Shown: positions 1-64,000 of the stretch, piece by piece
Position numbering within the stretch: the first letter of the stretch is position 1
Layout: every line of letters starts with the position of its first letter
Assembly: GCA_000934665.2 (NCBI GenBank)
Contig: KZ538052.1
Span: 1-64,000, forward strand
Length of the DNA stretch: 64,000 bases
Origin: Catajapyx aquilonaris
Taxonomy: Eukaryota
Direction of reading: 5' to 3'
Program-made: the position numbers and the translations under genes
Notes under the pieces: generated by a model
Database searches by the model: none
What the model was told of the DNA's origin: nothing
The model's input: the letters and a program-made list of their open reading frames with translations, nothing else

Positions 1-95
1 ACAGATTTGGAACGAACCCTGTTGTTGCATCCATTTTATTTGGGTCTGCAACGTGTGCCCTCTTGGGTCGCCTTTACGTGGCCCGTTGGGTCACA

Positions 96-189
96 AAACG
101 AAGTGCAAGACATGGCCGACACTTTCTTCAACAATACACTTCAGCTAGCCCATATCTTCGGATACAATGGCAAAAAAGAGAGTCGTTAA
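96..189 (+). pseudogene. 3' part of exon 3 of an upstream WS/DGAT-like copy (copy 0), joined to unrelated sequence on its 5' side
   Basis: Encodes EVQDMADTFFNNTLQLAHIFGYNGKKESR*, matching the last exon of the downstream copies. Bases 1-95 are not homologous to exon 3 and end in ...gggtcaca. Confidence 0.75.
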
Positions 190-1464
190 ATAATGAACTG
201 TTGGATTGCACTAAAATCAAATACCGAACAACAAGATGACATATTCATACATTATAAGGCTGAGAGGGTAAAGGTTGAATGAAGTTTGGGAATATGAAAT
301 TATTTCTGTTAATCACAACGTAACAATCTATGTGTGGCAGGATTGTTGTCTTCAGGAATTATATTAAGTAAGGTAGTTCTTAATAATATTTGGTAAAACA
401 CAGCGTTTGACTAATACGGTATAATTATTACAAGTAGGGCCTAGATAATGAATGGAAAAAATCCGCATATAAAATCATCAAGTAGCAATATTTGTCATTC
501 AAAATGTCACGAATATCGTGAAGAGATTTGGAAATTGTGCTTATATTTTTCAGACAGTATAAAAATTGGAAATGTTTTTGGATTTGCATACTGTTCACTA
601 AAGGTAATACTAATAAATTACACGTAAAAAGGCAGTCATTTAGTTCATAAAGATGTTGCTTTTTTGTGGACATTGAGAGGTTTCTAACGTTGCATATTTA
701 TTTTACGAACTCTCCAATCTTTTCACAAAACTGGAAAATGCAGTGTCGTAGTTTTTCAAACTCAATTTCCCAACTGAGGATCCAATATTCCAGAATCCAG
801 AATTTATTATTTGACTAAGCCCATTCGCAATCCTTGCTGATTCAGATCAAGAAACATTTCCGTCGAAAGTGACACATGAAGTACTAAAACAAATAATCAT
901 ATACTCCAATGGCCTATATACAGCAAGTGATCTTTCACTAAAATATTTTATGTTAACTTAAAGAGTTCAATTATCATTTGCGTTAGTGAAACTTCCTGGT
1001 TCCTTATAGAAAAGAGCAACAGTGCCTCTGTCAGTTGACCTCAAGTTGTCACAATTTTTAAATCATAACTACCCACGATCCCATTATTATCAAAAGAGTA
1101 GCCTACATGTAGCAATACTACAAAGTGTTCCCTCATTATTTGCATAAAGGTTGAGCAAAATTGGGAGATGATTGCAATAAGCCACGATGTTTTTTGCACA
1201 GATTTCAACATGCGTAATAATGGGATTCATTCTTAAGCAACTCACCATCTCATCCTTTCAGAACATAACAAAATGAATTAATCTCGTCCTTGAATTATCT
1301 GGGATAAATCTGTCCGTTTTTTCAGTATCAGTAGCTTACCCAATACGTCCACAAATTAGGCGAGGGAAAATAATTACACTCGAAATGATGTGTTACAGGA
1401 ATACATTGCGGCATTGTTATTGTGCAATTCAGGAACAGCGTGAGTGGGGTAATCAATATTCGCT

Positions 1465-1472
1465 TATATAAA
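1465..1472 (+). promoter_or_regulatory. TATA box of copy 1 (same element at 5690-5697, 8536-8543, 13203-13210, 17062-17069)
   Basis: TATATAAA lies ~60-70 bp before the ATG in all five full-length copies, including divergent copy 4. It is degraded in fragment copy 6. Confidence 0.6.
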
Positions 1473-1533
1473 CGATATCTCTTGGAATCCCAAGTATTGT
1501 ATTAGTTACTATCTCTCATACCACACTGTGGGG

Positions 1534-3355
1534 ATGTACGCCACTCTGTGCTTGGGCCTAGCAAAGGTCATCTTCAACGTCCTTGTATGGGCATTATTTT
1601 CTCTACCTGTATTACAACTCTCACTGGCATTTTGGGTCACATCGCGAGTAGTGGTATGGATGCGATTCGGAAACCAACTCAAGAGGCAACTGAATGGTAT
1701 GGAGAGCTGTTTTGTGACCATGGACGAAACTAAAATGGGGGCAATGGCTGCATTCGGTGTGCTTTCCGGCCCATACGTGGATTTTACTGAACACTTGGAC
1801 AATAATATATTAGCGCAGTGTACCAGAGACTATCCTGAAGTGCCAATGACGTCTCGTCCCGAAAGGATCCTGAACTACTACTACTGGAGACAGGTGGACA
1901 ACTTCAAGGGGACATACCGCTAGCTAGAGGGTGCGGATCCCGAGAAGACCTACACTTACTCGGAGGTGATGCGGATGTACGTGGACAACGTGCATTGCTC
2001 TCCTTTTGCCAAAGATAAGCAAATGCTGGAAGCTCACTACGTACCCAAATGTGTGATGGATGACGATGCGGGGAAGCCAGACGCGGATAACAAGTTTGTC
2101 TACATCTTCAGGAGCAGCCACAGCATGATGGATTGTATTGGGGCACTGAAGGTATGAAAAAAGTAAGGAATCATCGTCATCATTATTATGACTGAGTTTG
2201 GCTATTTTGTATTAAGTTAATTTTTAATGTGCTGCTAAATCTTATGGTGAATTTAGGAAAAACCAAAATGTGAAATGAGTATGCCAGATCGATTATAGTA
2301 GCTTTACCTTTTAGTTTGACAGATCTATGAGTAAATATTTCTGTCCTCTTGTTTCAGATACATGGTGGACCAAACCTTCTCTTACGACGCGATTCCACAG
2401 CTTCCAACAATATCTCCTTGGCTCATGTTCCTTCTTCACGCGGCGGGAATATTGAACATCCCGTACACATTTATGTCCAAGTTATTGAGAAGACTGCTGG
2501 ACTACCATCTGTATCGACTTCCCCCACTTACTGGCAATAACACCTTCTGTGATGTCACTGTGGACATAGAAATGGTCCGATTCATTCACAAGAAAGCTGA
2601 CTGCAACTTTTCCGATGTCATCCTCTCCTCTATCGGCGCCACACTGCAAGTGTACTACAGCACGAAGAAGTTTCCTCCCAGCATCATTCGGTGTGCGATG
2701 CCAATAGCATACCCTTCATCTGATGAGGACATCTTGACACACAACTACACTTTTGTGACCATGCCATTCTCTGGGAAGAAGATGGATGCTCTGGAGCGTC
2801 TGAGAGAAACCAAACGGATGATCAAGGGAATGATGTCGTCTTTGGAAGCCCTGTCGGTGTACTGGGGTCTCAGAATCCTGGGATTCATTCTTCCCTCCTT
2901 CATCTTTCATACATTCGCTAGTTACCTGGATTGTTACGCAATTGTCAGTTACATTCCCGGAAGAGGACCCCAACTCTCCCACAAAGGGAGCTTAATCAAC
3001 GATATTAACTTTATTACAATTCATCAAGATAAGGCAGGCAAGTATGGTGACACACGATTACATTTCGCTAGTGCAAAGAGTACTGTCAATGACAACAACG
3101 GTCGCTTAATCCTCCTTCAAACTACGTATACTGCACATGTTCCCCATAAATTGAGCATTAAGGATTTTTCAATATTTTCCAGGCATTACGATTACCGCGT
3201 CAACATATTTGAAGTCAATGAAGGTCAATTTCCTCGTTGACCATGCTCTGGTTGGAGGCAGAAGCGAAGTGCAAGACATGGCCGACACATTCCTCAACAA
3301 TATCGTTCAGCTAGCCAACATCTTCGGGTACAATGACGAAAAAGAGAGTCGTTAA
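1534..3355 (+). pseudogene. WS/DGAT-like acyltransferase copy 1, nonsense-disrupted (exons 1534-2162, 2358-3037, 3183-3355)
   Basis: Co-linear with the intact copies but has in-frame TAG at 1921-1923 and TGA at 2155-2157. The motif reads SHSMMDC instead of SHxMxDG. Splice sites and frame are otherwise preserved. Confidence 0.85.
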
Positions 3356-3682
3356 ATGAACTGTTGGGAATTGTCTGTGCACAAAAATAAAGAAGCCATA
3401 TCAACATGACATTTTCCCACCCACAATAAATTTTTTATTACTTTCCTGTGGCACATAATTATCAAGAGAATGTTTTAAATCCGGTTATTAAAATTTACTT
3501 ATTTTTATTAGGAATAGTCAGAATAAGAAATTATAGCAATCTTTTCCGAAGCCTATCACAAAATATTTCCTTTGAAAATGAAACAAAAATTCTTCCCGCT
3601 CTCACCGAATAGTGTACTGTACTACAATAGCCAAAAACATGCATACACGTATACACGTTTCTTCCACCCCTAAAATGCAATA

Positions 3683-4880
3683 TTTTTTATTTTTTTATTT
3701 TTTTATTTTGTTTACCCCTTGATAGCCGTAACGGCTTTTCGGGGGACATCCCCCCCAGCAACACATTTGCATACATTTTAATTGCTTACACTCAAAATAA
3801 TCAACAAATAAAAAGAAGGTTATTCACACAAGTCCATAATCTTCAGCAGACCACTGAAAAAAAAGAAAGAGGGCATATGCTTTTTCCTTGGTTAAATGCG
3901 CCAAAAGCCAGTAAAGCCTGTCCGGTGGAACTTTGGGAAACTCCTGTAAGTACCTCAAACTTAGCTGCCGCGTCTGCCTGCACTCCATTAGTACGTGATG
4001 CATAGAAAATGTTTCCTCCAGGTTGCACAAATGACAATTAACTTCCGTTTTAAAAACAATTTTTGCACACTTCAACCAAACGCTCTTTGACATATGTCTG
4101 AGATTGCAGATGAACCTAATGACTGGCAGTGGGAGATTCCAGTTTAAGTAAGGCGTTTTATCCTCGTCTGCACTCCTTATTTCCAAATAGTGTGCATATT
4201 TTTCCTTCCCCGACACCCTACTACAGTCTTCCAGCCTCTTCGATGAATAGCGATTAGCATGCTCCCTGTAGGTCCTACCTCGAAATGTCCCTATCCAACA
4301 TTGATCAGGATGGTCTGGGCTGCAACATATCCAATTTTCAGCCAAATCGAACGGAAAACCAGATCATATCCCATATGACCTTCGGAGGTCAATAGCACGC
4401 TCCCTGTAGGTCCTACCTCGAAATGTCCCTATCTAACATTGATCAGGATGGTCTGGGGGACAACATATCCAATTTTCAGGCATATCGAACGGAAGGCCAC
4501 TAGCCCATATATTTTGTGCCTCCTCCTTTTGCCACTTGTTTGACCAGCTTCAGTTCCAATCTGCAGCTGACAAGGGGACCCCCAAATACTTATACGTCTC
4601 CACAAAATATTTTTTTCCCCGTTGCAATAAAAATGTAATTATTTTGGTAGCCTGCCTCTTTTTCTGTACACCATTATCTTACTCTTCATTACGTTGATCT
4701 GCAGGTTCCTTTTGCACAGGAAGGTTTCCAATACCTTAATTTTCCTAGCCAGATAAATTGGGCTGCTAGCAAAAATGACCAGGTCATCAGCATAAGCTAA
4801 GTAAGATAAATCATCCTGGTTCGGCGCTAAGTTAACACCGGGAGCTCCCTCCTTCCTAAACTCCTCCTCCAAACCTGCTA
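3683..4880 (-). mobile_element. 5'-truncated, decayed non-LTR retrotransposon (LINE) with an internal tandem duplication
   Basis: RT motif YLAYADDLVIF and INVMKSKIMV (4639-4872), VETYKYLGVP near 4575-4605, zinc knuckle CHLCNLEETFSMHHVLMEC (in 3824-4345), and an A-rich 3' tail at ~3683-3710. A ~105 bp block at 4256-4360 is repeated at 4393-4500. Confidence 0.85.
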
Positions 4881-5747
4881 TGTATACTCAGTTCTCCAAT
4901 TTTTCTATTGCCATTTCCGGGGAATGTTTAAATTCGCAAAATTGCAAAATGCAGTGTCGTATTTTTTAAACCCCAATTCCCCAACTGAGGATCTAATATC
5001 ATAAAAATAAGGAAGTCACTGATTTTGTCAGAATTATTTGACTAAGCACAATCGCAATCCTTGCTGACTCAGATCAAGACACATTTCCGTTGAAAGTGAC
5101 ACATGAATTACTTTAACAAAACAATCGTATACTCCAATGGGCTATACTGGATATGTTATCTTACACCCAAATATTTTATGTTAATTTTAAGTGTTCAATT
5201 ATAATTTGCGTTAGTGAAACTTCCTGGTGCCTTAGAAAAGAGCAACAGTGCCTCTGTCAGTTGACCTGAAGTTGTCACAATTTTTAAATTATATAACTAC
5301 CGACGGTCCAATTATTTTCAAAAGAGTAGCCTACATGAAGCAATACTGCAAAATGTTCCATCATTTGCATAAAGGTTGAGCAAAATTAGGAGATGATTGT
5401 AATAAGCCACGATGTTTTTTGCACAGATTTCAACTGCCTTATAATGGGCTTCATCCTTAAGGAACTCACCATCTCATCCCTTCAGAACATAACAAAATGA
5501 ACGATTCTCGTCCTTGAATTATCTGGGATAAATCTGTCAATTTTTTCCATATCGGTAGCTTACCCAATACCTCCTCAAATTAGGCGAGGGAAAATAATTA
5601 CACTCGAAATGATGTGTTACAGGAATAACTATGCGGCATTGTCATTGTGCAATTCAGGAACAGAGAGTGTGGGGTAATCAATATTCGCTTATATAAACGA
5701 TATTTTTTGGAATCCAAAGCGACTATTTCTCATACCACACTGTGGGG

Positions 5748-7582
5748 ATGTACGCCACTCTGTGCTTGGGCCTGGTAAAGGTCATCTTCAACGTCCTTTC
5801 ATGGGCATTATTTTCTCTACCTTTATTACTACTCTTACTACCATTTTGGGTCACATCGCGAGTAGTGGTATGGATGCGATTCGGAAACCAACTCAAGAGG
5901 CAACTGAATGGTATGGAGAGCTATTTTGAGACCATCGACGAAACGAAAATGGGGGCAAATGCTGGATTCTCTGTTATTTCCGGCTCATACGTTGATTTTA
6001 CGGAATCCTGGCACAATTTCTTAGAGCAGTGTTTGAACGACTATCCCGAAGTGCCAGTGACGTCTCGTCCACAAAGGATCCTGAACTACTACTACTGGAG
6101 AGAGGTGGAGAACTTCAAGGTGGGACCCCGCTTGCTGGACGGTGCGGATCCCGAGAAGACCTACACTTACTCGGAGGTGATGCGGATGTACGTGGACAAC
6201 GTGCATTGCTCTCCTTTTGCCAAAGATAAGCAAATGCTGGAAGCTCACTACGTACCCAAATGTGTGATGGATGACGATGCGGGGAAGCCAGACGCGGATA
6301 ACAAGTTTGTCTACATCTTCAGGGGCAGCCACAGCATGATGGACGGTGTTTCGGCCTTTAAGCTGGTAAAAAGGTAAGGAATCATAGTTATCATTATTAT
6401 GACTGAGTTTGGCGTTTTTGTATGAAAGTATTTTTTACTGTGTTGCTAAATTTTTTGGTGAATTTAGGAAAAACCTACATGTTATATGAGTATACCTGTT
6501 CGCGTAGAGCAGCTTTACCTTTTAGTTTAGTTTGACAGATCTATGAGTACATTTTCTGTCCTCTTGTTTCAGATATGGTGCGGACCAAACCTTCTCTTAC
6601 AACGCGATTCCACAGCTTCCAACAATATCTCCTTGGCTCATGTTCCTTCTTCACGCGGCGGCAATATTGAACATCCCTTACACATTTATGCCCAAGTTAT
6701 TGAGAAGACTGCTGGACTACCCTCTGTATCGACTTCCCCCACTTACTGGCAATAACACCCTCTATAATGTGACTGTGGACATAGAAATGGTCCGATTCAT
6801 TCGCAAGAAAGCTGAATGCAACTTTTCCGATGTCATCCTGTCCTCTATCGGCGCCACACTGCAAGAGTACTACAGCACGAAGAAGTTTCCTCCCAGCATC
6901 ATTCGGTGTACGATGCCATTAGCATACCCTTCATCTGATGAGGACATCTTGACACACAACTACACTTTTGTGACCATCCCATTTTCTGGGAAGAAGATGG
7001 ATGCTCTGGAGCGACTGAGAGACACCCAGCGGATGATCAAGGGAATGATTATGTCTTTGGAAGCCCTTTCGGTGTACTGGGGTCTCAGAATCATGGGATT
7101 CATTCTTCCCTCCTTCATCTTTCATACCCTCACTAGTTACCTGGATTGTTACGCAATTGTCAGTTACATTCCCGGAAGAGGACCCCAACTCTCCCACAAA
7201 GGGAGCTTAATCAACGATATTAACTTTATTACAATTCATCAAGATAAGGCAGGCAAGTATGGTGACACACGATTACATTTTGCTAGTGCAGATAGTACTG
7301 TCAATGACAACAACGGTCGCTTAATCCAAGTCTTAATCCTCCTTCAAACGACGTATACTGTACATGTTTCCCATAAATTGATCATTAAGAATTTTTCAAT
7401 ATTTTCCAGGCATTAGCATTACCGCGTCAACATATTTGAAGTCAATGAAGGTCAATTTCCTCGTTGACCACGCTCTGGTTGGTGGCAGAAGCGAAGTGCA
7501 TTACATGGCCGACACTTTCCTCAACAATATTGTTCAGCTAGCCAACATCTTCGGATACAATGACGAAAAAGAGAGTCGTTAA
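5748..7582 (+). CDS. WS/DGAT-family acyltransferase copy 2, 492 aa (exons 5748-6373, 6573-7252, 7410-7582)
   Basis: Hydrophobic N-terminus, SHSMMDG (HHxxxDG-like), NFSDVILSSIGATL (TVNDV-like), SYIPGRGPQL (SNVPGP-like) and GISITASTY...VNFLVD C-terminal motifs. Open frame after splicing. Intron 2 donor is AG|GCAAGT. Confidence 0.85.
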
Positions 7583-8603
7583 ATGAACTGTCGGGAATTT
7601 TCTTTGCACAAAAATAAAGAAGCTATAACAACATGACATTTCCCACACACATTTCCTTATTTATTATTTTATTGTGGCACATAATTATTAAGACAAAGTC
7701 TTAATTCCGGCTCTTATTTACTTATTTTTATTAGGAACAGTCAGAATAAGAAATTATAGCAATCTTTTCCGAAACTTATTGCGGAATATTTCTTTTGAAA
7801 ATGAAACAAAAATTCTTCCAGCTCGCGCTCTCAACGAATAACGTACTGTAGGCTACTATTACTACAATAGCCAAAAACATGCATAAGTACAAGTTTCTTC
7901 CACCCCTAAAATTCAATAAATAACTAAGAGTGTCTCACATAGTAGTGGTAAATATTTACAACATTGAAAATAATAAGGAGACTGTTGAGATTCGTATCAG
8001 TGACTTTGCAATGTTTCACTAATTAATTTAAAGAGTTCAATTATAATTTGCGTTAGTGAAACTTCCTGGTTCCTTAGAAAAAGAGCAACAGTGCCTCTGT
8101 CAGTTGACCTGAAGTTGTCACAATTTTTAAATCATAACTACCCACGGTCCAATTATTATCAAAAGAGTATAGCCTACATGTAGCAATACTGCAAAATGTT
8201 CACTCATTTGCATAAAGGTTGAGCAAAATTGGGAGATCCTTGTAATAAGCCACTGTGTGTTTTGCACAGATTTCAACTGCCTTAGGTATAATGGGCTTCA
8301 TTCTTAAGCACCTCACCATCTCATCCTTTCAGAACGTACCAAAATGAATGAATCTCGTCCTTGAATTATCTGGGATAAATCTGTCCGTTTTTTCAGTATC
8401 AGTAGCTTACTCAATACGTCCACAAATTAGGCGAGGGAAAATAATTACACTCGAAATGATGTGTTACAGGAATATATTGCGGCATTGTTATTGTGCAATT
8501 CAGGAACAGCGTGAGTGGGGTAATCAATATTCGCTTATATAAACGATATCTCTTGGAATCCCAAGCATTGTATTAGTACTATCTCTCATACCACACTGTG
8601 GGG

Positions 8604-11600
8604 ATGTACGCCACTCTGTGCTTGGGGCTGGCAAAGGTCATCTTCAACGTCCTTGTATGGGCCTTATTTTATCTACCTTTATTACTACTCTCGCTGCCAT
8701 TTTGGGTCACATCGCGAGTCGTGGTATGGATACGCTTCGGAAACCAACTCAAGAGACAACTGAATGGTATGGAGAGCTGTTTTGTGACTATGGACGAAAC
8801 TAAAATGGGGACAATGGGTGCATACGGTGTGCTTTCCGGCTCATACGTGGATTCTACGGAATCCTGGCACGATATGTTAATGCAGTGTATGAACGACTAT
8901 CCCGAAGTGCCAATGACGTCTCGTCCAGAAAGGATCCTGAACTACTACTACTGGAGACAGGTGGACAACTTCAAGGGGACATACCGATTGCTGGAGGGTG
9001 CGGATCCCGAAAAGACCTACACTTACTCGGAGGTGATGCGCATGTACGTGGACAACGTGCATTGCTCTCCTTTTCCCAAGGATAAGCAAATGGCGGACGT
9101 TCACTACGTACCCAAATGTGTGATGGATGACCAGACGGGAAAGCTAGACGCGGAGAACAAGTCTTTCTACATCTTTAGGGGCAGCCACAGCATGATGGAC
9201 GGTATTGCGGCCCTTAAGCTGGGGAAAAGGTAAGGAGAGGGTTGTGAACCGAACCGAACCCTTGCTCCGTGAACCCGATAACAGCGAACCCGCTCCGGAG
9301 CAGTAGAGTCGGAGGCCGGAGCGAGCGTCGGAACGTGGTTCGGGTTCAAGGCGGTTCAGGGGAAGAGTGGAGCGAAGGTCGGAGCTGGTTCGGAGCGAAC
9401 GGATCCGGAGGTGAACCCGGTTCAGGAGCGGGGTTCGGAGCGGGCTCCGGAGCGGGTTCGGAGCGGTTCAAAGCTTGGTTAGGTACAACATACCAACCCA
9501 ACAGGGGAAGAGGCATCAGTAAAACCGATGGATTTAATCCAGAGTATGCATCATGTTTTCATGGTGGGAGAATGACATTTCCAAGCACCCGCGATACAGG
9601 GTGTACCGCAAATGTCACATTTTCATGTCATGCGCATTTTGGAATGTTACACTATCATATTATTGTAACATACAAAAAAATGCATATAACATGAAAATGT
9701 GACATTCAAAAAATGGGTATGAGATATTGTGGGATACAAAAATTCGTGTGACATATTGCAGCATTCAAAAATGCGTATGACAAAATCCCTATCCTTACCC
9801 CATGTCCTTTCATCCTTGCACCGGAGTTAGAAGAAAAAGCAGAAAATTGCAGGAAAAATGGTGGTATTCCACTCCCCTATAAGGGCCTATGGCCCTATCA
9901 CGGGGTAACGTAAAAAAATTAAGATTAATTTTTTGTTTAAAAATGCGTTTGACATATTGTAGCACACAAAAATGCGTATGACATGAGAATGTGACATCCA
10001 AGAAATGGGTATGACAGTCATATTGTGGCATACAAAAATGCGCATGACATGAAAATGTGGCATTTGCGGTACACCCTGTATCGCGGGTGCTTGGAAATGT
10101 CATTCTCCCACCATGAAAACATGATGCATACTCTGGAGTAAATCCATCGGTTTTACTGCCTTTCCTTCTGCATGTTAGGTTGGTATGTTGTACCTAACCA
10201 AGCTTTGAACCGCTCCGAACCCGCTCCGGAGCCCGCTCCTGAACCGGGTTCACCTCCGGATCCGTTCGCTCCGAACCAGCTCCGACCTTCGCTCCACTCT
10301 TCCCCTGAACCGCCTTGAACCCGAACCCCGTTCCGACGCTCGCTCCGGACTCCGACTCTACTGCTCCGGAGCGGGATCGCTGTTATCGGGTTCACGGAGC
10401 AAGGGTTCGGTTCGGTTCACAACCCTGGGTAAGGAATCATCGTCATCATTATTATGACTGAGTTTGGCGATTTTGTATTAGTAATAATTTTTAATGCGTT
10501 GCTAAATCTTATGGTGAATTTATGAAAAACCTACATGTGAAATGAGTATATGCCAGTTCGCGTATAGCAGCTTTACCTTTTAGTTTGACAGATATATGAG
10601 TAAATTTTTCTGTCCTCTTGTTTCAGATATTGGGCGGACCAAACCTTCTCTTACGACGCGATTCCACAGCTTCCAACAATATCTCCTTGGCTCATGTTCC
10701 TTCTTCACGCGGCGGCAATATTGAACATCCCGTACACATTTATGTCCAAGTTGTTGAGAAGACTGCTGGACTACCATCTGTATCGACTTCCTCCACTTAC
10801 TGGCAATAACACCCTCTGCATTGTGTCTGTGGACATCGAAATGGTACGATTCATTCGCAAGAAAGCTGACTGCAACTTTTCCGATGTCATCCTATCCTCT
10901 ATCGGCGCCACACTGCAAGAGTACTACAGCACGAAGAAGTTTCCTCCCAGCATCATTCGGTGTGCGATGCCCTTAGCATACCCTTCATCTGATGAGGACA
11001 TCTTGACACACAACTACACTTTTGTGACCATCCCATTCTCTGGGAAAACGATGGATGCTCTGGAGCGACTGAGAGACACCAAGCGGATGATCAAGGGAAT
11101 GATGTCGTCTTTGGAAGCCCTGTCGGTGTACTGGGGTCTCAGAATCATGGGATTCCTTCTTCCATCCTTCATCTTTCATACCTTCGCTAGTTACCTGGAT
11201 TGTTACGCAATTGTCAGTTACATTCCCGGAAGAGGACCCCAACTCTCCCACAAAGGGAGATTAATCAACGATATGAACTTTATTACAATTCATCAAGATA
11301 AGGCAGGCAAGTATGGTGACACACGATTACATTTCGCTTAGTGCAAAGAGTACTGTCAATGACAACAACAGTCGCTTAATCCTCCTTCAAACTTCGTATA
11401 CTGTACATGTTCCCCATAAATTGAGCATTAAGAATTTTTCAATATTTTCCAGGCATTACGATTACCGCGTCAACATATTTGAAGTCAATGAAAGTCAATT
11501 TCCTCGTTGACCATGCTCTGGTTGGAGGCAGAAGCGAAGTGCAAGACATGGCCGACACATTCCTCAACAATATCGTTCAGCTAGCCAACATCTTCGGGTA

Positions 11601-11625
11601 CAATGACGAAAAAGAGAGTCGTTAA
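8604..11625 (+). CDS. WS/DGAT-family acyltransferase copy 3, 492 aa (exons 8604-9229, 10627-11306, 11453-11625)
   Basis: Same motifs and an open spliced frame. Intron 1 carries a 1.19 kb foldback insertion and intron 2 is GC-AG. Confidence 0.85.
9597..10078. mobile_element. Tc1/mariner-like MITE nested at the centre of the foldback element
   Basis: TA|CAGGGTGTACCGCAAATG ... CATTTGCGGTACACCCTG|TA. Same CAGGGTG terminus type as the MITE at 58891-59140. Confidence 0.55.
9784..9930 (+). mobile_element. 5'-truncated SINE 3' tail inside the nested MITE
   Basis: aatccctatccttaccc...gcaccggagtt..gaagaaaa matches the reverse complement of 46290-46347. atggtggtattccactcccct...ggcccta.cacggggta matches the reverse complement of 55985-56035. 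Confidence 0.65.
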
Positions 11626-12086
11626 ATGAACTGTTGGGAATTTTCTCTGCACAAAAATAAAGAAGCGATATCAACATGACATTTTCCCACCCACATTAAA
11701 TTTTTTATTACTTTCCTGTGGCACATAATTATCAAAAGAATGTTTTAAATCCGGCTATTATTTACTTATTTTATTAGGAACAGTCAGAATAAGAAATTAT
11801 AGCAATATTTTCCGATACTTATCACGGAAAATTTCATTTGAAAATGAAACAAAAATTCTTCCCTCTCTCACTGAATAATGTACTGTACTACAATAGCCAA
11901 AAGCATGCATACGCACAAGTTTCTTCCACCCCTAAAATTCAATATACTAACTATTAAAGAGTGTCTCACACATAGTAGTGGTAAATATTTACAACATTGA
12001 AAATAATAAGGAGACTGTTGAGATTCGTAAGAGTGACTTTGCAATGTTTCACTGATTAATAAAACATCATTCTACGCTCATAGCAA

Positions 12087-12588
12087 TGTATAATTAAGGA
12101 TTAAGTGAGATCGCTTCGCTCGAGGGTTGATCGCCTGTTTGACCGCCGCAGAGAGCTTCACCAGCCTGCCGAGACCCGAGAGTTCGCGCTGTCATCATCT
12201 GACTATCTATTGGCGCGACTATTTCCCATGGCTGCTAAAGAGAGGGAGGTATCGGCCGGCACAAAATTGTTTCATTGCCTTCATTTCCGGTCATTATGAC
12301 ACTTGTGACGCACACCATAGGTACGACGAATACTACGGGACATATATTACAAGCCTTGGTTGGCCTTGCCATCACCGCCGAGTCTACCTGAAGCCCCCAA
12401 ATATTCAAAGTCTACTTATTGGCGCCAAACGCGGTGCCAGGTGCACGCTGTGTATAGCATGCTCTCAACTACCGGTATGTCAAAAATTTCGGTGTTGTTT
12501 CTGTTTGTAGTTTGCGTGTAACGAGCACTGTGAAGGAAATAAAGTACGTCTTCAAAATGTTCTTTCATTTATTTCCCTCACCTTGTCA
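12087..12588 (+). mobile_element. Unclassified ~500 bp GC-richer insertion, possibly a solo LTR
   Basis: Absent from the equivalent copy 5-copy 6 interval. It has TG...CA ends, imperfect flanks agcaa/tgcaa and AATAAA ~45 bp before the end. No coding homology recognised. Confidence 0.3.
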
Positions 12589-13271
12589 TGCAATTCCTAG
12601 TAATGCATGCATGCAATCGTGCATGCAAGAAGGTCTGCGTCTGACTTGGGTCTAGTGACTAGTTCCAACTGTTCAAGCTTTTGTTGTCTACATATCCTCC
12701 TGACCCTCTCTTGTCCTCTCCATGCCTTTTGCCTCTGAATTATGACCTCCTCGCTCGCTTTTAATTTTTACTGGACTCTGGACATACATATTAATTAATT
12801 AATTAATTAATTAATTTTTCCTTTTGAAATGCTGTAATAAATAACTTCAGTTGCGAAAATGGCGAATAAAATTGGTGGGATAATTACCACGATGGCCTTA
12901 TTGCACATATTGCAACTGGCTAAAAATTAAGCAACTCACCGTCTTATCCTTTCGAAACACATAATCTCACACCCTAGCCAGAATAAACTATTGAGCACGA
13001 TATAACCCTCCGTTTTTTTTCCACATTTGTGGGAAGTTTCTTATAATTTGCCCCAATCCTGGAAACCTTGAGATGATGTAAGATAAAAATAATTATACTC
13101 AAAGTGATGTGTTACAGGTACCCATTGCGGCAATATTCCTACAATTCGCATTATGCAATGTACTAACTGAGAGCATCGGGTAATATATAGCAAAGATTCG
13201 CTTATATAAAGGATATCTCTTTGAATCGGAAGCATTGTATTAGTTAATATCTCTCATACCACACGGTTGGG

Positions 13272-15655
13272 ATGTACTACGCCACTCTGTGCTTGAGCCT
13301 GGTAAAGGTCATCGTCAATGCCCTTAGCTGGGTCATCTTTGGTCTCCCTTTACTACTGCTCTCACTGCCATTTTGGGTCACATCGCGAGTAGTGGTATGG
13401 ATGCGATTCGGAAACCAACTCAAGCGGCAACTGAATGGTATGGAGAGCAATTTTGTGACCATCGACGAAGCCAAAATGGGAGCAATGGCTGGATTCTCTG
13501 TGCTTTCCGGCCCCTACGTGGATTTGACCAAACACTTGGACAATAATATATTAGCGCAGTGTACCAGAGACTATCCTGAAGTGCCAATGACGTCTCGTCC
13601 CGAAAGGATCCTGAACTACTACTACTGGAGACAGGTGGACAACTTCAAGGGGATATACCACTTGCTAGAGGGTGCGGATCCCGAGAAGACCTACACTTAC
13701 TCGGAGGTGACGCGGATGTACGTGGACAACGTGCATTGCTCTCCTTTTGCCAAGGATAAGCAATTGGCGGACGTTCACTACGTACCCAAATGTGTGATGG
13801 ATGACCAGGCGGGGAAGCCAGACGCGGAGACCAAGTTTGTCTACATCTTCAGGGCCAGCCACAGCATGATGGATGGTATTGCGGCCTATAAGGTGTTAAA
13901 GAGGTAGTCCATCATTATCGTCGTTATGATTAATACTGCGTTTGACGATAATGTATAGTTATTTTTTAGTATGTCACTAAAATTAGGGCGACTTCTTCAA
14001 GTGATCAGAGACTACTTAACAATATGATCTGATTCTCTCACAATCACTAGTTAGAGAGAGTGACACAAAAGGTCTTCCACATACACTTCTACAACGAAGC
14101 AATTGTGAAGGATGGGAGAAATGCCGATGAGTTCATCTTGTCCCCTCCGTTTCAGATATCTGGTAGACCAAACCTATACATACGACGCGATTCCACAGCT
14201 CCCAAAAATATCTCCTTGGCTCATGTTACCCCTTCACGCGGCGGCAATATTCAACATCCCTTCCACATTCAATCCTCTCGTGATCAGAAGATTGTGGAAC
14301 AACAATCGACTACCTCGACTGAGTGGGAAGAAATTTTTCTGCGCTGCCACTCTGGATATCGAAATGATCCGATTCATTCACAAACGAGCTGGATGCAACT
14401 TTTCCGACGTTATCCTCTCTTCTATCGGAACAACACTACAAAAATACTACAGCAAGCAGAAGTTTCCTCCGAACATCATTCGTTGTGCAATGCCCTTAGC
14501 ATACCCTTCATCTGATGAGGATATCCTGACACACAACTACACTTTTGTGACCGTCCCATTCTCGGGGAAGAAGATGGATCCTGTGGAGCGACTGAGACAC
14601 ACCCAACGAATGGTCACGAGAATGAAGATGTCTTTGGAAGCCCTGTCTGTGTACTGGGGTCTCAGAATCCTGGGATACCTGCTTCCTTCCTTCATCTTTC
14701 ATAATATGGCCAGTTATACTGATTTTCGCGCATATATCAGTTACATTCCCGGAAGAGGACCCCAACTCTCCCACAAAGGGAGATTAATTGACAGTATTGG
14801 CTTTACTACAATTCATCAAGGCAGGACAGGTGAGTGACAGCACTGAGTCCATATTGCAGTGATCCAATTGGGAAATTGGCGAACTACATGAAGCAAAACA
14901 TAAGTAAACCACCTTCAGGCAATATAAATCACTAGAAGTGATATTCAGTCTGATCAGCATCTTGGTCTAATTAAGTTCGTCATGGTTGACGATGGTCTAT
15001 GAATGTCATTAGATGATGCCGAAGTATCGTCCACAAATTTGAAGTTAAGTGAAATCTACTTACAATACTTTCATGGTAAGAACATTGGGTGGAATTTTCG
15101 TCCCACTGATAGTTACTGCTAACTAAGCAGTACTATTGCCATCACTGGTACTGCAAGTTAGCAGTAACTATCAGTGAGACGAAAATTCCACCCATTCGTT
15201 TATTATCTCGTTATAATTGGCCATTATCACTCTCTTATATTCGGTATATTTCAAATCCAAAGTTACAAAGAACTCTTTCTGTCAACCAGATATTTGCAGC
15301 TAATATTTTTTACCTTCTGAACGTAACCGTTATAAACTATGCGCTAAGCAACATGCAGCCAACTTGTAAGTCGAACATTCTGATAACAGAAACGGGTCAG
15401 TTCCATTCTAACACTCGGATATGAAGAAGAGTCAGTTTGTAATTGACTTCGTCATAAATTGCTTTCTACTTCGCAGGTATCGCGATTACTGCAAATACAT
15501 ATCTGAAGAAAATGACGGTCAATTTCTTAGTGGACGCAGCTCTGGTCAAAGACAGAAGTAAAGTGCAAGACATGGCTGACACTTTCCTTGAGAACACTCT
15601 TCAGCTAGCCAATATCTTCGGGTACAATGATGAAAAAGACAAAAATATTTTGTAG
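13272..15655 (+). CDS. WS/DGAT-family acyltransferase copy 4 (divergent sub-type B), 494 aa (exons 13272-13903, 14156-14829, 15477-15655)
   Basis: SHSMMDG motif and an open spliced frame ending DEKDKNIL*. Distinct introns, canonical AG|GTGAGT donor at intron 2, and a divergent exon 2 start (STFNPLVIRRLWNNNRLPRLSGKKF). Confidence 0.85.
15086..15194. repeat. ~110 bp near-perfect hairpin (MITE-like) in intron 2 of copy 4; second copy at 21470-21580
   Basis: tgggtggaattttcgtcccactgatagttactgctaact pairs with agttagcagtaactatcagtgagacgaaaattccaccca. Confidence 0.8.
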
Positions 15656-16328
15656 AGACCACTGTTAATCTTCTTTACATCAGAACTAGACCGGATGTGA
15701 AAAACTATATCTTTTACAATACTGGAATAAAATCTTTGCTTCCAACGTGAATGACCAACATGTAAGTAATCCTAAGCCTTGGTCATGAGCTGTATTACTA
15801 ATCAATGTTCGTTGTAAAAGTAAATGGACCATTCACGAACATACTACATTGTACTCCTGATTATCCGGGCTAATGACTGCACATGTAATGCCATAAAGTA
15901 CCTCTAAAGTTCAGCGTAGTCCGGTAGGGTCGCCACATACCTGGGGAGTGAAATGTCTCATGGCGCTCTCAAGTGAGCACCTTCCGCAAAACGCCCCGGT
16001 AGGGGGTAGGTGGGAGTGTCCAGACCTGAGTATTCTATGACCATGGGCGCAAAGATCGCGTGACACATATTCGAACGCACCCGCCGGCCCGAGCCAGCTC
16101 GAAGTACAGCCGATTCTTACTTGCGACGTTGCCAACTTGCCGGCCTTCACCCTCCACTCCACTCCACCCCGTCCACTTTCGGTCGGACGTTTCGAAAGTC
16201 CTTCCCAATTTTTGCAATACATGTACTACATTGCCTTCATTGCATTAGGCATGATCACTAAATGCAATATTAATAAATTATATGTAAAAAGGGTTCCACA
16301 GTCATTTAGTTCATAAAGATGTAGCTTT

Positions 16329-16482
16329 GAAGGAAGGAAGCGGCTGTGGCCTATTTTTACGGAAACTACCCCAGAATTGTCCTGGAGGGGACCATGGAAA
16401 ACCACACAAAACCATGGTCAGGGTCGCCGGCCCCGGATTCGAACCCAGGACCTCCCGATTAGCAGGCGGGCTCCCTATCCCC
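16329..16482 (-). mobile_element. tRNA-derived SINE, 5' portion
   Basis: Minus strand has B-box GGTTCGAATCC followed by ggtttt..gtggttttcc...ctccaggacaa...ggccacagccgcttccttcc. The last motif recurs at 56215-56240. Confidence 0.75.
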
Positions 16483-17130
16483 TACACCAACCTGCATCGG
16501 TCATATAAGTTCTCCAATGGCCTATATTATGTGATCTTTCACCCAAATATTTTATGTTAAAGAGTTCAATTATAATTTGCGTTAGTAAAACTTCCTGGTT
16601 CCTTAGAAAAAGAGCAACAGTGCCTCTGTCAGTTGACCTGAAGACTGAAGTTGTCACAATTTTTAAATCATAACGACCCACGGTCCAATTATTTTCAAAA
16701 GAGTAGCCTGCATGTAGCAATATTGCAAAGCTCATAAAGGTTGAGCAAAATTGGGAGATGATTGTAATAAGCAACGATGTTTTTTGCACAGATTTCAACT
16801 GGCTTATAATGGGCTTCATTCCTAGAAGCAACTGACCACCCATCTCATCCTTTCAGAACATAACAAAATGAATGAATATCGTCCTTGAATTATCTGGGAT
16901 AAATCTGTCCGTTTTTTCAGTATCGGTAGCTTACCCAATACGTCCTCAAATTAGGCGAGGGAAAATAATTACACTCGAAATGATGTGTTACAGGAATATA
17001 TTGCGGCATTGTTATTGTGCAATTCAGGAACCCAGAGAGTGTGGGGTAATCAATATTCCCTTATATAAACGACATCTCTTGGAATCCCAAGCATTGTATT
17101 AGTTACTATCTCTCATACCACACTGTGGGG

Positions 17131-20100
17131 ATGTACGCCACTCTGTGCTTGGGCCTGGCAAGTGTCATCTTCAACGTCCTTGTATGGGCATTATTTTCTC
17201 TACCTTTCTTACTACTCTCACTGCCATTTTGGGTCACATCGCGAGTCGTGGCATGGATGCGATTCGGAAACCAACTCAAAAGACAACTGAATGGTATGGA
17301 GAGCTATTTTGTGACCATGGACGAAACTAAAATGGGGGCAATGGCTGCATTCGGTGTGCTTCCTGGCACATACGTGGATTTTACGGAATCCTGGCACACT
17401 TCGTTAGTGCAGTGTATGAACGACTATCCCGAAGTGCCAGTGACGTCTCGTCCAGAAAGGATCCTGAACTACTACTATTGGAGACCGGTTGAAAACTTCA
17501 AGGGGGAATCCCGCTTGCTGGAGGGTGTGGATCCCGAGAAGACCTACACTTACTCGGAGGTGATGCGGATGTACGTGGACAACGTGCATTGCTCTCCTTT
17601 TGCCAAGCATGAGCCAATGGGGGACGCTCACTACGTACCCAAATGTGTGATGGATGACGATGCGGGGAAGCCAGACGTGGAGAACAAATATGTCTACATT
17701 GGCAGGGCCAGCCACTGCATGATTGACGGTATTTCGGCCCTTAAGCTGGGGAAAAAGTAAGGAATCACCGTCATCATTATTATGACTGAGTTTGGCGATT
17801 TTGTATTAAGTAATTTTTAATGTGTTGCTAAATCTTATGGTGAATTTAGGAAAAACCTACATGTGATATGAGTTATACCGATCCTCCCTCACGGCCCACC
17901 TTCCCCGTCCTGCTAGTCCCTACTTCTTGTCCAGCTCACCCTCTTCTCCTATAGTCCAGTCAAATGGTTGGTTTTCCCGTAACTAGATTGCGGATTTTTT
18001 TTCTCAGAGGTTCTATATGTTTTTTGAGGTGCTGAATCCGCATTTCAAGTTTTCTGCTTTGTAGGAGGTCGGCTTCACCACGGAAAACGTTAAAAACCGC
18101 AAAGTTTTCACATTTTTTTCAGTTTTTCGCTCATCTCTCGAAGACTATACGTTTTGCGAAGATGCCCACTCTATATAAAATTAAAGTAGACAAACTTTCC
18201 TACAAAATGCACTGGTCAACGTAGATCTTATGACGAGCGGTTTCGGCTCTAGAGCGCGCTGAAAAACAGCGATTTTTTGGCCCTACTGCGAAAACGTGAA
18301 AAAACGCCCACTCCCACCTGTCTATCTCTCATCGGCGCTATACTTTCGATGTAGGCATATTACGCTTAAAAGTGGTTGTTTTGAATGAATAGATGGCAAT
18401 AAAGGAGGAAGTTTGTACATATATTTATTTATTCATTCATTTATTTATTTATCACGCATAATTAAGCCACTTCCCGGGTAAGGAGACCGCTGAAATTTCT
18501 CACGCTCATGTCTTACACATCGGTGACCCCGGGAAAAGTCCCCAAAACCGCACTTTTTTGAGTCTAAAGGCCTCTACACCAAGAGCTACACAAATTAGGC
18601 GGAAGGCTGAGCGGGCGGAAAACGTGCGATTGGGGCGCGGAATGTGAGTGGTGGCAATTCACAAATTCAAGCGGTGGCGCTGCGGGCGGAAAGTGGTGCG
18701 GTGGGAACGTGGGAACCGCTCAAGTCCACCTGGATGGACTTGTGCGATTGCCACCGCTCAGTTCCGCGCCCCAAACCGCGTCCCCAAACGCACTCTTGCC
18801 GCCCGCTCAGGCTTCCTCCGAATTTGTGTAGAGACCTTAAGGGCGGTTTTCAGCGGCCTTCGAGTTGAACAAAAAACTGAAACAAGTGCGAAAATTTTGC
18901 GGTTTTTCACGTTTTCCGTTGTGAAGCCGACCTCCTGCAAGGCAGCAAACTTGAAATTCGGATTCAGTACCCCCCCCCCCCCAACATATAGCACCGTAGA
19001 GAAAAAACTTCCGCAATGATTTTATTTGTTACGAAAACGGCAGTTTTGAACACCGATTGACTGTACTATGACCTCCACAGACTTATCGGGTCTTGACCCG
19101 GTGTCCTTCTTGCAACCCTTTTCCAATCCTCCCCAAGTCATATACCAATACCTTGACCCACAAAGCCATAAATAGGAAGTGGACTGGTTTTTCTCACTAT
19201 CCTTTGCCCTGATCAGGTCCTTCCTTCCTACTCCTTCTCACTGTATTTATGTACAATATTGTAATATACTAGTTATTAGCCAACCCTATTGTACTTCATT
19301 CCCCCTGACTCTCAAAGTAGCCTACCGTCACATATTCTACCAATTCGCGTATATCAGCTTTATCTTTTAGTTTGACAGATCTATGAGTAAATTTTTCTAT
19401 CCTGTGTTTCAGATATGGTGTGGACCAAACCTTCTCTTACGACGCGATTCCACAGCTTCCAACAATATCTCCTTGGCTCATGTTCCTCCTGCACTCGGCG
19501 GCAATATTCAACATCCCTTACACATTTATGCCCAAGTTGTTGAGAAGACTGCTGGACGACCATCTGAATCGACTTCCCCCACTTACTGGCAATAACACCC
19601 TCTGCACTGTGTCTGTGGACATCGAAATGGTCCGATTCATTCGCAAGAATGCTGACTGCAACTTTTCCGATGTCATCCTCTCCTCTATCGGCGCCACACT
19701 GCAAGAGTACTACAGCACGAAGAAGTTTCCTCCCAGCATCATTCGGTGTGGAATGCCCTTAGCATATCCTTCATCTGATGAGGACATCATGATACACAAC
19801 TACACTTTTGTGACCATCCCATTTTCTGGGAAGAAGATGGATGCTCTGGAGCGACTGAGAGACACCCAACGGATGATCAAGGGAATGATTATGTCTTTGG
19901 AAGCACTGTCGGTGTACTGGGGTCTCAGAATCCTGGGATTCCTTCTTCCCTCCTTCATCTTTCATGCATTCGCTAGTTACCTGGATTGTTACGCAATTGT
20001 CAGTTACATTCCCGGAAGAGGACCGCAAATTTCCCACAAAGGGAGCTTAATCAACGATATGAACTTTACTACAATTCATCAAGATAAGGCAGGCAAGTAT

Positions 20101-20410
20101 GGTGACACACGATTACATTTCGCTAGTGCAGAGAGTACTGTCAATGACAAAAACGGTCGCGTAATCCTCCTTTACACTACATGTACTGTACATGTTCCCC
20201 ATAAATTGAGCATTAAGAATTTTTCAATATTTTCCAGGCATTACCATTAGCGCGTCAACATATTTGAAGACAATGAAGGTCAATTTCCTCGTTGACCATG
20301 CTCTGGTTGGAGCCAGAAGCGAAGTGAAAGACATGGCCGACACTTTCCTCAACAATGTTGTTCAGCTAGCCAACATCTTCGGATACAATGAAGAAAAAAA
20401 GAGTCGTTAA
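17131..20410 (+). CDS. WS/DGAT-family acyltransferase copy 5, 492 aa (exons 17131-17756, 19413-20092, 20238-20410)
   Basis: Motif SHCMIDG and an open spliced frame. Intron 1 is expanded by ~1.46 kb of insertions and intron 2 is GC-AG. Confidence 0.85.
17951..19069. mobile_element. Non-autonomous DNA transposon with ~190 bp imperfect inverted arms, inside a larger insertion (~17880-19340) in intron 1 of copy 5
   Basis: Termini atagtccagtcaa / ttgactgtactat. 18030-18140 is the imperfect reverse complement of 18860-18970. An extra internal hairpin lies at 18586-18832. Confidence 0.75.
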
Positions 20411-20575
20411 ATGAACTGTCGGGAATTTTCTTTGCACAAAAATAAAGAAGCTATAACAACATGACATTTCCCACACACATTTAATTTTTCATTGCTTTCC
20501 TGTGGCACATAATTATTAAGAGAATATTTTAAATCGGGCTCTTATTTACTTATTTTTATTAGGAACAGTCAGAAT

Positions 20576-20578
<3 letters not shown>

Positions 20579-20662
<84 letters not shown>
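20579..20662. repeat. (AT)42 microsatellite
   Basis: Pure AT run at a site that reads aaattatagc in the other copies. Confidence 0.95.
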
Positions 20663-20664
<2 letters not shown>

Positions 20665-21182
20665 CTATCTTTTCCGGTACTTATCACGGAATATTTCCTT
20701 TGAAAATGAAACAAAAATTCTTCCCTCTCTCACAGAATAATGTACTGTACTGCAATAGCCAAAAACATACATACCGGTACGTACAAGTTTCTTCCGCCCC
20801 TAAAATTCAACATAACTAAGAGTGGCTCGCATATACTGTAGGAGTGATAAATTATTGCGCACATTGCAACTAGCTAAAAATTGGCTTTGTTGTTAAGCAA
20901 CTCACCGTCTTATCCTTTCGAAACACACACACAAAAAAATCCGCACACCTTAGCCAGAATAAACTATCGAGCACGATACAACCTTCAGCTTTTTTCAACA
21001 TTTGTCCCAATCATGGATCCCCTAAGATGATGCAAGGAAAAGTAATTATACTCAGAGTGATGTGTTACATGTACATATTGCGGCAATATTCTACAATGCC
21101 CATTGTGCAATTTACAAACTGCGAGCGTCGGGTAATCTATAGCAAAAATTCTCATAGAAAGGATCGCTCCTTGACTCACTAT

Positions 21183-22086
21183 ACAGTATTGGGTTTACTA
21201 CAGTTCATCAAGGCAGGACAGGTGAGTGACAGCACTGAGTCCATATTGCAGTATCCAATTGGGAAATTGGCGAACTACATGTAGCAAAATATAAGTAAAC
21301 CACCTTCAGGCAATATAAATCACAAGAAGTGAAATTCAGTCTGATCATCTTGGTCTAATTCAGTTCGTTATGGTTGACCACGGTCTATGAATGTCATTAG
21401 ATGGTGCCGAAGTCTCGTCAGCAAATTTGAAGTCCAATCAAGTTACAATACTTTCATGGGAAAAAACATTGGGTGGAATTTTCGTCCCACTGATAGTTAC
21501 TGCTAACTTAGCAGTACTATTGCCATCACTTGGTACTGCTAAGTTAGCAGTAACTATCAGTGAGACGAAAATTCTACCCATTCATTTATTATCTCGTTCT
21601 AATTGGCCATTATCACCCTCTTATATTCGGTATATTTCAAATCCAAACTTACAAAGAACTCTTTCTGTCAACCAGATATTTGCAGCTAATATTTTTCACC
21701 TTCTGAACGTAACCGTTATAAACTATGCGCTAAGCAACATGCAGCCAACTTGTAAGTCGAACATTTTCATAACAGAGACGGGTCAGTTCCATTCTAACAC
21801 TCGGATATGAAGAAGAGTCAGTTTGTAATTGACTTCGTCATAAATTGCTTTCTACTTTGTAGGTATCGCGATTACTGCAATGACATATCTGAAGAAAATG
21901 ACGGTCAACTTCCTAGTGGACGCAGCTCTGGTCAAAGACAGAAGTGAAGTGCAAGACATGGCTGACACTTTCCTTGAGAACACTCTTCAGCTAGCCGACA
22001 TCTTCGGATATAATGATGAAAAAAAACAAAGATACTTGATGAGACCACTGTTAATCTTCTTTACATCAGAACTAAACCTGATGTGA
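21183..22086 (+). pseudogene. Internally deleted sub-type B copy (copy 6): end of exon 2, intron 2 and exon 3 only
   Basis: Upstream region 20850-21170 matches the copy 4 promoter, then jumps to cagtattgggtttactacagttcatcaaggcaggacag|gtgagt. Intron 2 and exon 3 (from 21863) match copy 4, with an altered, extended C-terminus. Confidence 0.85.
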
Positions 22087-23174
22087 AAAACATCTTTTAC
22101 AATACTCTAATTAGGCTAATAAAATCCTTGCGTACAATGTGAGTGACCAACATATAAGTGATCCTAAGCCTTGGTCAAGAGCTGTATTACCAATCAATGT
22201 TCGTTGTAAAAATGGACCATTCAAGAACATAATACACTGTAGGGGTACTCGGGTCATTGTCATTTTTTGGCGCAAATCCAGATATTTATTACATGCAGTG
22301 AAATAGGATTTACGAAGGTAACATACGTGACAGGCAGAAAAAATACGCAGCAACCTTGAGAGAAAACAGGGCCCGCCTCCTCCTTGTCCAGCACTCATGG
22401 TCTGTTACAGCCGATTACGCCGGCCATATATGGACGTATGCCGGGACCGGCCTTTAAAGTATGTTAATAGCCGAGGCTATTATATCCGAATTCAATTGTA
22501 ATAAAACCATCCACACATTTTTAGCTTGTGTTCATTCTGCAACATCATTACCGTAATATATGCACTGACACTTACCTTCAACAGCCTTTGGAATGGTCAC
22601 CTCTGCTTCTTACGCGCACACTATGAAATATTTGACCCCATTATTCTCACGCAACTGAAGAGGACACTCCCGACTCACTCCTCCAACTGAACTCAGTTGC
22701 CAGAGTGGATGGCTAGGGACGCATTTTACACCAGGTCATATGGTAGTAATATTGGTTTCAAGCCAAAGTTTCATTTTAGTTGCGGTAACTTGGGGCAATT
22801 GACGGACAAAATGAACTCCGACCTACCTTACTACCTTATCATTCTTATCGCAGATACTGTCAGCATATCAGTAAAAATCAGGTGAATAACAAATGTGCTG
22901 ATGTCATGGTGTAACGTAACAGGTGTAAGTTAGTGCAAAATACAATAATATACCCTCCCTTATCACAACACTAATGCCAACGACCTTTACTTAGTGATAC
23001 TAATTGCGATATCCTCCATTAGTTGTCACCAACTCATCACATTTTGGCAGAACCTCAGTGACATGATAATAGTAAAAAACCCGACAGTGGTTTCTTATTG
23101 ATAACCAGTAAAAATATTTGCAATAGAAAGGATAAGAGAATGATGCGGGTGTTCTTCAGGTGAACAGTACGATA

Positions 23175-24013
23175 ATGGGGGCTAAGGTGGAAGAAGCGTT
23201 GGAGTTGACCGGAGGATTCGGACGATGGCACTGGGCCATCATCTTCATCGCGGCTGTTCCGGGGCTCTTCTTCAACGCCAACAAGGTCGGAATGATGTTT
23301 GTTGCGGGCATACCTGACCACTGGTGTTATGTTCCGCAGTTAAGGGAAGCCAACTGGACCACGGAGGATATCAAAGCAGTGGCCATACCCAAGTACGTAC
23401 ACAAGATATCAGAAGTTTCAAATAGCTAAGAGGTCAATCTAAACAGGGATATGTACAAAGGCGAAATGAGGTACAGCCAGTGCTACATGTATCGGAGAAA
23501 CTACACATCCGTAGCTGGTATGGATCCACACCATGCTGAGTTGAACGACACAACCATAGAGCCTTGTAGCCACTGGGAGTTTGACACTAGCACATTCACA
23601 TCTACTATAGTCACAGAAGTAAGTCTATAGTTGTTTGCAAAAAAAGCACGAGTACAATCATGTACCTTCTATATATTAGTGGGAGTTGGTGTGTGATCGC
23701 CTGCACACTCTCTCGACAATCCATAGTGCAAACGACATTGGACTTCTTGTCGGCTCGCTTATCAGTGGTCCGCTGTCAGACAGGTAAGATTATTGGCTGT
23801 CTCAATCAATTGGTACAACCATTGTTAAGATATTCATACACTACTCTCAGTATTTCAGATTCGGAAGGAGGACATGCGCTGTGGGAGCAGCTTCTCTTAT
23901 AATAGTTGCGCTGATCATTAATTTATTCTCCGTAAATGCACTAATGATGTTCATTCTCCGAATTGTGCAAGGATTTTGTACTTTCACCATGTATTCCTCC
24001 TCATATGCTTTAG

Positions 24014-24096
<83 letters not shown>

Positions 24097-25312
24097 GTGG
24101 CAGAAGTTGGTTCAAATGAAAAGCGTTCCACAATGACATTCGTATATGATCTATTTCCTGGCAATGGCCGATGGATTGTGGGCCTGATCGCTTACTTGGT
24201 CAGAGACTGGAGGTCCCTCCTTTTGGCTTACACTATCCCGATGATCATAACCGCAGCACCATACTGGTAAGAAACAGCACCGTTGTTTTACAACCAGTTT
24301 CTGCATAACCAAAAAATTTGCAGGTTATTACCCGAATCTCCCAGATGGCTTCTGGTCAAAGGCCGAACCTCTGAAGCAGAAGAGGTCATCCGCAAGGCTG
24401 CCAAATGGAACAAGAAACAACCACCAGATCCGGATGTGCTTCACAACCTGATCGAAGCCAGCCAAGAAGAACGGAAGGCTGAGAAAAAGAAAGGTACCGT
24501 ATCTCACCTTGGTACCAAAACAACGTTGTTGTGACATGTCACTTTGCAGTGTCATGTACTGGAGTAGTTCGAGCTATGTTAGTGTTCGTGAGGACAAGAA
24601 AAATGAGGCAAAGAAGCATCCCGATGTTCTTCTGCTGGTTCGTCATATCGTTCGTGTCATATGGACTGTATTTTCACTTCGGAAACCTCCCGTTTAATGT
24701 GTACATGCTGCATATCATCAATGGCGTGTTGGTCACCCTCACCAGAGCAGTCACCATCTTGTGGCCTCTTCCGGACATCCTGGGTAGGAAGAATTGCTTC
24801 CTTGGATGTCTTATTTTAGGAGGAATATCCGGACTTGTGATTCTGGCTGTTCCTCATGGTAGGTCCCATCTAGTGTAATGTGGCTAAAAGAGTTTGCATG
24901 ACCTGCATTGTGATTACAGAGTGGGAATGGCTTTTGGTGACCCTGACCCTAGCATGCAGTGCTTTTGTGTCACAAACTTTCACCCTGGTGTATCTCTACA
25001 CCGCCGAACTGTTCCCAACCGAGGTCAGGAACACGGCCATCTCATGCGGATCCATATTTGCACGATTTGGAGGATTGTCAGCACCGTTTGTGGCCAACTA
25101 TTTCGTGAGTTACAGCCATTGTAATTGTTAAAACTTGTTGCTAATTCCTGTTATTACAGTATGGATTTCACTACACTATTCCTTCGGCCATATTTGGAGG
25201 AATGTCTGCACTGGCGGCTGGAGTATGTTACTTTTTGCCAGAAACAAAAGGAGTGCAGATGTGTGAAACTGTAGCTGAACTGGAAGGCACAAGTAGTAAG
25301 CAGGAAGAATAG
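23175..25312 (+). CDS. SLC22 / organic cation transporter-like MFS protein, 544 aa (exons 23175-23392, 23447-23618, 23680-23783, 23859-24013, 24098-24266, 24324-24493, 24550-24858, 24920-25104, 25160-25312)
   Basis: Motifs GGFGRW, PDHWC, STIVTE|WELVCDR, LSDRFGRR, LPESPRWL, ELFPTEVRN and LPETKG. All introns are GT-AG with consistent phases. Confidence 0.92.
24016..24093 (+). repeat. (ATT)26 microsatellite making up almost all of SLC22 intron 4 (24014-24097)
   Basis: The intron reads GT-(ATT)26-ATAG, 84 bp. Confidence 0.9.
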
Positions 25313-26706
25313 GTCATCCTACTGATGATGTGAAAAAGGGCACTGTTATTTACTTACCAAGTTTATTAGCAACTGTGGGGTTTCTGTTAGACAATATCAA
25401 CAATATTCTTCTGACAGGAAATAAAACTCATAAAAGAGATCACTTTTATCCACTTCGTTCCTCTGACGACAGCACTTGGATATACTACTTTTTCTCACTC
25501 GCTCTTTCTTACCATTTTTTTTTGGAAAGTGTTGAAGCACCAGTTATCACCAGTCACTCTGTCCAGTCTTGGTCACTTATGTTTAGAGTTGTCTTAAAAA
25601 ATAAACCAATTGCACAACGTGACTTCACTTTTTCACCCGCACCGTAAAATACTGTATATATTAGGGTGGGAGCTTAAAACAAGGGTGTAGGGTTATTGGG
25701 ACTGAGATCAAAAAATGGTTTCAATAGTGTCTGACTAGCACCAAATCCTAGTGTAATAATTAACAACTGTCGGGGTCCCTTTCTTTTTTGTTCTCATTTT
25801 TGTGACAAAAGTCCAAACAGACAGGTCTCTCTTGACATATGCTCATGTTCCACCTCTTTCATCACATCTAACTGCTGCATAGGTGACTCACATCGAGTTG
25901 ACCCACCTTTCAACAACAACCTCAAAAAATATTATAACATGCTCCAAAATTAAGATTTGAACTATTAATTAGTCAATATTCCCTGGGGCTGATACCCCCA
26001 GATCCTTCTATATTTTATGTTACATTTTATGTCGAGGGGAAAACAACTTTATAAATCCAGTGCCCAGTGCTCACATTCAGATTGTCATTCACACAAATCA
26101 TCTGTATAGTGAGTTCCAACTGAAATGTCCAGAGTAGTTGACAATTTTATGGACTGAGAAGCTTGTAGTTAAACAGTTACTCTGGAACAGCTACTAGAGG
26201 GAATCTGAAATATTAGCTGATAATATTAGGTCAAATGCGTTAATCCTCAAAATGACGATCTGATGAGTGAAGAGCACCACCTTGGCATTTCACAGCCAGA
26301 ATTCTTACATTCACCTTAATACTAGCAGCTAATATTTTAAATCGAAATAACTATTAAAAATTAACTGCTTAAAATAAACAGCGACGATCCAAAATTGCTA
26401 GTCGCTAGACATTTCAGTTGAAACTACAAATCCACTAGCTTTCCATAAACCCTCAACAACTCACCCATATAAATCCACACAGCAAATCCTCCAACAATCA
26501 ATCATAAATGAGTTGTTCACCCCTCGCTTAATTATATTACTGGCTAAATCCCTCCCATCAGGTCAACTCGGTGTGATTCGCCAGTACCTGTCGCTTGGAC
26601 TCGATTCGTTGGATTATAGAAAATTCGGCACGGACGGTCATCCCCCTCTTCCCCATTCCCTTAGAATCCCATCAGAGTCCGTCTCACCACCCTAAGACGC
26701 TTACCC

Positions 26707-29700
26707 TCACCGCCTCTTGAGCAGAGGCTGCTCTTCACCCCTGGCAGGCCTGGGCGTAGTTGGCGCAGGTGGCGCCGAAGCCGACGGAAGCCTGTAACTA
26801 TCCGAGACTGTGGAGATGGCCGGGTCGGTTGGCTCCCCTGAAGGGTTGCCTGGCTGCTGGGGAGGTGCGGGCGAGGCGGCCGAAGACGAGGAGGAGGACG
26901 AGGGACTTCTGCCCCGGGCCAAGCTCCAGAGGGAGTGCGAGAGGGAGGAGAGCGACGGGAGGGCGAAGGGAAGGCTGTGTCGAGGTCCGCCCAGAGACGC
27001 GCTCCGTTGCCTGGGCGAAGGCTCCTCCAGGGACTGGGCGCTCAGGAGCTGCTTGCCCAGCCGCAAAGGTTGACGTTGGTGCGAGGAGGATGGCGAAGAG
27101 CAAGAGGACGAAGGATCGGGAGGTGGGGAGGTTTGTGGTGCGGAGGCAGAGCTCGTGGTAGCGCTCGGGGCAGGGCTGGGAGAAGGCTTGCCGGTCAGGC
27201 GGTGACGCTCCTGGAACACACGGCGACCTAGGACGGCCCAGCGACGGAGGTCGTCCTCCTCGTCCACGCCCATTCCACTGCGATAAATATGGGCATGATT
27301 AGACATGACATCAGCTGAGCACCATAGGCAACATGTTAAAAACCCACCTCCTACTCCACCTTCTCCGAATGGTAGAGGACGGGGAGGCACTTCCCGAGGG
27401 CTTCCTGAGCTGCTCTGCGCTGATGGAGGGCGATGGCCTGGCGCCAAACCGCTCTGGAACGTTCCTCTGTTGATGAGCGTGCCTTGAGCCGCTCTCCGAC
27501 TCGTCCAGACTGAGGGTCTTGGAGAGAGCCCTGACTCTCCTGCCCCTGGAGTGGAGCAGGTCCTCCAGCATTTCCAGCTCCGATCCGGACAGACCAGTCA
27601 ACTCCCCCTCTTGTACCACGTCCCGGATCTCGTCGATCTCGCTCTCCAGGTGACGCAGTTCCGCCGCCTCGCGTTCCTGACGTACGCGAGCCTCATCCCG
27701 ACGGTCCATCTGCTCCGCCAGCATCTGCACCTCCCAGTCGCGGCTGCTCAGCTCTTCTTCGCTGCCCTGAATCAGAAGGTGAGAATCACCAGAACGTCAA
27801 CTCACAGGCATATTAGAGGCATCACGCTCCTGGTACAACGCAGCCTCGTCACAACAACAGCTATATATCCATTGACGGAACTCAACCTGATACCATATAG
27901 TAAACGATAGTACTGATTACTGTGTGCTCTGCGCAGCTTTAAGTTACAATTTCAATGCATCTTTTGTGCAGGATAAAAATATTTATAGTACAGTACATAC
28001 CAATTGCGAAGAACATGTACCGGTACCTTTGCGAAGTCGTTTGACTTTCGTCCGTTAGATGGAATGTACTGCACTGGATGGCTCGCGAAATGGAAATCCC
28101 CACCCTGGGTCCAGGACACCATAAAGTTCGTAAACTAATTGGCATAAACTACGGCTTTTACGACGCTATAGTGTCATATTCGCTCTAATTAGTGGAGCAA
28201 TTGCGTAAAGAATTTTATGCCCAGATTGCGGGTCTAAACATTATACATTAACTGCTATTAATATGTCAGGCACCAGGCCACATTGCTGTTTTAATAAGCA
28301 GCTGATCGGCAGGGTGTATGCGATAATAAGCAAGTAATTAGCAAGTAACTATTTTTGCAAGGCAGAACGTGTGTCATGGAATGTCAATGAATTCCGCCAA
28401 AACAAAAATCTACCTATTATTGCTGATGTCAGATTATGAAACTGAATAATTAATTAATAAATGTAACAAACCTTGCAAAATATTCGCCTGCCTTTTAATG
28501 TCATTTTCTGCATTTGATTCTGGTTAAAAGTAGCTGCTTAATAATTATTTGAGCTCCAAATAACCGGATATTTCTATGGAAATAGCTAGACTAGACGGCA
28601 CACAGCCACCCGACACTTACCGAATTATCGTCACTACTTCCTTCCCCTGACCCTGAGTTCCTTTCCTCTTCCTCTTCCTCCTCGACATCCTCTGCTTCTT
28701 CCTCCTCGTCCTCATCCCCATCCTCAGTGTCGGTGGACTCGACCCTAAGCACCACAGCATCCGACTCCCAGTGCGGCCCTTCCTCCCCGTCCCTCCCTAT
28801 GCCCCTCATCCCCCTGATCCCCATCGCTCCCATATGGTTGCTCTTCCCGTCCCCGAACTCCAGCTGCCACAGCTGCTGGGGACTGATGGACGGAGGCAGC
28901 TCCTGAAGCTCCATCACCTCTTCCTCCGACCTCTCGTCCCACGACCTAAGGGCTTCTCTCTGCAGCAGCCCCACCGCGTCCTCTGCCATCACGTTGTCCT
29001 CAAACACGTCGTCGTCCCCTTCCTCCTCGTCATTGCCCAGGGGATGGGTCGGCGACCGGTGGATTATGGTGTCCATGGAGTCTCCTCGCAGGAACACGGC
29101 CTCACTCTTGCCCCCTTCGGAACTGTCCTCCTCGTCTCCTTCCTTGGCCTCGGCCTCCAGCTCCTGTATCCTTTGCTGAAGCCGGCTTATGATCTCGTCT
29201 CTCCGTCGCACCTCGGCCTCCAGCGACCTGAACTTCTCCTGGAACTTGTTTTGGATCTCCTCCATCCTGGACTGGATCACCTCCTTGATCCCTCCAAACA
29301 CCTGCGCCACGTGCTCCTCCTGCTGTGGCAGTAGCTGAGGTTGAGTGTTCAGCAGCTTCTTCTCCTCCACTAAAGGCACGATCTTCAGCAGCTTGTTCTG
29401 CTGCTGGAGGTCAGACAGGATCTGGTGGTATTCCTCCAGGCTGGGAAAGGTACGGGGTGGTGATCCAGGGGGCGGTGGGGGAAGAGGTGGCGGTGGCGGT
29501 GGTGGAGGTGGAGGTGAAGGTTGGGGTTGGGGTGATGACGGTGGAGGAGGATGTGGAGGTGGCGGCGGAGGCGAAGGCGGCGGAGGCGGAGACAGTGCAC
29601 CTTCTTGATGGAAAGTGACGCTCTTGGTCAGTTTCTTTGTCTGGTGCCTGGCGACGTAGCCTTCCAAGGTAGGGGCTCTCATCAGAACCTTTAGTTTTTT

Positions 29701-32700
29701 CTTGGTTTCCAGCTCGACGACAGGCGGGATCTCTTCGGCAGACAGGCCCCGAAGAATGCTCTTCAGGTTCTGCCGCTCTAGGGTATCGTCGCTGTCAGGC
29801 GAAGAAGAGCCTCTTGGAACATCCGTCCTCGCATCCTCTTCCTGAGTGGTGACATCTGTGTGTGGAAGGCATGTTATGCATTGTGCTTCTGAGTGCTTGT
29901 ACAGTATACATAGGTTAATCCATAACAATATTTTGACGTACCTGTGAGAGCAGGAGCGTCGAGAGCGGATGAAGAGTCGTCCCCGTCCCCTTTCTCGCCA
30001 GACACCTCCCTCCTCTCCAGGTCAAAGTCTAACCCAGTGACTGTGGGATCAGAGTCGCTGCTGCTGTGCACCAGCCGGCCTGAGCTACTCCTTCTGGACT
30101 TGTAGAGGGAGTGAAAGGCGCTGGGCTCCCCTCTCCCAGCGGTCACCCCTGCGTTCCCACTGTCCACACTGGAGCTCCTGGTGAGGGCCACCCGCTGCTC
30201 CAGCTCGGCCAGTTTCTGCCGCTCGTACAGGATCTTGAGGCGCTTCACAAAAGGCAGCCCAGAGTACTCCGGGGAGAGGTCGTCCACGGACATGTAGATC
30301 TTGGAGTCCTTGTCCAGGTTGAGCAACTTGGGTTTGCGCTTCTCGGGAGGAGTGGTCGAAGGAGACTCCGGCTTGTTGGCGGCTGCTGGTTCAGACTCAG
30401 TCGGAGGCTCGGACGACGGTGGGGTGCTTCCGGAGTCCCCACCGTCCGGATCCTCCCTGTCATGTTGTGGAAATGACGCCCTTGGGGGTGGAGGGGGTGG
30501 CGGTGGCGGTGGTGGAGGTGGAGGTGGAGGTGGAGGTGGAGGTGGAGGTGGAGGGGGAGGCGGAATACCCCCTTCCGATGGAGGATTGCAGGCAGCTGGT
30601 GGTTCGACTGGTTTGTCACAGGGCACCTCCGGTTCTGCGGGAGACTCGATGGACTTGGATTCTCCTGAGACGCAGACCGAGCTGCGCACTATGGGCCACT
30701 TGAGTCCTTTAGGAGGTGTCTTTGGGGGAGGCGGCTTCACTGTCACTGTGATGGTGGGGGCTGGCGCCTCTTTCTTTTGGCACACGGCCTCTTCCTTTTG
30801 CGCGGAAGAGGCAGTCATCTCCTTCGCGTCTTTGGCATCCTTGGCCTTCAGCAGCCTTAGCCTCTGAATCATAGGTAAACCTTCGCCTATCACTTCATGA
30901 GTCACCTTTGGCTCCGGCTTCTTGTCTTGCTTCCGCTTCCCTACAGTGATTGCATGATGCATTATTCACTTACTAGTACCTCCACAGGATAACCATCAGT
31001 GAAACTCACATGGGCTACTTCAACTAATGAACCATGCTTACAAGGAAACCGTAAGTGCAGTATTACGGACGAGATTTGTTAATCCAGAGCCATTAGGCAA
31101 GTAAAGCCGTCTGTATTAGTCTGAGCACAGGACCTTACTGCATTTTGCATTTACGGCGTTTTTGATAATGACAACCCAGCTGCGCCACTGAGAGTAATGA
31201 TCTATCTGAAGTTCTTACTTATCTATGCAATATTAAGCAGAATCAACCGTTTTGAATTCACACTGCGTGTAATCATACTTACATAAGGGTTTGGCAGTGG
31301 GAGGCGGCTCCTCGTCCTTGGTTTTCTCCTTTTTCTCAACATCATCCTTCTTTTCCTTCTCCTTCCTTTCCCTATCTTCCTTGGCTTTGAGCAATAGTAA
31401 CCTCTGGAGCAGTGGCAATCCAGCCCCGATAACCTCCGGCTCCGCACCCTTACTCTTCTCCAGCTCAGTCCTGCTCATTCTTCTCTCCCTGCCGTCAGAC
31501 TCGTGCCTCTTCTTCTCAGACTCCATTCTCTCTTTCTCCTCCTTCTCTTCTATGTATTTCAGCATCCTAAGTCTCTGCATTAAAGGCAGACCCGCTCCTA
31601 TCACCCTCTTCGGAGCCTCGCCGGATGGCTCCACCAGTGAAACTTTCTTCTTCACTTCTTCCTCCGCTCCCTCGTCGCTGCTGACCCTTGACATTCTTTT
31701 GAGGACACCCCTGGCTGGAGTCTGTCCTGCTCCTGGAGGAGAGGTGGCTACTCCTGGACTTGCCTCCCGACTGGTCCCAGTGCTGGTTGAATCAGCGTGG
31801 AATTTCCTTCGAGGAGAAGGAAAAGAGAGGTCATAGTACACGTGCCATGATTACTTCCTGATGAGAAGAGTGGGTGACATTCATGTTCAAGACGCATATA
31901 TTGAAATATCAAGAAATGTCTCAGGCTTCAAAGTATCTTTACATCGTCATCACACGAGAAGAGATTGCGCACAAATTTTGGTCACTGATCATTCATCAAG
32001 TCGCCTCAACTCGTGTCATCACCATGTATGCAAATGTCTGTGTAACTGCTAATGTTGATTGAACGCAAGATGCGGTGAAAATATTTTGAAGCCCTAGTGT
32101 AAACAGTAGATAAGTCGTCTGATAGGACATACACCTCACAGCTGGAGAAACATGCAAGTACAAGACGGTATTTGAAGATAGCCATTATTTCGTACAACAT
32201 ACCCCACACACAAAACCATCACAAGTTCCAAAACGGTCCACCAAACACAAGCGAAGAACGAACGGAGCAAACAGCAGCATTAGTGCAACAAGCGAAACCA
32301 CACAACACAACACCATGTACTACTGTGTGGAAGTCTTAAAGTTGGTGCTGTTGTAGGTGTTCTTTTGGCGTTTTTTGTTTGCTTGTTTGTATGTTTCCAT
32401 TGTCAGAAGCTTACTTAAGTATCCTCATCTTGAGCTTAGGAGGCTTCTCCACAGAGTTGTCCGTCTCCACCGAAGGATTGTTTTCCTTCGCCAGGGCGTC
32501 TCCTTCGCCTGAATCGTCCTTGCTGCTGAAGCGAGAGGCCCAAGCTCAAAGCATTTTTTGTACAATATACCCTCCTCACTTTTTGGGCCACATATTTATC
32601 ACAAAAGCAATTTGGCGATTGCGTTGCATAATGAGAAAGGCTGCACACAAGACATACCGAATGGAGATTTGCAGAGAATCTGACCAATCTTTTTTTTTTT

Positions 32701-35700
32701 ACTTTGCACCTATCATATCACTTTGCTCAATCCATTTTTGTCACATGGTATTTTTGTCCGGCGGAATTCTCGTCCCTGTGCCTCTTCGTCTAAAGCGACA
32801 CTTCGCCAAAAACCAAAAACCCATTTTCTGCACTATAAGGGTAGAATATGAGGGAATTCTTCTCATTACGTTTATTGTTAACAACATGCAATTAAGAAGA
32901 AAACATTTTCTATCCATGAACTACCCTCAATGATACACCTGGGCCTTTGACAAAATTATGCGGACAATGTGTTGTTTTGGACAAAGAGACTACTGGAATT
33001 CATCAGACGAAAATTAATGCTTTTGGGTGGTATTTCAACAGACGAAAAGTGGTTCTTTTGTACTTCTCAGGTTTTCATCCGTGTTATACCACTACCATAA
33101 GATTGTGCCACTAGAGATCGGTCAGTTTTCCTGCTATCCGACACACCCACCCATAACCAACAAGCACCCACCTAGACGTGCTCTTCCGGCTCTTCCTGAT
33201 GACATTCTTCAACCCCTTGACATCACTCCTCAGCTTGTCTACAATCCGCTTTCCAGTGGTCGAATCCGACGAATCCACAGGAGAAGCCTCCTTCCCAATG
33301 ACTGCAGGAGCCACCCCTCTCCTGGCGTTGTCTGCAGGTCTCCTACAGGACGCCTTCCTGGCCTCCATCAGCCTCTTCCTCCCCAGGGTCTGGAGTATCT
33401 CCTACAGAAAGGGCAGCACAGCGTAGTCCCCTACTAAATTCGTGCAATCGCATGACGTTCCTTGCGGTGTCATCCGGCCACACAACACCTGGACACACTC
33501 ACCTGAGCTTCCGGAAAGTCCTTCATGGCATTCAGCACGTCCTCTCTAGACAGACTGAAGAGCTCCGAGTATCCGACAGACCTAACATCTGCCGTTCGCC
33601 TGTAAATCACACAAGTATGACTATCCAGAATAAATTCGTATCATTCATTACATACTTATTGAGGCCATCCAGGTTGAGGATGCCAATTTCGCCGAAGAAG
33701 TCTCCAGCTTTCATGGCTGTCAGCACCTTCCCGGTTTCGCTGCAGGATGACACACAAAAGATGTCTCATAAATCTGTCATGACTCTAGGGGGGAGGATAT
33801 TGGCTCTCCACCCCCTTTATTCAGTTCAAGTCTCTTCGGGCCTTCTGTCCTGATGCAAGTTATGCCAGGAGAATGATCCCTATTCAGGCGACCCACTTGG
33901 GTTTTACGGGTTTAACCCGGAGGGTTTATGTCAATACTTGCATTTACATCCTCTAACTTTGAAGGGGTTGAACTTGTGACAGGCTCCAGGAGAATGGCCT
34001 TACTAAATCTGAGCCGTTCAAGGTAACAGATGCACTTCAACTTTTCAGACTGCACAAACAGTCCTCTTGAATTTATATGATATCAAAGTAGTTGCTCTAC
34101 TTTTTGAGTCTGGCGCATGCAGGGTCTGCTTTCCTTGCAATTAAATCTGCTGACTTCAAATCTGCAACGGTTAATGACTGCGGAGGATGCAAACAAATAA
34201 AACATTTGTATGAAACGGATGAAGAGCTAATCCTACCAAATGAGAAGGTAATTGAAATTCACAGCCTTGCTTTCCCAGTTCTATAACTATATACCCCCAT
34301 CTCTCCCTTCCCAAATATGGAGAAAATATCCGTCTCCTGCACCCTCCATCCCCATGGCATCAGCAGCACCAGGTGTTCCCTTCCTCACAAATTACCATTA
34401 GGCAGAAGCAAATGGCGAATGGTAACCTGCACCCCGTCAATCTTTCGAGAGGAGGCTTACACCATCTCATAATGCCCCCCTGCTTGCAGATATCTGCCTT
34501 TCAAAGCGCTCTTGCCTTTTTATGTCAACTTTAAAAAGAGGGACCTGGAGGTTCTTTTCTAACCCCTAATCTGCACTGTGGCCGTGACACTATTGATTCT
34601 TCCATCTTGGCACTCATCCCTGCCAATATTAGGATGAGTTTAATCTAATGGTGAGAAACAGGATGAAGCGACATCTATTGATGGCGCCGTCTAAGTACAG
34701 CAGCACCCCCATCCAATTGAAGTCGGAAGATATTTTTGGGCTTTCTAAGTGTACCTGATGACCTCCAGAATGCCATCTGCAATGATGAACATTTCCCTGG
34801 CCACTTCTCCCTTCCTGCAGATCAGGTCTCCCGGAGTGAAGATGTAGGCCTTCATCTTCAGGACCAAATCATGGAGGAACTCGGGCTGACACTCCTGGAA
34901 GATCGTTACCTAATAGGGAAAGAAGACGAAGAGACAATAATTTATTCATCCTCAGAAGTTTCCTATATCAAGATCGATTTGGCTCACCTTCTTTAAGACA
35001 CTGAGATTCACATGGAGGGCAAGTTCAGTCTTCAGTTTGTCCGGCAGGAGTCCAAGAGCGGTGTTTATGTCTCCCCCGCCCTGGATTCTCCCTCTGAAAC
35101 ATACAAATTGTCATTCAAAAAGGGCATGTCATTTGTTCAAATGTGTCCATGAACCTTGAGAGGTCCACGTAGTAGTTACATAACGCTAAGAGCTGCATTT
35201 GCAACATTAATTCCCCGTCTCATTAGAACCCCTGCCACAAAATGGAAGGCCCCTCGACGGTTCTGAATTTTTAAAGACCTTTAGGACGAGCATTACTGTA
35301 CATCCAAATGAGTCCATCCGGCTGATTATCCTCACCTGGACCAGGAATAATCGTACCATCGAAGCACCCTTCGTTGCATATCTCTAGGCACCTTGTGATG
35401 CCTCATGTACATCTTCGCTCCGTCCTGTCAAGACATAGTTCATTAGAAAATAGTCTGTTCAAACAATAGTATGGCACTTACCAGCAGCCTTTCGAATTCG
35501 AGTCTGTTGGCATTCCTGTTGGTTATTACGTTCCCGACTTGGCCTGTAGAGGAACATAAAAATACCAAATGAGAGAAATATGAAGCACGTGCACGGTCGA
35601 TACCACGGCATTGCTTTTTGGCCCATTCCCATTTCCCACTTTACAGGCCTTTTTCTTCTTTTTTTTCTAGAAAAGAGTGGGGGGGCGATAGAAGACTTCC

Positions 35701-38700
35701 TAAACATTCGTCCCATTCGGAAGTTTCGCCTGCACATAGTTTTGCTCTAAAAAGCTTCCTCCCATCCCTCCTTCAAACTCGAGTTCGCAAGGACAACTCA
35801 ATTCCCCACACGCTGTTGTCCTTTTTTCCATTTGCCAAACCGCCAAAAAACTTTCCTTACAACTGGCAACCTTTGCACGAAGTGTATATATTGAGGGAAG
35901 TGCATATTTGTTCCACGTCGTGGTTTTCCTCCTCAGGACGAATTACTGCAATCTGGAATATTGAGCGCCATAGCGCGCTGTTTGTTTTGACAGTAATGTA
36001 TAGCAGTAATATGGTTGTTTTACAGTGTGATCAAAAAAGTGAATGTCCCATGCTGATTAAACCACACGTGGAACCCACAATAGTCGATTCGCAAAATTAT
36101 ACTGTAGAAAGTGTCAACTGCAGAAGTCGTGTTAGTACACCTAAACGATCAAAGTTTTCAGAAACCTACAAAACGAATTATTTGGGCCAAGCCATCAGGT
36201 AGTACTTACCTACTATAGTTGCAAATATGAACACTCCAATTAGGTAGCTCACAATGGTGAAGAGATATCTGAAAATGAAAGATCCAATTACTAAATGATT
36301 TGGCAATTTGGTAAATAATTTGCAATATCATATATCAGCCTCTTATACACAAGCGTTTTTGTTGCTTCCCTCAGAGTAAAAGACACTTCTCTTTTAACTC
36401 TCCCAATAGTCAGCTTCAATGCGCGAAACCGAGAACACTGTTATTGCCGAAAGTTTCGCCGGCGCCCTGTAATCAAACTTTGAAGAGAAATGGATTGTCC
36501 AGTTTTTTCTCTCTCTCCTTTCTCTTTCCGGCTGAAATGCCTTCCAGAATGGCCCGCACTTTGCAGGAAGTGCTCCTGCAGAGACCAAAACTTCACGACG
36601 AATTCTGGGTTTTTTAAAACGACTCTGCCAAGACCAGGAGATCGACCCCCTTAGTTTAAGGCCATTGAATCGCAAAGTTACATTTGGATGCAAATAGTCA
36701 CAAATTCTAGTTGTAAGGTGGCCATTACATGTTTGTGAGGTAAATATGGGGTTCTATGGCTATTGTTGGCTAGAATCACCAATCATATAACGGCCATATT
36801 CTGACACATCTAGGCCTGGTGTCCTAGGCCTAGTTGAGCCGTTACATCATGACCTAGATAATGCATTTGTAGGTAATTATATTCATAAACACCCTGTGCT
36901 TGGTGTTTAAAGAGGTCATGGGCAATGCGTAGTGTGGGAAGGTGGTTGCGCTTGTCAGTTGTGACACAAACTGCATGAGGAGCTATAGGACTTTCCCAGC
37001 GGGATATGGGACAGGCCTTCACACCTCTATTTTGTCAGCTGAAAATTTTCCACTAGGCGCGGTTTTAGGAGTGGATTATATATTATTTAGAGCGTTCCAG
37101 AGTTTTGTTCCAATTTCAGGAAATTATCACAGCTGTTTGTTTCGTGGGTGTAGGACGTATCGATCTAGGTTTGTTCCGAGTCAACATGATAATTATTGAG
37201 CAAACTCAGTGTTTCTAAATTTGACATTAGAATCAGCATCTAGTCGTGGAAAATTCATAGAACGTACTGTAGGCTACAACATTGAAAGAGTTGCGTTGTC
37301 AAAATAAATTACAGTACAGTACACACCGTGCTAGACGTAATACTAATATTATGAGAGCACAGTATTTCAAAAGCTGTGTCTATTCTTGTACTGCCTTTGG
37401 GAAAACGTCGCTGTCTTCGCTACTCACCAATCTTGTGCAAAGCTACAGTTATAGCTTGTATGGCGATTATAGAAAAACAAGCTGTAGGCTACAGTTGAGT
37501 ACTGTACATATTTATGTTGTTTAAGATTGATCTCGATGGTTATTAGTTGAAAGTACGATTTAGTAACCCTCACTCTCAATATGTGATCAGATTTTTCCAC
37601 AACACGACTAAATATGCATCCAGCTTGTGGACACCTGAAGTCATTTGTACTAATGGCCAACCCAACTTGTAACGACCACATTATACAGCCGAATCATTTC
37701 ACCTAATGTTTCTTTATACCTAACCCCCTTTCCCCACAACGAATCGTCCATCTTCCGCCAGCAAAGTGCACTCGTGTAAACCTCACATCCCATGAGACTA
37801 GAAACAAGCCAGTGTCCAGGTTGGGGACATTTGCTTTGTTTGTCGCCTGGGCCATATTGCGGTGGTTTGCCCTGCAAATTGCAGAAAGCTAGTTGTGTGT
37901 CAACCATGTAGATAACACCACACACACACACACAGAAAAGGGAAGGATAACACAACTACAAACTAGCACAGAAACACAGCATGTCCCCAAGTTTTCGAAC
38001 AGATATAAAAAAAATATGTCGCAAATGTCCTCAAAGAAATGTCATTTTTTTGTTTGATTTCTTATAGGCTTGAAGGCTGTTCGAAAACTTGGGTCGTCTC
38101 TGTCGAATACGCTATGAAACAAAATCGCGAAGATGCGGGTATGCGCTGCATGCCGTATGCTTGGGAGATATGGATATGGACAAATACTAAAAAACCAAGC
38201 GATAGACGGGATATCTTGACAGTGGGGGAAATATCCTGACGAACAGCCTCCAAATTGCCAAATATTTTTTGCGAATATTTTGGGGATGATTTGCCTTTTG
38301 TGACAAAGGCAAGTCATCGGCCAACCTGTTCCAAACTTGATGGTCACGACATTGTTTTGTGGTGTGATACTAACCCGCGACTGCTCTTAATGTGAAGAAG
38401 GCGTGATTCGCGCCTAGCTGCTGTAGCATTGTAACTGCCCATCGCTGTATATTTATTACTATGAAAGAAAACATAATGGTCAGGATCTGTCCAATTTTAT
38501 ATAAAAAAACACATATAAAACACATATTACTACAGGGTGTTTGCTAATAAACAAAGGCTATACGTGCAGAAGAGGACAGAAAATGATACACGTTCGCCCC
38601 TAATGTCGACACGGGTCAAAAACCTAATGTAAACGCCCTAATTATTCCGATTAGTGGTGATTGACCTTTGCTTTCGAGGAAGTTGCCCATCTTAATGTTG

Positions 38701-41700
38701 ACTCGTGGCAAATTCCTCCACGCCATTGTTCGGAGGCAGGATATGCCATATCATTGACCTCATTCGAAACTGTTTGCAAATACAATTAGAGCAAATAATT
38801 TGTTCTATAAGAACTGTTTGTGTTACGCAATGGGGGAAGTCCCATTATGTCCATTATTTCACTCGATGTTTATTTCCATGAATTTGTCCAACAATCAACA
38901 TTATTACACTCTCCCACCCATTTGCTCCAGTCTCATTCAAACGCAAGGCGAAACAGATATGACTCCTAGCAACCTGATCTAGCAGCAAATTTCCCAATCT
39001 GGCATTCAATTAGCCTTTCCCTGTTTTTATCACTTCCAATGCACTTTTTCGCTTCCACGTGCTTCACTATTACTCTTATTTCACGGGCTTTTCTCCCTCG
39101 ACACAACTTCCCTTCCCGGATTAGCCGACTCCGGAGCCCCCAAGGCTCCTGAAATAGGCAGCGTAGAGCCTTCCTACGTGACTAAAGACCTGATTCCGTC
39201 CTTATTTCCTGGGATTAAACCCCCCAAATCGGCCCGGGGAAAGACCTTCTGTGACCCTTTTTTTCACTTTCTCTGATTCATCCTATACCATTTGGTAGAA
39301 ATTGACCGGAAAAGGTCTATTTCTATTTAATTAATCAGGCTTGTATCCAGAAAGTTCAAATTTGATTAAAACCGGATTTTAGAGCAGAGACGCCATTTTG
39401 GGAATTGGGCCGGGCCGTTCACCCTGTGAATAGCGCACCAGCGCCATCTACTGTGAATAGCACACCAGTGCCATCTAGTGTGAATATGTGTAACTGTTTG
39501 TACAGAGTGGTCCAAAATGTACTTCGGAGATGTGATTGAGTAGTACAACTAACACACCTGGTCGTAGTTGAATCCCCCACATTAGAGAACATTGGTTCAC
39601 CAGGCCTCACCGCATCATCTGCTCCATCAAAACCGAAGTGACAGACTCCCCACCTGGTAACGATTCCCCTGGTTGGTATTCATTATCTGCCACCGCAGCC
39701 TCCCCGGATTATTCCAAAATGCGGATCCCCTTCGCACTTATACCTTGTAATAATCCTCCTCCAGCGACTTCGGATTTTCCCTGTGTCTGCAGTTATCTCC
39801 TTCTTTCGAAATACCCAACGGACCTGTTTTCTACGATAAGCAATGTTATTCATGACATGTACGGAGTACCCTGGGAATGACGCCAGAATGACGCCGGATC
39901 TGGACAATCCAGGTCGTTGGACCGTGTGCACCTTTCAGATCATATCAGGATCTAAGATCAGTTTTTCAATTCAGATTCTACATGGGGATCCCTATATCGA
40001 TTCTGTTGATATATCCAATGGCGCAGACTCGTGTCGGATTCTTCTGGACCAGAAACAAGTGTTACATTGTCCCCGTGCCCTTGACTCCAGCCAATCTCCA
40101 AGCTTATATGAGCTTGACTTTAAGGCTAATAATTTGGATACGGAGGTCCGTTGATGTTATTGGAGAAAGTGTCCGGGCACTGCCTTCATACCCCCTCTCT
40201 AATCGGGCTCCCCCGGATAAATAGCGTGATCAAATTGAGAAATGGTCCCCGGGGGCGATAGAGAGTCCAGAGCCCGCATTAACCGAGCTGAGTTAATAGA
40301 AGCCAAACAGATCAGGATCGATTCTACCAACCCCGGATAAACATTGCTGCTATACACCCTCGCCGACATGGGACATTCGGGTGGTACGTGACACTAAAGA
40401 AAATTTCGGAACTTGGAAAATCACCGGTTACTTTTCCAGTCGCGTGTGATCCGCAGCAGTCAACTAGTTTATAGCAATGAAACTGATATCTCATCATTCC
40501 CTCAAAAATATTGAAATCGAAGGAACAAACGAAAATCGGCCATCGTCAAAAGGGAAATCGATATTAATCTGTGAAATATCTCATTAAATCGATATTAATC
40601 TGTGAAATATCTCATTAAATCGATATTCATTGATGAAATATCGAATTAAATCGATATTAATCTGTGAAATATCTCATTAAATCGATATTAATCTGTGAAA
40701 TATCTCATTAAATCGATATTAATCTGTGAAATATCTCATTAAATCGATATTCATTGATTAAATATCTCATTAAATCGATATCCATTGATTAAATATCTCA
40801 TTAAATCGATATTCATTGATTAAATATCTCATTAAATCGATATTCATTGATTAAATATCTCATTAAATCGATATTCATTGATTAAATATCTCATTAAATC
40901 GATATTCATTGATTAAGTATCTCATTAAATCGATATTCATTGATTAAATATCTCATGAAATCGATATTCATTGATGAAATATCTCATTAAATCGATATTA
41001 CTCTGAAATATCGGATTTATCGACAGGCCTATTTTCCTGTGTTAATTTTTTAAATACCTAACAGGCTATTCTATTATGTAATTGTATGACCCAGCAGCTG
41101 CTGACACGTAATGACTCTCCACATGCTTTTGATGGTCAAGCCTCCTCCCTAAATCATGGCCGGACAGGAGAAAATCCCTTTTATAAATCCCCTCCAAATT
41201 CTCTTTAACAGGCTCTCCTTAGACCGCACCTGATGCCAATAATCAGTGAACATCACCTAAATCGCATCAATCTGGTTTAGTGTCAGTCCTATTTTTCCGT
41301 CATTGGCAACAAGGCAGTTAAGCTCGAAAACGACCAAATAAAGTTTAGCGACTTTTAAGCGATTCGCGTACACATTAAATCGCCCTCTAAATTGAATCCT
41401 TAATTAGTAGTATATACGAGGGTGTAGAGTTTCAAAATACGAAGGGGAAAAAAATGATCTGAATATAATCCTAGCTTAGTAGGAGTTATAATCCGGATCG
41501 AAAATGACCGGCATAAATCATCGACCGATTTTTAAAGGCGTCAAACCCTCCCCGGGCTATCCAGCAGACAAATCTCCCTTGGCTATAGCCAACCCTGGGC
41601 CACTTAATCAATGTCATTCACCTGGCAAATTTCGCCTCGCGCCGTCATCCAATCCGATTATACGGCCTTCCACGTTTATTAGCCTCCCACCGTGCCTTAT

Positions 41701-44700
41701 ATGCTTCATTTTCTTATTTTTTGGCTATCGTAGGTGGCGACTCCCAACGGAAAGTCCAGTAATTAAAATAGCGTTTAAATGTAGCAGCTACGCGTTTATT
41801 TTGCGACGGTCCTCACTAGCGCCCGGTTGGTCTGGTGGTTAGCGCGCTCGCCTCTATACCCAAAGTTGTAGGTTCGAACCAGCAGGCGGAGGTCAGTGAC
41901 TTTTCTCCGGGTAGAAAAGTGAGAGTGCGCCTTCTTTCGGAGGGGAAGTAAAGCCGTCGGTCCCGTGTGCTTGTGACATTGCGCGAGTGCACGTTAAAGA
42001 TCCTCAGAGTGGCCAAATTTCCAGGAGAAGGACAACCCCCTGGCGTCGGTGTTTAGCCTTAGCAGCAGAAATAGGCCGACGTTAAGCCCCACTGATAACT
42101 ACATGGCAGTGGCATCTGCTGGGTGTAGACCAGGTAAGTAAGTCGTGAAATGGCCGGTCTTGTAAATGGGTTGCCCCTATGTGTATTATTGGACCACGAC
42201 CACGACCTTTCGGGCCCAGAAGGAATGACCTGAGGTCAGACCTAACATATGAAATAATAATTTGTGGGGCATAAAATGACATTAAAAGTATAAGAAGCAT
42301 GAAGAGGCAAAGCGAAGACATGCACAATGAGCCAAATGTCACTTACTGCTTGTCACTCTCAGGAGTAGGAAGGTCCCCGATGGTGGTCAGCGTGAGTGTG
42401 GACCAGTAGAAAGAGCCCAGGTACTTCCTGGTGAGTGTGGGACTCTCGTTGACCGGATTCCGATACACCCACATCCCCCTGAAGTCCTCGGCCTCTGACA
42501 AGAGGTAGTAAAAGCACCCGAACCAGTGGGCCAGAAGCAAGAGGATATGGACAAGGTTCACTACTCGCCACAGGTTAGGGTACACCGTCCGCGATTCCAC
42601 CATGTAGTAGTAGTTGTACACCCGGTACACTTTGAGGAACCGAGGGAACCGTATGATGGGATTAATGCCCACCACAAACTGGAGGAAGTCCAGTGGCAGT
42701 AGACAGGCCATGTCAAGAAAGAAGGGTCTGGATTTCATGTAGTGCCTGGCTAGTTTCTTGCTGTTGTACACCATCAACCCTTGTTCGAGATAACCGGTTC
42801 GTATTTGCACCACTACATCCAACACGAAGATCATATCGCAGAAGGCATCGGCCACGAACCAGAAGGCTTGACACATGGCCTGCAGCTCCGGGAAGCTCTG
42901 CCGGACTATCAGGGTCCACAGGTTGTACAGGACACAACCAGTTAGGACCATCAACCAGTAGAAGTAGAAGTTGCTGTCCGGGTTCACCACGGACCTGTGG
43001 TGCTTCTTCTTTCTCTTCCGAGACTTGGTTAACCCATCGGTGCCCACGCCGCCGTCGCCATCGTCGCCAAAATCCATCGTTTCCTGCAAGTTGACATTCA
43101 TACATATCTGGTCTAATGGCGTGCACGGCAAAAGAGCAGCGATTTTGCAGTAGCATTTAAGGCAAAAGAGCAGCTATTTTGCCAGAGCAGTTATTTTTTC
43201 CTACTCCCTGGTAGGAAGAAATGGGTCTCCATAAGGCTGAGGTAGGAGTTGCATGGAGCCAGGGGCGGATCCAGGGGGGCGGGGGGGGGGGGCGAAGGGG
43301 CGATCGCCCCCCCCCCCCNNNNNNNNNNNNNNNNNNNNNNNNNNNNNNNNNNNNNNNNNNNNNNNNNNNNNNNNNNNNNNNNNNNNNNNNNNNNNNNNNN
43401 NNNNNNNNNNNNNNAATTTTTTACACTCTGTAAGCACATCGGATTGCGAAATTGCCATTTTTCTGTTTCTTGCTTCAGCTTGGGGGGGGTGATGAGGGGG
43501 GGGGGGGGAAAATGGTCTATTGGTTCTTTTCCTTTTTGCCCCAAATTTGTAGGTTGCGACCTTGAACCGAAAAAAATTTCGCCTGCGGCGGGCCCTGCGC
43601 CCCCCCTAGAAAAAGTTGCTGGATCCGCCACTGCGTGGAGCTGATTCCTACATATCTCATTGAGATAACCAATAACAGCAATGCGATATCAACTGGCGCA
43701 TGCACCTATCTGAGGCTATTCACTGCTTATAGCGTACAAAGGCGTCTTAGATGATAAAATCGGAAATGATCAAATGAGAATGGGTTTTCACTTTGCGACA
43801 CTCAAAGTGCAGTTCACGGCAAGCCCCATCCTACTAAGTGGCAGCAATTAAGCAACTATTACCCAGATTTAGCGCTTTTATGACTCCATTAACTGAATCA
43901 CAAGGCTGCTTTAGACGGCTATTGTCGCACCCCTCTCTAGAAAATTCGCAATAATGGGATTTCCGACTAAATACACTTCCAGCAGGTTACCAATTTGTAG
44001 CTCAGCCTTTGTTGTCATCGGTTCAGGATGATTTTGGAAGGGGTTCTAGAGGAAGATTTGTCACATTTTGGAAACTCCCTGAGCCCTGGAATTTTCGTGG
44101 GGATAAATGTCAGTGTGGGTGCAGAGGCAGACGCCACCATCTGTCACCACGGCCAAATCGATCAGGAGAAAGGATTACCCTCAAACAACAGAAGGAAGAG
44201 TGTAGCATTAAAGTCAAGAAAAGATGGGATGGAAGGGCAAAATATATTGGATTCTGCTGTTGCTTGCTGGAGTAGAATTCTTCTGGTATTATTAAAGATG
44301 CGGTGGGAACAGTGGGTCGGAAAGCAATCAGATCGAAAGGTATGTGTCGTCTTTCCTGAGACAATATCATCAGTGTAAACATTCGGAGATGAAATACGAA
44401 ATCTTGCATAATTCCTGCACTAGCTCTAGTATTAAAAATCATGTAAGAAATAATCGGGTTTTAAAATGTTTGACACATTTCAGATCCAGAGGGCACGGAT
44501 TAAACTGCGGATCAAGGCTTGAGACTTTGCAGGATGTTCCATGAGCGAAGACGCCCATTTCTATTACCATAGGGATGAGGGTTGAGACAAAGGGAAACCT
44601 CCAAACTCCCCCCCCCCCTAACCGACCAACCTGCTGCCAGAATCTTTCTAGCAGCTGTGAAAATGCAAAACATCAATTAGGGGGCGCCACCTCTGCTCGT

Positions 44701-47700
44701 CTCGACGTGGCACAAACTTCAATCCCGATGTAAACCCACCTCCAGTACGTGTACATAACGAAATTGGGGTGCCCCCAACGGTTTTCATCCGGGGGTTTGG
44801 AGATGGTCAACACCACTATGCATGCCCAGTCCTATTCCGGCAACGAAAAAGGGACATTAAGGCCTAAAAACAGCCAATAACGGTTAACACGTTAGGTAAT
44901 AGCGGCTATCACGTTAGCCAGGAACTGCTAGTTTGACAATGTTAGCCAGTAACAGATATTTTGATCACGTTGGCTATAGTAACGGCTAGTTTGACGTTAG
45001 CCAGTAACGACTAGTTTGACAGATAGCCAGTAACGGCTATTTTGATCACGTTAGCTAATAGCAGCGATTTTGATCAGTGATTTCAATCTGAGTGCGTCCG
45101 ATCAGCATATTTCCGATAAGATCGGTTCCGGATCAATGGTGTTTGGGTTTTTGGTCCTATGGGAGGGTGGTCCATAACCGGTTCCTGGCTGTCCTACCCA
45201 ACTCATCACCCGCCGAGTGGAAATCGGGCTTCGATCTGGTCATTCCGGCGCCAGACACCCGGACTCTTTCGATTCAATCCATCAAAGACATTTGGAAGGA
45301 ATCCAATTCGGCTGGGCTTTAAAACCGGGTTTCACAACCCTCTCTGGGTCCTATGGACTTGGGCGTATTAAGAGTCTGAAACCTGTGAGACCGGGCCTTA
45401 AGGAAAAGTGGATCAAAATTGATTCAAAATGATCTTGTAACCTGTCAGTGATTTCCACAAGTTCTATACGCGATATGGTTGATGAACCGCTGTCCCCCCA
45501 TCTTTGTCCAGTTTCCGGTCAGCGAGCGTGACCATCCGTCAGACTTGACCGGATATGACAGCACGACCATTTCCTTTTCACTGTAAGGCTGAGTTCGCAA
45601 CTGTACCCTTTTCTTCATTCTTGCAAAAACAAACAAAATAATGGTGATGTCACGCACACTCAAGTTAATTAAACGGAATCTTCAATAGTCCAGAACGAAT
45701 TTGGCGTAATGAACGATAAAGAGCTGTCTCCAAAGCGTACAAATGGCTCCCAAATGGTCACGATAACATGAACTGAGGGTATAGTGATAGATGCATTTGA
45801 TGTGTAAGGTGGGACAGGCTCTGAAAAGTAATGGGCAAGGTGCAATCAGCAGGCATTGTTGGACAAGTATAGTCCTGAAGCCATCAGAATACCAAAATCC
45901 AATCGAGTCGTTAAAGGATTTAATTAAAGGCGTTAAAAGATTTGATTCAATGAGTTAAAAGCTTTGATTCAGTGAGTTAAAATATTTGATTCAATGAGTT
46001 AAAAGATTTGATTCAATGAGTTAAAAGCTTTGATTCAGTGAGTTAAAAGATTTGATTCAAGCCCTTTAAAGGGTTTGACAAAAGACCTTAAATGATTTGA
46101 TTCATGGCGTTAAATGGTTTGATTCAAGCCCTTCAAAACGTTTGATAAAATACCTTCAATAATTTGATCCCACAATCAAGGCCTTGAAGGATTTGACAAA
46201 GAACATTAAAGGGTTTGATGAAGGATTGTACCCCATTAGAGGGGGCAGAGCCCTTTTGGGAGGGGTGGACTACCACAATTTGATTTTCTCGTAATTTTCT
46301 GTTTTCTTCAAACTCCGGTGCAGGGACAATGGGTAAGGATAGGGATTGTTTGGAAGGGAACGTAGGTGCAAGTGCGATACCGACCGATAAATGGGTCATG
46401 TGCTGTTCCCCAGGAGGTTAGGTTGCCAGACACTTCCTTGGTGCAGGCCAGAGACCCTCCCGACGCAGGTGAAAGGGAGCTCCCAGGCGGGGATCGAACC
46501 TGGGACCTTTCACTCAGCAAGCCGAGACGTTATCATCTCGGTCCCCATTGATAAAGGACCTTAAATGATTATTTTGACGAAGGATTTGATAAAGGACCTT
46601 AAAGGATTTGATTCAAAACCTTGAAAGAGTTTAAACCCTTGAAATTTGAACCTTTAAAGCCTGGTAGTACTACTTTGTACCTGTAAAATGAAGCTCATTT
46701 GATTTATTACAGTAATGCAATAGCAAAATTTCGTCAGGTTACCGCACATAACGCTACGGGCTGCTGTACACAAACTCAGAAAATCGCTTTGACAAACTAG
46801 TTCGAGACCTTTTTGTGTGGACTTGTCACCCCTTTTGTGTCAGGCTAGAAAATTCCGGTATAAATCGAATTACAGACTTTTCCCCACCACCACTCAAGTT
46901 CCTTCGCACTTCTCCACAGATGCAGCCTGGGGCCAGGTTTGGAAATAACGAAAGGCCGAAGAAGATTTCATTTTCTGGCTGCGAACTGCCCCAGAGGAGA
47001 TGCTGGGGGAGACGAAAAAAGAATGGGACGAGTCAGCAGCCCTGAGGTTGTCATAAGAATCATTCTGCTAGATAGGCTACCTTCTCTGGCGATTTTCACT
47101 TGTGACGAAACTATGCGAATGTGTGACCTTACCCTAACGAGGTCATCCATCACAGGATGAGAAGATCGGTGTCGTAATCCACGTTGAATTTGACCTCTGC
47201 AGTGGAAAACTGTCGAAGGCAGTGGGTTGACAATTCGCTTTCCAATACACTACGCCAGCAGCATTATTGTAATGTGTTCTGGAGCTTTCAGGCGAGAGAA
47301 ACCATTTTCCGGAGTAGTCAGACACATCTATAGTCGGTTCTATTATTTATACTGTTTCAGATGAGCTGAGGGTTTTTCCTTTTGCTTCATCATCACAGAG
47401 TAGAAAAACAAAAGTGTATTGTCTTTATCATGGCGGTTGGGATCCACCAAACATCAGCTGGTTGGTGAATCTCAACGACAACGACGCCATATGAACCCAT
47501 CATCAACATCAACTATGGTATTACTATACCGACCATCAATCCTAGCTTGACTGCTATAATACTGCTGGACAATGCAAAATTTGTCCCTGAAGTGCACACA
47601 CACATTGTCACCGGGTAATTCCTGGATGGTTAGGTAATCTGGCGACTAATTACGAGTCGATCAATCACTATTCAGAAACGGCAGCCGTGCTACAATTCCA

Positions 47701-50700
47701 ATTAGTCTAGAGTGAGAAGTATGGGTATAATCATCACCAAATTAACAAACACAACCGTTGCTATTTCGCACGCTCGCTTTGTTCCAACAAAGCCCCAATG
47801 TTTGCTATCCACCCAGTAAAAACCGACCTCGTCAACGTTTTCAAAATTTCAAACAAGCATCTAGTCCAAAATGGCACATATTAGCTGATAATCAGCTTTT
47901 TTTTTAGGACAAGCCAGTTTGGGCCATATTGTCACTCCCCGGGAAGCAACGCCATCTGTTGTTCCTAGGGAGGCAACGCCATCTGTCGTTCGGTGTCGAA
48001 AACAGCCGGTGTGGCCCCGAATAAACCGGCTGGGATTGATGTAAAGTTCCCAGTCAATAATCCGGAGGAAACCTACCCACAGAATTAACCGCATTTCCAG
48101 GATTTTGGAGGCAAACTCTAGGTAACGGAGGTGAACTAAAACATTGATGACACTGTTGGAAATGGGATTAAAAGCACCACTGACCGATTCCTAACGCGAC
48201 CCATAAAACCAGTGTTCCATGCAAGTCCAGGGACGCCATAAGCCGGGCTTTGACGGATAGCGTTCACACTCCAGAAAACTTCCTTTATCCACAACACATA
48301 TAGTGTATATACGTAATTTCTCGCGACTAGTTACAGGACGTTCTGTTGAAGTACGCAATGCGGCATGATATGCAGTAAGTGTTGCTGTTGCATTGTTGCT
48401 ACTTGCGGCCATGGGGTCTAAACCGCTTGTTTTTCCACATTGTAGGTACATAAAGGCTGCCAAAAAAAATCGCGAATCGATGCCTGTCATGCCCTGCAGC
48501 TGACGAACAGTGATCGCAAAAAATAGCGGTGGCGATTTAAGATGAATAGCTTGCAACTGCAACTGATGGCCGGTTGAGTTATGCGGCTCAACACGTCCAA
48601 TAAAACTGCTACATAGCATATGCACAACAACAGCTAAGAAGAAATCTGTTCCCCAACCACTATTGACCCAAAAATCCGGCAAATATTTGTCACAGGCAAG
48701 GTCGAGAGAGCAAATTAACCGCTAGCCCTGATTTTGATCTGGTTTGAATTTTTGTGCACGATGCTTGGGGACTACAGGGACGGTAATCGAGTAGTCCGGA
48801 GCTGAAATCGGATTGAAAGAGATCCGTCCATGTGTGTGTGCATGAAGTATGACTGACACAATGAGTGTCATGGCATGCAATTTGCCTTCGTTTGAAATTC
48901 AAATAGAAAATTTTGTCAGTGATCGAATCACGCCTCGCTCGCTCATAATGATACAGTGTAATTTTTTTTACACCCAGATGCTGCAGCATATCAGATCATT
49001 GCTACTGGTATCTGGTATGTGTCCACTGAAAGATTTTAGTTTACACTGTACAAGCACAAAATTCCTGTCATATCGGCACACCAGCATTATTGGACATATC
49101 TGCCAGACTGCCACGATATGTCACATTAAGCCAACCAAGTGCAATGTATACGTGCCTGCTCGGCGATCTGCCTGGTGGAAAATCTTTTGAGGAAAGAGTC
49201 CTCTCTCTTGAGTGGCGTCTTCTTCTGGATGGTCTGGATGGCTCCGGACAACTGGACAGTGGTACGCAGCTTCATCCAGCGCTGGTTGCTCTTTGACCTG
49301 CGAAGAGGAACCAGTTAGTTTGCCTCTTGTTGTCAGGTCATCACATTTCTTTTTGCCCCCCTGCTCCTAGGTTTCTGTCCCCTATGGCTCCCCCAGCGAT
49401 TCTATGTCCGAGATGAGATGAGGAGTGTCCCCTTTTCTATAGTCCCAAGGCGAGTGCGTGTGTCCCCTGCCTATAGGTCATTAACAGGAGGATGACACGC
49501 TAGGTCATCTCTGGCCAGCCTGTTTATACGCTTCAATTTGGTTCCAGGAGAGTATATGAAATGTTACTCCCGGATAGAGCACTTTGCGTCTATTGCATTA
49601 GGGATATAGGCCAGAAATGGGAAGGCTCTCACGCAAGATAGACCTGGATGGAATATGATGGTTGGCAAACGAAATGGCGTCCTTCAAAAACAAATGTTGT
49701 GAATTTCTCCTTAACTTAGTGGAAGCCGCATCAGTCTAGCCCTACAGTTGAATGTAACAATAACCTACTCTCTACAGTAACACGAACTAGAAGGCTGCGA
49801 ATCTAAAAGGCCGCGTTGTAGCTAAATCCCTTGAAGCGACAAATTGTTCTGTCCACGTGCCTTTTTCCCAGGGTTCCATCTGCCGGAGGTTTGCTTATCC
49901 TAGACCTCCAATATCCAGTGGAGGAATCTAGACCGCACCATGGCTGATCTAGCAAGAAGGATTCATTTATGACTTGGGCACGATACTTCCTGAAGTTAAT
50001 CTGTACCAAAAAGGGAAGGTGGTTACGGCTAGGGCTTATTGGCTTCGAGTTTAATCGGCCTCAGGTTGGTCAACCGTGTGTAAACGGGAAGGAGAATAAT
50101 GGACGGCTTAAAGCTAGTCCAACTTTGTATCCAATGAGGCCATCAAAGTGCAAGAGCCGCAGGAGCTTCTGCGACGTGAGGTGGCGTCGCTAGTGTCGCG
50201 CCAAGCCAGAGGGCTCTGTTCGCGACACTAGCGACATCAGTAGAAAAAGTTCTCTGACTGCCACTACCGACACTAGTGTCTCGAAATAAAGTGTCACAAT
50301 GTAAAATGACACCATCTTCAAGATTAAAATGTGGCGGCCTGATAGGATCCAGGATGTAGCATCTGCCTCATAAGAAACTCACGTCAGATGTTCCCAAAAA
50401 ACTAGGGCATTACAGTCACGCTCCGGTGATTCATAGCCACAGGATCCCATCCTCTCATAGATCTCCCAGGAACATGTTGCTGACTGGAAGTCCCGATTAA
50501 TTAAAGATTGTTGAGCCCACAAGTTGCGTTCCAGACGCGTCTAAAGGTGGTTTTACAATAAGTAGGAATTTCCTCCAGCCTTCTTCAGGAAAAGGGTAGG
50601 GATATAATGCGCTGGAAATCGAAGCCGACAGAAGATAAATGAGGCTGTTCCGTCTTTTTCAGCATTACTTAAATCGTCTCCCGATATCGGTAGGATTTTC

Positions 50701-53700
50701 TTCCCTCGAGGGCCTTTGGAGGATTCTCGAATATTCCATGTTTGACACTTCTGGGTGCAAATGGTGGTAATTTACCGTCGTGATTTAGGTTCGGTTTTAG
50801 CATCTGTCTTGGGACATTCATTAAGGACGTCATCAGTTTCTACCAATTTTAGTTTGCCAAATTATGACCGCGAGTGACATTTTCTTAGTGACATTTGGTG
50901 ATTATCAAGCATATCTAAGAATTTCATCAGGCTATTTACAAACTAACACTGTTAAAAATTCCTGCAGAACATTCGCCTCTATACATGTAAATAACGTTTT
51001 TGCATACCATAGTAATTTAGTCGAGCCTTACGTCCCGAGTTGGCAACACAATCTCGCGGCTATAAATCTCCTGACCTATCGGTGTGGCTAAAGCGACTTG
51101 AAATTAGGGCGACGGGGCAGCGTTAACAAGTAGCATTAAAGTCACGAGTCGGAAGGAAATTTCTAGCTTCAACTGATAGCGTAACTTCCAGGAAACTCGG
51201 TTAGTTATAATCTTTTCCGATTTCCCACAAAACGACATCTAGGGTGTGAATGCCCAGCCCCTGAAACGGGTCCATAGAATCGCTGGTAAACCAAGGTGAA
51301 CCACAACATTAAGGCCCTCCCGCACTATCAGTTCGATTGCATAAAACGGAGTTTCATGCAACGAGACCATACAGCGTGGAAGGTAGTTTGAAAGCAAACA
51401 TAAGTCGCAGGTAAACTCCAGTCAATCTAAATTCGAACCATTTGGTAACGGTCTTTAACGACCTTTAACGGTCACTAACGGTCACTAACGGCCATTAACG
51501 GTCAGAATATTTGCTTTTCTTTTGCACACTTCGAAGGTAGAGTGACTGAAGCCTAACAGTCTACGTACAAACACATGTTCACGCGATAACACCACGAGTC
51601 AACACGTCACATGTCATGTTCAAAACTCACTGGACCTATAGGAAGACAGTTTGGACAGTGAATTCAACCCACAAAGCTGCGAAGGGGGTAAGAGATAAAA
51701 GCAGGCAAATAAAAGAAGATCGCTCCCCAGACAGAACTCGAATCACTTTGGACGGAAGACCTACTACTGCTATTTGTTCTAACTACACGTCTCAGGCGAT
51801 GATCTAACTACTACTCTGTCTCGATCACCAATAATAAATCGCCTACGAGTGCACAATGACAACTCCAACACTACGGCTAACCCGTCTAAGAGACACACTT
51901 TGGACGTCACCTACCAATCCACTGCATACCACAGGAAAGAACAACACTATGGCCGTTTGGAGAAATAATTGTAAATGCAGTTTACCATAGAAATATAGGC
52001 AAATGCGACGAGATAGACATAGATAATATAATAGGAGACAAAGATAAATAGAGCAGGCACCAAATTCCTGTAGCAGACAAGACAGACAATGATTAGTAGG
52101 CCTAAGACTAGGTTGTGTAATCGGTAGTAAACCAAGAACAAGCAGTTAATCCTTGCTGTTCATTGTCACCAACAATGAATTATAAGGAGCAACCACTTGT
52201 TCTGGATTTACTGCCCGATTGCACAATCGGGCCTGAGAGAAAATAATATGTATGGTTTACAGGTGAGGCAGTAGAGGCTGCGGAAAATGGGAAAGAAAAA
52301 TGTACATAGTGCAGCCGTGCTTTTTCTGATAAGACACTGAAAAAAGTGCGCAGCCTTCATTCTTTTGATCCGGATCTCATGCTATATTTAATGTCACTCC
52401 GGAGTCCAAAAGGACGCTAATTAACAAAGTTACTAATTAGACAACTTTAGAGGACATGGTGCGGCAAAATTTTGTGTTTGCTCCATCGATCTGCGGTGTG
52501 ACGGATGTGCCGCACAGAAAGCAAGATGAAAGTGTAAGAAGCAAATATGTTGATAAAGTATCGCTTGAGGTTCAAAAAATGGCGGGGGTAGAACCCTGCA
52601 GGGAGGATTCGTGGCATGCGCAACGGTATGCGCATGGCCCTGCAGGACCTTAAAGCGTGTGCGTGTAACGGTCAAAAATGGCCGTTATAACGGTCGTGAT
52701 TTAACTGTCGCACAATGGCCGTTCCTGTGCAAGAATCAAAAGCTCGCATGCGGTACAGAACTGAACAAAGGCTGCGCTCTGTCATGTCCCCTAGTGAAGG
52801 CGATGAGAAGCGGCGACGAGCAACCAACTCTCATTAGAAAGTATGTACCAATCAAAGTGCGTGCCACACTCAACCAACCAACCAACGACCCAGAGACACA
52901 CGGGGGAAGTTCCCCGCAACTCTGGCGCCAAATAAAACGGGGAACCCATCGCTCCCAAGTAAAAGAAGCTTTGGTAAAACGGTTCACATTTCACCTGGCT
53001 CTCCGGAGTTGCAAGGTGAGAAGAGAGTTGAGAAAAAACAAAGGACGAGAGAGGGTTTACCTCTTGATTTTCCTCAGACGCGTGTACCAAGCCATGACAG
53101 CTCGCACATTGGCCCATTGCTGCTCTCCAGCGCTTCTAGATCTACTCCTAGAATCTAGATTAGGTGGTCTGAAACGAAGAGTTTCGTTACTTATGTGCGA
53201 TTTCACAACCAAAATGGCGGCCGGCAGATAACCATCAGGGAAGAACTTAACAAAAACACATTTCCATATAGTTAGTGGAAATATCGAGCATTTTACTCTC
53301 TTATTTCACTGGATAATTTTCCCATACGCTCACATAGAACAGAAGAAATAAGCGGAAATTAAGTGGGTTCTAATTAGAAAATGCTCAAATTTTCCATTCA
53401 TTTACCTAAAACTTGACTGAAAATTTAGAAGTTAAACTTTTGCGAAATATTCCAAATCTGTCGATTCCTGCCCCGTTGGAAGGACGTCATTAGCAAACCT
53501 AAGTGGGCGTCACTTCATTGGGACATTATTTATACCCAAATTGTCAACTTTCGCTAATTAACTGATTTACCCCCCACAGCTAAAATGTCGCGCACGTGTT
53601 TCCACTTCTGAAAAACATGGAAGAAAAAAAGGCCATATTCTTCCTATGCACTAGATGCCCTGAGAGGAGGGGGTTTGCTATCTGCATAGTAATAGACCAT

Positions 53701-54737
53701 TTGCATCCCAGATACACCATCTTTCCGACCAACCAGTCCGGTAACTTTCCTTCCACTGCATGCCAACAATTTCGAGTGCTAAATATGCAAAGGTCTTTCC
53801 CCTCCCCTGTTTCTAGTGTTCTTCCTCCCGGTCTATGTACACCCCCCCCCCCCCCAAAAACCCCTTATATATAGCAAAATCTTGGCATTCCAACACGGTC
53901 TTAAGAACCTGGAAAAGGAAGGAAATATCTTGGAATTAGCAGCTGGAATCATCGGAATTTCCCCCCCCTGGAATTAGAACTATAGCTATAATGATGAAGT
54001 TTCCTTTAGCTTGTAAATAATGCAGAATTGTTTGTACAAAATTCTGAATCTACATTCCGCTAAAGTAAAACGAACGCTAACTTTGGGGGAGGTACGTGAC
54101 AGAGTGCAGAAATGTTTCGCAGGGTATGGCTATAACTGTCAACCTGGACCGGATCATGTAGACAAAAATAGATTTTGCATATTGTGCTTATCCGGTCGCT
54201 ACATAGCTTTTCAGTGTGGCCAAAAACCGGTTGGATGATCGATGATAAATTATTTTAATTTTAACATTAACCCTGCGCCAAGTCTACACGTGACATTACA
54301 AGGTGCTTCATTCTGCTACGATTGTCCTCTGACCTTTACATCCTGGGCCCGGGGCATGATTTTCCCATTTATAAATAGGTGGTGATTGGACAGGTAAGTG
54401 TGTCTCACCTGGGCCCAGGGCTGGGCGTGGGCGACCTGCGATCGGTGGCATCTGAAGACAACCGTTCGTCGTCCCTGGAGCTGGAGGCTGACCTTAGGTG
54501 GTGGTGGTGCGATGGAGCTGGCGAGGAGGAGGAGGATGGCGGAGGGGAGGAAGGATGGGGCGCTGATGGGGCAGCCGAGCCAGTGTTGGTGCTGTCCACC
54601 ATCATCTGGCGCCGATGCCTGCTGGTGCTGGTGCCCCCGGAGGACGAGGTGGTGGTGGCGGCGGTGGCGTCCCCTTCCCCCTCGCCCTCGGCCTCGGCCT
54701 CCGAGGCTGGGGACGCCCGCCCCTCCACCTCCTCCAC
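26707..54737 (-). CDS. Cngl: Cyclic nucleotide-gated channel subunit, Cngl-like, 5'-partial, ~1,982 aa. Exons: 54737-54409, 49297-49156, 43083-42347, 36268-36210, 35543-35482, 35424-35336, 35093-34988, 34909-34755, 33739-33656, 33599-33503, 33401-33172, 32525-32415, 31806-31283, 30940-29942, 29855-28621, 27766-27348, 27277-26707
   Basis: TM/S4 (IIRFPRFLKVYR), pore TLTTIGDLPTP, S6/C-linker IFATIVGQVGNVITNRNANRLEFERLLDGAKMYMRHHKVP and CNBD FGEIGILNLDGLNKRTADVRSVGYSELF. All 17 exons join in one frame. The symbol rests on my recollection of the insect Cngl sequence. The start exon and the exact last exon are uncertain. Confidence 0.88.
38700..40200 (-). mobile_element. Possible highly decayed LINE remnant (endonuclease region)
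   Basis: Only broken motif-like traces on the minus strand (GGGLLQGI near 39740-39765, frameshifted GDFN-like sequence near 39567-39580). Boundaries are approximate. Confidence 0.25.
40555..41010. repeat. 31-bp minisatellite, 14 full units plus a partial one
   Basis: Units aaatcgatattaatctgtgaaatatctcatt and aaatcgatattcattgattaaatatctcatt start every 31 bp from 40555 to 40989. Confidence 0.95.
41820..42090 (+). mobile_element. tRNA-derived SINE with a Deu/Nin-like central domain
   Basis: A-box tggtctggtggttagc and B-box ggttcgaacc (41871-41880), then ttcggaggggaagtaaagccgtcggtccc...gcacgttaaagatcc. Confidence 0.75.
43260..43633. mobile_element. hAT-like MITE spanning an assembly gap
   Basis: TIRs caggggcggatccag / ctggatccgccactg. 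8-bp flanks catggagc (43252-43259) and cgtggagc (43634-43641) differ by one base. Confidence 0.8.
43319..43414. other. Assembly gap (96 N)
   Basis: Run of N next to G/C homopolymers. Confidence 1.
44875..45075. repeat. Degenerate ~25-30 bp tandem repeat
   Basis: Recurring gttagccagtaac(g)gctagtttgac / attttgatcacg units. Confidence 0.75.
45915..46660. repeat. Degenerate ~22-bp tandem repeat interrupted by a SINE
   Basis: Units ttaaaagatttgattcaatgag lie on both sides of the 46228-46547 insertion. Confidence 0.8.
46228..46547 (-). mobile_element. tRNA-derived SINE with the shared 3' tail
   Basis: Minus-strand B-box ggttcgatccc (46490-46500). The tail aatccctatccttaccc...gcaccggagtttgaagaaaa...ggggtac is shared with 9784-9930. 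Confidence 0.7.
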
Positions 54738-55959
54738 CTACGAACAATAACAACAATAGGTCAGTATCTACACTGAAATCATCAACAGGAGATAGAAACA
54801 CAACGTCATTTGGCAATAAAGTCATCGCCATCTGGGTATTTCCAATGGCGCAGTACAACGCCCGAATTATGAGAACGTGCACCCTCCAGAAGGTCAACGA
54901 CGTGTCCTCAACCTTCGACTCCTGCCAATTGCAATCGAAAACTTTTGCAACTCCGTTATGAAATGGGCTGACTCACCAACTTTTTCCAGCGCAAAAAACT
55001 ATCTATATATCATAGATAAGCGCTCACTGTAATAGTGATCCGGACACGTCACCTGCGACCTGACCGCGTTCTTCAAACTTTGGATGCCACATCTGGTCCA
55101 CACAGCAGTGGTTCCAAATTAGCGCAATTACAAAATGCTGCACTCTACCTACACACTCCTACAAAGTGATGTTAATGAGCAAAGAATCGTCTGCAGCATT
55201 TTAATTAAGTCAATGCGGAGGATACTGCAGCGTTCACGAATGAGATTACAGGGATTGCTTCGTTCCGTAATTAGTTAACTGCTACAGAACACCGGTTATT
55301 AACACATATTACGTCAGAAGTCGTTTGAAAAATCTTGAAATTTTTAAAATGATTGGACAGCAAACTTTTATAGCAATTACGACTTTCAGATTCATTCAAA
55401 AGTGATTCTAGCCTACTTTGACAGTTTTGCCGAAAAACACACAGCTTCTTAGTAGCAAAACTAGGGATTAAAGGACAGAAGTCAACATGGATCCGCACCC
55501 TCAACCCTTGCACGGCGGATTAATTAAACCCCCGGGCAGCTAAAAGGGCCTCGGCTCCACAGGAAGCTCTGAATGTCTCGTTCTTAAGTAGCATCTCCAT
55601 CACTTTGACAGTTGAGAAGTAGAGGGGGTAGCTTCATAGAAATAGCTAAACGTGGATACCACGTGAATGCCAAGCAGGTGACATGTGCGCTAAGGTGACA
55701 AGTGTGTCAGGAAGTGTGCCAAAAAGGATCATGTCATCCTTGAGTTGACAACAATGATCCAGAATTGAGTGGGTCGGTGGATAAATAGGGTCTATCAATA
55801 TGGCTGTTCAAAACAGAAATTTTGAGATGACCCACCAATTTACCACGTAGTACTATTCTTCGCCCATAGATGACGCGTACTCCCTCTGCACACTGCTGCC
55901 ACCCTCATGTCATGGGAAAGTTACCGATACTATCAGATTGGACAAATATGCTAAGCTTA

Positions 55960-56244
55960 TTAATTCAATTTAATTTTAATTTTGGTACCCCGTGCTAGGG
56001 CCTTAGGCAGTCTTAGGGGAGTGGAATACCACCATTCGGTGTAGGGGACAGGATAGGGATAATGAGGGGGGGGGGACACTGGTGCATGTGCAATGCCTCA
56101 AATTGGGGGTTGTGTGCAGTCACTCAGGGGGCCCGTTCGCCAAGATGACCCCTAGATGCGGGTCTGAAACCCCCACAGACACCGCACCTCCTCATGGACC
56201 GGACAAGGATAGGAAAGGAAGGAAGCGGCTGTGGCCTATTAAAA
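55960..56244 (-). mobile_element. 5'-truncated SINE (body and tail), same family as 16329-16482
   Basis: Begins ataggccacagccgcttccttcc and ends tggtggtattccactcccct...ggccctagcacggggtacc plus an A-rich simple-repeat tail. Confidence 0.7.
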
Positions 56245-58890
56245 CGTATATCGTCAAAAGTCAGTCAAAAATGATGGTAGAGAACTCGTCACTTTTGAAG
56301 TTGGCACCAACAAAGCAGGAATGCCACACAGTGTACATAGGCAATTGTGGTTCACATTTTAATCCCAAATTCATACACACTTATTCTGGATAGCTAATTT
56401 TAATGTAATTGCAGTTTGATGTTGTGCAATATTGTTCCGAATGCCTCATTAATAACTACTACATGGGCAATGGTGCCACCTGATTTTGCTATCATTATTA
56501 CTATTATGCAACAAATTGAATAGCGTTCCATTAATTACGATAAAATGAAATTCCGACCCACTAACTGCTGAAGAATTAGCATTCCGTAGCTTACATAATC
56601 TGTGCTTTATTAATCTCAATTCTGATCGGATTGTTGGGCACGCAGGGTTTTTGCTTTGTAAGAAAATGTATCCCAATCGATTTTTTTTACAATGACGCAT
56701 TACAATACTCAGTTGCATTGCAAGGAATGTCACGTCAACATCAGCCAAGCATGTCACACATTTTCCCATAAGACAGATCGATGAAGCTTGGTAAAACTAA
56801 TGTCATATTGTCAGAGTGTCCTGTTACCGACTACGTTCCTTAAATTGCCAGAGGGACTAATCCGCAGAAACAGGTAACGGAAACCCTCCGTGCATACAAT
56901 TAGCGTCGAGTGACGAGGATCATCTTCGTATCGAACGACATATCGGTTTACAAGCGCAGTAATTATGGACTCACCACGGTAAAAAAAAGTCAAATGTGAC
57001 GTAGGACAAATTGCAGCTTGGATGGCCAATAATTGTTGCCAATTCGTCATGCTCTATCCAATTGTAAAGCATAACAGTATGAAGTGGTGCAAAATTTTAA
57101 CCATATTCTATGGCGTCATAGTTTGTAAAACTGTACTAGGCCTGTATGAGAAATGTAAATACATTTCGAGTTCATCCATTAGTATGCTGATTCAGAATGA
57201 TAATAACTATGTATGAATCTATACTTTGTTAGCTTGCCCGACTCGACAGAGTCACTCCATAAACCCTCCTAGAACGTGACCTTACTGCCCGAGATATCCC
57301 ACAGCTTCGAGCAAACACGTCCTCCAGTTGTTTCATCGCACAATAATTAATTTCCACCCCCAAAAGAACCTTTGAACTCCCGCCAAAAAACTACTTCCCG
57401 CCAAAAAAAACTGCCCAAGGTCGATAGTATAATTAATCCTTTGAACCCTGATTGGCCCTAGCGTACAATCCACGTCCCATAGACCTTGGTTTCTCGCATG
57501 AAACACTTTCCTACGAAAATCCATCATTAGCTTCACTCTCTCATAGACTTAAACAATGTTCCCTTTAAAGACAGTCTAATCCAAAATTGTTACTTACGCA
57601 CGATCCAATCATAACTTCCTATTAGTTGACGATACGTGTTTGGAGTGTCAAATTTCTTTACTACTTTTTTTGGGGGGACGCCCAATAGTCGGGCTTTTCC
57701 AGCCTGAAGTGGGTGCAAACTCATCCAAGTGGCGAGCTCAAGGCGCAGGTTGAATGGAAGGAAAAGCCGGAAGAGTTGGGCAAATGTTTGCGAAGAAACC
57801 GTCTTTTCCGTCCAAATATGGAGGGCAATGCTCCCACACTCGGGTTGCAATTGTTGACCCGATTTTTCTAGGGAACTTCAGGAAACGTGAAGAATTTGCG
57901 CCTTCAACAATTAGAAAAAATTGTGGACAGCTTCAGAGCACTCAGCTAGATGGCAGCACATTTGCGACTGTGCTGCCACTGGTGGCTCATTTTTAAACCA
58001 ATTTTTGTGTGAATATTCTTATACATTTAGTTGTTGAATTCAGCAACATAGTGACGATGAGGTCAGTACAGTCAAGAATTTCTCTCGGAAATTCCTATGT
58101 AAGTTACAAAGTTCATAGATTACCCCCCACTAGCTATTTTGGCTTCTCACACCCTCCAGGAGGGTCATGCACAATAAGCTAATGAGAAGCTGTGCTTAGG
58201 GCCTGATAAAATTGAATTTTCCGACCCAGCCAACCAGCCACGGGTCCAAAACTCTACAACTTTCAAAGCCACCTTAATTTAATTACAAAACCACCTAAAA
58301 AATTTGCAAACTTTAAAAAAAATCAACGTTCTTTCCTCCATCTTCCCGACAGCTTCAATTTACCTACGGACATCGTTACTCTAGAGGACTCTTTTTACCT
58401 CGTTTCATAGCCAGAGCCATTTCATCTGAAGTTAGGATCGTAAAGTTCGGCCTGTTTTCTCGACCTGCTTTTCGACTAGGGAGAATGTCAACCAGTAGTC
58501 AGACTGAGGGGGAAAAAAAGTACAACTTATGTCATTTTCTGGGCCTTCCGGAGAGGGAGAGACTCTTGGGGTTGGTCAGTCTCCGGAGGAATTCTGGGCG
58601 ACATGAATCCTATGGTCCAACTTCGTTTGGCAAACTTTGAGACAAGTTGGCATGTGGTAAAGTTACATTGGTGGCCTTGGGTCATGTGAGAGTTACGAAT
58701 TGTTAGATCATTTGCATAACTTGTGGGTATTATGGACTTAGGGATGGTTGCACTATTCATACTTCGAGTTTAAGTGATGCTAACTATGAATAGATTCAAC
58801 CTTGGGCCTTAGTCGTGAGGGTAGATGTTTAAAGGGGACGAGAAAATTTCGACCAGTGTTACGGACAAACATATAAATTTTTTACATATA

Positions 58891-59140
58891 CAGGGTGTTC
58901 CTAAAGTTCGTGGGTTGTTTGTAGTTATCACTGATATTCCTCGAAGTAGTTATTTTTGTGTAGCTTGTTGTGCCCCGATTCAGGTGCCTCAGTAGGCCTA
59001 CTATCAGGTGGTCGAATATAGATAGCATTTTCAATACAATAGGGCACCTGGATCGGGACACATCAAACTACACAAAAATAACTTCTTCGGGAAATATTAT
59101 AGTAATTACTAAAAACGACCCACGAACTTGGAACACCCTG
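58891..59140. mobile_element. Tc1/mariner-like MITE, 250 bp, ~100 bp imperfect TIRs, TA flanks
   Basis: TA|cagggtgttcc..aagttcgtggg ... cccacgaacttggaacaccctg|TA. Confidence 0.85.
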
Positions 59141-59883
59141 TAGCTATAATTATGCAGAGGTCGTCAATGTGGTTTTAGAACGTATTTATTAATTGTTAAT
59201 TTAATTTCAGAATATTATTTTGAATTTAGCTGATTTTCACATTAGCATATTATTTTGAATTTAGCTGATTTGAATTTAGCTGATTTTCAAAGTAACATTA
59301 TTTCCTAATTAATTTTAAAATTAATTTATATTAAGGATGCACTATTGCTGATTCCAGCCAAGAGACGGCCCCACTGTTGTGCCACATCGTTAGTAACGCC
59401 ATCTCCTGGCGTAACATCCTGCACCTCAAACTTCTGTTAAACAAAATCTGTCTGGCAGTTAATTTGAACACAGTACCTGCCATGCAGTGCCAGACCATAA
59501 ATTACCTCCACTTGACTTGGTATGCATCGCACCGTGTCTGTAAAAGGACAGCGACCTTCTGGCTGGGAATACTTAATCACCTCCTGAGACCATCCCTTGA
59601 CACGGGTTCAAACCCTGGCACTTTCCCACAGAAAAGAACCTTCAAAATTTTTGATCCCGACTTGTAACTAGTTCAAACCATTTTATTCTGGTGAAGCTTG
59701 TGATCGAATTTGCCACGTGCGGGACTGGGGCTGGAACCGGAACGAGCAGTTAGGCCTCGGTTCTTCTAATCCTAACTGGGCCTGACTCTGAAATTTCATT
59801 ACCCGGAAGGGAATTATAAAGCTGGCCAGATCAGCTCGCTTGTCGGTTCAAATCAGTTGAATCACTTGAATTGGAGCAACAGT

Positions 59884-60302
59884 CATCTAGTAGCAGCGAA
59901 TTTGGCACTGCTACTTAAAATAACACTGTTTTAAGTATCAGTGGAAATAGCGTTTCATTATTAGGTAGCGGTGACAAAATTGAACCTTATTTGTAAGTAC
60001 TTCAGCATAGAAAAATAGCTATTTGTTTTTAGATAGCAGTGACAAAATAGCGTCTTATTTATAAGTAGCAGTGATAAAATAGCGTCTTATTTATAAGTAG
60101 CAGACAAAATTGTGCTTTTATTAAGATAGAAGTGACTAACAGCGTTTTATTTCAAGTAGCGGTGACAAAATAGCGTGTTATTTATGAGTAGCAGTAACAA
60201 ATAGCATTTTATTTCAAGGTCGTAGCGAAAATAGCATTTTATTCTAAAGTCGCAGTGAAAATTGCGGTTTTAAAGTAGCAGTGAAAAAATCTACTACCAG
60301 AT
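59884..60302. repeat. Degenerate ~31-32 bp tandem array with weakly inverted ends
   Basis: About 10 units like aagtagcagtgacaaaatagcgtcttatttat. The ends read atctagtag...cactgctac and gtagcagtg...ctaccagat. Confidence 0.75.
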
Positions 60303-63300
60303 ATTTTGGCTCTACAAGCACGTAATATGCATACGATAGACATAAAATGTCAGATCGAACGCACTAACTGTTGATGTACATCGGCATATCATAAACGCAA
60401 AAATTGAACCATTTTTACTTCCCCATAAACTTGAACCATCAATGGTAGCAAGATGGCGAGCAATATTCGACCGGATATCGCTACCCACTTTTTCAATAAC
60501 AAATTCAAAACTTCAGTAAGGCGTACAGTACACGTGGATATGAATGACATCATGATTACATGTCCCATTTCAGGTGCACATGGTGCGGATTAGATGATAT
60601 GAACCGAGATGGGATTAAATTTCAGGAGCTGGATTAAAATTTGTAATGAGCAACGAGAAGAATTAATGGTCATGTTTTTGCGTTATTAAAATTCTGCAGA
60701 TGTAACCCCAGACATGGAGTGTACAAATTATGACTCGGCTTTCGCATTAATGTTGTTATTGATGTTCCAGTCCTAGGTCTGGTTCAAAAATATGTGGCTT
60801 AACTGAAAATCGGTTGTTAAAATATTTAAAGAGTTAAGCCTAGGATTTCTTACGTTTAATTTATGAGACGAGCTCGGGCTTACATAAGGTGATTATTTTA
60901 TGTGGTGGCTATTAATTTTGGGGAGCTGATGACGCCTAGAACGGGACATAAATCCTTCGGTTGACCAGAAGCGAGGCTCTGGAGGGTTGGCTACAATGTG
61001 TGTTATCAGGGCTTCCAAGCCTTTGTTGGCCCAGCTTTGTTGCACCCCACGATGTCCAAGGTTCATTAACTGTTATAAATAGGCTCAATATTTATCGTTT
61101 TTTTTGTAACATGTAGAATAGACAGGTCCTTTATCCGTTACGTAACGGTTTTAACGGTTTTTCCTTACTTTTTCGTTTAAAGTATTTCATACGTTTTTAA
61201 AGACACGTGTTGCAAAATCTGGCTGCTCGTTATGCCCTGAGTCCAAATTGGTTTAAATAATTACGCGCTTCATTTTCCGAGGGAACAAATTGCTTTACGA
61301 GGGATTACTTGCACCAAAATTTCTGGTTTTCTGCGCGAGAACTGGGTGAGAAAACGCAAGCCTTCGAAACAGTTGTCGGCGAGTAATGAGCCAAAGTTTT
61401 TGGGCCAATATATCCATTTCTTTCCAGCTTTTGTCCTACACAATGCTTGTGGTCCTTGGATGCCGGCCAACTCGTATTGGTTATTGCCAAAATGCATCTA
61501 TCTCCTCCCACGGTAGCAATTCGCAGCATACGCTCGCCTTCTATGGAGAACTATGGCTGAGATGTCATCTCATCCATCGAAAGTGATGGCTTCTCCTTCA
61601 ATAAGACTCAGAGGTGATCAAACGTTGCTGGTTCAGATATTGGTTTTTGGAATGTGGAATCAAAAAAAAATGCCCTTTTGTAGTCTAGATACTCTAGAGT
61701 CTAGACCTTTGGAAAATGCAATCAATTGTATTGTTGCGGTTACAATAATGCCCTGTTGAAACTGGGTGGTCACTTTCACATCTAAAGTCAAAACGTGGCA
61801 CACACGTTATATTGTATGTCGTGGTGCATGTTTGTGTAGACTACTTTTATCAGGGGTCCAATTATTCGGATGCAAAGGTGCAATTTGCACTCCAAAATTG
61901 TTATATCTACACTCCAAACTGAGCCTTGGAGTGCAAAGCTTACACTCCAGTTGACCTGCTTTTTAACACTGCTGAACCCAGTAATTTAAAAAATTAAGCA
62001 CTCCATGTAAGTATAATTTGCACTCCAAATGAAAATCAGGAGTGCAAGCACACATTCATATAGTAATTATTGATGACATCATTTTTGACATAAACAAGTG
62101 TAGGCCTACAATAAATAAAACTTCATACTAATGAAATTATGGCCATTATTACGCACTGTGATGTGTAATTAAATTCAATCCATTTCAGAGTGTTAACAAA
62201 GTAAGTAAATTTAAATACCACAAGGCATAAATATGTGTAAAGGTGCATTATAGATACGTTTGCATATAATTATATTAATATTCAATATTAAGCATAAATA
62301 ACAAAAGGATATGGGGATATCGATGCAGTAGACTACTCGTACTGTACAGCATAATACTATTTATGCACAAAATGATTGTGTAACAGGCAAAGCAAGTTTT
62401 GAGTTAAAACTGCACCTAGCATTTATAATCAATCTAACGCAAAGTTACTAGTGCTTAACATGCCCTTATCAAAACATTACATCTGCATTATAATCCAATC
62501 CTTGTTTTCACAACCCAATTATTTTCATACATCAAAATATCGATTCTGACTCCTTTGATATTCAGCGGTGAACCACACACCACCCAAACAGAAAAAAAAC
62601 TACATTTCCATACATAGTACCGCACGGTGATTTTCCAGGCCCTAATATGTAGATCTGCGCACAACTTCCGCCCCCATTTTTTCCATCATATTTCGTCTCT
62701 TTCACCGTTGATGCACTTGGCGTGACGCTCTTCATTAAAACTTCACCAAGCTTTACCTCCGCATTACATTTGGAGGTTCGTGTAGATGAGTGAACACAAC
62801 GGAACTTTTCCGCCCCATCAAGGCTATGGAATTGTGACGACTCATTCAAAATAGGCCTCCGTCGTTCCCTCAGGACGAACTGAGGACAAACGACAATCTA
62901 CCACATTACCTGACACCCTGAGAACCCTTCAAAAAGCAACGGACACGACGTATCGGCAGGCTGAAAGTCGATAACAAAGTGGGCGGACGAAACAGTTGGG
63001 TCGCTTTAAGAGGCCTTGGGAAACAGTCTTTTTTGGTTAAAAGAAGTCGTTTAGTTGTAAATGAACCGGGTTGGGATGGCGGTGCACTCGTGGCTGTAAT
63101 TCACAGGGACTTAAATCTCTCCATTTATTGGCAAACCGCGGTAAAAAAGGGGGGTTGGCGCAGTATTTTAAGGGGTCTCGGGTTTTGCGACGTTAGGCAT
63201 AATTGAAGGGGAACTCCCCGCATCGTGGGATGTCATTCTGACATATTTATACTCCTACCTGTAGGTAGGACGTCACATAGTCATTTGCTGAAGGTTTTCA

Positions 63301-63388
63301 GGAATTCAATGGGATATTCAGGCCGTAGTGGCTTCAAATGTGCCTACAGCCAATCGTGTGGCTCCAACGGGACTTCAAGGACACTCAC

Positions 63389-63500
63389 AGCCAATCGTCT
63401 GAGTCAAGGACACTCACATCCAATCGTCTGAGTCAAGGACACTCACAGGCAATCGTCTGAGTCAAGGACACTCATAGCCAATCGTCTGAGTCAAGGACAC
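63389..63500. repeat. 29-bp tandem repeat, ~4 units
   Basis: agccaatcgtctgagtcaaggacactcac at 63389, 63418, 63447 and 63476. Confidence 0.9.
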
Positions 63501-64000
63501 CAGCAGGCTGTGACGTGGTTCGAGTGTTTCAAGGACATCACCGCTCACAGCTTGAGTCAAGGCCATTTCCAACCAATAATGTGGCTCCAGGGACGCCTGT
63601 AGCCTATAGCCTTAAATATATGCAGGTACTGCAACCAATTGTAAACCACTTAGGGCCACCCACCAAAACCAATTTCCCTGCAGATGTATCTGTGATCACC
63701 TAGCCAGAATCGACCCCAAAAGAGGGGCCATTCCCCTGTCCCGAAAAGTGTCCCGGTCGGGACATTTGTCTGCGGGGCAACGGTCACGTATCTTTAGAGA
63801 AGCAGGTTCCGAGCCGCTGGTCCTGAACAGGGTGGGCCAAGAATCGGATCCATTTTGAGCCAAAAAAAAGTCCGGTTTTTTTCGCAATTCGGACGGTTTT
63901 CCAGAGAGACGTAATCGCATTAGCTACAAGGGGGCAATTGCATTATACCAGGGCAACAGCTGGGCCTAGCAATAATTGATCGTGTTATAATTGAAATTAA

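What the first reader, a model, noticed from the sequence alone, without database searches (positions are those of the whole stretch)
96..22086. Actively evolving tandem array of membrane-anchored WS/DGAT-type acyltransferases in an animal genome
Seen: seven units (4 intact, 1 nonsense pseudogene, 2 fragments) with near-identical promoters, introns and 3' flanks, which implies recent birth and death of copies. Known: HHxxxDG is the catalytic motif of the WS/DGAT and condensation superfamily, best characterised in bacteria and plants. Here the first His is Ser (SHSMMDG/SHCMIDG) and the catalytic second His and the Asp are kept. Inference: this is a lineage-specific expansion making a diversified set of acylated products (wax esters, cuticular or signalling lipids, or other acylated small molecules). 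It is the best candidate in the window for an undescribed system.
Basis: partly seen in the sequence, partly recalled or inferred. Interest (0 to 1): 0.8.

Follow-up and report, generated by a model that had tools for sequence, protein, structure and literature searches.

The report
Tandem wax-synthase-like genes in an arthropod
A run of recently duplicated genes for a fat-ester-making enzyme type known from bacteria and plants really lies here, four copies intact and three broken, but it is one young branch of an old invertebrate gene family whose products in animals appear untested, not a new kind of system.

Summary
The array is real. The window holds four intact three-exon genes (492-494 aa), one nonsense pseudogene and two remnants. 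One remnant appears to be the tail of a sixth full gene, split by an LTR-like insertion across a contig break. The WS/DGAT family is confirmed by Pfam, profile-to-PDB and fold searches. A public contig from a second study shows U5 with its GC-AG intron removed. Flanks are 76-97% identical among four copies but not for U4, and copies are mosaics. The array is one of three young bursts in a family of at least 35 loci in this genome. Relatives occur in insects, springtails, crustaceans, a millipede, an annelid and cnidarians, some apparently in tandem. The His-to-Ser motif change occurs in 8 of 156 relatives. Best reading: membrane-anchored acyl-CoA:fatty-alcohol acyltransferases making wax-type esters, with the product inferred only. 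Evidence for diversified products is weak. The scan earlier noted a paralogous array elsewhere in this genome. Verdict: new member of a known kind, interest 0.33.

The parts
1..95 (.). Right end of a young LTR-like repeat (ends ...CA; element about 450-460 bp in two older copies) inserted in exon 3 of unit U0; it breaks the contig
   Evidence: 13 of 16 genome matches are 99-100% identical over at least 91 bases. This end and the end of contig C6940 lie in one 458-bp and one 451-bp element. A 4-bp target duplication AAAC flanks the two ends.
96..186 (+). U0: 3' part of exon 3 of a pseudogene whose upstream part most likely lies on contig C6940 (SHSMMDG motif, TAG in exon 1, GC donor at intron 2)
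   Evidence: the join between the contigs is inferred, not bridged by reads
1534..3355 (+). U1: pseudogene, exons 1534-2162, 2358-3037, 3183-3355; stops at codons 130 and 208; motif SHSMMDC
3716..4890 (-). Truncated LINE-type retrotransposon remnant between U1 and U2 (ends approximate)
   Evidence: RVT_1 E=2.4e-8, above cut-off; weak zf-RVT E=0.022; summed depth about 8,000-11,000 in bin 3944-4579
5748..7582 (+). U2: intact gene, 492 aa, exons 5748-6373, 6573-7252, 7410-7582; SHSMMDG; GC-AG intron 2
   Evidence: WS_DGAT_C above cut-off on exon 2
8604..11625 (+). U3: intact gene, 492 aa, exons 8604-9229, 10627-11306, 11453-11625; SHSMMDG; GC-AG intron 2
   Evidence: PF06974 at 11018-11302 above cut-off
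9237..10427 (.). Non-autonomous DNA transposon in U3 intron 1: terminal inverted repeats of about 420 bp (92%), 8-bp target duplication GGTAAGGA that copies the splice donor
   Evidence: high copy by depth; the label hAT-like is recalled from the 8-bp duplication, not from a call
13272..15655 (+). U4: intact, most divergent gene, 494 aa, exons 13272-13903, 14156-14829, 15477-15655; SHSMMDG; GT-AG intron 2
   Evidence: WS_DGAT_C E=3.7e-9; TIGR02946 E=7e-13, far below its cut-off
17131..20410 (+). U5: intact gene, 492 aa, exons 17131-17756, 19413-20092, 20238-20410; SHCMIDG; repeat insertion of about 1.46 kb in intron 1; GC-AG intron 2 spliced out in a public contig
   Evidence: table 8, run X5 record 31 lies on 19859-20089 and 20235-20450 with 0 other letters, skipping 145 bases, the intron length
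20852..22086 (+). U6: deletion derivative of a U4-type gene: upstream region, then the last about 40 bases of exon 2, intron 2 and exon 3; exon 1 and most of exon 2 absent
   Evidence: 12898-13227 matches 20852-21177 (75%) and 14791-15853 matches 21183-22241 (92%); junction
1464..1502 (+). Core-promoter-like element about 70 bases upstream of the ATG (shown for U1): TATATAAA in all five full genes, and an ATTAGT initiator-like word about 30 bases further on in U1, U3, U4 and U5 (absent in U2)
   Evidence: sequence shown; the reading as TATA box plus arthropod initiator is recalled; start sites not tested

Best explanation
A tandem array of host genes for WS/DGAT-family (CoA-dependent, HxxxD) O-acyltransferases in an arthropod. 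Each protein has a hydrophobic N-terminal segment of about 35 residues, followed by basic residues, that probably holds it on the cytosolic face of the ER or of lipid droplets (inferred). Behind it lie the two WS/DGAT subdomains. The kept second His deprotonates an alcohol that attacks a long-chain acyl-CoA, most likely a fatty alcohol from the genome's many fatty acyl-CoA reductases, giving wax-type esters such as cuticular or secreted lipids (inferred from the family, not shown). The first His is structural in bacterial enzymes and is replaced by Ser here and by Asn in the sister array. The array grew by unequal crossing-over, copies swap segments by gene conversion, and copies die by nonsense changes, transposon insertion and deletion (shown in sequence). 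Shown: structure, family, splicing of U5, mosaicism, pseudogenes. Inferred: topology, activity, substrates, tissue.
For: Exon 2 of U2, U4 and U5 passes the Pfam WS_DGAT_C cut-off (3 of 3 tested). Two genome paralogs pass both WS_DGAT_cat and WS_DGAT_C (2 of 3 tested). A profile of 12 family rows hits only the two solved WS/DGATs strongly (7nxg E=2e-20, 6chj E=5e-17). The model of paralog C125b (35-39% identical to the window exons) ranks 6chj and 7nxg first. Window exon 1 peptides score E=6e-14 to 3e-12 on a profile of 125 outside relatives; shuffles score below zero. dN/dS is 0.39-0.70 between copies and about half the codons are near zero, so there is purifying selection. U5 is spliced in run X5. 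The position matching Ala144 of Marinobacter WS1, where Val favours short acyl-CoA (PMC8787340, passage), is Ala in all four intact copies. The genome has 15 matches to the reductase C-terminal domain PF03015. An archaeon whose WS/DGAT has Asn in place of the first His makes wax esters (PMC11948995). A 123-bp tract is shared exactly by U1 and U4 (p=0.0002, 0.002 after 10 pairs).
Against: No activity data exist here. PF03007 did not match exon 1 of any window copy (0 of 4 at E<=1), and TIGR02946 scores are far below cut-off. Identity to characterised enzymes is only 13-16%, too low to fix substrates. Replacing either His lowers A. baylyi activity (PMC11948995 section 16, citing its ref. 41). 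About half of the codons fit omega=1, which suits relaxed, redundant copies. Many reductases are not a specific sign, since they also feed hydrocarbon and ether-lipid pathways (recalled). Only U5 has a transcript-like contig shown, and the kind of run X5 is not on record.
Confidence: 0.55

Rival explanations
1. Same enzymes, but the copies are largely redundant: the array is dosage plus neutral birth and death, and all intact copies make much the same product. This differs from the first reader's 'diversified set'.
For: Three of seven units are dead. About 50% of codons fit omega=1. The positions matching Ala144, Leu356 and Met405 of Marinobacter WS1 do not vary among the four intact copies. 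All five codons flagged as positively selected differ by multi-nucleotide changes. Gene conversion is present.
Against: M2a beats M1a (p=0.005 for four intact copies, 4e-7 with pseudogenes, 0.004 in the sister array). Amino-acid variation is higher in channel-lining segments (permutation p=0.02 for U2/U3/U5, 0.10 with U4; post hoc for this array). In the separate C3316 array those segments hold 17 amino-acid against 0 silent variants (Fisher p=0.0002; permutation p=0.05).
Confidence: 0.4
2. The enzymes acylate something other than fatty alcohols: diacylglycerol (storage fat), sterols or ecdysteroids, or small glandular, pheromone, defensive or dietary alcohols.
For: Bacterial WS/DGATs accept diacylglycerol and cyclic, branched or aromatic alcohols (PMC9113324, passage). 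Repeated young bursts resemble detoxification or chemical-signal families (inference). One paralogous array lies next to a P450 gene (locus L045). The sister array has bulky Leu/His/Phe at the Ala144 position.
Against: The genome also has about 5 DGAT2/MOGAT-type genes for storage fat (19 exon matches on 2 contigs). The window copies keep Ala at that position. The plant members with membrane segments named in the review are mainly wax synthases (PMC9113324).
Confidence: 0.3
3. The His-to-Ser change and further drift have made these weak or dead enzymes that persist for a non-catalytic role or are decaying.
For: Both histidines matter in A. baylyi (PMC11948995 section 16; title of Stoveken 2009 seen in a reference list). 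The catalytic-domain Pfam model is missed by exon 1.
Against: The second His and the Asp are kept in all copies, and Gly is lost only in the pseudogene U1. 22 of 156 relatives have a residue other than His first, 8 of them Ser. About 45-50% of codons are under strong purifying selection.
Confidence: 0.1
4. The units are mis-assembled haplotypes or alleles of one or two loci.
For: The assembly is fragmented (20,583 contigs). No read or contig spans the array and no single-copy control region was laid. The three DNA runs are one sample and may be the source of the assembly.
Against: Five versions differ by dS 0.10-0.36 and carry different transposon insertions. Unit-specific and spacer contigs lie with 0 other letters at similar depth (26-45), including pieces across the spacer-U2, U3-spacer and spacer-U4 junctions.
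Confidence: 0.03

Closest known systems
Bacterial WS/DGAT: Acinetobacter baylyi AtfA/WSD1 (PDB 7nxg) and Marinobacter aquaeolei WS1 (PDB 6chj)
   Same: Same two-subdomain CoA-dependent acyltransferase fold, xHxxxDG motif and PF06974 domain; best sequence and structure matches.
   Different: 13-16% identity in the fold match; added N-terminal hydrophobic segment; first His replaced by Ser; introns; far below the TIGR02946 cut-off.
Plant WSD family (Arabidopsis WSD1-11, Petunia WS1)
   Same: Eukaryotic multi-copy WS/DGAT-type family with membrane segments, making cuticular wax esters (PMC9113324 and PMC12062176, passages).
   Different: No plant sequences were in my tree, so the relationship was not tested. 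Here the only strongly hydrophobic segment is N-terminal.
Uncharacterised invertebrate WS/DGAT-like proteins (e.g. Orchesella ODN04367.1 'O-acyltransferase WSD1', Penaeus XP_037772879.1 'tgs1', Tribolium madens XP_044270536.1, Chamberlinius CHUAL_003848/49/53/54, Nematostella EDO39941.1)
   Same: Same family and length; an N-terminal hydrophobic segment in 80 of 125; SH motif in 8 of 156; neighbouring copies in the millipede and three full units in one weevil gene model.
   Different: Only 21-26% identical to the window proteins. The window copies belong to a clade almost confined to this genome. Names are automatic; I found no functional study in the searched library.
Halobacteriales WS/DGAT with NHxxxDG (PMC11948995)
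   Same: Natural loss of the first His in an organism that makes wax esters.
   Different: Asn rather than Ser; archaeal; the paper infers, in the passages I read, that this enzyme is responsible.

Membership tests
WS/DGAT (WSD) family | C-terminal domain PF06974 above the Pfam cut-off | tested here: met
   U2 25.4, U5 26.2, U4 37.2 bits against 20.7; U1 and U3 above cut-off in the genome scan
WS/DGAT (WSD) family | N-terminal catalytic domain PF03007 above the Pfam cut-off | tested here: inconclusive
   0 of 4 window exon-1 peptides match, but 2 of 3 genome paralogs pass, and window exon 1 matches those paralogs and a profile of outside relatives. The spliced window protein was not scanned against Pfam.
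WS/DGAT (WSD) family | Catalytic His and Asp of the HHxxxDG motif | tested here: met
   Second His, Asp and Gly kept in U2-U5 and aligned to the motif of 7nxg and 6chj through profile A1
WS/DGAT (WSD) family | Strict HHxxxDG with the first His | tested here: not met
   Ser in all six array members. The first His is also absent in 22 of 156 relatives and in 22 of 30 archaeal WS/DGATs (PMC11948995), so it is not treated as defining for the wider family.
WS/DGAT (WSD) family | WS/DGAT fold | tested here: met
   Met for paralog C125b folded with alignment A1 (pLDDT 69; 6chj and 7nxg ranks 1-3, E 1.5e-12 to 5e-11, TM about 0.5). The window protein itself was not folded whole; exon 1 alone gave an unusable model.
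WS/DGAT (WSD) family | Wax-ester and/or triacylglycerol synthase activity | not testable with these tools
   needs enzyme assay
Bacterial WS/DGAT subfamily TIGR02946 | Score above the curated cut-off 309.95 | tested here: not met
   48 bits for U4 exon 2, no match for U3 exon 1, 69 and 106 bits for two paralogs
NRPS condensation domain / other HxxxD acyltransferases | Condensation domain as best family or fold match; NRPS context | tested here: not met
   Condensation domains rank below WS/DGAT in the fold search and score E=0.035 in the profile search; no other domains in the 492-aa proteins

The most novel reading that the evidence does not exclude
This animal branch of WS/DGAT enzymes is the unidentified arthropod wax-ester and alcohol-acylating machinery. 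In this lineage it has radiated into at least 35 genes, with three separate young arrays (Ser-His, Asn-His, His-His) whose acyl and alcohol channels are being retuned by positive selection and by gene conversion that shuffles segments between neighbours, giving a combinatorial blend of cuticular or signalling esters.
Probability: 0.2. Interest if true: 0.65.

Novelty: new member of a known kind. Interest (0 to 1): 0.33.

Why it matters
A 2012 paper states that no wax synthase gene had been identified in insects and that the HHxxxDG motif was not found in the animal sequences it aligned (PMC3334986, passages). A 2022 review lists WS/DGAT members from bacteria, plants and protists only (PMC9113324, passages). 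The searches here show the family in butterflies, mosquitoes, beetles, springtails, krill, shrimp, a millipede, an annelid and cnidarians. An assay of any of these would test whether this is the missing arthropod wax synthase. This array adds a natural series of four close variants and a natural first-His substitution. The open question does not depend on this array, and it is easier to test in a model beetle or mosquito, so the interest of the array itself is moderate.

Tried and rejected
Word-index protein searches were nearly blind: U4 exon 2 against longer proteins gave 0 of 464 candidates, and profile A1 gave 1 of 6035. The full HMMER search was needed (5757 hits at E<=0.001). A single-sequence fold of U3 exon 1 was unusable (pLDDT 46). 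Rfam found nothing in 1-24000. The run search listed no RNA holder; this blank is not used. Low X5 depth on U1 and U2 bins could not be assigned to a copy. Recent horizontal transfer was considered because some paralogs lack one or both introns. It is not needed, as relatives span cnidarians to insects and the genome's copies nest among hexapod sequences; no named bacterial or plant rows were in the tree, so an ancient transfer was not tested. The first hit P0002 (weevil, E=2e-77) is not a close relative; its score comes from three full units in one gene model. The alternative donor at 2151 in U1 changes phase and does not give an open frame. Ten literature searches returned no functional or evolutionary study of animal WS/DGATs; four of them were poorly aimed, and the library lacks most subscription papers. 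Look-up of earlier findings by sequence gave one unrelated note. PMC12933353 (passages) gave nothing used.
Full report
OBSERVATION. Self-comparison of the window shows blocks of 700-3000 bp at 80-94% identity within 1-22,300. Splice-site inspection and translation give five full three-exon genes on the + strand. U2, U3 and U5 encode 492 aa and U4 494 aa without stops. U1 has stops at codons 130 and 208 and Cys in place of the motif Gly. Intron 1 is phase 2 and GT-AG. Intron 2 is phase 1, GC-AG in U1, U2, U3 and U5 and GT-AG in U4 and U6. U6 is a U4-type copy that has lost exon 1 and most of exon 2. U0 is the tail of exon 3. The count of 4 + 1 + 2 is therefore right. Protein identity is 72-90%, dS 0.10-0.36 and dN/dS 0.39-0.70 over 10 of 10 pairs. 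Flanks are close only among U1, U2, U3 and U5 (76-97%); U4 is 58-70% and its intron 2 does not align.

THE ARRAY EXTENDS UPSTREAM. Contig C6940 ends in a sixth gene with the same SH motif, a TAG in exon 1 and an exon 3 that stops where U0 begins. Bases 1-95 of the window are a young repeat (13 of 16 genome matches at 99-100% over at least 91 bases). This end and the end of C6940 are the two ends of one 451-458 bp element in 2 of 2 older copies examined. Both are flanked by AAAC, and the termini are TG and CA. I read this as an LTR-type insertion (class recalled from these features) that split one pseudogene across two contigs. No read bridges the gap. The array then has six full genes (four intact) and one deletion remnant.

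IS IT REAL? Contigs of three DNA runs of one sample, possibly the source of the assembly, lie on unit-specific and spacer sequence with 0 other letters at depth 26-45, including pieces across 4857-5222, 12000-12304 and 12932-13388 (only the longest of more than 13,000 pieces were shown). No piece spans the array and no single-copy control was laid, so copy number is not proven; some bins at 60-90 may hide further copies or cross-mapping. Five versions at dS 0.10-0.36 with different transposon insertions are hard to explain as alleles. Run X5, from another study with the same species label and kind not on record, has a 448-base contig lying on 19859-20089 and 20235-20450 with 0 other letters. 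The skip is 145 bases, the length of U5 intron 2, shifted by the CAG present at both ends. So the GC donor is used and U5 is most likely transcribed. I laid 4 of the 5 listed runs and 1400-20450 of the region.

FAMILY. Exon 2 passes the Pfam WS_DGAT_C cut-off in 3 of 3 copies tested; exon 1 matches no Pfam family in 4 of 4. Two of three long-ORF paralogs from the genome pass both WS/DGAT domains. A profile of 12 rows (6 paralog ORFs, 6 window exons) finds 7nxg (E=2e-20) and 6chj (E=5e-17) and aligns the motif to HHxxxDG. The model of paralog C125b, which includes a short in-frame intron read through, has pLDDT 69 and ranks 6chj and 7nxg above condensation domains. The language-model search returns WS/DGAT clusters dominated by arthropods. 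A profile of 125 outside relatives, themselves found with the genome's profile, scores the spliced window proteins at E 1e-58 to 1e-64, exon 1 alone at about 1e-13 and the 3 of 5 shuffles that were printed below zero. TIGR02946 scores are far below cut-off, so these are not members of the bacterial subfamily.

CONTEXT IN THE GENOME. U4 exon 2 has 36 matches, which I count as 35 genes on 18 contigs; exon 1 has 33 matches; PF06974 adds three more places. These are lower bounds, and some near-identical copies on short contigs may be alleles. A quick tree held 28 genome rows and 71 outside rows: hits up to P0075 of 380-640 aa, the three units of P0002, P0080 and fragment P0010. Left out were C8337 (mis-spliced model) and about nine unmodelled genome copies. 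27 of 28 genome rows form one branch (SH-aLRT 100) with one unnamed outside fragment inside. That branch sits in a group (97) with springtail, beetle, butterfly and mosquito proteins. Within it are three young bursts: the SH array (6 rows), its NH sister (C3002, C4101; 6 rows) and an HH array (C3316; 4 rows). Both intron positions are shared by the 17 paralogs modelled, one of them doubtful; some deeper paralogs lack one or both. The genome has 1 weak odorant-binding-protein match and 1 weak odorant-receptor match, so I call it an arthropod and go no further.

CONTEXT ELSEWHERE. The HMMER search found 5757 representatives at E<=0.001, of which 150 were listed. I looked up 29 of them (30 look-ups, one repeated); named ones come from Anthonomus, Tribolium, Battus, Ochlerotatus, Orchesella, Allacma, Meganyctiphanes, Penaeus, Oratosquilla, Chamberlinius, Owenia, Nematostella and Hydractinia. 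Best identity to the window proteins is 21-26%, apart from fragment P0010 at 37%. Four millipede genes have locus numbers 003848, 003849, 003853 and 003854 on a contig of the same length, and one weevil model holds three full units, so local duplication recurs. Among 156 aligned relatives (2 short fragments of 158 dropped) the first motif residue is His 134, Ser 8, Asn 7, other 7. An N-terminal hydrophobic segment is present in 80 of 125. Neither the SH motif nor the anchor is special to this array.

MECHANISM. By family knowledge the second His is the catalytic base and the first is structural; archaeal enzymes often have Asn there, and one such archaeon makes wax esters (PMC11948995, passages and section 16). 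Residues 3-37 are hydrophobic (peak 2.0-2.3) and followed by Arg/Lys, which suggests an anchor or hairpin with the enzyme in the cytosol (inference). Ala144 of Marinobacter WS1 governs acyl length and residues 356, 360 and 405 alcohol choice (PMC8787340, passages). By the alignment, the matches to 144, 356 and 405 are Ala203, Leu387 and Gln432 (U3 numbering; 360 falls in a gap; mapping uncertain at this distance). They do not vary among the intact copies. The NH sister array has Leu, His or Phe at the Ala144 position. The genome has 15 matches to the fatty acyl-CoA reductase C-terminal domain. The simplest reading is long-chain acyl-CoA plus fatty alcohol giving wax-type esters. This step is inferred.

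EVOLUTION. A permutation test on 355 variable sites finds identical tracts in 3 of 10 pairs after correction: U1-U4 (123 bp, p=0.0002), U1-U3 and U1-U2. The latter two could also reflect strong conservation of the 3' part. U4 is close to the others in exon 1 (dS 0.15-0.25) but far in exons 2-3 (0.42-0.48), so it is mosaic. My own codon models favour a small class with omega>1 (p=0.005 for four intact copies; 4e-7 with U1 and C6940; 0.004 in the NH array), but about half the sites fit omega=1, conversion is present, and all five flagged codons involve multi-nucleotide differences. Channel-lining segments, chosen after I had seen the variable sites of this array, show more amino-acid variation (permutation p=0.02 for U2/U3/U5, 0.10 for all four, 0.09 NH, 0.05 HH). 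The ratio of amino-acid to silent variants is not raised here (p=0.29 and 0.12) or in NH (0.9), but is in HH (17:0 against 55:45, p=0.0002). Functional diversification is possible but not shown.

LITERATURE. I saw search listings for ten searches and passages of PMC9113324, PMC11948995 (plus section 16), PMC8787340, PMC12933353, PMC12062176 and PMC3334986. No supplements were read; genome-paper supplements on expanded gene families could mention this family. None of what I saw describes an animal WS/DGAT functionally. PMC3334986 (2012) says no wax synthase gene had been identified in insects. The library lacks most subscription journals, so absence is not established.

VERDICT. A real, young, partly expressed tandem array of WS/DGAT-family acyltransferases, within a large lineage-specific expansion of an old invertebrate family. 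The remaining interest is that the animal branch seems untested and may hold the arthropod wax synthase. New member of a known kind; interest 0.33.

Noticed in passing
L038, L039, L040 (G000 C3002, C4101): Sister array of six intact genes with NHxxxDG and bulky Leu/His/Phe at the position matching Ala144 of Marinobacter WS1; these may prefer short acyl-CoAs and are candidates for an alcohol short-chain acyltransferase.
   Followed up: partly
L041-L043, L050 (G000 C3316, C8337): Youngest array (HH motif, end branches 0.02-0.05): 17 amino-acid and 0 silent variants in the channel-lining segments against 55 and 45 elsewhere, the best sign of diversifying selection in the family. Some copies could be alleles.
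   Followed up: partly
window 3038-3182, 7253-7409, 11307-11452, 20093-20237; C6940: A GC-AG intron 2 fixed in five copies of the SH array, while U4, U6 and the other 16 modelled paralogs have GT; use of the GC donor is shown for U5.
   Followed up: yes
window 9229-10435: A high-copy non-autonomous transposon inserted exactly at the U3 intron-1 donor; its 8-bp target duplication leaves a donor on both sides.
   Followed up: partly
window 1-95 and at least 12 other contigs: A very young LTR-like repeat, often at contig ends, so probably recently active and a cause of assembly breaks.
   Followed up: partly
window 23136-about 24900 (+): Gene resembling an SLC22/organic-cation transporter directly downstream of the array (resemblance recalled; three exon pieces gave no Pfam match); contains a long (ATT/ATC)n run near 24010-24100.
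   Followed up: no
window about 26700-43173 (-): Large ion-channel gene (Ion_trans E=1e-24), by recall of the cyclic-nucleotide-gated type, apparently with long low-complexity exons.
   Followed up: no
L045:4143-5165 (G000 C125) and L031:4580-6697 (G000 C4248): A cytochrome P450 exon follows the C125 paralogs, and a long single-exon ionotropic-receptor-like gene (Lig_chan, just under cut-off) lies between the two C4248 paralogs.
   Followed up: no
G000 C363, C1897, C2860, C3471, C11: Fatty acyl-CoA reductase genes and DGAT2/MOGAT-type genes also occur as local clusters in this genome.
   Followed up: no
P0002 (Anthonomus grandis XP_050310852.1): A 1660-aa gene model with three complete WS/DGAT units: either three tandem genes fused by annotation or a true triple enzyme.
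   Followed up: no
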